Positions 1-64,000 of a DNA stretch of 64,000 nt are shown here, piece after piece (position 1 is the first letter of the stretch; the number at the start of each line of letters is the position of its first letter). The position numbers and the translations under genes were made by a program. Origin of the DNA: Monocercomonoides exilis PA203. Its lineage: Eukaryota; Protista; Preaxostyla. The notes below the pieces were generated by a model. That model worked only from the letters and a program-made list of their open reading frames with translations, made no database searches and was not told where the DNA came from. The stretch is taken from the NCBI GenBank assembly GCA_001643675.2, contig LSRY02000001.1:682001-746000 (forward strand), given 5' to 3'.

Positions 1-102
1 TAAAAAATAACTTTCCAACTAATTGATTGAACAAATTCAGTCTTTACAAAAAATACACGAAATTATTATTTATCTTTAACATTTTACACAAATTTCCTCT
101 TT

Positions 103-2438
103 TGAACTTGATTGATTTGACTGCGTCAAGTGGCATTCGATCGGTCAACATCCAATAAGATCGATCTAATGTCATTGAGACCCAGTCAAATTGGATGTGA
201 CTCAGTCACATCCGATGTTTTCAATTCTGGGTTTCATGATCACAGAAAAAATATATTTTTTATGGGTCATTTCACTTGCTTGTTTCTATTTTTTTCACAA
301 AATGTCGCAATCAACTTTTTTGGACATATTAGTGAGAGTGGAAAAGAGAAAAGCTATCACTGCACCAGCGCACATCACTCCTTCACCTGTAAAAAAAACC
401 CTCATCGAATCCGCTTGCAAATATATGAAAGTTGATAAAACTCATGCATTTTTTCGACTCACTGGATTTACTCGTTTTTAATGCGATTTGCTTTATCAGT
501 TATTAAGCAAAGAAAGCCCTCTTCATCGGGGGAAAGAAAAAACAATTGAAAAATTTGAGGATCAACTCTTTCTTCTTTTGAATTTTTTGCATCTTGGATC
601 AACATCCTTCACTCATTTTCTCGTTTCTTCTTTTTATGAAACACAAAATTCAACAATTAAATTACTTCACAGCATTGTTCAAAATATTAAAGTCAATCTG
701 ATCGATTTGTTTATCACATTTCGACCAGACAGATTAGATGATATGAGAGATGTGGGTGTTGTGGTCGACTGCACAGTTCTTCAAATCAACAGACCAGCTG
801 GAAGCTTGCAGTTTGGAACAAAATTCTACAGCGGGAAACATCATATCTACTGCGTGAAGGCTGAAGTTGGTGTTAACCCGCGCACCGGAACAGCCAGCAC
901 TGTCAGTTCCATTCACACTGGCTCAACACACGACTTTTCTATCTTCAAGGAGCATTTCCCACAATTTAAGGCGCAGCTTGGGGGCTCAAAGGTGCTTGCG
1001 GTCTCGGCATACATCGTGGCGAGGAATGATTTGGATGCATGTATTACGAAACCTGTCGGAACTCCTCAGCTGGCATCGCGGCGAGTAATTGTTGAGCGTT
1101 ATTTTGGTCGTTTGAAAACTCTTTTCGCAGTCTTTCGCCACAATTGGCCATTTCAGGTCGAAAAGATTGCTGACTACTTCATTGTTACATGCGCACTGAC
1201 AAACCTCCACATCATTCACAACCCATTAACTGGGCTTGACTGCGAAGCTAATCAGAGGTTCATCAATGAACTATACATAATTACAACAAGAAAAACAGAA
1301 GCAAGGAGACTTTTCAACGATAGATATCGGGCTAAACTTAAGAATAGACTCAACCCAGAGGCCACTCCAACTTCTTGAATTACAGTTCTGCTTGCAGAAG
1401 AAGCTTGCGTGAATTTTTATTTTTTACACATATTATTCTTTATAACATTTATTTTCTTCTTTTTTATATTTCAATAACCATAACTATCTTTTTCAGGTGA
1501 TTTTGATGACCAACAAACCCAAAATTGTGAAAAAGAAGAGAAAGAAGAAGAAAAAGAAGAAAAGGAAAAGAAAAAGAAAATTTTTATTGAAGAAAAAGAA
1601 AAAAGAAAGAAATTATTATGTTGAATAGTAAAAATGATGAAATAGAAGATGAAAGAAATAATGTTATTGGCACATGGTTCATTCCGAACCAATGGAAAAG
1701 TCTTTGCCTTCTTCAACAATCTTCTTCTTCAATTTTTCCTTCTTCTTCATGTTCATCATCTGATGAGAAAAGAGAAAGAGTAAGTGAATCGCCTTCACAA
1801 TCTCCTTTAGCAAATAAAAAATGAGTTTTTTCTTATTTTTTATATAAACATTCACCTTCATCACCTTTTTTGATAATCACAATACACTTTTGATGTTTGA
1901 GATAATATTTGTTTTTGTTATTATTAAACATACTTAAAAATATTAAAATTTTTGATTGAAAATTGTTTTTAATTCTTTAAAGCTTTAAATAAAAAATTAA
2001 AATGAGAATTGAATGAAAATGAACATTTAAACAAACACGTACATGCAAATATTTAAAAATCCATTCAAATATGCTATTACTGTTGTTTTTTTTGTGAAAA
2101 AGTTGGTAATCCTTACAAAAAATGCGTTAAAACTTGTTACAAATACATAGTATTAAAAATTGATAAAAGCAAAAAACTGATCAAAAATGGCTTTCATAAT
2201 ATCTATTAAACACACAAACCAAATTCTAAAACACAACTAAAAACATTTGTAAAGAAATTAACAAAACAAAAAAGTTACGATCACAACACTCAAAACAAAT
2301 TTTATTGATAATTCTGAAGCTGAAAACATGTGGGATTGAGTGAAATTCGATTAAAAATAGAGAAATTCGATAAACCAGACATAAATCGATTTGACTGAGT
2401 CACATTTTCGCGACTCAGCCTAACCCTAATCAAGTTCT
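103..2438 (+). mobile_element. PHIS (PIF/Harbinger-ISL2EU-like) DNA transposon, copy A
   Basis: Ends (T)GAACTTGATT...AATCAAGTTCT. Subterminal arrays contain TGACTnAGTCA palindromes at about 110-245 and 2335-2430. Encodes a DDE_Tnp_4-like transposase. Right flank is ATT. Confidence 0.8.
302..1824 (+). pseudogene. DDE_Tnp_4/Harbinger-like transposase, two exons (302-1406, 1497-1824), inactivated
   Basis: Motifs FFRLTGF, VDCT, YSGKHH, GSTHD and RVIVERYFGRLK. The second catalytic Asp is lost (AVSAY versus ADSAY in other copies). In-frame stops at 479 and 1376. Exon 2 is frameshifted and encodes WFIPNQWKS. Confidence 0.85.
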
Positions 2439-2670
2439 ATTTCCTAGTGAGGGATTTTACCCGGTACCAGAATTTAACCCTATACCACTCTTTCAATGAT
2501 CACATTTTCTTTTTATTTTTGAATTATTGTTTTTCAGATAAATAAATGAATCAAAAAAATAAACCAATGAATGTTTAGTATTATTATAAAAAAATAAACG
2601 GAGAATAAATTACAAAAGCAATTCTGTCAACAGGAAATAAATGTTTTGATAAAATTGTTATTATTTCAAT

Positions 2671-4301
2671 TCACTTCAACAAATCAATATTCGAATCCGA
2701 TGAATAATAAAATGCACCTGTCACAGCTGCAGAAGGAGCTTTTGAAGGTTTGATGAGTGACGAAGCCCATTCTGAAGAACTTTGTGGTAACGTTTCTAAA
2801 ACTTTCGATGGTTCGAAAGGATTCCATCCAGAAACTCTCCAAGAAGTTTCAATTGTTTTTGGATTAAAAGCAAAAGACAAAGCGTATTTCAAATTTTGCA
2901 TAAAATTTGTCCGTATTGATGACGCTGTATGCTCAGAAGGAGTTAATTTCCATTTCTGGAAAGAGTGCTTCAAATTTGCATTGACGAACATGTCGTTTGG
3001 CTGAATCAGATGCGATGTGTGTGATGGAAGGCGAATAACGTCAATCAAATTACCTTTCGCACATTTTAAAACATTTTCATCGAAGTGCCCAACCCCGCCA
3101 TCCATGATAAGCAATGCGTGCATTCCACTCTTTCCAACAGCTGCTCTCTTTGCGACGATGTCTGGAACAAAAGATGAAAAGAAGATTTTTTGAAACAAAG
3201 CTAATGTCATGTGTCCTGTGTCTGAAGGAACAAAAAACAACGACTGATTAGATGCTGCAATATACTCTGCGGGGACAGAGGCAAAAGGGATGAAAATCGG
3301 AACCCTATATCTGTCCCCATCTGCTGAAGTCATCAAAAGAAGAGTAGTCGAAGTCGGGATTGCAGGTTCTGGCACAGTTGGAGAAGAGCTGGAAGAGTCA
3401 TCTGAAATCACCAATGTTGGAGGTTGATCCGAAGAGTATGTGGACGTTTCATCCAAATTAAACATTAAAGAAGATGGATATTTTTCCACGTCAATGAACT
3501 TTTTGACATTTGTCTAAATTTTTTTTGAAAAGTTCCTTCTGTTTAATTTTCAAACAGAATAAAAATTTCATATTTCGATCAAATTTCTGTTCTTACTTAC
3601 GAAACTTCACTTAAAATAAAATTATAACATCGTCAAGATTTTGTTTCAATGGCAGCAAAATTTGGTGAGTGGAAACAAAAATTTGATCGAAAAATGTAAT
3701 TTTTATTCAATTTGAAAATTAAACAAAAGGAACTTTTCAAAAAAATTTAGACATTTGCAAAAAAAGGTTCCAAACAATCCTTTGTTGAATGAGCTGCTCT
3801 TGCAGGCAGAAGAGGAGTTGGTGATGTTTTATGAAATTCTGGATGTCTTTTCAAAAATAATTTCCTTCACGTTTTTGTTAATGACATGCACTTCGGAGTG
3901 CATCCCGGACGTTTCCGCATGATATCAAGAGCCTTTTTCTCATTATATTACAAAAATGAACACTCAAAAAACGAACAAACCATTTCAATAACTTCTTTAA
4001 ATGTCGGAAAGCTTCGTTTTCTGATTTTTACCTTTTTTTCTTCAACTAATTTCGCTTCTTCTTCTCCTGTCAGCTTTGTTGGGCGCCAACTCTTACCCGG
4101 TACTCTTCCAGAAGCAAGAGCATTTTTTGTTCTGTAAAAAGTTGATCGAGAAATGATATTATCTCTGACAAGACCTCAAACTGAACAATTTGTTTCAAAG
4201 GCCAGTTTGACCACCCTAACATTGCGCGATGAATCAGCACGAACTTCTTTCGTCGCAAGTCTTCTGCAAACAGTCCGTTTCTTCTCAGTTAAAATTCACA
4301 T
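2671..4301 (-). pseudogene. pogo-like DDE_1 transposase (DD35D), disrupted by stops and a MITE
   Basis: N-terminal HTH-type ISRSTFYR..RPTKLTGEEE. Catalytic motifs NLDET, IMDG and LPSHTSHLIQPND, with 35 residues between the last two Asp. One intron. Removing the MITE restores the frame (EPFFAN|VKKFIDVEKY). Confidence 0.85.
3512..3752. mobile_element. ~240-bp MITE with ATTT target duplication
   Basis: ATTT|GTCTAAATTTTTTTTGAAAAGTTCC...GGAACTTTTCAAAAAAATTTAGAC|ATTT, with ~90-bp imperfect arms. Interrupts the pogo ORF. Confidence 0.9.
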
Positions 4302-4379
4302 ATTATTTTTTATTTCAATTTATGGCACTCAATGGTTTAGGGTTTGATTCCGGTACCTGGTTAAATCCTCAGCTTCCAA

Positions 4380-4453
4380 GTCACGATGGTGTAGTTGGTT
4401 ATCACATATGCTTCACACGCATGAGGTCTCCGGTTCGATCCCGGATCGTGACA
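4380..4453 (+). tRNA. tRNA-Val(CAC)
   Basis: Acceptor stem GTCACGA/TCGTGAC, A box TGGTGTAGTTGG, anticodon arm TATGC-TTCACAC-GCATG, B box GGTTCGATCCC, then a T6 Pol III terminator. Confidence 0.95.
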
Positions 4454-4599
4454 TTTTTTGACTTCAAACAAATTTATATAATTATAAATTATTTTTTTGT
4501 AAAAATATAATTTTGACACTGTAAATTGACGAGATATTTTAATGTAAATAATGTAAAGTTTGTTTTAAAAATTGCTTTATTTGAAAGTCGGTGATATAT

Positions 4600-5139
4600 A
4601 TGTCGATTATTTTTGCATTAATTTCTTTGTGCTCAGCTCAATGGTGTGACTGCTTCAACTGCTTGTGCGGATGCGGATTCCCCATGTGCGGAGGATGCGG
4701 AATGGGTGGATGGGGAATGCCCATGGGATACATGGGAGGTGAAGGAGGAATGGTTGGTGCTGGATATGAAAACACAAACATGGTTAATGCATATGGAGCT
4801 GGAGGTGATATGATGGGATACGGACAAGCTGCCAATGCCTATGATACAAATGCTTGTGTTGCTGATGTCAACGCGATGGGTGCCTATGGTGTCAACAACT
4901 ACGCAGTCCGCAATGCCAACCAAATGATGGTCAACAACATTAACGATGTTTGCATGGCTGGATCAAATGGATACGGTGCAGCCAACCTCAACGCTGCTGC
5001 AATGAACAACAACATGTTCGGAGAAGGAAACTTCGGAGGTGCCACAAACGCTTACGGAGGTGCTGCAGGAATGAACAACATCAATGCTGGTGGATACGGT
5101 GCAACCGGTGGAGCTGGTGGAGGGATGTGGGGATTCTAA
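4600..5139 (+). CDS. Secreted Gly/Asn/Ala/Met-rich protein with a Cys-rich N-terminus (candidate structural or cyst-wall protein)
   Basis: Intronless ORF with clean codon bias. Signal-like MSIIFALISLCSA, then CDCFNCLCGCG..CGGCG, then repeated NxYGA/GxYGA units. Confidence 0.75.
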   Translation: MSIIFALISLCSAQWCDCFNCLCGCGFPMCGGCGMGGWGMPMGYMGGEGGMVGAGYENTNMVNAYGAGGDMMGYGQAANAYDTNACVADVNAMGAYGVNNYAVRNANQMMVNNINDVCMAGSNGYGAANLNAAAMNNNMFGEGNFGGATNAYGGAAGMNNINAGGYGATGGAGGGMWGF

Positions 5140-5613
5140 ATAGACATCCTATCCTTGTAGCGTTGGACTTCCTCATTCATTGTGCATTGCAATTTTAAAT
5201 TTACAAACGCATTTCCAGATTTTTACGAAATAATTTCGTTTCATCAATTAAAATTTTTATTGATCAAAACGCTTTTAATTTTTCTGAGTTTCAAAAGAGA
5301 ACCGAAAAAGGAATTTTAAAACAAAAATAAATATATGGAAAAAAACATTTATGAGGTTGTTCATAAAAATCTCCATTATTGTCAATAAACCAACAAAAAG
5401 AATGGAAATAATTTTATGAATTTTTTAATGTTAAATTTTTTTTATTTGATTATTTTTTTCCACAATTGAAAACACAAAGAATCTCTTTTTGCAAATAATT
5501 TTCACAATTTGAGTCGCTCATTTTTTCTATTTGATTGCTTCAAAAATGAGTCACATGAAAAACATTTTTGATTATTCCCATAAATATCATTTTTGAAAAA
5601 CCCTTTTTTTTCA

Positions 5614-6588
5614 ATGGAGGAAAATGGAAATTGGCTTCGGGCCCAAATTGAAAATGTTCCTCCTTTCACAAGGATGTATGATATCGCGAGCATTGTACTC
5701 TCCTTGCTCATATACTCTGGAAATTTGTCATTGATTGATATTTTTTTCCATCCTGTTCTTGTAATTGAAGATAAGCAGGTTTATATGTCTTATCTTTTGC
5801 TGGATTATTTCTTGCGCATATTTTTTTCTGTGACAAACTTTTTTTAAACTAGTACTGGCGACTTTTCACATCATTTTTGTATCATGGAGAATTTGGATTG
5901 AACCTCATCATAAACTTATATTTTTTGTTTGTACTCAATTTTCTTGCTCTTTTTTTATGTTTGCATTTTCAGCTCGAACATGTGTTCATCACTTGAGACA
6001 AATCATTTTCGAAACAGAACAATTGATTTTGCATTTTTTGTATTTTTCATAGCGTCTGTAATTGTCGTATGCAAAATATTTCATGCAAATTTTATTCAAA
6101 AATATTTGATTGATTTCATTAGATTTTATCATTGATACCAACAAATGAGAAATCTCATCCAATTCTTGCTCATTCACTTTCATCTGCATTTTGGTATTAT
6201 TCGTCTAAACTACCAGAAAACAGACATGGAGCTGTAATGTTGTTTATGCTGATACAAGTTCCTTTTTCGTTAGTTGCATGGATACAAATTTTATTTAAAA
6301 TTGTGTCTGGAGAAAGCATTATGGATAATTTGAAGGGAATCCTTGCAGGACACCTATTTTATTATTTCGAGCGTGTTCTTTGTGATGATTACATTGGCGG
6401 TCCTAACATTGGAAAGGCTTTAAAGTTTGTTAAACATTTTTGATTGGTTAATACATCTCATTCCATTTTCATTGTTTAGCTCTGCAAAACAGTTTGTTAT
6501 TGGATTGTTTCATCGTGGGGAAGAAGCAAATGCAGATGGACAAGCAGTGATACAAATTGACGAACCAGAAGAATTACATGAGGACTAA
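5614..6588 (+). CDS. Derlin (Der1-like ERAD membrane protein), five exons
   Basis: VPPFTR, Q|YWRLFTSFLY.G, LETNHF..RTIDF and DNLKGILAGHLFYY are Derlin hallmarks. Four GT-AG introns (first 5779-5852) splice in frame to a TAA at 6586-6588. Confidence 0.9.
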
Positions 6589-7076
6589 TTTTTTTGGTTG
6601 TTTTAAAAGTTGAATGAGTATATTTGTAAAATTTGAAGTTTTTTGTTTTATACACTTCATTTAAAAAACAAATTATTAATTTTTGCGTACTTTCATTAAC
6701 GTCAATACACCTTTTTTCACAAAATGAAAAAATCAATAATGATTATGAAGTATTTTTCAAATATTCCAAATAATAATTTTGATGTTCAATAATGATAAAA
6801 AAACTGTTACAAACTATTTGAGAGAAACGTTCATTGAAATTAAAGAATGTATTTGTTAATTTATACCTTTTAAAGATTTTGAAGAATCACAAACAAGCTG
6901 GAACAAGAACAACAGATACACGAACTTTTTGATATTTTGAAAATATCGAAATATTCACTTTCAAAAGATATTTTAAAAAAAAAATAATAATAATAACATT
7001 TTGAATTAAATTCTATTTCAAAATGTTGAATCCGAGCGTGTATTTTTCGCAACATTGAAAAACGAAAATTTTATTA

Positions 7077-8097
7077 CAATGAGTAAAATACCCGGAACAT
7101 GGTAAAAAACCCGGAATTTTTATAAAAATTCATATACACCATTTATTATTCAAATTTGGTAAACTTATTATTCGAAATTGGTCAACTAATTATTCGAAAT
7201 TGTTAAACTAATTATTCGAAATTGTTAAACTTATTATTCGAAATTGGTAAACTTCTTATTCAAAATTAATAAAATTCAGTATTTTTTACAAAAATATTTT
7301 TTGATATAATATGATCACTGGCTGATTGTCAGAAAGTGATTAAAATTTTTTGTTTTTTCATTATCAATAAAAAGGATGAAAAATTGAACCCCGATTTTTA
7401 TTATTTGTGAATAAACATGAAAATTTCTGTTTTTTTCAGAAAAAAATCATCATTCATGAAATCGGTAATTTTTCAAATGAATTCATCTCCTATTGTTAGA
7501 TTGTGAATTATTAAATCGAAAATTTTTATAATATAAAAATTCAAGTGCTGGAAACTACAAAAAACAAACGAAGAATTATTATTGAATTCAAATGGATAAT
7601 TTCAATTTTGAAAAATTTTTGATTCCAGCTCTTGAATTTTTATATTATAAAAATTTTCGATTTAATAATTCACAATCTAACAATAGGAGATGAATTCATT
7701 TGAAAAATTACCGATTTCATGAATGATGATTTTTTTCTGAAAAAAACAGAAATTTTCATGTTTATTCACAAATAATAAAAATCGGGGTTCAATTTTTCAT
7801 CCTTTTTATTGATAATGAAAAAACAAAAAATTTTAATCACTTTCTGACAATCAGCCAGTGATCATATTATATCAAAAAATATTTTTGTAAAAAATACTGA
7901 ATTTTATTAATTTTGAATAAGAAGTTTACCAATTTCGAATAATAAGTTTAACAATTTCGAATAATTAGTTTAACAATTTCGAATAATTAGTTGACCAATT
8001 TCGAATAATAAGTTTACCAAATTTGAATAATAAATGGTGTATATGAATTTTTATAAAAATTCCGGGTTTTTTACCATGTTCCGGGTATTTTACTCAT

Positions 8098-8099
<2 letters not shown>
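7077..8099. mobile_element. Non-coding foldback element (~469-bp inverted arms, TA flanks)
   Basis: 7077-7545 is the reverse complement of 7631-8099, reading TA|CAATGAG...CTCATTG|TA. About six 21-bp tandem units (ATTATTCGAAATTGGTAAACT-like) lie in each arm. Confidence 0.9.

Positions 8100-8105
<6 letters not shown>

Positions 8106-8144
<39 letters not shown>
8106..8144 (+). repeat. poly(A) tract, 39 nt
   Basis: Read directly. Lies just outside the right end of the foldback element. Confidence 0.9.
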
Positions 8145-8146
<2 letters not shown>

Positions 8147-8413
8147 TTTTGATTAAATTTTTATCAAAATTGAAGTAATCTGTAATGTTTTAAAAAATGG
8201 ATTTGTTTTTATAAAAAGTTTCATTGAGGATAGAGTTAAAGAAAAAGAACATATTATATATGAGAACATACAAAAAAAATAATATTCTTTCTGCTGGTTC
8301 TATTTTCTTTTGAAGATGAATTAATAAAATACCAATAAAAAAGGAATTATAAATGTGATAAAAAAAGGAAATTATATTTTATTACGGTTTCAGATCAACA
8401 ATAAATTGAATGA

Positions 8414-11400
8414 ATGTCCAAAATACAGAAGGAATTGTGGAAATCAGCAATCCTTGTACACTTTATTATTGATCCTTCAACAAAATGTTACCAAAGAAAG
8501 CCTTTGCCGTTGTCGGTTTTGAATTTTTTTCACAATTATTTTTCATATTCAGCATTATTTCATTAACTTCAAAGATTTTAATTCCGTTTTCCAGCTATCT
8601 GCCTCTTTATTTGAAAAAGGTACAGACATATTTTGAACAGTATATTCCACATATTGTACTTGATCAAATTTGGTTTTCATATGATGGAAAGCCTGTGGAA
8701 TGGTTTGCAATCTCCAACGCAAGTCAATGTGCAGAAGATTTCTCAACTCATTTTTATAAAACTATATTTTTTTTACTATTGTCTATTTTTTTTGAAAAAT
8801 TCATGAAAATTTAGGCAACATCCCGTCGGAGTTCTTTTTGATGTGTATGTAATCTCAAAAACACACCTTTCTCAATCAACAATAAATGGAAAGTCTTTTC
8901 CGTGGGTTATTAACGTTCATTTTGAAAACTTTCCAACGGATTCATTGCTAAGACTTGCAAGTGAAAAAGACGTCAGATTTATGTACAGATCAGCATGTAA
9001 AGAGGCTCTGCAAATGAAAGCAAGAGTGACAGATGACGTTAATTTGGCAAATGATAATGATTTAGAAAAAATGTTTCAAGCTGCAATTCATGGTTTGCTT
9101 TATTTTTTTTCACAAAAAACATTTAAAAGTTTAATTTTTGTTGAAAAAATGCGTTCTTAATTGAATAGCTAACTTGAAGAGGTTCTTCAAGTTCTTTTCC
9201 TCAAAGTTTCTTGCGAAGGCTTCGAAAATGATGCTTATGAACAAAAAAAACTCTCCTCCGATTCGTGTATTTTTCACAGGGAATGCGACAAGTTACGTTC
9301 AGAAAAGATGCACAAGAGAGGAGTTTGAGTGGATTCGCGAATTTTCGTTCACTTCATTCAGCACATTCAAGATGAATGGCGGGGAATCAGAAGACGAGGG
9401 AGAAAGAGGCGACGAAAGAGATGGCTATTATGAAGGCGCTGGTGGCAACATGTACCAAACATCTTCTACAGCTGATGGCTCGCAAATGCTCAGCTTAGAA
9501 GGCAGAAGAGAAGAAGCGGATGCGATGGACAAAGAAGGCGGAAAAGAGAAAATGAGAGAAAGAGAGAGAGAAGCAGGAGAAGGTGTGTATTCCCTGGACA
9601 GAGTGAATACCAACAGAGATGACCCCGAAGCAGTGGCTGAGCCTGCTGAAATACAACAGTATTTTTCGATTGTGGATGCGAAGGACAAAGACGGGGCAGC
9701 GATGTATATTCCATCACCAGCTTCTTCTCCGTCTTCTTCTTCTTCTGCAACTTCAGTGCATTCAAAAGATGGAAGTTCGAAGAAAGTGGGGAAGGAAGGG
9801 AATAGGAAAGAGAAAGAAAAGGAGAAAGAGAAAGCGAAGGAGAAAGAAAAAAGAAAAGGAAGAGAAGAGAAGGAGAAATTAAAGAAGAAAAAGAAAAAGA
9901 AGAAGAAGACATTAAAAGAAAGCGAAAAGAAGAAGAAAGAAGGCAAAAATGGAGAAGACGGCGATAAAGACAATAAGGGCGAAGAAGACGAAGACGAAGA
10001 AGGTGACGATCAATTTGACAGACCGCTGCCAATTGACGAGTGGCTATTTTGTGTGTTGTTATTTTCTTGTTAAATAAACATTTGTCCTCAATTAACAAAC
10101 TGTTAATGTTTTTTGTTAATTTTATCTATGTTTTTGAAATTTTCTATTGTTTTCTATTCTTTTTTGTTACATTTTTGTTTTTCATTTTCTTTTTCATTTT
10201 CTTTCTTTCTTTCTCTCTCTTTCACATCCATTTCTGACAACTTCATCTCCTTTTAATTTTTTTTTTAATGTTTACCAAAATGCTATCAGACGATCCCACA
10301 ATCACACTCCACCATTACTTGAACTTCTGCTTTCCTTCTCTGTTTCCGAACCCTCCTCCGCTTGCAAGCAGCGAACGGAACTATTTTGGCGAAGAAGAAT
10401 TTGAATCTGATGCAAACAAACAGGATGAAGCAGAAGGAGCAGCAACAGGCGAAGAAGAAGAAGGAGCTGAGGGAAAAGGAAGAAAAATGGGGATGACAGG
10501 AGAAGGTGATGAAGAAGGAGGAGAAGGAGGAGAAGGAGGAAGAGAAGAAGCAGAGTCGAAAAGAGCAGCAACGGGCAGTTTCAGCCAGAGAGAAGAAAGA
10601 GGAAGAGGAAGAGAAAGTGAAAGAGACGGAACAACAGCTACATCAGGCGATGCAGATGACCAGCTGAGTGTGTCTTCCTCTTCTCATCTTCTGCAGTCTA
10701 AATCCACTTCTGAGCAAGGCGCCTATCAAAAGAATAAACACCACGACTCTTCTTCTTCTTCCTCATCTTATCTGCGTTCACACAAACATGCCACTTCCTC
10801 TGCTCCTGCAAAGCCTCCATCTCCGCCTCCTCCGAATGACTTTGTGTATTCGGTGATTGCTGCATCGTTGATGGACAACCTGTTCGAACCAGCCACTGCT
10901 GCTCATCCTTCTTCTTCTTCTTCTTCTGTTTCTTCTTTGGCTTCTTCTTCTTCTGCATCTGCCTCTTCTTCATCGTTGATTGCTGCTGAGCCAGCAGGCT
11001 CACCCACAACTTCGATGCTCTCCTCTCAATCTATTGATTCTCTGCATCCATTTGACTTGTTCCGTTCTGCCTCGACTTCTTCTTCCTCCTCCTCCTCTTC
11101 TTCCTCTTCTTCTTCGCTTCGATCGCCTCTTCATCGAAAAGGAGCCTCAACAGACAGTTCTTCCTCTTCCTCTTCCTCCTCTCCTTCTTCTTTCTCCTCT
11201 CCTTCTCCTTCACCCGCCATCCGCCGTGCTCCTCCGGCCCCACCGCCTTCCATTGCCTCATACAACTCTCCAAGCGACTCTGTTCTTTCCTCAGCTTCTT
11301 CTTTTGCTTCGCTCAACGGCCTCTCTGGCTCTTTCTCTCACTTCCACCGCACGTCCACCGCAGGCTCTGCAGCGTCTTCCTCCTCAGCACTTTCTGTTGA

Positions 11401-14053
11401 CACCCTCCCCTTCTCTTCCTCTTATTCCTTCTCTGCCAACTCCTCCACCGAGTCTGCCCCACTCCCGAAGTCCCACATCCGCATCCACTCTTCTTCTCCT
11501 CTGTCTTCTTCTCCTTCTCCCTCTCGTTCTGATTCAGACTCTGCCACTCCAACAATCGACTCACCAGCCGTCTCACCTCCTCCAGCGGCTGCTTTGGCTG
11601 GTGCATCTTCTTCGGTTTCGCAGTTGTCTGCGCTGTCTGCTGGAGAAGGTGATGTTGTTTCTTCGTTTGCTAATCCGTTTCAGAATCAGGAAGTTCAAAG
11701 CAGTTTGAGTGGGAGAGAAGAAGGAGCAGTGGAAGATGGAGAACAGTTGAACAGTCAAAAAGGAGAGAAAGATGAGAAAGATGAGAAAGAGGAAACAACA
11801 GAGTATGAAGAGTATGAGTCGGAATATGATGAAGAGGAGGAGGAAGGAGAAGAAGAGGAGGAAGGAGAAGAGGAAGAGGAAGAAGAAGGGGAAGAAGGAG
11901 GGCAAACAGGAGGAAGGATAAGAGAGAGAAGAAGAGGAACAGAGAATGAGGATGAACATATTCGGAAGATGATGAAGATGGCGATTCAGGGCGAGGAGAT
12001 GATCTATGACAGAGGGTTATCCTTATTGCATGATTCAATGAGACAGCAGCTGGATGAACCAGATTTCAAAGAGAAGGAGAAGGAGAAGGAGAAGGAGAAG
12101 GAGAAGGAGAAGGAGAAAGAGAAAGAGAAAGACACAGAAAGTGTTAACGTTAATAATGAAAAGAACGACAATACCAAAACCGATGATGTTCAGTCACATC
12201 CGTTGAAAAATGCTGTTGAAGAGAACGCGCAGAACAGAAACAAGGAGAACAATAAAGATGCGAAAGAAGCCGAAGATAAGAATGAGAACGAAGAAGATGA
12301 AGGAGAAGGGGAAGGCGAAGAAGGCGAAGAAGAATGGGAAGAGTATTCAGAGGAATACAACGAGAGTGAGGAAGAAGGAGAAGGAGAAGGAGAAGGAGAA
12401 GGAGAAGGAGAAGGAGAAGGAGAAGGAGAAGGAGAAGGAGAAGGAGAAGGAGAAGGAGAAGGAAATATTAAGAAAGGCAAAGAAATAATACAATGTAACA
12501 AGATTGAAGAGCGAGAGGAAAAGAAGAAGATTGTGTATGAACAGAAAGTTAAACATGAATTTGATGGAAAAGACGATGAAGAAGATGAAAATAGTAAAGA
12601 AATAACTGAACAGAAAGAAGAAGAAACGAAAGAGAAAGAAAAAGAAGAGAAAATAAAGGAAGATGAAAACACTGAAAATGAAGTTCAACAAAAAGAAGAA
12701 AAGAAAATAGACACAACAGAAGAAAGACCAGTAATATTTGAAGAAAACATAAAAGAGAATGAAAGCAATCAAAAAGAATTGGACAATAAAGCAGAATCAC
12801 TGACAGATGATAAGATTGAAAGTTATAAAGAAGAAGAAAAAACAGAGAAAGGGAAAACTACGAATGGAAATGAGGAAAGCTCCAATGCATCCAAAGAAAA
12901 GAATGAATGCAACATACAAGAAACGAATACAATAAGTGATGAACAGAAGAAATCTGAGACTCAAAACGAGTTGAACAAGAATGGAATTATTGAAACAGAA
13001 GCAGAAGCAAAAACAGAAGCAAAAGCAGAAAAGAAGGAAACTTTCTCACTTGACACAGCAAAAGAACTTTCACCAGACGCAAAAGGAGAAGCATGTGAAA
13101 CAAGTGAAGAAGATCATTCTATCTTTAGAGTACCAGATGAACTGAAGCAAACAACAAAAGAGGAAGAATTAAACGGAATGGAGAATGAAGCAAAAGATGA
13201 AAGCAAAAAAGAGATTTTGAAAGAAAATGTTTCAGATACAAAAGAAGAGGAAAAAACAACTGAAGGAAAACCGAGTTTATGCTCACAAACAGTTGGAGAG
13301 TTAGCTTCTTCTGATGAAAGCACAAAACAAATACCAAAAGATAAAGAACAAGCCGAAGAACAAAATATCAAAGAAACATCAGTTTCAGAAGAATTATCCA
13401 ACTCCCAGTCGATTTATCGCTCCATCTACAACATGTCTGAGGCATCATCACATTCGCCTCAATCACAAACAGAACACATTCCAAATTCTCTTTCACAGTC
13501 AGATTTGACTTTGGCGAAACGAAATCTTTCCTCAAACGATTCATTGGCTTCTCCAATATCATCATCATCTTCTTCTTCAACTTCTTCATCTTCATCTTAT
13601 TCATCAGCCAAATTAGCGGATCAGATTTCGGCTCCTTCATTTTCGAGTGAAGATGCTCGTGCTTCTTCTCCATCACCGTCGCTTTCTCCTTCTCCCTCGC
13701 CTTCATTCTCTTCTTCGCCTGAGTCATCCCCACAGCCATCTCCATTCAACACTTTTATTTCTGCTCAGCCACTTCACCCCATTTCATTGAACGATTTATC
13801 ATCGTCTGCACAGATACAAAACGATTCTTCATCTTTCGCTTCATCATCATCCTCCTCCTCTTTTCCTTCTTCTTCATCGACTTTTTCTTCCTCAACTGAT
13901 GATGATACTCCTGTTGTATTGGACAATACACCTCACTTGCCAAGGGTCTTTTGCCATTCCATTCAGATTCCGTTGTCCACACCTCTTTCATTTCTGCTGT
14001 CTGTTTTTTCTTCTCCAGATTATTTCTTATATTTGGTCATTGCTCCTGATTGA
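8414..14053 (+). CDS. ATG5: Autophagy protein 5 with very large low-complexity insertions (1,717 aa; exons 8414-8515, 8575-8702, 8815-9092, 9169-10050, 10290-14053)
   Basis: ATG5 motifs in order: SYLPL, WFSYDGKPVEW-QHPVGVLFD, FPWVINVHF..FP, SACKEA, PIRVF, TLHHYL and HSIQIPLSTPL...SSPDYFLYLV. Exons sum to 5,154 nt, in frame. The donor at 10051 is inferred from phase. Confidence 0.88.
12374..12463 (+). repeat. (GAAGGA)n coding microsatellite encoding poly(EG)
   Basis: Direct hexamer repeat inside the ATG5 insertion. A similar (GAGAAG)n poly(KE) run lies at about 12071-12130. Confidence 0.85.
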
Positions 14054-14541
14054 AAATCTTTTTTATCCCCAGTTTATGTTGAGGAGGGCTTTTCATTTTG
14101 ATTTGTATAGAGGTATCATATATTCACAATGTTTTATTCGTAAATTGCTGTAAACTTTTCTCTTATTACTCTTTTATTTTTAATTTATAAAGTTGTAATT
14201 ATTTCATATCGATGTTCAATTTATAATATTCGAGATACATTTTCTCCAGTTGCACATTCTAAATAGATAGTTCTATCTCTCTCTTTTTTTTTCCCTGAGA
14301 AAGCTTGAAATGACTAAAAGAAAGAAGCATCTGACAGAATGAATTGGAACTTATAAAATAAGCAATAAAAAATCTTAATCAAACTGTTTACAAAAACAAC
14401 ACTAAAATTTACTATTTGCCTATTTGAATACAAAAAAATTCTAATCATTCAAAAGACTACATACACAAAAATGCAAACACAATGATATGTTACAATAAAT
14501 CTTATAAAGAATCACAATTTTTCAATAATTGAAAAATACTT

Positions 14542-17500
14542 TCATTTAGTTCTTCGCTTGGATACTTTCGTTTTAATAAATTCAGTTCCATTTGGTACAA
14601 AAATAATCGAATTTGTAACAGAGTCCATATAAAACGTAAGCGAAGATTCAAAGAAACTTTTCTTTAGATAGCATTTAGCTTTAAAGGAATTAAGTTGTTT
14701 CAATTGCTGCTCATTGCTATTTTGTGTAGAATGAGTATGATCCAAGTGCATTTTGTGCTTTTGTACGAAAATGGGAATTATATTTGGCAGCTTCTTCGAT
14801 CTTTTCGGTTTAACAGACTGCTCTCTGGATGAAATCAGATCAAAATTTGGAGTAGAATCGTTATCTTTAACGAACGCAGAAAACAGTGCTTCTGGTGGAG
14901 AAATGGATCGCAAAGAGAATTCAACAGCTGTTGAATGACGAGTGGTTACATGATATTGCGAAAGAGTATTCGAGGAAGAATATGAATGAAGAGAAGGACT
15001 ACGCGGTCTGAGAGAATGTTGCAAAGAAACTTGCGATGCAGCTGTTTGAGGAGAAGATGGAAGAGAAGCATCTTCATTTGCTTGCTGCATCTGATGATTC
15101 TCCGCATTGGCTTTTGACTGCGCAACTGTCTTTTGATGCTGCTGCCGCTGAGGCCTTTTGTGGAGCTGTGGAGAATAAGAAGTAGGAGCTGGAGACCTGC
15201 AACGCCGTGTTCGATGGCCAGACGAGGAATCGATGAAAGTAGATTCGCATTTACACAGATTAGCCACATTTCCATTCATTGAATGCATTTTTCTGTGAAT
15301 GAAACCTGCGAGTTGTTTGGGATATGCAATTGCGATCTGCACTTGACCAATTTTGCAAATCAACAAAGGAGAAAATGCGTGCTTTGTTGATTCTTCTTGG
15401 ATATTAAACAGTTTCTTGCCAAACAGCTTTTGCATGTCCAATAGTCGATCTCTTCGGAGAATTATTTCATCTTTCCAATTGTCTTGACTCGTTCTGCTCA
15501 GCACTTCGTTTTCTAATCGTTCCAAAAGCGAATCTTCATCTTCTCTTTTCCATATCATTGTTTGTTGCTGTTGCTGTTGTTGCTGCCCACCATTCCGTTT
15601 CTTTTGACGATAACTTGATGGTTTTTGTAATACTGCCGAAGTAGATGATGGTGAAAGTGATGAAGAATTTGATAAGTTCATTGAAGAAAGTTTATTCGTG
15701 TTCGAAGGCAATATAAGACTCACATATGCTGTGGCAATGTCCAATAATGGAGTGTCGTTCCTTCCATTTCCTCTTTCTCCATTCCCCTTTCTGCCTCTTG
15801 TAACTTCTCTTTCCTTTTCAAACTGTTTTTCCTTTGCTGAATCATATGGAGAAAGACCAATCCACCAACCCCCTTTCTCTTCTGGTGCTGGAGTGCAATT
15901 ATCAACCCACCAGCTCAATTGATGATGGAAGAGCACCAGAAAAGATAATCTTGACGGTTCCAGAATAGAATTTAAACTTGCTTGACTATTCTTTGAAAGT
16001 GATTCAATGCACTCCACAGATAATGAAGATAACGATTTATTTGATATTTCCTTTTCCATTTCATTTCTAATATTGCTTTGATTCCAAGTTGACAACATTC
16101 GAAGAAGATTCAAAGAAAGTGCTTCGCTTCTTGTTACGAAGCCTCGGCCATTGTGATTCAGTGGAACAATTGTAAATTTATTGGACTTCATTTTATCTGA
16201 TTTTTTTGGAGGATGAGTAGTAGATTGAGGTGTTAAACTCTCAGAGGCTTGATTAAATGGATCAGAGTTGATATTTTCATTGTTGAAAAACAGCTCTGTT
16301 GATTGCGAATGAATGACATTGTTAGCTTCAACTGATGAATCAGCAACACCAAATGCACCACGATTCAATTTTGAAGCTGCCATTCGCTGAACATGATTTC
16401 CTTTCAAGTCACTCAACGGGAATATTAGCGGCAATGGCGGTGATGGCGAACGAGGTGAACGAGCAGAATGATTCGATCCAGCAAGTGAAAAGGCAGACTT
16501 CATTTGTGCACCTGATTGGATCTGTAGACTTTGAGGGAAAGGAGAAAGAGAACTAACAGATTGATTCTTATTGTTATAATGCGAATTCTTACCGTACGCA
16601 TTTGAAGAATCGATACCAAACAAAACTGATGAAGACTGTGAGGGAGATAAAGTGGGAGACGTAAAAGTCATCGAAGGCAACGATCCAGATGATGGAGACA
16701 GAGAATAATTTGCAGCTTGATGCTGCGAAGGCGTCACTTGACTTGGCGATGCTTTTGAACGACTGTGTTTTCTAACTGTCAAATGTGTTGTTCTTCTCTT
16801 CTTCTTTTTCACTTTTATTTCTGTTCCTTTACCATTCTGTGCCGTTTGTGAATTTGAAGCGCTCTTGCTTTTTGCTTTGGATTGTGCCTGCAGTTCTTCA
16901 GAATCAGAAGTTGAGTCAAAGAAAGAAGATGAGTCTGGATCGCTTGTTTCTCCGTTCTCTGTTTTCTCTTTCTGAGACTCAGATTCCAAAGAAGCTGAAT
17001 GAATGCTTTGCTCACTTGTTGATGACACGAACAAAGTAGAACCAGTTTTATTTTGTTCAGAATGAGTTGAGGAAGCATTTGAATTTTGCTTTTGTTCTTC
17101 AGATTGAACGTGCTTTTGCTTTGGTGTCTCGGGCAGAGAAAATGCAGTCAGGGGTGTGGGAATGACAAAAGTGAATGGTGTGTTCATTTGAACGTGATCT
17201 GATTCCATCTTCTGAGGTGTCGTAACAGAAGGAATAGATGAACTTAATCCGAAAGGAGAACGCGTAGCTTTTGAAGCAATGGGAATATTTTGACAAGTCG
17301 GAGTGGTTTGTATTGGGATAAGAGGTGTGTTCTTTTCAGGGAATTGAATGGATGAAATAACCTCTGCTGACGGTGAAAATGGCATTGGAGAGAAAGCAGA
17401 TGGAGTCAGATCGTTTTCGTTCAACTGCGACAAAGCATTTTTCTGTTCGGATGTAACCCTCTTTGCAAGATTTGAACCCAACGAAAGAGATAAATTCGAG

Positions 17501-20500
17501 GTGTTTTTAGAGAGCAATGAACTAAGTTTGCTAAGATTTGCACTTGAAAGTTGAGGTGAAAAAGAAGATAACACTGTGGCTGAAGGTGAAGTAAGCTCAT
17601 CAACTTGGGAATTATCAATTTCAGCTGTTGGAGGCGGAGCAATCAGAGGAGGAGGGGTTATGCTTGCTCTGAACGAAGGAGATAATCTCAGTTTTATCTT
17701 GAGAGGAGGAGATCTTTCAGCTTTTGGAGTTGATTGGGTATTTAATTTAACTGGTGATTGTTTTTGAGAAGAACTATCATTTGCATCTTTATCTTTTGTA
17801 TCTTCTTGGATTTTTTGATTTTCAACAATCATGTCTTTCTTTTCATCGGTTGAAGATTTATCCGAAGATATATGTAAAGCTGGCTTGCTTTCTTTTAATT
17901 TGTTTGTTTCATCCTCATTAAACTTAGCTTGTGACTTCTCACTTTTTTCCTTATTAACACAGAACACTTCCTTCTTCACATTTCCAGCTTCACTTGCTTT
18001 CTCAATATCAAGTTCATGCTTTAAACGATCCAGAATTGGGCCAAAGATACTCTGATGCATGCGATTTAGATTCAAATCGAACAAAGAGAAGTGAGTGAAT
18101 GACGAATGAGCAGAAATAAGGAATGGCAAAAGCGATGAAATCCATCTCTTTCTCATGGCGCTCAGATGACTGTGCATTGGATGAGATTGAATTGAACTTG
18201 CCAGCTTTGAATGAGGAATCAGTGCAAATGAACTGTTGGATTGGTCTTTTCCTTCTGAGGATTTTTGAGTAAATATTTGCTGAGTGTCAGAACAAAGAGA
18301 AGAAGAATAAGAAATTGGCATTGGAGCAAAAGTTTGTTGATTTTTCAGAACATTTTCTTGCTCATCAATATTTTGCTTGGTTGACTTTGGAGAAGTAACT
18401 TGAGTACAAAAAGATATGTTTGTCACATTTTTCTTTGTGGTGCTTTTTGTATTTGCTTGCCTCCGTGTATGAATTGAATGTTTTTCCTGCTGATTGCTTT
18501 CTGGAATTATAGGTGAATAATTATCAGCAGCTTTTCGGGATTGGACGAAAGATGCTGATTTCTGCTGCATCAGATATGAAAACGATGAGGCTGACTGAGA
18601 AAGAAGAGAATTGATTGCAGGATCAGATTGTGATACTGTTAGGATGCGAAGCAATGGATGAAACACAGCTGAGAGAAATAGAACGTTGTTTCCTTGTTGA
18701 TTCATCCGATTCATGTTGTTTTCATCCTCAAGCTGATGATTAGCTGTTGAAGGAGACTTGGAATGTGGAGAAGGAGAATGAGAAGGTTGAGGGCTACTGC
18801 GTCCTCGCTTGCTGCTCAATCCTGGAGACCGTGCAGGAACAGGTGAAGTCGAATGAGAAGGGAAAGAAGATGCAGGAGAAGAAGGAAATAGTGCGTTATT
18901 TGATGGAAAAGATGGATAATTCTCATTCTGGAAGCACAAAGACGTAAGGATGGTTGAAGACTGATGGGGCATAGAAACAGAAACAGAAGTAGAAGCCGAT
19001 GAAGATGAGCAGTTATTCACATTCGATGACAGAATCTTTTTCGGCAGATAGGAATAAAGTGGAGAAGGCATACAATCCGCAAAAGATGAATAATTACAAC
19101 TGTTATTAACACTAACTGAATTGCTTGCATTATTTTGCAAAAATGTTGAAGAATGCTCAGCAGATGCATCATTTTCATTCAAATCCTGAGACTTCTCTTC
19201 AAATGAAGATAGAACCAGCGCATATGAATGGCTTGCATAAGACAAAGAAGGAGGCTTTTCATCACTGGATTGAAGAAGAGCATCAGCCCTTTTGAGAGCA
19301 TTCAGTGCAGCTGCACTGAATCTTGGCTGACGCAAAGGAGGAATCTTCAAAAGAGAAAAAGCAGCAGGTGAAGCTAATACAAGAGAGCGATAAGGGAAAT
19401 GAGAGGAACCGAAATCTGTCATCTTTTTGGTAAGAGAATGTTTTGCCCTTTTCTTTTTGGAAACACTCAAATGAAAATTAGATCCTAAATTATTTGAAGA
19501 ACTATTCGATTTATCAGTGAGAGATAGCTTTTTGGTAAAATCTTTTGGGATATTCATTTCAACTGAATATGGAAGCGAAGGAGGGAATCGATGAGTAAAT
19601 AAGACCGAAGATTGTGAATTAACTGTTCTCAGTTCACTAATTTTGCATTGCTCCTGGAACAACTGTAGCATTTTGAGTGATGCGTCATCGTTGGCAACAG
19701 AAATTAAGTCGTTCCAAACAGAAAGACAGTCTTTCTCCACGCCAACAAGCACAGAAGAAACAGATGAATCGTAGTTGAGGCTGATGTTGAGGATAAATTG
19801 CAGGTATTTTCTTTTCAGAAGTTCTTCTTTACTGTCGCAAAGTGAATGTTCTCCATTAGCACTGGATTGATATGAATACTTTTTAGATGAGACAAAATTA
19901 TCCTCATTTGAAAGAGGAGAGTCAAATTCAGAAATATTTGACAAAGGAGATGAAGAGTCAGCATGAATATCGAATAAACATTCCAATGACACTCCTTTGT
20001 TTTGGGAAGAATTGATAGCAAACGGAAATCCATCATCAAAAAGAGAGAGAAGAGAAGAAAAGAACCAAGTCACTCGATCTTTTTGCGTGGAGCAATTCGA
20101 TGTATATTGGCTATTGTTTCGAAGCAGTCTGCGTTTGGGTTTTCTCTTCTCATTTTTAAGTTCTTTCGAAAGTTTTTGCTGTTTTATTGGTTGAGTAGAA
20201 TGTTTCTTTTTCTTTCCAGAATCTAAGCCACTGACAACGAACTTATCATTTTCTTCTTCACTTAAATCATTTTGTAAGTCCTCGCTTTCATCATCCAACA
20301 AATATGCTGATGTTGCTGTTGATTCATCTGCGTCGCCCCACATCACACTTCGATGAGACACAATCAAAGGAATATCTTCTTCTGAGTCAAAATCGACGCT
20401 GTCTGTTCCACTCTCAAAATCTTCAAAGTTTTCCTTCAATTTCTTCAATTTTTCTTTCACTTTTAATATTTCAATTTTCCGCTTTCTTTTATTTTCCTTT

Positions 20501-23500
20501 TTCTTTTCCCGAAGTGAATCTTTTTTTGCTTCATCAGCAGCTCCGATTCCAGCGCTTTCAAAACGATGTTTAATGAAGGATATTGATGGAAGTGGCATTG
20601 CACCCAAAGTTTTTAATGCGTCTGGAAGAGAGAATTTTAATTTTGGTAGCAAATAATTCTCAAATCGAGAAGAACTTCCATTTGTAACAGATTGCTTTGA
20701 AAGAACTTTTCGAACTTTATGTGTCATTTCTTTTCCATCTTCTTCCATTACTTCGCTTCCATTTGATTCCAATGAAGATGCATCACTATCAGCATCTCCA
20801 TCATCAGGATAGTTTGAGTATTCATCGTCTCTTCTTTCAAAGTAATTGCTTTGGAACGGCAAAGGCAATAAGTTCATTTGCTGAATTTCTTCGGTGATTT
20901 GTTCGTCAATTAAGTCTAATCCATCAATTCCTATGTAATTTTCTTGCTCATAAACTTCCTCATTCTCTGCAGGCATACGCTCAATAACAACATTTCCATC
21001 AACTTTTTCATCTTCTTTCACATTTTCTTCGCTTAAAGGAGAACGATATTTTCTCATTCCTTTCTTCTTCTTCTTCTTCTTCTTTTTAGAATTTGTTTTT
21101 GGTGGTTCGATTTGTTCTTCCTCACCAATCATTGCATTGCCATCAACAACCTTTTTATCTTCAACCAAATCTGATTTCTCGTTTTTGCTCTCATTTTCTT
21201 TCAAGTCTTCTGTGACTGTTTCTTTATTCACTGTGTCATTTCCATCTTCCTCCATCTCATCGTTTTTCTTTGTTTCAGGCTCTCTCACAACTGAAGGCGT
21301 ATTAGTCACCTGAAGCATGCTATCGATTTCTGTGTATGTTTCATTCAGTTTCGGTCGAAGTAAATTCCTTCTTCTTCGCAAAGAAGACGGAGTCGGCTCA
21401 TCAATTCCACTCAGCCATTCATCGTCTTCCGCAGAAATAGGCGAAAACAGAGGCATCGATTGTCTTCCCGAGGGGAAATCAGGTGTTTGAAGCGAATTTG
21501 AACGAGTTGGCGTGGAAAATGAGAACGGATCTTCTTTCTTCTCTTCAACAGCTACATTTAATGCACACTTTGAATTGTCTTCTCCAACTGGTGTGTTGTT
21601 TGTTGGTGTTCCTTCATTGAATGGAGACTCAGAATTCTTCAATGGCTCTTCAGCTTCACTCATCTTTCGCATATTTTTCATGGCATTTCTCATTTTGATT
21701 TCTTCTTGTTTTCTCTTCTCATTCTGCTTCTCAATCTGTTTCTGTAATTTCTCCAAATGTTGCCTTTCCTTTCGTTTTTTCCTTCTTTCCAATCGTTTCG
21801 TCTTCCTCCAGCTGTTCGACCCTTCTCCTTTCATTTCCACGAATCGCAATGGCGGAGTGGCTGTGAATGGGCGGAAGCGGATGTCAGTAAGGACAGACAC
21901 GCACTGCTCAAGTCTGCTGATCAGCGTCAGAAGAGAAGACAGAAATGCAAATAGAGTTGGAGTAAGAAACAGAGGAACAGGTTGATACGACGGTGAAAGA
22001 GAAGGCGGCTGTGCAAGCTTTTCTTCTTTGGAATACGTCTTTCTTCCTGAATTGCCTTTGCCTTTGTGTCTCGTTTTTTCCAGCTGAGTTGCTTTGATGA
22101 AAGTCCAGTCAGCAAAGAAATATCTCAGAAACACCTCACAAACCATTCCAACTGTCTCAAACAACTTTCCAAAATTCTCATTCAACATGTTCGCAATTCC
22201 ATTGTGCAGCTTATTATTCAAAGAACACAACATTCCCTTTCCAACTGCAAACGCCAGTCGAAAAGCCAGCGGAAACAGAGAACTGCGTCCGAAGTCCTTA
22301 AACAGATAGAAGGAGCGATGAGGTGTCGGGAAGAAAGGAGAAATTGAAGTCGTCAGCCTCTCGATGCTGTTTGTTGCTTGGCGTGGGATGTCCAAATAAG
22401 CGCCAGGCAATGCAAAGGCGAGCGAAGGAAGGGCACCCGTCAAAAAGAGCGTGGTTGCACTTCGGAGGGAAGAAGAGGACTTTAAGCAGTTTCTTACTGA
22501 ACCAGGTGTGGCAAGTACGAGGGAAGAGGAAACTGGAGATGAGTTTGTGGAGTAAAAAGGGAAAGCTGCTGAAGAAGTGGAAGTTGAAGAAGAAGAAGAA
22601 GAAGCAGGAAAAGGAATGCCATTTGGAGTGACAGACGGAGAAGGAGAGCAAAACGGTGAGGGAGACGAAGAATTAGAGGGATAATAAGGAAACAGCGTCT
22701 CTGCAGCAGTCGGAGAACTTGGAGGAGTTGACTTATTGGCAGAAGAAGAGCGAACGACCAGCTTTTGGCACTCGTCAAACACAGCAAGCTGTCTTAGTGA
22801 GGAGTTTAGCAGCAACATGAATGGCGACAGAAGAGAAGGAGTGTGAGATGGCTTAATGATAAGTGACTTGACAATATTTGTATTGCTTTTTATACCACTT
22901 TCTTTGCGTTGAAGCTCTTTCTGTTCAGAAAACAGCTGTTCTTCGTATTTTTGCTGAAGTTTTCGATCCAGCACATTCTGTTTAGGATGTTTTGATGGAT
23001 ACAAAGGAGAGAAATATTTCGTAGGAGGAGATTTTGACAGTTGGAAAGCTTTGCTCTTCGTTTTGTGCTGATTCGAATGCTGTGCTTCATCAGCAGCTGA
23101 ATGCAGCGGTGAATGCTCAATCAATTGATCGCAGTTTCTCAGTGCATTCTCAACAGGCCCTACAACATCTGCCCACTTGTTCATTTCTTCTTCCACTTTG
23201 AGTGCTTCTTCGCGTCTGCAGTTCTCTCTCTCCTTTCTCCACTCTCTTTGAATCAGCATCGTCCATTCTTCATTCGTCTTGGCCCTTTCTTCTCTCAGCT
23301 GCACCTCGGCCACTTTCAGACGCTGCACCACACGCGGAATGGAGAACAGCGACTCGACACGCAACAGCCGCATGTACTCTTCAAAGAGGGAGGTGTGCGA
23401 ATGGATGGAAACAGAGCCACGGATGGCTGAGGAATAATGCGGGGTGTGTGAATGAAGAGGGTTGTAGACGTAAATTTGAGAGGAGTCAGAATCAGACGAG

Positions 23501-26500
23501 GAAGGAAGCTGAGTGAAGGTCAGAAGCGGCTGCAGGCCAAACAGCTGGCGCAGAGCTTTCCAGTGAAGAAAGCTCATTTTGCTGCGAAGGGTGAGAATGC
23601 ACAGCTGGAACAGGTTTTGGGCGACATACGAGAAGAAAGAGAGAAGATGTGAATAACGTTGGAAGCGAGAAGCGACTGATGTGGAAGGGAAAGAGGAGAT
23701 TGTGTTGGAGCGAGAAAGTTTTGGTTTCGTGGAAGAAGAAGAAGACGACGACGACGAGGAGGAGGAAGAAGAAGAAACTTTGAATGAAGTTGGAAGAGAA
23801 GAAGATGTTTTCAAAGGAACTGGATAATGGCTGGAATGAGCTTTGTGGCGATGCGTTTTCTGCTTATCGCGAGGATGTCTTGATTGCTTGAGCGAATCAG
23901 TTTTCTTATCTTTATCTTCCTCTGTTGTTTGTTGGTCTTCATTTAAAGCAGTTGATAGACTAGACTCATCCATCGGTAATATTTCGCTTTTGATTTGCTC
24001 TGGTGAAATCTGACTTAATTCTTCTCCCAAAATAGATTCAGTTTTAATGTCAATAAGTTCTTTATGTTTCTCTTCTTCTTCTTTTGATGATAATATTCCA
24101 TTTAGTGGTGAATCTTCGAGTTTTTCAGTTAGTTTGACTTCAAATGAACCTTCACTTTCTTTTCCTTTAGTTGAACTTTCATCTGAAGAAACAGAAGAAG
24201 CAGTAAATTCTGCTTCTTTTGCTTTGCCCAATCCATCCAATTGACCACTTTCTCCTTTGATTGAACTGTCTGTCGAATCAGCAGAAGAATCTTCTGTTTG
24301 TTCAGACTGAGAAGTAGACAGAGAAGAAGATGTGTCTGTTTTTAAATCATTAACAATAGAAGAATCCATGTTATCAATACTGTCTTCATTGGATGAGGCA
24401 GATGAAGAGATATCAGAAGAAGAAGGTGATGAAGAAGGTGAAGATGAAGAAGGAGATGACGATGATGATGATGTTGTTGAAGACGAAGTAAGTGGCGAAG
24501 AATCAGATTCAGAAGGAGAGGATAAAGTAGACAAGGCAGAAGAAGTTGATGATGAAGAAGAAGAAAAAGGCGAAGCCAATGAATTCATAGACAAGTTAAG
24601 AGAAGAGGTATTTTTGTATGAAGGATTTGAAGGAGAAGAGAAAGAAACCAAATTTAATGAAGAAGAAGAAGAAGAAGAAGAAAGCGCTGATGAAATAGCA
24701 GATGACACAGAAGAAGAATTAGAACTTGTACTTATTGGATAAAGAGAAGAATGTGAATAAGCAGAAGGAGCTAAAGAAGATAGAGGAGAAGAAGAAAGAG
24801 GGGAGGAAGAAAGAGGAGAGGATGAAGATGAATGAGTCGATGGCAGAAAAGGTGAATGACGTGACAATGGAGATGTGTTTGAGGGGGAAGAAGAAGCTGA
24901 AGAGGACAAAGAAGAAAGAGTCTGATGAGGAGAAGAAGAGAAAGAAGAAGAAGAAGAAAAAGACGTCGAATTAGAAGAAGTAGAAGGAGGAGAAGGAGAA
25001 GATGATGAAGCAATTGAAGGAGAAGGAATTGGAACAGGAGAAAAGAAAGGAAGAGAAGAAGGGAAAGGTTTTTGTTGTTGATGTGATATCAGAAATTGTG
25101 GAGTGGGCAAAGACGAAGAAATAATTGCATTTTTATTGTCTTTTTGAGCAGAAATCGGAGAAGAAGAAGAAATCGAATGGAAAGCAGAAGACGAAGAAGA
25201 GAATGAAATGGCTGTTGAATGAGGAGAGGAAGAGGAGGAAGAAGAGGAAACTGTTGTTGGCAGTGCTGGTGGAGACAGACAAATAGGAGCATTTTTGATT
25301 GGATGGGGAATGGCTGGCATTGAAGAAGAAGAAGAAGAAGAAGAAGTTAAAGAAGAAAGAGAAGAAGCAGAAGAAGAAGCGAACGATGGAAACGCGATTT
25401 GTGAAGGCAAACAAGGAACATTCATATAAGTTGATTGAGGTGACACTGCCTTTGGAGAAGTTGAAGGAAACATCTGCATAGCTCCATTGATTGCGCTCTG
25501 TTGATGGGGCAAAAGGGCACTTTGCTTGAAAAGAGGAGAAAGAGAAGAATTTTGCTGTTTGGAGGCGATGGGAGGGAAAGGCTGAAGAGATTCCTTGAGA
25601 GAGCTGTCGCGGAAGGAAGGAGCGATGGAAGATGGCTTGAGGAGAGAGGAAGAAGAGGAAGAGGAAGAGGAAGAAGATGCTGATGAAGGAGAAGGAAGTA
25701 TTGAAGTGACTAAAGGAGAAGAAGAGGAAGAAGCAGAAGTTGTCAATGGAGAAGATGAAGCAGCAAAGAAAGCAGGTGACGAAGAAACTGAAGCAGAAGA
25801 AGCAGAAGCAGAAGTCAATGTGGAATGACACAAAAGAGGAGAAGAAGAAACCGATCTGGCTGAAGATGGCATTTGTAAAGCAGATAACATTGGAGATTGA
25901 GGATGAATTGATTGAACATTTTGTATGTTTTGAAAGGGAGAGCTATGAGTGCTGTCAGAAAGAGAGGGCTTTTGAATGGCAGAAGGCGAATGAGAAGAAA
26001 GAGGCACGAAAGAAGGGGAAATCATTGCGAGAGAGAAAGAAGGGTGATATTGAGAAGTGTTTGGATGAGGATTTGGGAGTTGGTTGGATGAGAAGGGAAG
26101 AGAGGAAGAAGAAGAAGAAGGAGAGGAAGAAGAGGAAGATGAAGAAGGAGAGGAAGAAGTTAATGATAATGATGTCGATGAAGTGGAAGCAGAAGCAGAA
26201 TGAGCAGCAGCAGCAGAAGAAGAAGAAGAAGAAAGAGAAGAAGAAGACAAGGAATTTAGTGAAGTGTTTTGAGAAGTGGGAGAAAGAGAAACAGGAGGAG
26301 AATTGGCAGGCGAAGGAAAATGCGATGAATTGGGCATGAGTGAATGAGGTGCAGGAAATGTGATGGATGAAATGGAAGAAATGGAAGAAATGGAAGGAGA
26401 AAAAGAAGGAGAAGATGAAGGAGAGGAAGAAGATGAAGAAGAAATCGAAGAAGAAGAAGAAGAAGAAGATGATGATGATGATGAAGAATTGTTCAAATAT

Positions 26501-29500
26501 GAGCTGCTGCCACTAACAGCATTTGGAGCAGGTGCTGCAGGAAACTGTATCGATGCTGTTGAAGGAGAAAAAGTCAAAGATTGTAATGAAGAAGAAGAAG
26601 AAGAAGCAGAAGCAGAAGCAGAAGAAGAAGAAGAAGAAGATAAAGATGATAAAGACGCAAAAGAAGGCAATTTTGTGTAAGAAGATTTCTGTCCCGTCTT
26701 CTTTGTGGATGACTGGAGAGGCAGTGGAGGGTGCATCAGAGGCGGAGAATGGTCGAATTCATCTCCAAAAGTCGGGAACTGGTTCTTCTTTCTCCTCTGA
26801 ACTTCTGCTTTTGTTGCTTCATTGATGGAAGTCGGGAAACGAGGAAATGGTTGTTTTGTTTGGTCTTCAATGTCGAGGATATCTTGTTGCTGATGTTGTT
26901 GAAGATGCTGCTGTTGATGCTGGTGCAGTCGGCGCTTGGTTGCCTGCTGCTGTTTGAAGAGAAGCTGCGACTGCTCTTCAAAATGAGCACTTGCTGAAGT
27001 TAGGTCTATTGAGGCTATTAATTATGAATTCATATGAACATTCACATTTACAGACAAATTTGTATGCACATTCAAATACAAGGTTGTATTCAGATTAGCG
27101 TTTACATTATCATTCAAATAAACATTAAAATTTTCATTCAAAAATAAAAAAAATATGAACTTGAAATACACACCTGAAAGAGCACCTGCACTCCCATTTA
27201 TATCGAACTGTGCATCTTCAAAGGCATCTTTGCTGTCTGGGCGTTTAATTTCTCTTTGTTCGCTTGTTTCATCAGCATTTTCATTCTTCTTTTTTCTTCT
27301 TCGTCTCATCTGCTTCGATTTCTCTGTGTTTTTGTTCAATCGTCTTCGATGGATGTTCTTTTCGTTCGGAGAAATCCAATCTGAATCAGAATCATTCACA
27401 TCGTTCACCTCAAACACGTCATTTGCATCGCTTCCGCCTTCTTCTTCTCCTCTTCCTCTTCCTCTTCCTTCTCCTTCTCCTTCGCCAGCAGAGGCAGTTG
27501 AATGCCGTTTTTGCTGTTTTCTTGGCCTTCCTCCCTTTTTGTAGCCTCTTTTGCTGCTTTTTCTTTCATCTTTCTCTTTCTCTTTCTCCTTTTTAGCTTT
27601 AGCTTTTGCTTTTGCTCTCTTTCTCTTCTTCTTTTCGAGTGAGTCATTTGAAATATCTTCAAATGGATCGCCATCTTCATCAAAACTGTCGCTGTTATTG
27701 TTGCTTCCTATTTTATCTGAGTTCAGTTCACTTCTTCCTTCTTCTTCTTCTTCTTCCTCATTTTCTTCTTCTTCTTCCTCCTCCTCATCTTCTCCATTTC
27801 TATGTTTTGAAGGTTTTTCGAGTTTCTTCATCAATTTTTGCATTCTCTCCATCTTTTTATTCACAACTCTTCGATTTCTTTCGTTTTTAGCCATTTTTCT
27901 GTTGATTTTCGCAGCCATCCCATTTTCACAGCTCCTCAACCCTTCTTCCTCTTCTTCCTCTTCTTCTTCTCCCTTCAAATATGTTTCCTCATCCAATCCA
28001 CTTCTTCCTTCTCTTCCTTCTCTTCCTTCTCTTCCTTCTCTTCCTTCTCTTCCTCTCCCCTTCCTCTCCTCCTCCTCCTCCTTCTGCTTCTGCCGCTGCC
28101 TCGATGCAATATACTGCTCCTTCGTGTGTTTATACTCGTCATTCAGCACTTTTATCCTGTTCGCCAGCGGCTGCAGAACACATCTTGTACACACAACTCG
28201 ATTGATTGCGACGTCAATTTCTTGTTTTTCAGACTCGTCTCTGAAAAAGAGCTCGTGAAGGAAAGGCCTTTCGATTGCTCGCATTGAGCCTTCCCCTCCT
28301 GTTGCGACAGAAATCAGAACATCATTCAGAATTATTGAGTCAGCAGAGGAGGAAAAAGAGGAAAGTGTGTTGAAAATAGAGAAGATGCTGCGCTTTTGAG
28401 GGTTTCTTTGTGTGTTTGTCTGAAGGGCAAAAGAAGAAGAAAGAGAAGAAGAAGAAGAAGAAGAAGAAGAAGAAGAAGAATAAAACTTCTCAAAAGTCGA
28501 TGGAAATTCGTTTAATTCCACCAATTTCGATGCGATTTCCGATGATTTATGCCCCACCTCGTTCATTCTCTGCCATTTAATTCTTTGCTTCCTCAACATG
28601 ATTGCTTGAGCAAACTGCTCAATTTTGTATTTGATGGCTTCTGTTTCTGTTCCGCGCATCGAATTGACAAGAACAGCAGTCGAAGAAAGCGTTGAGAGAG
28701 AGGCAGAAGGAGCAGTGGTGGGAGAAGTGGCTGGTTGTGAAGAAGAGGAAGAGGAAGAGGAAGAGGAAGAGGAGAAGGAGGAGGAGGAGGAGGAAGAAAT
28801 AACAGAAGGAAAAGAAGAGGAAGAGGAAGATGAAGAATGAGAAGAAGAAGAATGAGAAGAAGAAGAAGAAGATGTTGGATGAGCAGTAAGAGAAGGCGAA
28901 AAAGGCGGATAATTAAAAGGGGCTGGAAGGCGCGATAGAGGGCGATGAACTCTTTCTGCTGGGAAATTGACAATAATCACACGGAAAGACGGGCCAAATC
29001 GACTGCACTTTGAAAGATCGAGTGTGGGAGGAGGCTGAAAAGAGCGGGAATTTTGAGAGGAAGAAGAAGAGGAAGAAGAGGAAGAGGGGAAGGAGGAGAA
29101 AGAAGAGAAAGAAGAGGCGAGTGAGTAAGGGGCAGAGGGAAGAGAAGCGATGGAGAATGAAGAAGAAGAAGAGGAAGAAGAAGAAGGATTTGCAGTTGAC
29201 AAAGAAGCTGTTATTGTTGGACTTGTTATTGAGGATGTACTTGAACCATCAACAGCAAATGTGATGGAAGAAGGCTGAACAGAAGAAAATGAATTGGAAG
29301 AGGAGGAAGAAATTGAAGAAGAAGAAGAAGAAGAAGAATTCAAAGAAACATTCGAAGAAGAAGATGCATTTGAAGAAGGTAAACAAGAAATACCTGGGAA
29401 ATTGTAAGCACCGTTGTCCATCTTCTGAAGAGGAGGTGTCGACAGCTCAGAAAAACGTGAGGCCGACAGAACAGCAGCAGCAGGCAAAGAAAGTACATCT

Positions 29501-32500
29501 CGTTCAATCAGAAGCAGATTAGAGGGAAATTTTGATTTCTGCTTTTGACTAAGTTTGGAGGGTTTGTCAAGGGATGAGATGGAAGAAGAGGAAGAAGAAG
29601 AAGAGGAGGAAGAAGAGGAGGAGGAAGTTGTGGAAGATTTATTGTCTGATGAATGAAATGGAGAAACAGAAGAAGAAGACGAAGTCAAAGAGGAAGAAGA
29701 AGACAACGAAGAAGAGGACGAAGAAGAAGAAGAGGCAGAAGAAGGCAATTGTGAAAGAGTTTTCGCCTGCACTTGGAAAAGGAAGCATTGATAGCGAACA
29801 AGCGCTTGCGCTGCATCGCGAGAGGACACAAAAATTGGAAATTTGAACACAGAAAGAGGCTTTTTGAGATAAGCATCACGAATTTTTGGGGAGTTTGGCT
29901 GAGAAAAGGAAAGATGTGAATTCTGAGAAGAGGAAAGAGGGGAAGAATTGGAGGAGTCAAGGGGAGATGAGGAAGAGATGGAGGAAGAAGAAGGAGAAGA
30001 AGGAGAAAGAGAAGGAGAGGAAGAAGAAGGAGAAGAAGAATTTGATTTGGTAGATGATCGAGATGAAGAATGAGTCAATGGAGAATTCAGCGATTGGTGA
30101 GGTGACAGAGAATCGTGCGAAGAAGGTGAAGTGGAATTACTTGAAATGTCTGAAGGAGAATATGAAGAATATGAAGAGTTTGAAGAAATTGAAGAGGAAG
30201 AAGAGGAAGAAGAGGAAGATGAAACAAGAAGCGAATCTACTTCTTTAGGATTTTCAGAAGGTGTATGCGATAAAGGATTAGATTGAGAATTAGATTGAGA
30301 ATGAGCTGTGTATGATTCAATGAACGGGTTCGGCGCCTGCAGCAGGTGTGGATCGAGATGCAGAAACATCATCAGCTTCATCGCCACCTCAAACCCAATC
30401 TCATTCAACATCCCTCTCTCAGCACTGCTCAATGACACTGTCACACTCAGCGCTTTTTCAGAGGAAGAACAAGAAGATTTTGTATCTTTGACTGCCTTTC
30501 CGATCAAAAAGGGATGGAAATCTTGTGTTTTTGAAACAGTTGTTCCATTTTTTTCTTTCTCTTTTGCTTCAACTGATTCTTTATCACATTTCTTCTCTCC
30601 TTCTCCTCTTCCAACAACTCCGTCATTTTCCCCTTCCTCCTCCATCTTCATTCTCTCCCTCTGCATTCTCTTCCTCTCCTCCCTCGCAAATCTATCACAC
30701 GTCTCCGAAACAAACAAAAGCGGCCAAATTGCAGCCAGCAAAATCATCCTTCTGACATCCGCTTCTTCTCCTCTCCTTTTCGCCCTCTCCACTTTCTCCC
30801 GCATCACCCGCTCCGTCTTCGTCACCCCGCGTGCTTTTGCTGCCTCGTCTGCTTCGTCTGCTGCTGCATCGACTTCGCCAGCAATGCAGAAAGAGTAAAT
30901 GGCAAAGCACAGCGCGAAGAAATGACGCGGCGGAAGCAGAAGCTTCGCATATTTTGTGAGCAGCACGTATTCATCGGTCTCTTCTAAGAGAGGCTTTTTG
31001 TGCAGGCAAAGAAGAGAGGCAAGCGAGTAAGGGAAAGAAGGAGTAAGTGGAGATGGGAATGCAAAGGAATGCGTTATTGGCAGAATTTGCAATGATTTCA
31101 CGGCAAATTCTTCGGATTTTGGAGAAGTTGCGTTGTTTTCAGGAGAATTCGAATGGCCAAAAACTGAATTTTCTGACTCAACAGGCGAAAACTCATCAGA
31201 AATGGCGCCTGAAGTTTGGTGCTGAGCAGGTTGCTTCAGAGAGAAAGAAGAAGAGGAAGAGGAATTTTCTGTTTGTTGAGTGGAGATCAACGCTGATGGA
31301 GGTGTCAGCGCAAGAGATGATGCGGGTGACGCAGAACCGGCTGAAGAAGAAGAAGAAGAAGAAGAAGAAGAAAAAGAAGAAGATGATGATGAAATGTCAC
31401 TTTGCCTTTCAGCCTGTTTTGAAAGAGCATCTACATCACTGCTGATAAAAGATGATGATGACTGCCCTGTTTCAGAAAGAGGCTGAAGGAGATTCGAAAC
31501 GCTGGCGCATTCTTTGTTTGTGTGTGTTTTTCTCCTCATCCGCTTCTCTTCTCTTTGTGGCTCTATCATTCTTCTGATAAAACCTGAAATCGCCTCGAGG
31601 TGCTTCATCTTTTGGCTCAATTTTGATTGTCTTGTAGAGCTTTCATCGGAGGCAGGCATTAAAGTTTCAAAGGTGCCTTTTCTGTCATTCAGCTGCAGCT
31701 GGCTCCGCTGCGACGTCTGCAAAGATGAGCGGCGCTGCTGTTCGAGTGAACGAGACTGGGAAAGCGAAGCAGGAGAGCTTTTGAGGCTTTTCATTGGTTG
31801 GTGCTGGGCGTGGCCTTTCTGATTCTTCAGAGACTGCTTTTCAAGGAATAGAAGCCCCTTTGCTGTTGAATTCCGCGCGGTTGGCGATCTGCCCGCCTTC
31901 GAAGTGTAGCGAGGCGATTCGCTTTGATTCCTTCTCGATGAATGAAGCGACTTCAGAATTTTCAACCGCTCTTTTTCGTACACCTTGTCGCGGCCCCTCA
32001 GAGCTTCGTCCGCAGAAGTGCCGCTGCGCTTTGCTGAACTCGAACGGCTGGCTGACCTTTCAAAGCTGCGTGGTCCTTTAGCCGTTTTCTTCTTCTTTGC
32101 ATTTAATGAATTTTTTCGTAAACTTTTCATTGGGAATGCTAAAATTGTCTTCGGAGACTCTATTTGCACAGATGGACATTCAAGCAACGGAGAAGTCAAG
32201 CAACCTTCCACAGAAGTTGAAGAGGATGAATGAGATTGAGGCATTGAATCATCGTTGGGGTCATCAGAAAACAGCGAATCATCGCTTTGACTCTCATCTT
32301 CGCTTTCTTTTTTTTGATCAAATTGATTCATTCTTTTGAGAGAGTTAATTCCAATTGCATTTTCTTTTGTTTTATGATAAACGGCTTCGTTTTCGTTTTT
32401 TTCTTTTCCTTCTGCTTCAGATAATTGTGTGTAACTTGAATAATGAAAAAGAAAAGAATGTAAAGTAAAAATTAGAATTCTCACAATAAATTCATTACAC

Positions 32501-32577
32501 AAGACAATCACAAACGCTTTAAAGTCCTTTTCAAAAACTTGAGCCCTTTGCCCTCCAAGAATCGGAATGAGAGACAT
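14542..32577 (-). CDS. Giant Ser-rich hypothetical protein (about 5,900 aa or more); 5' exons uncertain
   Basis: The 1,851-aa and 4,064-aa ORFs join in phase 1 across intron 27173-27006 (TCAG|GTGTGT...AATAG|AC). More short exons probably extend to about 33,000. No domain recognised. Confidence 0.75.
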
Positions 32578-33356
32578 GAAAAAGGATGAAATATTTTTAT
32601 CCTAAACACAAAACCTTCGTTAAAGCTGGAAAAAAAAACAACTGCATACATCATATTTTGAAAAGGCATGCTCAATGGAAAGAATGTCCCCTTCAAAAGA
32701 CTTTCCTGTCAAACGATCAAGCTCATTTTTAATCCATTCTTTTAAAGAAATAGGATTGAACGAACAATGATTTATCTTTATGAATGGAAAAATTAAAAAA
32801 TGATTCAATTGATTAAATTTGAAAAAAACTCTCTGGTTTTTTAAAAACTTTTGCAAACAGTTTTCTGTAAAATTTCTTTGTTACAATTATCAAGCTCCAT
32901 TTGGAAAAAAATCTGAAATTTTTGCAAAAAATTACTTTCAAACAAAAATATATGAATTTCAAACTTATTAATTTATCTCTGTTTGCGTATCTCTTTTTTA
33001 GATCCAAAAACAAAAAATGAAAGATCCAAGCTAAATATTATATGGGTTCAAGAATGAAAACGTCTTTTCTAATTCAAGAAAAAAGGTTAAAATGCAAAGT
33101 TAATAATAAGACATTTCCAAATTTAAAACATTTCTTTTCAGAAAAATTTATTTCGTTCATCTTGATCAGAATATTTCATAAAGTTTAATTTAGTTATGGA
33201 ATTATCTTGTATTAATTTTTTCTGCTTTTTGATGCTAACTTTTAAAATTATGACTTTTCTTTTATCATTTTTTTGGTAACTGGAATTGTTTATTATATCA
33301 AATAATTATTATTTTTCTTCATTGATTATTTTGTTTTTTGTTCTCTTTTATGCTTA

Positions 33357-34715
33357 ATGTCATATTGTGGTTTAAAACAAGCTTACGAAATAATTGAAGT
33401 TAAAACAGAATTAGGCGTTGATGCAAATGCTAAAGATAAAAATTTAAACGATGTTTCAAGATATGAACAATTTGAACAATTGTTGGGACATCTTTGTATT
33501 CAACTTCATGACCGCAAATTTGCGGATTTTTTAAAAGAATTGTTACGAATGCCCTTTCACGTTAAGCCACTATCACCTTCCTTTTGCTCTTCTATTATAC
33601 AGAAGAACGTAAGTTATATCTATGAAAGAAAATTACCCGGCCCTGACGTATATCCCCATCTTTATTGCGAAGAAATGATAAACATATTAAAGGATAATAT
33701 CCCTACTGAAACGGGAATTGTATTCTTAAGCGAAGAAGAAGAGGGTCGAATGTGTGTGATGAATGATATGATTTTTGAAGCAAAGGGAAAGTGGAAAGAA
33801 CTAATAACAGAAGATACGAGCCTCGAAGTGGCAATGCTTTTTTCAACATGGGCGACAGAAACGCAACTTTTTTTCATCATAGAAGAAATAAAAAATAACT
33901 TTGTCGAAATATCAAATAATTGTTGTGGATGCTTCTTTGTTCAAAAGATAATAGAGGCTGTGAGCCATAACCCTTTCCAAAGTGTGTTGCTGAGCTCTAT
34001 TTGCAAACAAAATGCAATGTCATTAATTCAAAGCGAATTTGGAATTTCAGTTATTCTGAAAGTCATTCAGCGTTTTTCACCTGTTTCTCGCAACTTTGTG
34101 ATCACAACTTTCTGTAATCATGCTGAAGAACTCTCAAAAAACAAATTTAGCTCTGCTTTATTTCAGAAACTTCTTCAATGCGCTTCAATTTCGGAAAGGA
34201 TTGCTTTGATCGAAAGCCTTGTTCCCTCTGTTTTGTCTCTGTCAACTTGTGAGGTTGGAAATTTTGTAATCAGACAAGCCATTTGCTTTCCATGGGGAGT
34301 ATGCAGGGATGAAGATAATTCAAAACTTAAGATAACTTCGATTCTGTGTAATTCAATCTCTTCATTTGCATTTAATGAATTTTCTTGCCCCATGATTGTG
34401 TCTGCCATTCCTCAACTGCCAATTTTCGTTGATCAGCAACTTTGCAGCAGCGTTTTAATGAATGTTGATATTGTTTATCTTTCAAAACATTTTTTAGGTC
34501 AGCGCTTACTTTATGGAATCATTTCTTTTGCTGATGATCAACAGATTAAATTCATAACCGATTCATTATATGATTTGCTGTTTACTGAACTTCAAAAATC
34601 TTCAATTCACCAAAGAATTGTAGGGTTTTTATTAAAAAAGTTACACTTAAAGGGGCTTTTTCATCCTTCAGAACCAAAACCCCCAAAAAACGCAACAGTT
34701 TATTATCCCACATAA
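33357..34715 (+). CDS. Pumilio/PUF-repeat protein, divergent
   Basis: ~36-aa repeats ISNNCCGCFFVQKIIE, LIQSEFGISVILKVIQ, LSKNKFSSALFQKLLQ and LSTCEVGNFVIRQAI. Confidence 0.8.
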   Translation: MSYCGLKQAYEIIEVKTELGVDANAKDKNLNDVSRYEQFEQLLGHLCIQLHDRKFADFLKELLRMPFHVKPLSPSFCSSIIQKNVSYIYERKLPGPDVYPHLYCEEMINILKDNIPTETGIVFLSEEEEGRMCVMNDMIFEAKGKWKELITEDTSLEVAMLFSTWATETQLFFIIEEIKNNFVEISNNCCGCFFVQKIIEAVSHNPFQSVLLSSICKQNAMSLIQSEFGISVILKVIQRFSPVSRNFVITTFCNHAEELSKNKFSSALFQKLLQCASISERIALIESLVPSVLSLSTCEVGNFVIRQAICFPWGVCRDEDNSKLKITSILCNSISSFAFNEFSCPMIVSAIPQLPIFVDQQLCSSVLMNVDIVYLSKHFLGQRLLYGIISFADDQQIKFITDSLYDLLFTELQKSSIHQRIVGFLLKKLHLKGLFHPSEPKPPKNATVYYPT

Positions 34716-34903
34716 AGTGATCTAAACAATAAAGAATATGTAGTTTTATCATATTTTTTATAAACAATAAGAAGAATATATGTTTTATAGAAATAATTTT
34801 TTTATTTGAAAAATGAAAGCAACTTTCAATTTTAAAAAAAAACAAAAAATAAAAATTCATTAATCCAAATCATATTATTTCTTTATAAAAAACAAGAAAA
34901 ATA

Positions 34904-34975
34904 GGGCCTGACCGGGAATTGAACCCGGGACCTCTTGCACCCAAAGCAAGAATCATACCACTAGACCATCAGGCC
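34904..34975 (-). tRNA. tRNA-Pro(TGG)
   Basis: Reverse complement GGCCTGATGGTCTAGTGGTATGATTCTTGCTTTGGGTGCAAGAGGTCCCGGGTTCAATTCCCGGTCAGGCCC. Anticodon arm CTTGC-TTTGGGT-GCAAG. Confidence 0.95.
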
Positions 34976-35128
34976 TCTTTTACAGGATAAAAACGATATG
35001 GCCATATCATAACGTATTGTGAATGTCAAATCATTTTAGATCTTACTATTACGTCGTGATTAATTCAAAACGGTTGTGGTTTTATCACGACGGGCCGTAT
35101 CACGGATTTGCAAAAATGATGTTTGTTG

Positions 35129-38100
35129 TAAGCCAGGGTGACTGACTGACTTTGACTTGGAAAAAAGCGAATTTTGACTGACGCGAGGGGAAAAAATCCC
35201 GTCAGAAAAATTATATGCGATATTTGTTATATTTTTAATAACAGAATATTTTCAATTTGCTTATTAATTCATAATAATTATTTTTTTTAAAAAAACTATT
35301 GATCGAAGTTTTCGAATTTTTTTCTATCTTTTTTTAATTATGGGGAACTGACGGAACTGACGAAGGTGGAAAAATTTGATCAAAAAACGTCCCATGGAGT
35401 CAGTGGCTGGCAGTGTCACAGAAAAGTATTCAATGGGTGAAGAACAAATATAAATTAAAGAAGAATCGGAAAACAGCCTGTTTGATATCTTCATCGTTTG
35501 ATCTTCTTTTTTTAATTCTGATTAATTTCAAATGACATATTTCAGGGCTGATGCATTCGGAAAAAGTTTAATTTAACGAAAAAAGTTCATTGCTTATTTG
35601 TTTATCTTGAAAAATGTGGAAACTCAAAATATGTTTCAGATTTGTTTTGAAAAACATCTTTTCAGAAGTTGTTGAAAAATATACAGATAATTTTTTTTTC
35701 GCTTTTTCTCATTTTTGAGATTTGCAAACTGTATCTTCTGGGCTGTGTCTTATACAAATAACTTCACATAGCATCGCAGTTAGCTCTTAAAAAGTTATTT
35801 CGATGAAAAATATTATCATGAGAGAAAAAGATATTCTTTGAACGTGTGATCGTTGAAATGCAATTCAACAAGTTTGTTTCTTCTTTGATTATCTTCTCTT
35901 TTATTTTTTCATATACACAATATTTTTAAAGCTGAAAGGAATAAAGAAAAAACAAGTTAACAAATGTTCCGTTATTTAAGAGAACAGGAAGAAAGCATTC
36001 CATTGAAGATTTTCTTATGAACAATTTATCGATGAGGAAGGAAAATATCATAATGTCAACGTTAATCAATCAAAATGTGTCAATAACTTATCTGAAGATA
36101 AGAGCATTTTATTTTCGTGTTTGCACAAGTCCTCATTCTTCAAAGTTATTATTCATATTTTATTTCCATATCTGATAAGAAGGTTAAGAGCATCAAAAAT
36201 TGCAATCGAAAAAATATTACATTTAAAAGAGCCTTTCTGTTTAGTTCTAATTGTTTAAAAACAATTAAATTTGCAATTTCAATTCAAGATATATCGATTT
36301 ATTTCAACTTCGAGAAACAGTCTTTCTTTCCACGTTACAATCAAATCCACAATAGATCTTCGTTTTTTCCACTTCTTCTTCATCCTCCTTCTCTTTTCCT
36401 TTTCTCTTCATTGCATCATCATTTATGTATTTCACTATCAATCCATTATTTCAATCTTCTTCATCTTTTCCTTCCTGAACTTTCTTCTAACTTTTTAATT
36501 CATCCACAGATAGACTTAATTTATTTCGTTATTCATCTTTTTAAAACGATGAACCGCAGCAACTGATTGACCCTTCGGTTCCGAATGTTTTTACTATTTT
36601 TTTTAATAGACAACGAATATATGGACGAATGCGACGAGGTGTTTTTATTGATGCTTTTTGTTTCAGGTACTATGCAGTTATGATATCTTTGAGGTTTGTC
36701 TTCATCTTTTTCGTACACTCATCTTCTTTTACCGAAACGATATATATCTTTTCTTCTTCATTCTCAATGCAAAGAAGAGAAGAGAAGAATACAGAAGAGG
36801 CAGAAGGAGATGAGCAGTCATTGTTGTCTTTGATGTTTACTCGAGAAATCAGCCCTTCCAACGTGTCTGCAACGTGATGAGTTATAACGAACAAGGCAGC
36901 ATGATATTTATCGAAAAGGATCTTTGAAAAATGTTTGTAATTACTCTGCGAGCATTTTGAGTTTTGCTATTTTGTTCGCTTTTACTGATAAAAGCACTGG
37001 AGGAGGAAAAGTCAGTTGTTTTTTGATCTTCATTGCGGAAAATATAAACGTGCTCCTGAAGATCATCTGATAAATTTTCTCACTCTCCTTTTCCAACGAA
37101 AATTTTGCTGCAAGCATTGTTATCTATCCAGTCAACACTTTAGGTTGTAAACAACTCAAAGAAGCGATATGAAAAGTGCTAACATTGTGAAGAACAAAAT
37201 AAATTGCATTAACTGAGAATAATGGGACATGGCCAATGCTGGATTACACAATACAATTTCACTGCTTTGATTGTGCTGGCTGAACTGGAGCAGCGCGAAG
37301 AGGGAGAGGGAGGATAAAAGGGAGAAGAAGAGGGAAGCAAAGAGGGAAAAGAAGATGGAGGGAGGGAGGTGATGGGAATGAGGAGAAAGGCGGGTATACG
37401 ACTGCGCGCAGGGAATTTGTGGAAAGAATAAAAGAGAACCAGGGGAAGCTGGAAGAAGCGATGGCGCCGCTGGTTGTGAAGGCGCTTGAGCTGGTTCGGC
37501 TGAGGTTTGTGAAAGCAGTTGCAAAGGCTGAGGCTGATACTGAAGCCGATGCAGACAAGCAGCATTCTGTGGAACCTGAAGTGCACAGTTCTTCTCCATC
37601 TGATGGCTTTCAATGAGAAATTTCAAGAGCAGAAAAGAATTGGGCTTCGGCAGTGCACAAACATTGGATAGGACAGCCATTTTACAAACCAGAGCCGTTG
37701 CATATGTTTCATAAGAAGTTATCAATGTTGATTTTGGGAGCTAAACATTGAATTTGATAAGGAAAGAAAGTTGCTAAAATCAAATGCAATTTAAAGAACA
37801 TCTTATTGCTGGTGTTGTGAGGTTTGTAAAATGATATTAATCATCTTGGATTGCCTTGCAAACTGCTTTGTTTTGACCGAAAAAGATGAACTGACAAGTT
37901 AAGATTTGTGTGTTACATTGAGAGTGATCCAATAAGGTTTAAAGGAGAAGAACGAAGAATGTGAGAAATTTATTACGAAGAAATGATTTGCTCAGATGAA
38001 CACGATTCCATAGAGATAAAAGGAGGAGAGGAAAAAACAGATAAAAAGAAATTGAGAGAAGGTTCAAATTTGGATTATAGTCTATTATAAAACCGACCAA

Positions 38101-39959
38101 GGTTAATAGAGATGAAATCAAATGATACAAGGGCAGAAGTTAGTAATCTTGAAATGAATGAACTTGCAAAAAGAACATTTTAATGGCAAAGAAATTTTGT
38201 GCCAGCAAGAGAAGATATTATTAGAATTCCCATCGTAGAACAAACACAAAATTTTCAAGATCTTTTTTAATATTTTATTCGAAACAGAATAACAATTGTT
38301 CCATTGTGCTTTTCAAAACAATTGATGTTTTATTTGACAGTTATCTTTAATTCCTTGTTAATGTCTCTTTGCAAATTTTCATCTCATTTTTTTATAAATA
38401 AAAATAATAAAAAAAAGAACGTTATTGTTTTTTCATATTGAAAATCTTTCAAAACATCAAAGACTTTCATTTCAAAACTTGTAATGTTGTATTGACAAGA
38501 CTTGATTTGGAAGAAATGAAAAAAAATCAACTTTAAAAGAATACATATAATAATTATCTTTTCATTTGCAGTTTTTTTATCTTTCTTTTGAACATATCAA
38601 TAATCTCACTTTCTTATTGTCTCTCTTGTTTTCTTAAATTTTTTCTCAAATTCGACTTCCAACTCAAACTTCATATTCAAATATTTTCTTCCTTTCATTC
38701 AAAAAATCTCTTCAATCTTCTCAATTCTATTTCCTTTCTGAATACCCTTCAAAATTGTCTCTTCATTCTCATTCTCTTTCTCTTTCGCCTCTTCTTTCAT
38801 TCTTCTTCTCATTAATTTTTGAATATTTCCTTTGGCTGTATAATTGATCAGTTTTTTTTTTCTTTCTCTCTTTATCTCTGAAGATGAAACAAATCATGAA
38901 TAAATTCAATCCGACGAAGTGAATGACGATAAAGAAGGAGATGCTATTAGAAATGTTGTTGATGTATCGGAAGAAGAAGAAGAAGAAGATCATGATGATG
39001 AATAAATTGAAGAAGACGATTAATTGTTGAAAATTGAGAAGATGAGAGCCAATGAATGTCAACGTAGAAATTCATTGAAATTTTCTTCTTCAGGATTTTG
39101 TCTTCTTCTGGCAAATAATCTCCTTTGAATACTTTTTCACTTTCAGCTCAATCTCTTTCTCTCTTTCCATCTAAAAATACAAAGCATGCGTCAATCTCTT
39201 TTTCATTCCATCTCTTCTTCTTTCACAAGAAATCATCTTTCCTCAAAAATAATTCTTCGCCAAAGGTTTATGCCAGGCATCTTCGATTTATCTTGAATTT
39301 CATCTGTCCGTCTTTATTTTTCCTTCCCCACTTTTCTTCTTCTTCAAAACCATCTAATCCTTCGCTCTTTCAACTGTCTAAATGAAAAAATTTTTTTCCT
39401 TCAAAAAAAGTTACAGCAAACCTTCAGAACTTATTTTTAAGTCAATGTCTATATTTTATCCCATTGACAAAGCTTGCTTCCCTCTCATTCAATTTCATTA
39501 TTCCTTCCTTTATCAAGTGTTTCATCATCTGATTCTGCAATCATCCTTTCCATCAGTTGTTTTTCCATCAAATTCATCGATTTCTTGCTCTTCTGAAAAA
39601 TGTAATATTTTTGTATTCAGCTCAAATTCCATCTTTCTTAGTGAAAAAAAACATAAAATCTATCAATAGGCAAATTTTTAATAATGCAAACCAAACAACT
39701 TTCCTTTAATGAGAGCATATAATTGAAAAGAATAAAATATTTCTTAGAATAAAAATAATAAGAATAATGGTTCATTTTTTTGGAACTGAACCAATAACAA
39801 AGTCATTTGTCAAGGAAAAAATAGCTGAATGAATTTTATGAAAAGATATCCATGTTAAAAAGCCTTTTTGAATAAAGATTTTAAATAGAAACATTCTGAC
39901 GTGAAAAAATTCTGCTGACTGACATAACCATCGATTTTTCGATCCGTCACCCAGGCTTA
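35129..39959. mobile_element. hAT-like element 1, decayed interior
   Basis: Perfect 8-bp TSD GTTTGTTG (35121-35128 and 39960-39967). TIR TAAGCCAGGGTGAC / GTCACCCAGGCTTA. Subterminal CTGAC repeats. Confidence 0.85.
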
Positions 39960-40501
39960 GTTTGTTGATCATGATTTTTTTTTCTTTCCATTTCGTGAGT
40001 ACGAAGTTTCAAATACATGCAGCATGAAGATATGTTTTATGTTATTGTGTTTTGCACACATATTTATGATCATTAAACTCATCTTTTTTTCAGATCTTAT
40101 GATTTTTTTAAAACATCGTTTTTTTCACTTAAATTGACGAAAACATAACCTACATCGGAAGTTCAAAGTGAATTTGCTTTTTTAATGAAAGTATCTGCGA
40201 AACAGAGATTCACAGCAATGTTTTTTACTTATAAAGAAACTTTTGCGTTGGATATCACTAAAAACATTTTTTTCATATCATTTTTTGTTCTAAACGGGCA
40301 ATAAAGTTCTATTTTTTAAGTTGTTTTTTCTGACAAAAATTGTTTTTTAAAATAATTGTCAGTTGTTTATTATTTTTAATAGTTGATGAAAAATATACAA
40401 AAACGAGATGTGAAAATTATTGGAGAAAAAACAAACGTAATAAATAAAAGAATTTAAGAAAAGATATCAATTCCGATGAAAAAGATGCAAAGGACAATTT
40501 T

Positions 40502-43500
40502 TTAAGAACTGTTAACATTCAAAAGATACTCGAGAACAGTTTGCTTGTGTTGGCATTGTTTAGAACTGGGCTCTTTTTGATTCTTGCAGGATTTTGCTGG
40601 TGCTTTTGCAATTCACAAACAATCGTTATCAGGAGTCTGGCTGTGTTCTGTTTGAATAAACTGAGTGGAAGAAGGAGGATGGATGGAGGAACGATGACAG
40701 TGAATTTTCTTTGAAGGCATTAATTGTTCCAGATTGAGAGATCGTGGTTGCGATATTGAACTTGAATATTTTTGCTTTCCCAATGTTGGTTGAGACGAAT
40801 GAAAACTTGGATGAGTTTCGATTGAACTTGACGTTGATGGAAGAGAAAAAATTGAAGGTGGAGAAGAAGTTAAATGAGAGGTATTAGTGGAAGTTACTCC
40901 TTCATTCATAAATGTCTCTTGTGATGATTGCAACTTAATGAATGAGAAGGTGTTGTTTGATCCGAAATAAGAATTGTTGTTGGAGGTTGTGGAGATGCAG
41001 ATGAAGCTGGTTGAGTTGTTGATGAAGATGAGGTTTCATTTGAAGATGAAGAAAGGTTTTGTATAGGTGGGAATAGAACAGAAGAAGAATTAGCTAATGC
41101 TGAAGTTAAAAAAGAGGAATTATATGAAGAAAAAAGTTGCTTGGCAGACTTCCATTGATTAGGAAGCAGCCATTTAAAAGAACAATCCGTATCATCGGAA
41201 ACAATACTTTCATCGCTTTCAGAAATTGAAGAAATTTGAGCATCTTCATTCAAAGTTGTCACCTCTTTCTGATCCCCACTGCTTTTGCCTTTTTTTTCGT
41301 TGATCTGAATTTCTTGCTCAGTTGAAACATCACCTGAATAAAAAAATTAATATGGTATGTGAAAAAAATAAAAATTTAATTGTTAATATAAATAAATTCA
41401 ATATTAAGCCTCTGTGACACTGATTTTTCACGTGAGATTTGTCGGTCGAATTGTATTTCTCTTGTCGAGACTTTTTTGTTTTTGAAAGTTTAAAGTTCTT
41501 TGATACTATTCACTTTTCAAGCGTTGATCTCAAATTTTCTATTAATTATTTTTTAAAGAAGCTTTTCAAATTGAAATTTTTGAGTTTTGAAATTTGGAAA
41601 ATAATAATGATACTTTCGAGAAAAAAATAAAATACGGCTCAATGATCAACGCATTCAATTGTTCTTTTCGATGAAATCGCATCACTTTTGGTTTGAACAT
41701 ATGTTCATCATTGAATGATATTCTCAGCAAGATGACTTTTAAACTTAAGTGTTGAAAAAATTGTGTGATTTTCCAAACACTTTTTATTCTGTTTGGTTGG
41801 ATTAACTCAAATTTTGAAAGAAGAGATAGAATCACAGGACTGCGCGGATCAAGTTGTGATAACAAATGGACCATTCGCCTTTCTGTTCTGTGTTGATGAT
41901 GCAGTTTGCAATAATTGAATGGAAATAATGCAATAATTTGTTTTTCTTTTGTTTTTCACAAATAATGCATGCAGTGTTAGATGGAGTTAAATGGTTTTAT
42001 ATGATTCAACTTCTTACAAAGCAGATTTATCTGCTGTTTAACAAAAAAAATAACAATCAAGAGGGATGTTTAAACTATGCAATTTCTGCAGTTTGATGAC
42101 TTCTTCGAAATGGTGGAGGAAGAATTTAATTTGCTTTATCTATTCAAGCACAAATAATTGCGTTTGACACAATTGAATGTTTTATAAATATATTCAATCC
42201 ATGCAACACATTGGTGGTTATCATTCTCATTAAACCTCAACTTTTTTGACATATATCCAAACATTCATTGCAGCAATTACAGAAATGAAAAATGAAAATT
42301 GTGGTTTCTGTGCTTTCTCAATTTGTGATCGTAGAGATTTTTCAACAACAATTCAAGAAGAACTGAAAGATTCAATTTTGTCTTTTTCTTTGATCTGATC
42401 ATATAAATAATCTATTAATTACCTTGTTACTCAGTGCAACTCAACGCGCCAGAGCAATTCATTCTCGATTCTATAAGAGATCAGGGGTTCTAAAGATTTA
42501 AAAATTCGCAGCTTGAACAAGCCTTCTGGAAGGAAACACACAAAAAAATAAGGCATTTTTTACAGATTCGATTTATATTCAGAATGGAAAACTTAAGTGA
42601 GAAATTTGAAGAAAACAAAAACCATGCCATTGTTTCACTTTTTTCACTCTTCTTATCAGGTATGATTGCATCCATTATTATTGATTGTGCTTTTGATGGA
42701 ATGGAATGAACAATGATGAATTTGCAGGTTTTCATTTAAAGAAGAAAGATGCATACATATTCAGAGATTCCGAGTAAAGAGAACAATGCAGGAGAAAATT
42801 TTCTCTGTTCAATGCAATCGGATGGTGCTGAGAAGAAAAGTCGTATTCAGAACACAACGTTTGTAGATGCAGAGCAGACATCAAATGAGCTGAATCTGAA
42901 GAGGTGTTATAAACGAGCAAAAAAGCAGTTTCGGAACGGCTTGGAAAAATGCTGTTACCTGATGCTATCTCGATACCTCCCTGCAGGTAATTACACATTC
43001 ACCGGGATGCTGTAGTAGCTGCCAGCAATTCCCACGAGAGCACAAACTCATCATATGAGACACAAAATATTACAATCCTCCCTTTCAAATGGCAAACTTA
43101 ACATTTCGCATAGGTCACATCCAGAAGAGTTTTCAATGTCACATTTACATGAGGTTCAACAGCCCCAATCGCTACAAATTCATCAACCGTCTCTCTTCCT
43201 ATCCGAATTTATATGCAACAACCCTCCATTCGATGCCAAACATCCAATCGAACCTCAGTCTCTTCTCCTCTCCCTCTCTCCAAAAGCCTCTCTCCTTCTC
43301 TCCGCATTCACCACGATCTTCCTCCTTATCAAACAATATTTTCTCAATGAACGTATTGTCGCCTTTCCCATCCGTTTATGTCATCTCTTCCACAGCCTTT
43401 TTCAATCGTCATTCTCTCCTTCCATAATGCATATATGACAAATATCCTGTGACAGTCTTCTTCAACAAAAAGTCCAGCCAGCTCGCATATGCCTTTCAAG

Positions 43501-45501
43501 CGAACATTGTTTCGATCAATGAATTCTTTTCGACAATTTACATGTTCTTATCATCTTTCATTCAATTAAAGTCTGATCTTAAATAAAAATATTCTATTCT
43601 TCTTTTTTTTCATTATAAGCTCTTTGTAAAGAATTGCATCTTAAATTTTTGTTTCAATTATGCCTGAGAAGTTTTATTTTAACCTTGTTTGCTTCGGAAA
43701 AATACTTGTATGATAATTTCAATATTATAAGATTTCGCTATTGAAATCGATTTATGAGATTGAATTCCAGTTTTGCTATTAAATGAGGAATTTCGTTAAT
43801 GATCAAGATAAAAATTATATGAAACTCACTCAATCAAATTTCAAAGGAAAAAAGTCTTTTAAATTATTATATTATAAGAATTAAACATGCGTAGCTTATT
43901 GATTGTATTTATAATATTCTCATTGCCAACAATTAAAGCAAGGCTGATTTGAACAAAAGATAGTTATTTGAGTTAAAATATGAATCTAAATCGTGAAGAT
44001 TTAATTAAACTCGACGAAATATTACATTAATTATTGTTTCAACAACTCGACTGATCTATGTCAAACGACTGATCTTTGTCATTCGACTGATCTCGACAAA
44101 GATCTGTCGATTAACCACAATGAAATTTTAATAAGAACTAAAAAATAATTTTTGATTTTTTTATTTTTGACAAAAAAAAACTTTTTATTATTAAATATAA
44201 AATGATTAAAACTCAAAAAAATGTTTAATAATCAGAAATGCAATTTAAAATATCGAAAAGAAATTATAAATAATTAAAAAAAAAAAAAAATAAACAGTTA
44301 GAAAAGATAACGTTTTATCGGTCGACTTGTCGAGTCGCTCGAAAAATGTCGGTCTGTCGCAGAGGACTAGTCAATATGGGTAAAATATGTAAATACAAAC
44401 TATCTTCAAGTGCATGTAAAGATGTTACACTTGAAGTTGGAGTTGAACTTTGGTTCAATCGATTAAGTAATCTGGCTTATATTTTTCATTTGCCAATTCT
44501 TTTTTCTGTCTTTTTTGCTCAGCTTTTGTAATTAGATCAGAGAGGAAAAGTTGATTTGCCTCAAAATCTTCCTCCGATAATGGGTTTTGCAATATGTGAT
44601 AATTTGTTAAACAGAACGCAACGTAAAAGTATTCAGCAATTGAAGAAATTTTTAAGGGCCAAGGTCGACGAAATATTGTAAATAATGTTTTCAAACGACC
44701 AAAAAACCGTTCGACGATTTCTCTATGTGCTGCAAGCTCTGGTGTCCCTACAGGTTTGGTTATTATTGCTCCCAATTCACTTTTAGCACCAATATAAGCA
44801 GAATCTGCCATGATTTTTCCTCCATCCAAACGTGCTGCGAACTGAGAGTAATGCTCACGAAACACGACATAGTCGTGAACTGCTCCGCCATGAACCTTGC
44901 TGACTGTGCTTGCAGTTCCTGTTTTTGGATTCACTCCCACTTCAACTTTTACACAATAAATTTTGTGCTTACCACTGAAACAGTCGCTTCCACAATTAAA
45001 TTCTTTTCCTGTTTTGTTTACCGGTAAAACTGTACAGTCTAAAACAAGTGCCACCTCCTCCATTCCACGAATTCTGTCAGGTCTAAACGTGAGAAACACA
45101 TCAGATAAAGAAACTTTGACGGATTGCAAGAACGAATGAATAAGTCGAATAGTTGCATCTTGCGTTTTAAGAAAAGGTGATGTGATGAGATGAGAAACTG
45201 TTGGTGATCCAAAATGAAAAAAATTTAATAACAAGAATAACTGATCGTCCAATTTTTCAATAACTCTTCGTTTCCCCGGATGAGGGTATATCTCAGGTTG
45301 AACAAGACGAACAAGAAGATCAAACTCACTCTTTGTGAAACCAGTCATTCTGAAAAAGCCCAAATCTTTGTTAGTGAATTTGGACAATGCGTTTTCAATC
45401 AATGACAGTTTCATTTCTTCCTCTTTTTGATGAGTAATTTTAGGAAGAGCATTTCTTTCTTCAACGTGAGTTAAAATTTCCAAAAAATTAGATTGACTCA
45501 T
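40502..45501 (-). pseudogene. PHIS transposase B (exon 1 45501-44401, exon 2 41333-40502)
   Basis: 348-aa ORF with intact LDCT, ADSAY and VERFFGRLK. Frameshift near 44475. Exon 2 encodes WLLPNQWKS and is itself frameshifted. Confidence 0.85.
41405..44369. mobile_element. hAT-like element 2, inserted in the intron of PHIS copy B
   Basis: 8-bp TSD TTCAATAT/GTCAATAT. TIR TAAGCCTCTGTGACA versus reverse complement TAGTCCTCTGCGACA. CGACTGATCT subterminal repeats at 44045-44110. Removal leaves a 94-nt intron like those of the sister copies. Confidence 0.8.
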
Positions 45502-45826
45502 TTTCAGAATAAGATATAAAGAATTGATCGAATGAATCCATTATTTGGAAATTTTTTTGTGATCCCCTTGTCCCACTTTATATATAATTCATCGTGAATG
45601 AATCAAAACGTTTTATCTTTGACTTTTTTGTTTTAGCACTTGAAAAAAAGAGGTTGATGAAAACAATTACAATTGACAATTACACAACGTTTTAGTTCTT
45701 AGGTTTTCATTTATCCGGTTATTTGTTTTTTTAATGGGAATACTGATAAAAATGATCTAATCCATGATTTGGATTTTGTTTTGGTTTATTCAGAATTTTT
45801 TGATCAATCAAAAGTTTTGTTTTTCC

Positions 45827-47332
45827 ATGAGCATGGAAGAAGATCGAGATGGTTTGAATTTTTATTTTGCTTTGAAACTTCATTATTATTATTATAAAGA
45901 TGATTTTTCGAGAGTTATTAAGTTGCTTGAAGATGCAGAATACAGTCGTTATGAAAACAAAATCGAAAGATGCGCACACATTTATATTGATCATGGAATA
46001 AAGAAATGCATCATTGTTTCGGCAGCATTTATAAACAGAAGCGCTCTCAATAGAGCAATTGAAGCTGTCAAAGATGGGAGAGATTGCTTTGTTAAATGCA
46101 GACCTCTTGCTTTGAACAAAGAAAAAACTGCAATATTCAAAGGAGAACTTTCTAATTTCGCTTGGGACAATAAACACAAAATAATGAAGGAGGCACGATT
46201 GTTTGTTTGGGTTATTATTTGTTTTAGGTTTTTTATTGTCACAAAATTGTTTTTTTTTTTATTAAATTGCTTTTTTTTTTTAAATTATCTTTCAGGCTTC
46301 AAGCCTTATTCAAAATAAACCAAAAGAGGAAATTATTGACCATTCAGTTTGTCGCTCTTGGACTTTCAACGTTATCAAAAAAAGTGAAAATCTCTTATTA
46401 AAAACACCTGTTCAAATTCCAGCGACACGAATTGCTCACAGCACTCAAGAGTGTATTGGAAGATGGTTTGATCGATTGGAAAAACTTTAAAACGATCACA
46501 ATTTCCTTCAACAACTCGTGTTCAATTTTAATGAATGTTGCATGAAAAGCGAAGAGAGAAAAATTCCAAAAGTTTTTTCAATGACCGATGCTCCTTCACT
46601 AACGCTAAGGCAGCAATCACATCCCCAAAATACATCGTTGTTGATTGTAATTGCTACAGACAGAACTCACACAGAACATGCATGATACTTTTTGGAAAAG
46701 AAGTTTATTAGGAATACAAAATGGCAAACAGTCGAGAATTATTAATTATTCCTGCAGAAACTGCTTCAATGACTAAAGAAAGATTTGAATACATTTTTCT
46801 TAATTCTATCATTCCAGCAATCGAATATAGAAGAAGCTCAATTGCAGAAAAATTTGCAAATGCGTTAAATAACATGGACTCCCTTCATTCTCATGTAACT
46901 TCAGACAAAATTAGTTTGGCATCAATGCATAGAATTGATTTGGCTCTTCCTCCTTCGCATTCATCTCATTTCATTCAACCGTTAGACAAATATGTTAACG
47001 CAAATTTGAAAAGCAAGCTTGAAGAAAGTGATACTGATGTTTTCATTGACTCTGCAGAAGGAAGAAGAACACATTTTATCAGGAGGCTGCAGATCGCATT
47101 GCATCATGCGTTGTCCCCTGCAACAGTCATTGCTTCTTGGAGGGATTCAGGAATGTGGCCACTTAACAAAAAGCTCGTGTGCGATTCCCTTCCATTAACA
47201 AAACCTGACAATGTTATTGTTTCTCCTTTCTTAATGGATAAAACAAAAGAATCTTTTAGTGGAAGAATTTATTTATCTTCCGATCCATTTGCCTTATTTT
47301 CAAATGGATTAACTTCATATATAACACTTTAA
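45827..47332 (+). pseudogene. pogo-like DDE_1 transposase, decayed
   Basis: INRSALNRAI..RPLAL HTH region, an intron at the same position as in the other pogo copies, MDSLHSH, PPSHSSHFIQPLD and SWRDSGMWP. Contains stops and frameshifts. Confidence 0.8.
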
Positions 47333-47474
47333 TTTATCTTTATCTTTTTTTTATTTCATATATAAAAATAACTTAGTTGAATTGTTGACAAATATTGAAT
47401 AACATGTTTCTTTTAATATTTTTTTTCTTGATTATGAAAAGATGCTTTGAAAAAATAATTGCATTATTTAATAT

Positions 47475-47714
47475 GGGTTATTCTTTTTGAAAAGTCGCAA
47501 ACGTTTAATTTTCTAATATATTAAAGATTTCTTATTTTTATCAAATTTTTATTCCCACAAACAAAACTTCACTAATATTGAATCTATTTCTGGATAATGC
47601 TATTTCATTCATTCTGAAGAAATTTCGTGAGTGGAAACAGAAATTTGAACAAAATGTGAAATTATTGATTTATCTGAAAATTAAACGTTTGCGACTTTTC
47701 AAAAATAATCACCC
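47475..47714. mobile_element. ~240-bp MITE with ATAT target duplication
   Basis: ATAT|GGGTTATTCTTTTTGAAAAGTCGC...GCGACTTTTCAAAAATAATCACCC|ATAT. Confidence 0.9.
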
Positions 47715-47835
47715 ATATATTTCGAGTCAAAGAATCACACAAAGTTGGAATTGTAATTTTCAAATCAGAATGCCCATAAGCAAATCTGATGTTTGGTTTT
47801 TTGAAAATGTCCGGATATTTGAAAGACTATTTAGT

Positions 47836-50199
47836 AGAACTTTTTCGAATTTATCGGGTAATTTCGTTTTGATTCAATCAATTTGTTTTCTATTTTTCTA
47901 TTTAGTGTTGATGAACTCAATTCGGTATTTTATCTATCTTTTTTTTGATCTCAAATAAGTATATTATGGAAGTGATTTGATCGCTTTGTTAGAGTTTTGT
48001 TCTTGCTGTTATAAATAGTAACTTTCACATGAATCGAACAATAAGTTTGAATAAGTGTGCTTAAGTATGTTTCATTTCATTTTGAACTGATTGCTAAAAT
48101 TCGTTTAAGTTCAGATGATTATTACAAATGCAGTTTTGGAAGTTTCTCGTCTAAACAAACATGATCGATTTAAAAAAATAATGTGAATGAAATATATTTT
48201 TAAGACAATTCCTTTTTTTGTATTAATAACTTTTATCATTTCAAATTGAAGTAATTGTTTTAATGAGATAAAGTTTCAAATCAACAAAGCTGTTGAAAGT
48301 AATATTTCATAAAAATTTTTAATGTTTTTTTGTATAAATTAAGTATGCATTTTAAAAAATAAAACAATTTGAACAAAACCAAGTGTTTTTATTATTATTG
48401 ATATAGAAGATAAAAATTCATAATGGATTGTATTTATATATCAATTAATCATTACGCTGGTTTAATAATAATTGAAGCGGACTCAGAATTTGCGTGTTTT
48501 GAGTAGCTGAAGATGAAGATGAAGATGAAGATGCAGAAGCTGATGATAAAGATGAAGAGGAAGCAGGAAAAACTGGAAAAGGAGCAGAAGAAGATGGCAA
48601 GAAAATGTTTGTTGATTTCCATTGCCCAGGGAGAAACCAATCAAGTGAATGATCACTTGATTGTGAACCTGGAATTTCTCTTTCTCTTTCTCTTTCCAAT
48701 CGACAAACACTTTCTTCTTCTCTTTGGCTCTCAATCTGTTCTCTTTCTTCTTCTCTCTAGCTTATGGCATGATCAACGGCGACTAAATTCTATGTTCGCC
48801 CTACCAATTAACAAAAAAAATATGGTTAATGTGAATGTTCAAAAAATGTTTTATTTGTATAAAAAATAAAGTTATGGTTAATATTTCAACAAGTAAACCT
48901 TCTCTTTGGGCTCCTAGAGAAGAAATTCTGGGTGCTGGCATATTTCCAGGATTCAATTTATTTTTGATTTTCGTGTTGTATCTTTCATTTGCAATCCGTT
49001 TTGCTTCTTTTTTCTGTAAATAATCGTGAACCAAACTGTCCAAAAATCGTTGATTTGCTTCTTCGTCTTTTATAGTGAGAGGGTTTTGATGAATGTGATT
49101 ATTAGTGAGACAACAAGCAACAAAAAAGGACTCTCCGATTTTTTCAACATCTAAAGGCCAAAAATTACGAAAGACAAAGAATTATGTCTTGAGTCTTCCG
49201 AAAAAACGTTCAACAATAACCCTTTTTGACGAAATTTCCTTTGTCCCTACTGGTTTGCTAATGACAGCCCCAAGCTCTGGTCTCGCACCCACATAAGCTG
49301 AATCTGCGAGTATTTTCGATCCTTCCATTTTGTCCTGAAACTTTGGATAGTGCTCTTTAAACACGCTGAAATCGTGTGTTGAACCTGTGAAAACCTTGCT
49401 TATAGTGCTCGCTGTGCCCGTCCTTGGATTTACTCCAACTTCCACTTCAACGCAATAGTAATGATGCTTTCCACTATAGAACTTCTTTCCTTCCTTCAGT
49501 TTTCATCCTGGTCTGCAAATAGGAATCACAGCGCAATCAAGTACAATCCCAACATCCTTCATTTCATCCAACCTGTCTTTGCGAAATGTTAGGAATAAAT
49601 CTGCCAATTGGTGTTTGAGAGAAGATGTTATTGAATGAAACAATCTGTTTGTCGCACTCTGAGAATCGTAGAAAGGGGAAGCAAGCGAAAAGGTTAGTTT
49701 TGGTGAACCATGATGCAAAAAATTCAGAAGCAAAAACAAATGCTCCTCCAAAGTGTTAATTGCTCTGTCTCTTCCACGGTGGTAAGGAGATTCTTTTTGC
49801 AACAGTGATAACAATAGATCGAATTCATTTCTTTAAAACCCTGACAATCGAAAAAATGAGCGAGATGGATCTTCAAGTTTTTCGCAAGCTATTTCAATGA
49901 TGGGACGTTTAACTTTTTCTGTTTTGATTTGGAGAGCTTTCGACAAAACATTACGTATTTCAACACTTTCTAGAATGCTTTCAATGTTGATTTGAGACAT
50001 GATGTTCACTTCTGTAGAGCGTTATTAACAATATATCCCATTAATTGAAGTTTTTTTGAAGGATCATTTTCCTAACATTTATTTTACTGATTGTGAGAAA
50101 TACAATACGGCATTTTCTGAATCTGATTCGTATTATGAAAAGCTTTTGTGAAAAAGAATCGACTTATGAAAATTGATTATATTAAATTGTCAAAGGTCT
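47836..50199 (-). mobile_element. PHIS transposon copy C
   Basis: AGT|AGAACTT...AAGGTCT|AGT: a direct duplication (AGT, or TAGTA if the ends are drawn 1 bp inward) on both sides. Confidence 0.85.
48445..50000 (-). pseudogene. PHIS transposase C (intron 48898-48801)
   Basis: LDCA, YSGKHH, ADSAY and VERFFGRLK with several in-frame stops. Exon 2 encodes WFLPGQWKS. Confidence 0.85.
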
Positions 50200-50431
50200 A
50201 GTAGAACTTGTTCGAATTTTCCCTGCCGCACCGAATTGATTAAAGAAATACGAATTTTGTCTGACTTTTTGAATGTTTCTCGCTCAATTTTGTATTTTCT
50301 CAATCTTTTTCCTGGCAACTCGAGGTTTTTCATATATTTTTTGTTTTGTGACTTGTGATATTCACTTTTTTTGTTTCTTAAATTACTTCATTATTATTTT
50401 GAGTTAGGTTTTCAATTTTGTTTGTATATTT

Positions 50432-50671
50432 GTCAAAATTTTTTTGAAAAGTTCCTTTTATTTAATTTTCAAATAAAATAAAAATTTCATATTTTCATCA
50501 ATTTTTTGTTCCTACTCAAGAAACTTCACCAAAATGGAAACAAATCCAAAAGAATGTTATCATTACCGTTTTTGTGAAGTTTCATAATTGGGAACATAAA
50601 TTTGATCAAAATATGAAATTTTTGTTATATTAGAAAATAAAACAAAAGGAACTTTTCAAAAAATTTTAGAC
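50432..50671. mobile_element. ~240-bp MITE with ATTT target duplication
   Basis: ATTT|GTCAAAATTTTTTTGAAAAGTTCC...GGAACTTTTCAAAAAATTTTAGAC|ATTT. Sister of the copy at 3512. Confidence 0.9.
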
Positions 50672-51532
50672 ATTTATTATATATTAATTAAACTTTTTAT
50701 GATATGTTTTTTGAGTTTTGTATAATTTTTGTACAGTGCCTTTGTATCATGTTTTAAAGCAATTTTAACTAGCATAGATAACTTATATCCATTTTTAACA
50801 CTATTTTTTATATGTTTAATATAAATATGAGAGTTCTAAATGTTTCAATATTTTTTTTTAACAGATTCACTAATTTCATATTTTTATTTTTTGTTTTAAG
50901 TGTTAACAAGCAAACAATGATATGCAATGAATTTTTCTTGTATTTATATATATGTTTAATATGTGCTTAAACAAAAAAACTTATCAATTACAAAATTATA
51001 TTGTATTAATATAAAAAGGGAACCAAGGTGAAATGAAAAATACAATATAGTTATAAAAAACTCAGTGCTTTGAGTTCAACAAGCTCTGCAAAAGATTTTC
51101 GCTGACTCTTTTTTCTTTTATTGAAGCACTGGAGGAAAAAGCAAAAGGGAAAAAGGACAACGACGTTTGTTGGAACAGTCGAAGAGATTTCCACTAATTT
51201 GGCAAAAACCACTTTGACGATTTATCACTGTTTCTTTCTCTTTCTTCATCTTCATCTCTTTCGTTAATAATAATTTCATCTCTCCTTTCCTTTTCTTCGA
51301 CAGTTTTCTTTTCTTTCTTCTCCTTTTCATCTTTTCTTTCTTTTTCTCTTTGATCTTCCCCAGTTCGCTGCTCTTGGGCTTCAGAATTGCCTGAAAAACA
51401 TAGTTATGGTAATGTAAATATAAAAACAAGCAAAATAAACATTATAAACGTTAATATGGGTGAAAATAAAAAAGTCTAACTATCTTCCGAATAAAATAGA
51501 GTTGTGATTGATGATGGTGGAGGAGCTTCAGG

Positions 51533-54500
51533 GGCATAGGTGTAACTGTCTACCTTTTGCAATTCTGGATTTTTGCTATTAATTTTATGATATTTGAAAA
51601 GCATAAATTATTTAAAAACTTTTGTATGGACAGATTTTTCGAAATTCTTCTTGCTTCTCATGAAAAAAAACTTTTTTTTTAAAATGACCCATAAATATGA
51701 GAATTATGAATAAAAATAAATATTAATGTAAATTTTCCAATCAATAAATAGATACAAGGCTTGTAAATATTATGTTTTCTTTTTAAATAAGAGAATTTAT
51801 CAAAATAAAGCATTTTTCAAAATCTTTTTTAGAAATGAGAATAATTTTGATCAATCCCACGATATAATATAAAATATCCAATAAATAAAATTTTGTATTT
51901 ATGCTTGATAAGTTGAATGGATACTTTCAGTTGTTATGTATACTATCCATTTATATATTGAAGAGTGATAATATATATTATTTATTTTTGTTTTATTTTT
52001 TCATTTCCATATTATGATAATTATTATTCTGATGTATTTTTTGCACTACAAACAGTTTTTATCACTTCGAAGATAATGATTGAAATTACACAAACATTTT
52101 TGTAACAGATAACTTGGTGATTTAGAATTACTTTTTTCATTATTTTCCAACTGTATTCAATTCGCATCAACCAAATTATAATTCAATTGAATAAAGCAAC
52201 GTAGATCAGTAAGAAAAAGCTGAGTTAAAAAAAAAGAAAAGAAAATGAAGGAAGCATAGTATTTTTTCTGAATAATCAATATCTTCTAACTTATCAATGA
52301 AAATTACTGGTTTTAACCCTGCAGTTTTTAAGAATAAAGCAATTAGCAAATTGCTCAATAGGTGGAGTCAATTCAAAGGAAACAAAAGGGAAATTGATGA
52401 AATTAAAGGATTGTTTGGATTTGAAAATGGACAATGGAAAATTTGATGGAAGAACGAAAGAAAGAAATGAATAGAACATCAATGAGGAAGAAGAGATATG
52501 TAAATGGAGTGGCTCATTGGTTGATGTTGAGAAGAGCAATGTGGAGATGAGGGAAACAACGATTATGAAGAGCAAGGAAGGTGGATTGCGGGTGAGTGGA
52601 GCGAGTGTGAGGATTGAGAAAGGAGAATTTGAGAACAACAACCCATCTATTGAGGGATATCCATCAGCCAGAAGGAATGCGATTTGTGAAGGGAATGGGG
52701 GGTTGAATGTTGTGAGTGTGAAAGGGGGAGATGGAATGTTGCCAAACACATCGATGTGGATATTGGACGAAGGATGCAAATTGGGAGGGATAGATTCAGA
52801 AAGAGGATCATCATATTTCATCCCCATTTTGGTAGATGTGAAGAATATTTTTCAGCCAAATGGGGATGTGGAGTTGATGATTCTGGGAAAGCTGCTTCTT
52901 CCGCGTGGTTTAACTCTGAGATAAAACATGAAAGAAGGGGATTTTGAGCTTCCATATAAGAGCACCATTGAAGAAGGTGGGTACATATCAGAGAACGAGG
53001 TGCATTCAATGATTTCATTGGAATTACTGAAAGTGATAAAGAACAAAACAGAAGTGAGTGTGTGCATTGTGTTTGGAAAAGATGAATCATCTTCTTCTAA
53101 TGGAATTGTGGTGATGAATAAGAGTGAGAGTCAATCAAAAGGAGAGAAGAATGAAGATGAAGGAGATGAAAATAACAAAAAAGTTCAAAACAACAATGAA
53201 TGGAGCATGGTTGTTATTGTTATAATAGCTGTGCTTTTTTTGATGTTTGAATTTATATTTGTTGTAGTGGTGGTGATATTACGAAAAAACTTAGGGAATC
53301 AGAAAAGAACGTTAAAAAAACAAGAATAGAAAATGAGCAGATAATGGAAAAGATGGAAAGGAGAAGGTAAAGCAATGAAAGAAGCTTTGAGATGAGTGAA
53401 ATGCCATCTACGTTGCTGGAAGGAATGACGAGCCAAATTCCGTTATTGATCGAGGATGAAGAATGCTCATCTGAATCTCCAACAACAAGCAATGATGACG
53501 ATGATGAGATTCTGAATGAAAATGATTTGTCGGTTTTTGGGTTTCCTCCTCCAAGATCTGAGAATGCTTCTGCTTCTGGAGTGCCACAATCATATTCATT
53601 CAATGTTATATCAGCGAAGAAGCCATTTCGAGAAAAGGAGAAAAAGAACATCAAAATGTTGCATTCTGTTATTCATTCAGTGCAAGGCAATTTCACACTG
53701 GGAACAAGAGCGATGGATGTTGTTGATGGGAAGGAGGTTGTTTTGGCAGTTGCAGAGCTGTTTGAGCATTTGATTTCTGTTGGAGACGAAAGGGTGGAAA
53801 TGATGGCGAGGCAGCTGTGCCCATATACAATCTTTGTTGAAGAAGGGAACGAAAATGAAATATACCTATTGACTGAAGAATTGGAGGATGAAAAACAGAA
53901 GGAAGAAATGAAGCGATGGAAGGCACCAGAAATTGGAAATGAAGATGAGGAAGTGGAAAATGATGGAATTGAGCAAGCAGTTGTATTCACACTTGGACTG
54001 ATACTCCATGAAATGACAACAGGGGAAGTGCCATTGAGCGAGTGTGAAGCCGAGGAAGCACAGGAGATGATGAGGGATGGAGTGCGACCGCTGACAGAAG
54101 GAATCGAAGGAAAATATCTGGTTGAGCTGATGGTAAATATGTGAGCAGATGAGACTAATGACAAACCGAAAAAGGACAAAGTGATTTTTTTATTGTTGGA
54201 AATGTTTGAATATAATTTCATTTAACATTGAATATTAATTTTTGCAGCAATAAATAGAAACGGAAAAATTTAAGGTTTGAGCAAAAACATAAAAGCAAAT
54301 TATTCTTATTCTTGAAATTTATCCTTCTTATTTGAAGATTAATTAAAATTTTTAATATTAAAATAAATACACATGCTCATTAACATACACAATGCTTATC
54401 GAATGAACTAAAATTTTTAAAAAACTTGTTGACAATTATTGTGTTGTTTCATCAAATAAGAAATCAACAAATTCAGAAATAATGACTGTGAAGAAAAAAC

Positions 54501-55123
54501 AATTGGTTAAAGTTCAAAAACATATACAATTAAATAACTGAACAACATACACAACATTAACAAAAATGATAATGCAAGCAACAAATAATGCTCTTTAATT
54601 TACAAGATTTGAAAAAATTCAATTTTCCTGAAACATATCATCTGAATCATCAAAGAACACTAAAAAACTGAATGTTCAACCACATTAAATAATAGTGGAT
54701 ATCTGAAGATTTATTAATATAATAACTGCAAGTATCCATTCAACTTATCAAGCATAAATACAAAATTTTATTTATTGGATATTTTATATTATATCGTGGG
54801 ATTGATCAAAATTATTCTCATTTCTAAAAAAGATTTTGAAAAATGCTTTATTTTGATAAATTCTCTTATTTAAAAAGAAAACATAATATTTACAAGCCTT
54901 GTATCTATTTATTGATTGGAAAATTTACATTAATATTTATTTTTATTCATAATTCTCATATTTATGGGTCATTTTAAAAAAAAAGTTTTTTTTCATGAGA
55001 AGCAAGAAGAATTTCGAAAAATCTGTCCATACAAAAGTTTTTAAATAATTTATGCTTTTCAAATATCATAAAATTAATAGCAAAAATCCAGAATTGCAAA
55101 AGGTAGACAGTTACACCTATGCC
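51533..55123. mobile_element. Non-autonomous long-TIR element (Merlin- or MULE-like) carrying a host-gene fragment
   Basis: ~394-bp TIRs identical by eye (51533-51926 and 54730-55123), starting GGCATAGG. Perfect 8-bp TSD GCTTCAGG. Confidence 0.92.
52360..54144 (+). pseudogene. Truncated single-pass receptor with a kinase-like C-lobe (cargo)
   Basis: Extracellular-like segment, TM helix WSMVVIVIIAVLFLMFEFIFVVVVVIL, then RWKAPE / AVVFTLGLILHEMTTGEVP / GVRP (kinase subdomains VIII-XI). Several stops and no 5' end. Confidence 0.75.
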
Positions 55124-56384
55124 GCTTCAGGATTCAATCTTTTCTTCATATTGACTCGATAGCGTTCGTTGGCGATTCGCTTTGCTTCCACTTTCTTCTC
55201 ATGTGACTTCATCAGATATCCAATAAAACTGGAATTAGCATCTGAGACGACTGCGGTCAATGGGTCTTTCAGGATTTGAAAATTCGTCAAACAACATGCA
55301 ATAGGGAAATACTCCGTCACTCTTTCCACTTCAAACGGCCATGGACGCCTGAAAACGGCAAAAAAAGTCTTCAACCTCCCAAAAAATCGCTCAACAATGA
55401 CTCTATTGGACGCCAATTCGGGTGTTCCGACAGGTTTTGAGAAAATTGCACCCAATTTTGGCCTTGCTCCAATGAATGCAGAGTCAGCAAGTATCTTTAC
55501 TCCTCCAAATTAACCATCAAACAGAGATTAATGGTATTTAAAAAGGACAAAATCGTGTGTTGACCCTGTTTGAACGTGGCTAATTGTACAAGCAGTACCA
55601 ATTCGAGGATTAACACCAACTTCCACCTTCACACAGTAAATATGATGCTTTCCACTATAAAATTTTTTTCCATATTCCAACCTCCCACCTGGTCGATTTG
55701 TTGGAATTACAGTACAATCCAAAACAAGACCCACCTCCTTCATTCCTTCAAGACAATCTGGTCGAAAAGTGAGAAATAAATCAGTCAAGGGCACTCTGAT
55801 GTCTGCAGCAATACTGTGAAGAAGACGTATTGTTGCATTTTGAGTGTCAAAAAAAGAAGAAGAAAGCATAAATGTGTGTGTAGTGGATCCATGATGAAGA
55901 AAAGTGAGTAATAGAAAAAGTTGATCAGAAAAATTGTTCATTGCTTTATCTTATCCTTGGTGAGGAGGGATTTCTTTTTGAAGAAGTTGGAGTAATAAAT
56001 CGAACTCAACTCGAGCGAAGCCAGTGAAGCGAAAAAAAGCAGTTTGGGTATTGCCTAAAATATTCAAAGCTCTCTCAATGATTGATGTGGATTTTTTTGT
56101 TTCTTTGACAGCAGGAGAAGCAGGCATTTTATTACTTTCTTCAACTCTCTCCAATACACTCAAAAGTGAAGATTCAGACATTGATCGAAACAGTCAAAAA
56201 ATGATAACAACAAACACACCCTTCATATGTAAATATTTTTGTGATCAAAAATGACCCATGATAAAAAACAATGGATGTTATTAAATCTCATTGGAACTTA
56301 GTCGATCTTTTTGGAATGATATCAAACTCATTTCAAAAAGTTAATGTTAATACGATATAACTAAATAAATTCGTATAAGTTCTT

Positions 56385-58048
56385 GTCAGGGCGGAAACTT
56401 GAGCCAGGGATGAAACCTGAGCCACATTGATCAAAATTTTCAAATAAAGTTTTTTGATCATAATGGAGAAGGTCATACCCTCTTTGGCCAGGCTGTTGGC
56501 TACAAGTGAAATGTGTTCAATGGAAAACGATACTATCAAAGCAATATATGCCTATGACATTTTAAACTTTTCTGAGCGAGAAATTGAGGAGTGTAAATTG
56601 ATATCACGTGTATCATTCCAAAGAGCTATCAAAGCGTGAAACGAATGTGGAAAAATAAGAAAGTGCGGAAGACCGACTCTTTTTACCATTTCAGAAGAGG
56701 ACAAATTTGAACAGCAAATATTGGCAGAGGTGCGCAATGGAAAAAATCCAACAAAGAAATTCATAGAGCAGATGGTTTCAATGCATTGTTTTTATATTTT
56801 TATTTAAAAATTTTTTTTATTTAGGCCAACGAGTTGTTATTGAAGAAGCGAAAAGATGATGAAGATACAAAAAAGGTGGACAAACATTTGGTCGATAGAT
56901 TTTTATCTAGAAATCCAAAAATTGAACTGGTTAAGCCGAAAGCTTTACCAATTGGACGTGTAGCCCACACATGCAAAATGGTTTTAAATCCATTTTTTAA
57001 TTGTTATGATATGTATATGCAGCAAATAATACCTCTGCCACAATTGATTTTTTATATCGACGAAACATCAACATCCTTTTCCGACTCGGAGCAAGATTTG
57101 GTGGCATCATCTTCTTCTACTCCTTCATCTATTATTGCTGAGCCATCTCTTCCATCTTCCACTATCATCGTATTTATGACAAGTGCGGATGGCTGCAGAT
57201 ATATTACTCCAGTTCTGATCCTATTAAAAACAATTCCCAACGAATACAGACTTGCTACAACCTCACTTGAGATTTTTATTCCAACTGCAAATGGACATCT
57301 CTCTTCAAATATATTTCTTGAATTATTAAAAAATAATTTCTGCCGGAAATATTGAAAAAATAGAATCAGATTGGAGAAAACTTTCGACATGCAGCTCTTA
57401 TTATGGACGGAGGAGTGGGTTATTTTCAGGAAGATATAAAGAAAGAATGCAGAGATAACTTAATTGATATGAAAAAATTACCATCTCACACATCCCACAT
57501 TCTCCAGCCAAACGATCAATTCATTTTTGCTAATATGAAGCGCGTTTTTTCAAAATCAAAGGATTGTGGCATGGTAACTTCAGCATCTGCGAGAAGAGAA
57601 GCCTTTGTGAAAGTTCTGAAAAATGGAATAGCTTCAGCAAGCTATCCAGAGACGATTATCGCATCATGGAAAGTGAGCGGAATGTGGCCAGTAAATAAAG
57701 AAGACATTCTCAGACACCTTCCAGATTCACCTCCAGAATGGGCTTAATCCGAAATTGAGCCAAAAAAAGCTCCTGAAGGTTCGTCTTATGGAGCAGTTTA
57801 CAGAGCTTCCGATAGGCTTGAAAACCTTTTTAAATAAACAACTTTTGATCTCAATTATTCTTCTTTATTTTTCATTATCTCTCTTTTCTTTCAATCCAAT
57901 TGAATGTTTTTAACATGTGCAATAAAGAAATATTGTATTTTTTCATCATTTTGCACTAATAAAAACTCAATTTCAAAAATATAAACTAAAAAATGAAAAA
58001 AATATTATTATTCATGAAAAGATCACTGGCTCGGGTTTTCACCCCCAC
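56385..58048 (+). mobile_element. pogo-type transposon (pogo-D)
   Basis: GTCAGGGCGGAAACTTGAGCCAGGGAT versus the reverse complement of the right end, GTGGGGGTGAAAACCCGAGCCAGTGAT. TA at the right flank. Confidence 0.75.
56463..57837 (+). pseudogene. pogo-like DDE_1 transposase, decayed
   Basis: GRPTLFTISEE, YIDET, MDGG, LPSHTSHILQPND and SWKVSGMWP. One intron, plus stops and a frameshift. Confidence 0.85.
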
Positions 58049-58055
58049 TATTCGT

Positions 58056-59055
58056 TGAACTTTTTCGAATTGAATGCATATTTTTGATTTGACTCAATCA
58101 ATTTGCCTTTAGTCGATCTTATTTGATTTGACTTAATCAAAATTGATTAGAAAAGATCTTTTTTGTGATCAAAAAATCAAAAATTACGTGAAAAGTTTGA
58201 TCATTATTATTGAATGTTCTTAATGTTTTCAATTAAATAACAGTTTTTTTTTAAATATTTTTATATGTTCATCATTACGAGATTTTTCATATGTTTGCAC
58301 TATGTATTATTATCATTATAATCAATATTATTGATGTTTTTGTTATAAGTTTTTCATATTTGCTGTGTTACCCAAAGTATTCGAATAGTTTTATCTTTTA
58401 TTTTTAGCTGATTAAATGAAAGAATTATTTGATAACATGTTTGTTTTTATTATTTTTTTGTTTTTTTTTTTGATTTTTTGATGTGAATCATAAAATCATG
58501 TTTATTAAAAAGCTAACATCTATTATTGTCTATTAAATTTTCAATGTTTTCAATATTTTCAAACAAATAACATTATTTAAGTATTGAGTGAGTGAACAAA
58601 AGCTCTATTGTTAATATATCTGTTTATTTTTTCACTTTTTTATTTTGATAATTTAAGACTTGTTTTATTATGATCAGCATATTTTTTCTTATCATATCAA
58701 TATATTTTTATGTGAAAAATTTAAAGAATTGAATAATTTTATGCTTTTGTGTTTTTTCCAAAGATAATAGATAAACAATAAAAATATAAAAATTTGACAA
58801 CATGAAATTCAACGTTTTTCAATTTAAAAAATTAATATTTTTTCACTATTTTTATTAGCGTTATTTGTGAACAAAAAATATATTAAATTTTGACACGAAT
58901 TTGATTGGATTCTGAATTGATCATACACCCACAATTTTTGATATTTGCATTGACTCAATCAAATCGATTTGTCTCGATCAAATTTGCATTATATTTAACT
59001 CATTTGCTTTAGCAAAGGCAAATAATGTATGACCAGTTCAAATCGCATAAGTCAC
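58056..59055 (-). mobile_element. Non-autonomous PHIS derivative U1 (ends resemble copy E)
   Basis: 58056-58165 resembles 61446-61556, and 58944-59055 is nearly identical to 63705-63816. AT-rich non-coding interior. Confidence 0.7.
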
Positions 59056-59058
59056 AAT

Positions 59059-60476
59059 AGACCTTAAACGAATTGAGCAGGTCAATTCGAATTGACTAAG
59101 TCAAAACGTTTTCAGTCAATTTTAATGGTTTTGACTCAATCAGTTCGGTTTTCCTTCTATTTTTTTTGTGATCAAAAAATCAAAAATTATGTATCAATTT
59201 AGATTAGAATTATGAGAAGTTTTTTCTGTTTTCTGTTACAGAGTGGTTTGTTTTTAATTGTTTTTTTATAAATGTTCACTTATTTATTGTCTTTTATTTG
59301 TTTGCATTAAGTTTTTTTGAGATCATGAAAAATACATCGAAATTTTTGAAACAAGTTTTTTTAGTTATTTTTGATTTAATAATAAGTTTTTAATGTTCAA
59401 ACTGTTATTTATTGTTTTAATTATGGAGTTAGTATTCATTATTTCGTTGGTTTTATTTCAGTTTTATTTTGAAAAGATGTTATTTATTGAACAATTGTTT
59501 TTTCATAAAACTTTGTCTGAATTATGAACTATATAATCTATCTTTTTTATTTTTTATCAAGAAAAGAATTGGTTAAATGATGAGTGGTTAAAAATTTTTT
59601 CAATTCGAATTTGTTTCATTGTTTTTTCTGTTTTTTTATATTTCGTTATATGTTTCTAATTCTTTTTTATTCATTGAATTTTTTTCTTCAAATCAATCAA
59701 AATTTATTAAAATATAATATTCAAAATATGTTTCTAATGAAAAATTTGTAAAAACAAAATATAATATTGAATTAATAATTTTGAAAAAATCAAAACATAG
59801 ATACTTTCGTTTTTTTAATAAAAAACATTCACATTATAATTTATATGAAATGTAATCCATTTATTCTTTAAATATTGAAAGATATGGGTGATTCTTTTTG
59901 AAAAGTCGCAAATGTTTAATTTTCAAATAAATCAATAATTTCATATTTTTATGAAATTTTTGTCCGCGAACACCAAACTTCACAAACATGGAATCAGTAT
60001 TTTGATAATGCTATTTCAAACATTCTTAAGAAGATTTGTGAGGTGAAACAGAAATTTGAGCAAAATGGGTGATTCTTTTTGAAAAGTCACAAATGTTTAA
60101 TTTTCAAATAAAATTAAATTTCATATTTTGCTCAAATTTCTGTTTCAGCTCACAAATCTCCTCAAGAATGTTTGAAATAGCATTATCAATGAATAGATTT
60201 GATTGAAGTGAAGTTTGATATTAGTTAACAGAAATTTGAGCAAAATATGCATTTTTTGATTTATTTGTAAATTTAACATTTGTGACTTTTCAAAAAGAAT
60301 CACCCATATGAAAAACTTTATTTTTGAAACTTTCTATTGATCATGCACCCAGAATTGAATCAATTGGTTTTCACTCAATCAAAACGGTTTTGAGTACGAC
60401 TTTTTGGTTTTATGAACCACTAATTGGTATTAGTCAAATCGAATACCGCATTACTGAGTCATTTCGTTTTATTTCT
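59059..60476 (-). mobile_element. Non-autonomous PHIS derivative U2
   Basis: AAT|AGACCTTAAACGAATTG...CATTTCGTTTTATTTCT|ACT. Family GATCA..CACCCA motif at 60339. Confidence 0.65.
59886..60305. mobile_element. Compound MITE (partial copy plus full 239-bp copy starting at 60067)
   Basis: Two GGGTGATTCTTTTTGAAAAGTC left ends, one right end, and outer ATAT flanks. Confidence 0.8.
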
Positions 60477-60479
60477 ACT

Positions 60480-61439
60480 TGATTGATTTGACTGAGTCAC
60501 GAAAATGTGACTCAGTCAAATCGATTTTTATCTGGTTTATCGAATTTTGCTAATTTTTATCGAATTTCCCTCAATCTCGCCAAGGGTGAAATTGTGATTT
60601 TTATGATCACAACATGTGATCGAGCATTTTTTTGTTTTGTTTAAATTTAAACTATTAAAAGCTCATGAACGTTCAACTTTTAATATGATGTTTGTTTTAT
60701 TATGTATTATTAGTATTTTTTTTTGTAGTTTTTTTGGTTTGATTCTGGTTTTCGATAACTTTTCATTTTTGTAATTCCGACTTTGTTATCATGTTTTTTG
60801 ATTGAAATCTATTCTAATATTTTTGTTTTTTATTGGATGAACGTTTGCACATACGAATTTTTGTGATTTTTTTGGTTTATACAAAATTTTTTAACATTTT
60901 ATTATTTTATAATGTGTATCATGTTTTGAACTGAATATTTTAATGTTATTCTTATTGTTTTAATAACAAATAAAAAGATTAAGCTATTGCGAACAAAGTT
61001 CTTTTGAAATTTCATTCATTTCAAGCTTTTTGAAAAGTTATAATAAAAACAAAATATTTTTATTAAGAATTATTTATTATTCGCGATATAAACATAAATA
61101 ATTTTTAAATGATGTGACAATTTCTTTCTCACAATTTCAAATTTATTAAAAAGGTTAAACTCAAAAATATTAATGTTTTTTTGAAATTTTAATATAAATT
61201 TCAATAAAATAATTTATTGAAACAATTATTAATGTATTTAATTCAGCTTTCAGAAAGAAAAAACAAAGTTTTAACAAAAAATATTTTTTGTTTAAATTAT
61301 GATCAAGAAACCCAGAATTGAAAACATCGTATGTGACCGAGTCACATCCAATTTGACTGCATCTCAATGGCATTAGATCGATCTTATTGGATGTTTACCG
61401 ATCAAATGCCACTTGACGCAGTCAAATCAATCATTTTCT
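60480..61439 (-). mobile_element. Non-autonomous PHIS derivative U3 (internal-deletion relative of copy A)
   Basis: 61299-61433 is a close reverse complement of 109-243, and 60490-60575 of 2335-2418. Confidence 0.85.
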
Positions 61440-61445
61440 AATAAT

Positions 61446-63816
61446 TGAACTTTTTCGAATTGAGTGCATATTTTTGATTTGACTCAATCAATTTGCATTT
61501 AGTCAATCTTATTTGATTTGACTTTATCAAATCTGATTTGAATAAATCATTTTTTGATCTTTTTTGAAAACAATTATGAGTCAATTACGATCAAGATATT
61601 GATTTAATTTTTCAAACTCTCTTCCTTGTTGGTAGATCTTAATAATACAACAAGTTTGTGAATTCTCTTTTTGATTGTTTTTAGTATTTATTGTTTATTT
61701 TCAACATCTCTTCTTCTGATTCGGATCATAATGAACAATTTGATACTTACATTTTTAACACGAGCGAGAGAAGATCAACAGTTGAAATTTAATTTATATC
61801 TGTATTTCCGAAAAACAAAAAGCTCATTCGATCCAATTTTGTTTTCTTTTTTGTTTTTGTTAGGTTTTTTTTTCATTTCATTTTTAATAATGTATTTTGA
61901 ATATAAAACAAACAAATATATAGAAATTTTATAAATAAATGCAATTTTTGTTTTTCATTCAAAAAAATAAATTCTGAATTGGAAATATTAATTATTAAAG
62001 ATTATAAAAAAGATGAGATGGTTGCTAAAAGAAGCCAAAGAGAAATTTAATGATAATCACTTTTTCTTCAGCAACGATTGGAGAACAGATGGGGATTTAT
62101 TTTGTTTTGAATCAACAGAAGAGGAAGAAGAAGCAGTTGATGAAGATGATGATGAAAAGGAAGTAGAAGGTTGTGATTGTGAAAATGAAGGAAAAGGTTG
62201 AGTTGAAGATGGAGAAAAAATACTTATCGACTTCCATTGCTGCGGAAGGTGCCAAGCTTGTGAAATATCACATTTTTGATTTTCATCAAAATCATTTCTT
62301 TCTTTTTCCAAAACCTGTTCCCTTTGCTCGCTTCTTTGTACTAAAACTTCGCTATTCGCTCTTTCTTTTCTTTCTTTCGCTTTTTCTGCTTCGTATACAC
62401 TTAGATCATCGTCAGAAGCATCTAAAATAAAAAAATATGGTAAAATGATGTTTATAAAAATGAAAAAATTGTAATAAAAAATTAAAAATAATGGTAAAAA
62501 AGTGAAAGATAAGCCTCCAATTTTTGCCAAAATTGTAGTTATTGTGGGTGTCAGGGTATTTTCTGGATTGAGTTTATTTTTCATTTTGGAGAAATATTTG
62601 GCATTGGCCATTTTCTTTGCATCAACTTTTCTCATGTAATTCAAATATAATTCCTCCAAAAACTATGAATTTGCTTCTGCATCTTTCTTTGTGAGTGGAT
62701 TTTGTAATATATGAAAGTTAGTGAGGCAGCATGCGACGCAAAAATAGTCTGCAACCTTCACGACATCAAATAACCAAGGTTTTCTGAAGACGGTGAAGAG
62801 TGTTTTGAGCCTTCCAAAGAATCTTTCAACAATGACACGATGAGATGCAAGCTCAGGAGTTCCAACGGGCTTTGTAATAATCGCCCCAAGCTCTGGTTTC
62901 GCTCCTATGTTAGCAGAACCGGCCAAAATCTTTGCTCCTCCAAGCTTTTGAACAAATGTGGGGTAATGTTCTTTGAAAATAGTGAAATCGTGAGTTGACC
63001 CAGAGTAGATAGAACTGATTGTACTTGCTGTCCCCACCTTAGGGTTCACTCCCACCTCCGCCTTGACACAATAAATGTGATGCTTCCCTGAGTAGTATTT
63101 TTTTCCAAACTCCAACCTCCCTCCAGGTCTGTTTGATGGAATTACTGTGCAGTCAAGCACAATTCCCACCTCCTTCATTTGCTCTAATCGATCTGGACGA
63201 AATGAAAGAAAAAGATTTGCAAGTTGAGGTTTTAAATTTGATGCTGTTGAATGAAGAAGTCGAACTGTTGATGTTTGAGATTCGTGTTTTGATTGAGATA
63301 TGACGTGAGTTAAAGAAATAGAACCATGGTAAAGAAAAACAAACAAAAGAAAAAGTTGTTCATCCAAAGATTCGATTGATTTTACACTTCCGCGATGATG
63401 TTGGGCTGATGATGAGAGAAGACGAAGATGCAAGTCGAATTCATAACGAACAAACCCAGTCAGTCAGTGAAAACCGAAAGATGTGTCAGTAAATTTTTTG
63501 CAAATTTTATCGATGATTGATTGCTGATCATCATCAGATTTAATCTCTATATGAGATGGCATCACATTTCTTTTTTCTTCGCTCTTTAAAATATCGAAAA
63601 ATGGAGATTGAGACATGAATGATGAAGTTTCAAAAAAGTTAAATACAAAAACACCCATTAATAACAATTATTATCGATCATATTCGCACCCACAATAATT
63701 GTTATTTGCATTGACTCAATCAAATCGATTTGTCTCGATCAAATTTGCATTATATTTAACTCATTTGCTTTAGCAAAGGCAAATAATGCATGACCAGTTC
63801 AAATCGCATAAGTCAC
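61446..63816 (-). mobile_element. PHIS transposon copy E
   Basis: AAT|TGAACTTTTTCGAATTG...CGCATAAGTCAC|AAT, with subterminal arrays at both ends. Confidence 0.75.
62057..63616 (-). pseudogene. PHIS transposase E (GC-AG intron 62514-62422)
   Basis: LDCT, YSGKHH, AGSAN (catalytic Asp lost) and VERFFGRLK. One frameshift and one stop. Exon 2 encodes WHLPQQWKS. Confidence 0.85.
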
Positions 63817-63819
63817 AAT

Positions 63820-64000
63820 AGACCTTAAACGAATTGAGCAGGTCAATTCGAATTGACTAAGTCAAAACGTTTTCAGTCAATTTTAATGGTTTTGACTCAA
63901 TCAGTTCGGTTTTCCTTCTATTTTTTTTGTGATCAAAAAATCAAAAATTATGTATCAATTATGATCAGTAATTCTGTTATTTTTGATGTTTTTCTTTGTA
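63820..64000 (-). mobile_element. Start of the next PHIS-family unit (U4), running off the window
   Basis: 63820-63960 is nearly identical to the U2 end at 59059-59198. Confidence 0.65.

Follow-up and report, generated by a model that had tools for sequence, protein, structure and literature searches.

PHIS and pogo DNA transposons stacked upstream of tRNA genes in Monocercomonoides exilis: probable polar targeting near the Pol III start

The transposon stack upstream of tRNA-Pro

The window analysed here, a stretch of 64,000 nucleotides from the oxymonad Monocercomonoides exilis, is occupied from 34976 to 64000 by an unbroken stack of transposons that begins 8 bp upstream of a tRNA-Pro(TGG) gene (34904-34975, minus strand; ARAGORN). 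This anchor gene is intact, has a T-run 3' of it and is present in four identical copies genome-wide. Its units are four PIF/Harbinger elements (PHIS), four non-autonomous units of PHIS type and two pogo elements, and six transposons unrelated to these are nested within them. Outward from tRNA-Pro, the order is PHIS-B, pogo-B, PHIS-C, PHIS-D, pogo-D, U1, U2, U3, PHIS-E and U4. The units are separated by spacers of 0-8 bp, and no host DNA was found between them when their boundaries were set by whole-genome DNA search and direct reading. All four PHIS transposase genes lie on the strand of tRNA-Pro (minus) while both pogo genes lie on the opposite one (plus). An oriented stack anchored 8 bp upstream of tRNA-Pro had been described in the first-pass annotation of this DNA, and it is borne out by ARAGORN, tblastn and the comparison of PHIS-B copies; the list of units, their orientations, the divergence of the transposases and the spacer sizes were all reproduced as well.

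The unit closest to the tRNA is PHIS-B (34984-45699, minus), which measures 2.9 kb without its nested insertions and ends in AGGATAAAAACG... and ...CGTTTTAGTTCT. Its boundaries derive from six close copies elsewhere in the genome, and it is from these limits that the first element is seen to start 8 bp (TCTTTTAC, 34976-34983) from the +1 of tRNA-Pro. PHIS-B carries an intact DDE_Tnp_4 ORF of 361 aa (44458-45540, minus; tblastn) and, at 41149-41172, the tail motif described below. Two elements are nested in it: a hAT-like element (35129-39959; 8-bp TSD GTTTGTTG, TIR TAAGCCAGGGTGAC), which is outside the targeting system, and a second element (41405-44369) with the same type of TIR (TAAGCCTCTGTGAC) and an 8-bp TSD. 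PHIS-B is followed, with no spacer, by pogo-B (45700-47829, plus), which is flanked by TA on either side, has a DDE_1 ORF antisense to the tRNA (46712-47329) and hosts a 244-bp MITE (47471-47714). Beyond a TTTAGT spacer lies PHIS-C (47837-50199, minus; termini AGAACTTTTTCG... and ...AAAGGTCT), bounded by AGT on either flank, whose transposase gene (48978-50048, minus; tblastn) is in a frame with three stops. The AGT on its far side is the spacer to PHIS-D (50203-56383, minus), 2.36 kb long after removal of a MITE (50432-50672) and of a 3.6-kb element with 408-bp TIRs (51533-55123); its transposase gene is located at 55156-56193 (minus; tblastn). PHIS-D is directly contiguous with pogo-D (56384-58050, plus; flanks TG and TA), which retains a degraded DDE_1 ORF antisense to the tRNA (57340-57738).

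After a TTCGT spacer the stack proceeds with non-autonomous units. U1 (58056-59055, minus) is of PHIS-E type, with 89% identity to PHIS-E at its low end and 98% at its high end, and is separated by AAT from U2 (59059-60476, minus), a PHIS-type unit with MITEs nested at ~59882-60309. U2 and the adjoining U3 (60477-61441, minus; also PHIS-type) are contiguous. Elsewhere in the genome, the U2 type of terminus (AGACCTTAAACGAATTG) adjoins tRNA-Asn and tRNA-Asp, and that of U3 adjoins tRNA-Gly and tRNA-Ala. An AATAAT spacer then leads to PHIS-E (61448-63816, minus), with AAT on either flank. Its transposase matches at 62594-63616 (minus; tblastn) within a frame (62060-63616) that has two in-frame stops, and the tail motif is found at 62231-62254; copies of PHIS-E elsewhere in the genome are 88-94% identical, with two weaker partial matches at 68-81%. 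Following an AAT spacer, the start of a further unit, U4 (63820-64000, minus), is 98% identical to that of U2 and runs beyond the window end. The stack continues there as well, the next PHIS ORF lying 13 kb farther.

The PHIS elements are assigned to the PIF/Harbinger superfamily by their DDE_Tnp_4 domain and short TIRs. PF13359 matches PHIS-B, PHIS-E and a further copy (L001) with E values of 1e-20 to 4e-22, over the cut-off, and the similarity limits of seven copies set the TIRs as AGAACT(A/T)AAACG... and ...CGTTT(T/A)AGTTCT. The 3-bp flanks are exact in PHIS-C and PHIS-E, agree at two of three bases in PHIS-B and PHIS-D and are inconsistent across the PHIS-B family, so that a clear target duplication is present in just two PHIS elements. 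AGT, which forms both flanks of PHIS-C, is also the inner flank of PHIS-D, and was counted as re-use of one target. No second ORF of Myb/SANT type was found in PHIS; neither the 253-aa ORF that follows the transposase nor the corresponding C-terminal tail has a match in Pfam. Both are Ser-rich and acidic, and may still include a divergent Myb domain. The pogo elements are classified as pogo type (Tc1/mariner superfamily) by DDE_1, a predicted Tc5/CENP-B-type HTH, TA flanks and TIRs, which can be read at both ends. In an intact copy of 353 aa, PF03184 (DDE_1) scores 5.5e-13, over the cut-off, and PF03221 (HTH_Tnp_Tc5) 5e-4, slightly below it (20.4 vs 22.2 bits).

A repetitive region such as this one might owe its appearance to tandem duplication of a single element, to a transposon that transports the tRNA as cargo or to misassembly of long reads, and short-read unitigs from four public runs are too short to bridge the junctions. 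Those unitigs do branch exactly at 45699/45700, 47470/47715 and 50199, which supports the stack boundaries. Artefacts of this kind are largely refuted and retain a negligible probability. In particular, the four PHIS transposases are just 50-63% identical to one another (tblastn), in agreement with the earlier claim that simple tandem duplication is inadequate for the array. Members of the PHIS-B family are present at tRNA-Pro, at tRNA-Phe and within a stack upstream of tRNA-Gly, and their mutual similarity breaks off at the terminal repeat, short of the tRNA, with unrelated spacers. Moreover, another tRNA-Pro(TGG) copy lacks any listed ORF of PHIS or pogo in the 10 kb upstream, and the architecture is repeated on at least 10 contigs and at at least 11 tRNA species. 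A second, independent example is present in the window itself (263-4453, plus), where PHIS-A (ORF 263-1330, plus) is followed after 6 bp by pogo-A (ORF 2695-3267, minus), which ends 8 bp from tRNA-Val(CAC) (4380-4453, plus).

PHIS and pogo at tRNA genes across the genome

The first-pass annotation had further proposed that the 5' flank of tRNA genes is a target for these DDE transposons, and had suggested comparing the distance and orientation of PHIS and pogo with respect to these genes. The comparison was run on samples, and enrichment, constant distance and constant orientation at many tRNA genes support the claim. Among the first 20 PHIS clusters by contig order, chosen blind, a tRNA occurs within 10 kb 3' of the transposase ORF in 11 cases, each involving a different gene (Thr, Val-CAC, Pro, Gly, Asn, Lys, Asp, Tyr, Ala and two Val-AAC). 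Each is the sole tRNA in its stretch, and all are on the strand of the PHIS ORF. Adjacency in this sample has P ~1e-14 and strand P ~5e-4, computed with the 153 tRNA genes predicted in an earlier 454 assembly (PMC6759080), as compared with 80 genes in the incomplete list behind the counts. Two more clusters sit in stacks with a tRNA slightly past the fetched stretch, and the remaining seven lack a tRNA within 10 kb; one of these shows an intact terminus beside unique DNA. A PHIS or pogo terminus is found 6-11 bp from the tRNA +1 at 10 of the 11 genes, one Val-AAC gene having no adjoining transposon terminus, and at the tRNA-Phe next to another fetched PHIS-B copy.

Wider counts give the same picture. 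Around the 63 best-scoring tRNAs, a PHIS or pogo ORF is present within 10 kb upstream at 17 and downstream at 4 (~1.8 expected). When 77 PHIS sub-clusters were set against the 80 tRNAs, 22 had a tRNA on the 3' side, on the same strand in 21 cases, and only one had a same-strand tRNA on the 5' side. As for pogo, all 21 pairs within 10 kb have the transposon upstream of the tRNA, the pogos that directly adjoin a tRNA are all antisense (4/4), and 29 of the 38 pogos near a PHIS lie on the opposite strand from it. A few copies are in the wrong orientation (for example C45:94976). Thus, the PHIS and pogo pattern at tRNA genes, as seen in these samples, is genome-wide.

The same distribution could arise if PHIS and pogo inserted nearly at random and were kept only at harmless sites such as the upstream flanks of tRNAs. 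The genome is indeed compact, with a mean intergenic length of 870 bp, and about one third of the sampled PHIS clusters are away from tRNAs. However, tolerated sites are hardly rare, since ~46% of the assembly consists of repeats and other transposons have nested freely in the stack. Selection also leaves unexplained the distance of 6-11 bp at 11 different tRNA genes, the near lack of copies downstream of tRNAs and the opposite, constant polarities of PHIS and pogo, and such survivorship is therefore considered improbable.

A different possibility is that arrays extend themselves, by end-to-end self-targeting or by block duplication, and that the tRNA is a mere landing site for the founder. 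The pairs PHIS-B/pogo-B, pogo-B/PHIS-C and PHIS-D/pogo-D recur at several other loci with 80-92% identity, suggesting that stack structure may partly spread by duplication or co-mobilisation; a 282-bp stretch across a junction has a second copy within the stack (98% identity), and pogo-B and pogo-D each touch the high end of a PHIS without a spacer. Nonetheless, lone PHIS or pogo elements adjoin a wide range of tRNA genes, so that an older resident is not required, and these solitary elements too hold a constant orientation to the tRNA. In addition, stacks stop sharply at the tRNA, always on its 5' side. Self-extension has, on this evidence, little chance of accounting for the pattern. The observed association, distance, polarity, range of tRNA targets and stacking with spacers the size of target duplications are best read, from surviving copies, as active and polar targeting of the region where Pol III is expected to start.

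A proposed route of integration and its parallels

We consider it probable that PHIS and pogo insert by cut-and-paste ~6-14 bp upstream of tRNA genes with fixed polarity, and that repeated hits build the stacks. Integration would take place within this distance from the mature tRNA 5' end, at the expected start site of Pol III or barely upstream of it, with the transposase gene directed toward the tRNA in PHIS and away from it in pogo. The internal A/B-box promoter would be left intact, so that the tRNA gene would probably still be usable and the same site would be open to further insertion; successive insertions at the same few bp would then generate head-to-tail stacks. By analogy with Ty3 and TRE5-A, we infer that the transposase or its complex may be tethered to a component of Pol III initiation, for example TFIIIB or TFIIIC. 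Younger elements may displace older ones outward from the tRNA, and it is plausible that the order of units records successive insertions, with the newest element at the tRNA. The junction sequences fit such a record, and no age gradient was found along the stack.

A candidate tether for PHIS is a nine-residue motif, W-x-L/I-P-x-Q-W-K-S, carried by the C-terminal tail or by a short downstream ORF. The motif is invariant in 19 of 19 PHIS copies, though the adjoining residues do not align, and may by hypothesis direct PHIS targeting. It is absent from the relatives retrieved outside M. exilis, and no tRNA was found 3' of three Blattamonas copies. In Ty5, the targeting domain of the integrase, a short linear peptide within a disordered tail, tethers the enzyme to the chromatin protein Sir4, with heterochromatin as the target. 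The role hypothesised for the PHIS tail motif would be analogous, as a short-peptide tether, while element class, partner and target differ. The joint proposition that both superfamilies evolved Pol III-directed polar integration, that the tail motif is a TFIIIB/TFIIIC tether and that the stacks are chronological records is possible but rather doubtful.

In the literature searched, insertion upstream of tRNA genes is limited to retrotransposons (yeast Ty1-Ty4; Dictyostelium TRE and DGLT-A; Schizosaccharomyces japonicus Tj1), consistent with the earlier statement that no PHIS or pogo was known to target the tRNA 5' flank. PHIS and pogo resemble the elements that target Pol III genes in having termini close to +1 at a variety of tRNA genes. 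Ty3, a Metaviridae LTR retrotransposon of Saccharomyces cerevisiae, inserts 0-20 bp upstream of tRNA genes, a few bp from the Pol III start, by binding TFIIIB, and spares the internal promoter (PMC7175516, PMC5911963). It thus shares with the M. exilis elements insertion close to the Pol III start region, which is predicted here, and an intact internal promoter; however, Ty3, a retroelement, uses an integrase and inserts in both orientations, whereas the M. exilis elements are DDE cut-and-paste transposons with one polarity. TRE5-A, TRE3 and DGLT-A of Dictyostelium discoideum similarly have tRNA genes as targets, in a protist whose genome is compact, and TRE5 and TRE3 are orientation-specific like PHIS and pogo, with TRE5 antisense ~44-54 bp upstream and TRE3 sense and downstream. 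All three are retrotransposons, not DNA transposons, and lie farther from the gene (13-150 bp). Having only DDE transposases and TIRs, PHIS and pogo are analogous in habit to the Ty3 and TRE families and not members of them.

Among DNA transposons, Dada elements are DDE transposons specific to multicopy small-RNA genes, including tRNA genes, and insert within the gene, where they recognise a primary sequence, with one target per lineage (PMC3706591, PMC8869645). PHIS and pogo differ in leaving tRNA genes intact, in ending upstream of +1, in adjoining many tRNA species and in their transposase superfamilies, and identity with Dada was rejected. With canonical PIF/Harbinger elements, PHIS share DDE_Tnp_4, short TIRs and MITE-like derivatives, and perhaps a 3-bp target duplication, but they have the motif-bearing tail or short downstream ORF in place of a recognisable Myb/SANT ORF. 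The literature searched contains no report of PIF/Harbinger elements held so strictly to the tRNA flank and to one polarity.

Implications for tRNA flanks and integration-site choice

That mobile elements find safe havens at tRNA genes is a textbook example of evolutionary convergence. If true, the proposed targeting would be the first Pol III-directed polar integration at the tRNA start for cut-and-paste DNA transposons, and two DDE superfamilies with base-pair precision and constant polarity would bring the principle to another integration chemistry. Targeting of tRNA flanks would also reach a third eukaryotic supergroup, the Metamonada. A small transposase with a candidate peptide motif may steer insertion beside Pol III genes without disrupting them, which would be relevant to integration-site choice and to safe-harbour gene delivery. 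As to M. exilis itself, PHIS and pogo stacks account for part of its large unclassified repeat fraction, and its tRNA flanks are hot spots of structural change.

Transposon stacks at tRNA-Pro and tRNA-Val

The window corresponds to positions 682001-746000 of contig C1 in a genome of 82.3 Mb and 101 contigs. Two tRNA genes were predicted in it by ARAGORN, tRNA-Val(CAC) at 4380-4453 (+) and tRNA-Pro(TGG) at 34904-34975 (-). Pfam and tblastn located five genes for PIF/Harbinger-type transposases (PHIS, DDE_Tnp_4), that of PHIS-A at 263-1330 (+) and the others at 44458-45540, 48978-50048, 55156-56193 and 62594-63616 (all -), together with three pogo genes (DDE_1) at 2695-3267 (-), 46712-47329 (+) and 57340-57738 (+). 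An intact pogo copy outside the window has its DDE_1 match above the cut-off and a Tc5-type HTH match slightly below its own cut-off. The PHIS transposases of the window are 50-63% identical in pairwise comparison, in line with the divergence noted in the first-pass annotation.

The limits of PHIS-B, the element nearest to tRNA-Pro, were set by comparison with six close relatives on other contigs (protein identity 87-96%). Their similarity to the window is interrupted at 35128/39968 and at 41404/44369 and has its outer limits at approximately 34984-34991 and 45699; thus, PHIS-B is a single 2.9-kb element across 34984-45699 that carries two foreign insertions. These nested elements (35129-39959 and 41405-44369) are hAT-like, with terminal inverted repeats (TIRs) TAAGCC...GTGAC and 8-bp target site duplications (TSDs) each, and their ORFs gave no Pfam match. 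The terminus of PHIS-B facing tRNA-Pro lies 8 bp from the first tRNA position (+1), which confirms the claimed anchoring of the stack at this distance upstream of the gene.

The units beyond PHIS-B were defined by a whole-genome DNA search with 45701-64000 and by direct reading of the sequence. Moving outward, PHIS-B is followed by pogo-B (flanked by TA on both sides), TTTAGT, PHIS-C, AGT, PHIS-D, pogo-D, TTCGT, U1, AAT, U2, U3, AATAAT, PHIS-E, AAT and U4, where U1-U4 are units without ORFs that have PHIS-type termini and subterminal repeats and are oriented like the autonomous elements. Transposase coordinates and unit boundaries bear out the order proposed earlier, with PHIS on the tRNA strand and the pogos opposed to it. 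The rest of the stack consists of nested Stowaway-like MITEs and of a 3.6-kb element (51533-55123) that sits inside PHIS-D and is not tRNA-targeted. The latter has 408-bp TIRs that are 99% complementary, an 8-bp TSD, GCTTCAGG, and an ORF with a weak kinase-like match; as a 100% identical copy is present at C1:801515-805104, it has moved recently. The stack continues past the end of the window, the next minus-strand PHIS ORF being 13 kb farther. In Logan unitigs from one strain, whose 100-380 nt are too short to test contiguity, branch points coincide with element boundaries.

This design is mirrored on the other strand in the 4.4 kb at the start of the window (1-4453): PHIS-A (+) is followed by 6 bp, pogo-A (-), 8 bp and tRNA-Val(CAC) (+), with a MITE nested in pogo-A at about 3510-3760. 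This second stack probably extends leftward beyond the window. Elsewhere in the window, the minus strand at 14545-32601 holds ORFs of 4159 and 1859 aa in one frame with a single stop between them at 27022-27024. These are either two neighbouring genes or one giant gene, the stop then reflecting an intron, readthrough or an error.

Proximity of PHIS and pogo elements to tRNA genes across the genome

At least 114 PHIS transposase matches are present in the genome, grouped in 77 same-strand sub-clusters. For the first 20 of these in contig order the 10 kb on the 3' side were analyzed, the other sub-clusters being considered by coordinates only. A tRNA gene was found in 11 of the 20 stretches, in each case as the sole tRNA of its stretch and always on the strand of the transposase. 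The 11 genes are all distinct (Thr, Val-CAC, Pro, Gly, Asn, Lys, Asp, intron-containing Tyr, Ala and two Val-AAC); tRNA-Thr, for instance, shares the strand of a series of four minus-strand PHIS ORFs and lies 1,130 bp 3' of the first one. Among the nine other stretches, one has a tRNA 189 bp past its end and one continues the tRNA-Pro stack. The remaining seven clusters of the sample lack a tRNA in these 10 kb; one of them corresponds to a PHIS-D copy (99%) that is truncated, and another shows an intact terminus adjoining unique DNA. An Rfam scan for other Pol III genes at 13 loci without a tRNA found none. Given the 153 tRNA genes predicted in an earlier 454 assembly of M. exilis (PMC6759080), the chance of a tRNA in a random 10-kb stretch of 82.3 Mb is about 0.02. 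The adjacency in 11 of 20 stretches has a P of about 1e-14 (P = 6e-12 for 9 of 17, upon removal of the three stretches in or beside the window), and the strand agreement in 11 of 11 a P of 5e-4. In addition, repeat coverage ends sharply at the tRNA, and a PHIS- or pogo-type terminus lies 6-11 bp before +1 at 10 of the 11 genes as well as at the tRNA-Phe of another PHIS-B copy, every tRNA of this distance comparison being followed by a T-run. The clustering, the shared strand and these distances support the claimed insertion into the tRNA 5' flank.

A similar picture is obtained when starting from the tRNA genes. In a sample of the 63 best-scoring RF00005 matches in the genome, picked irrespective of transposons and not a full census, a PHIS or pogo ORF is found within 10 kb upstream of 17 and downstream of 4, with about 1.8 expected per side. 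With 80 tRNAs known, a tRNA is found within 12 kb on the 3' side of 22 of the 77 PHIS sub-clusters, on the same strand in 21 of the 22; a same-strand tRNA on the 5' side occurs in just one of the 77. Three of the seven full-length tRNA-Pro genes have PHIS or pogo ORFs directly upstream, and one of these three anchors a six-PHIS cluster on contig C22.

The same holds for pogo, with at least 108 pogo-like matches in the genome. Indeed, each of the 21 pogo-tRNA pairs within 10 kb has the pogo upstream, and the four pogos that abut a tRNA are all antisense to it, with 865-1113 bp between the tRNA and the matched part of the ORF. Of the 38 pogos with a PHIS at up to 8 kb, 29 lie on the strand opposite to it. 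The habit is thus present in both superfamilies with opposite polarities. Selection acting generally on transcription direction, as a cause of the fixed orientation, is hard to reconcile with this opposite polarity of PHIS and pogo.

Probable active targeting and the growth of stacks

PHIS-B-type elements abut both tRNA-Pro and tRNA-Phe, and one is part of the tRNA-Gly stack, with unrelated spacers. The presence of one family at differing tRNA genes with unrelated spacers favours active targeting. The junctions point in the same direction: AGT is found on both flanks of PHIS-C and on the inner flank of PHIS-D, PHIS-B adjoins the TA duplication of pogo-B and PHIS-D that of pogo-D, and stepwise removal of the elements puts the insertion points at -6 to -14. 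These sequences are consistent with one small target that would have been hit repeatedly. A scarcity of tolerated sites, which might confine insertions to tRNA flanks, does not explain the pattern, as repeats make up about 46% of the M. exilis assembly (PMC8767320) and other transposons are freely nested in the stack. At two further, different PHIS-B copies, the docking point lies 5-6 bp upstream of a 91-nt gene-like sequence (L003:7201-7291 (+) and the matching stretch left of L006:2605) that has an 8-bp terminal stem, a T-run, an A-box-like TAGCGCAAGCGG and, in the L006 copy, a B-box-like GGTTCGACTAC. Neither ARAGORN, also with introns allowed, nor Rfam called this sequence, which may be another, unrecognised Pol III gene.

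Composites also contribute to the stacks, by duplication or co-mobilisation. Indeed, the neighbour pairs PHIS-B/pogo-B, pogo-B/PHIS-C, PHIS-C/PHIS-D and PHIS-D/pogo-D are found again elsewhere with 80-92% identity and different outer neighbours (L004, i.e., C22:1133800-1143799; C63:38.5-42.8k; C7:1369k; C21:1307k; C34:422-425k). In parallel, a direct repeat of 282 bp (58926-59207 and 63687-63968), 98% identical, spans the U1/U2 and PHIS-E/U4 junctions, and the opposite ends of U1 and PHIS-E are just 89% alike, which points to a recent duplication or gene conversion within the stack. Stop-codon counts along PHIS clusters, where many stops are possibly intronic, revealed no trend indicative of an age gradient. 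Thus, tRNA 5'-flank targeting is supported as an interpretation, while the order of insertion along the stack is unproven.

A candidate tether and the place of these elements among targeted transposons

As for the mechanism, we infer that it may involve the C-terminal side of the PHIS transposase. A tail motif, W-x-L/I-P-x-Q-W-K-S, is encoded some 115 codons downstream of the DDE core in 19 of 19 PHIS copies, whose families share only about 50% identity in this core. It is preceded by a charged stretch, followed by a Ser-rich tail, and represents the sole invariant island in an otherwise non-aligning region. The stretch between core and motif is T-rich, contains stops and looks like an intron; annotated M. 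exilis proteins have motif and transposase in one polypeptide, and in the PHIS-B family the motif stands at the start of a separate 253-aa ORF. Among genome-wide matches, many long-frame PHIS copies (up to 592 aa) have exactly one in-frame TGA, which may reflect a short intron or readthrough. No Pfam domain was found in the PHIS tail or in the 253-aa ORF, nor was a Myb/SANT ORF found. An exhaustive HMMER search returned 507 relatives, and among 163 proteins that were retrieved the motif is present in only three, all annotated M. exilis proteins. The nearest named relatives from other organisms, with about 33% identity, are from the oxymonad Blattamonas nauphoetae (GCA_033064195.1, L027-L029) and lie among ordinary genes; these three copies, too few to infer absence of the habit, have neither the motif nor a tRNA on the 3' side. 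The pogo copies have conserved C-terminal motifs of their own, different from those of PHIS, and no motif common to both tails was found. As a candidate tether, the tail motif would dock the PHIS transposase on TFIIIB or TFIIIC.

Targeting upstream of tRNA genes is reported in reviews and primary papers for retrotransposons only, namely Ty1-Ty4, Tj1, the beta LTRs of Tca8, TRE5, TRE3 and DGLT-A (PMC7175516, PMC5911963). According to a 2022 paper, target-specific eukaryotic DNA transposons comprise Pokey (28S rDNA), CryptonV (microsatellites) and Dada (inside small-RNA genes), and the two M. exilis genome papers do not mention transposon targeting or tRNA flanks (PMC8767320, PMC6759080). Tallying with the first-pass annotation, which knew of no such PHIS or pogo elements, tRNA-flank targeting by PIF/Harbinger and pogo looks undescribed within the literature searched. 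The M. exilis elements act like both Ty3 and TRE5-A but belong to neither, and they are not Dada, which goes inside small-RNA genes. All in all, they are members of the PIF/Harbinger and pogo superfamilies with an unusual target choice.
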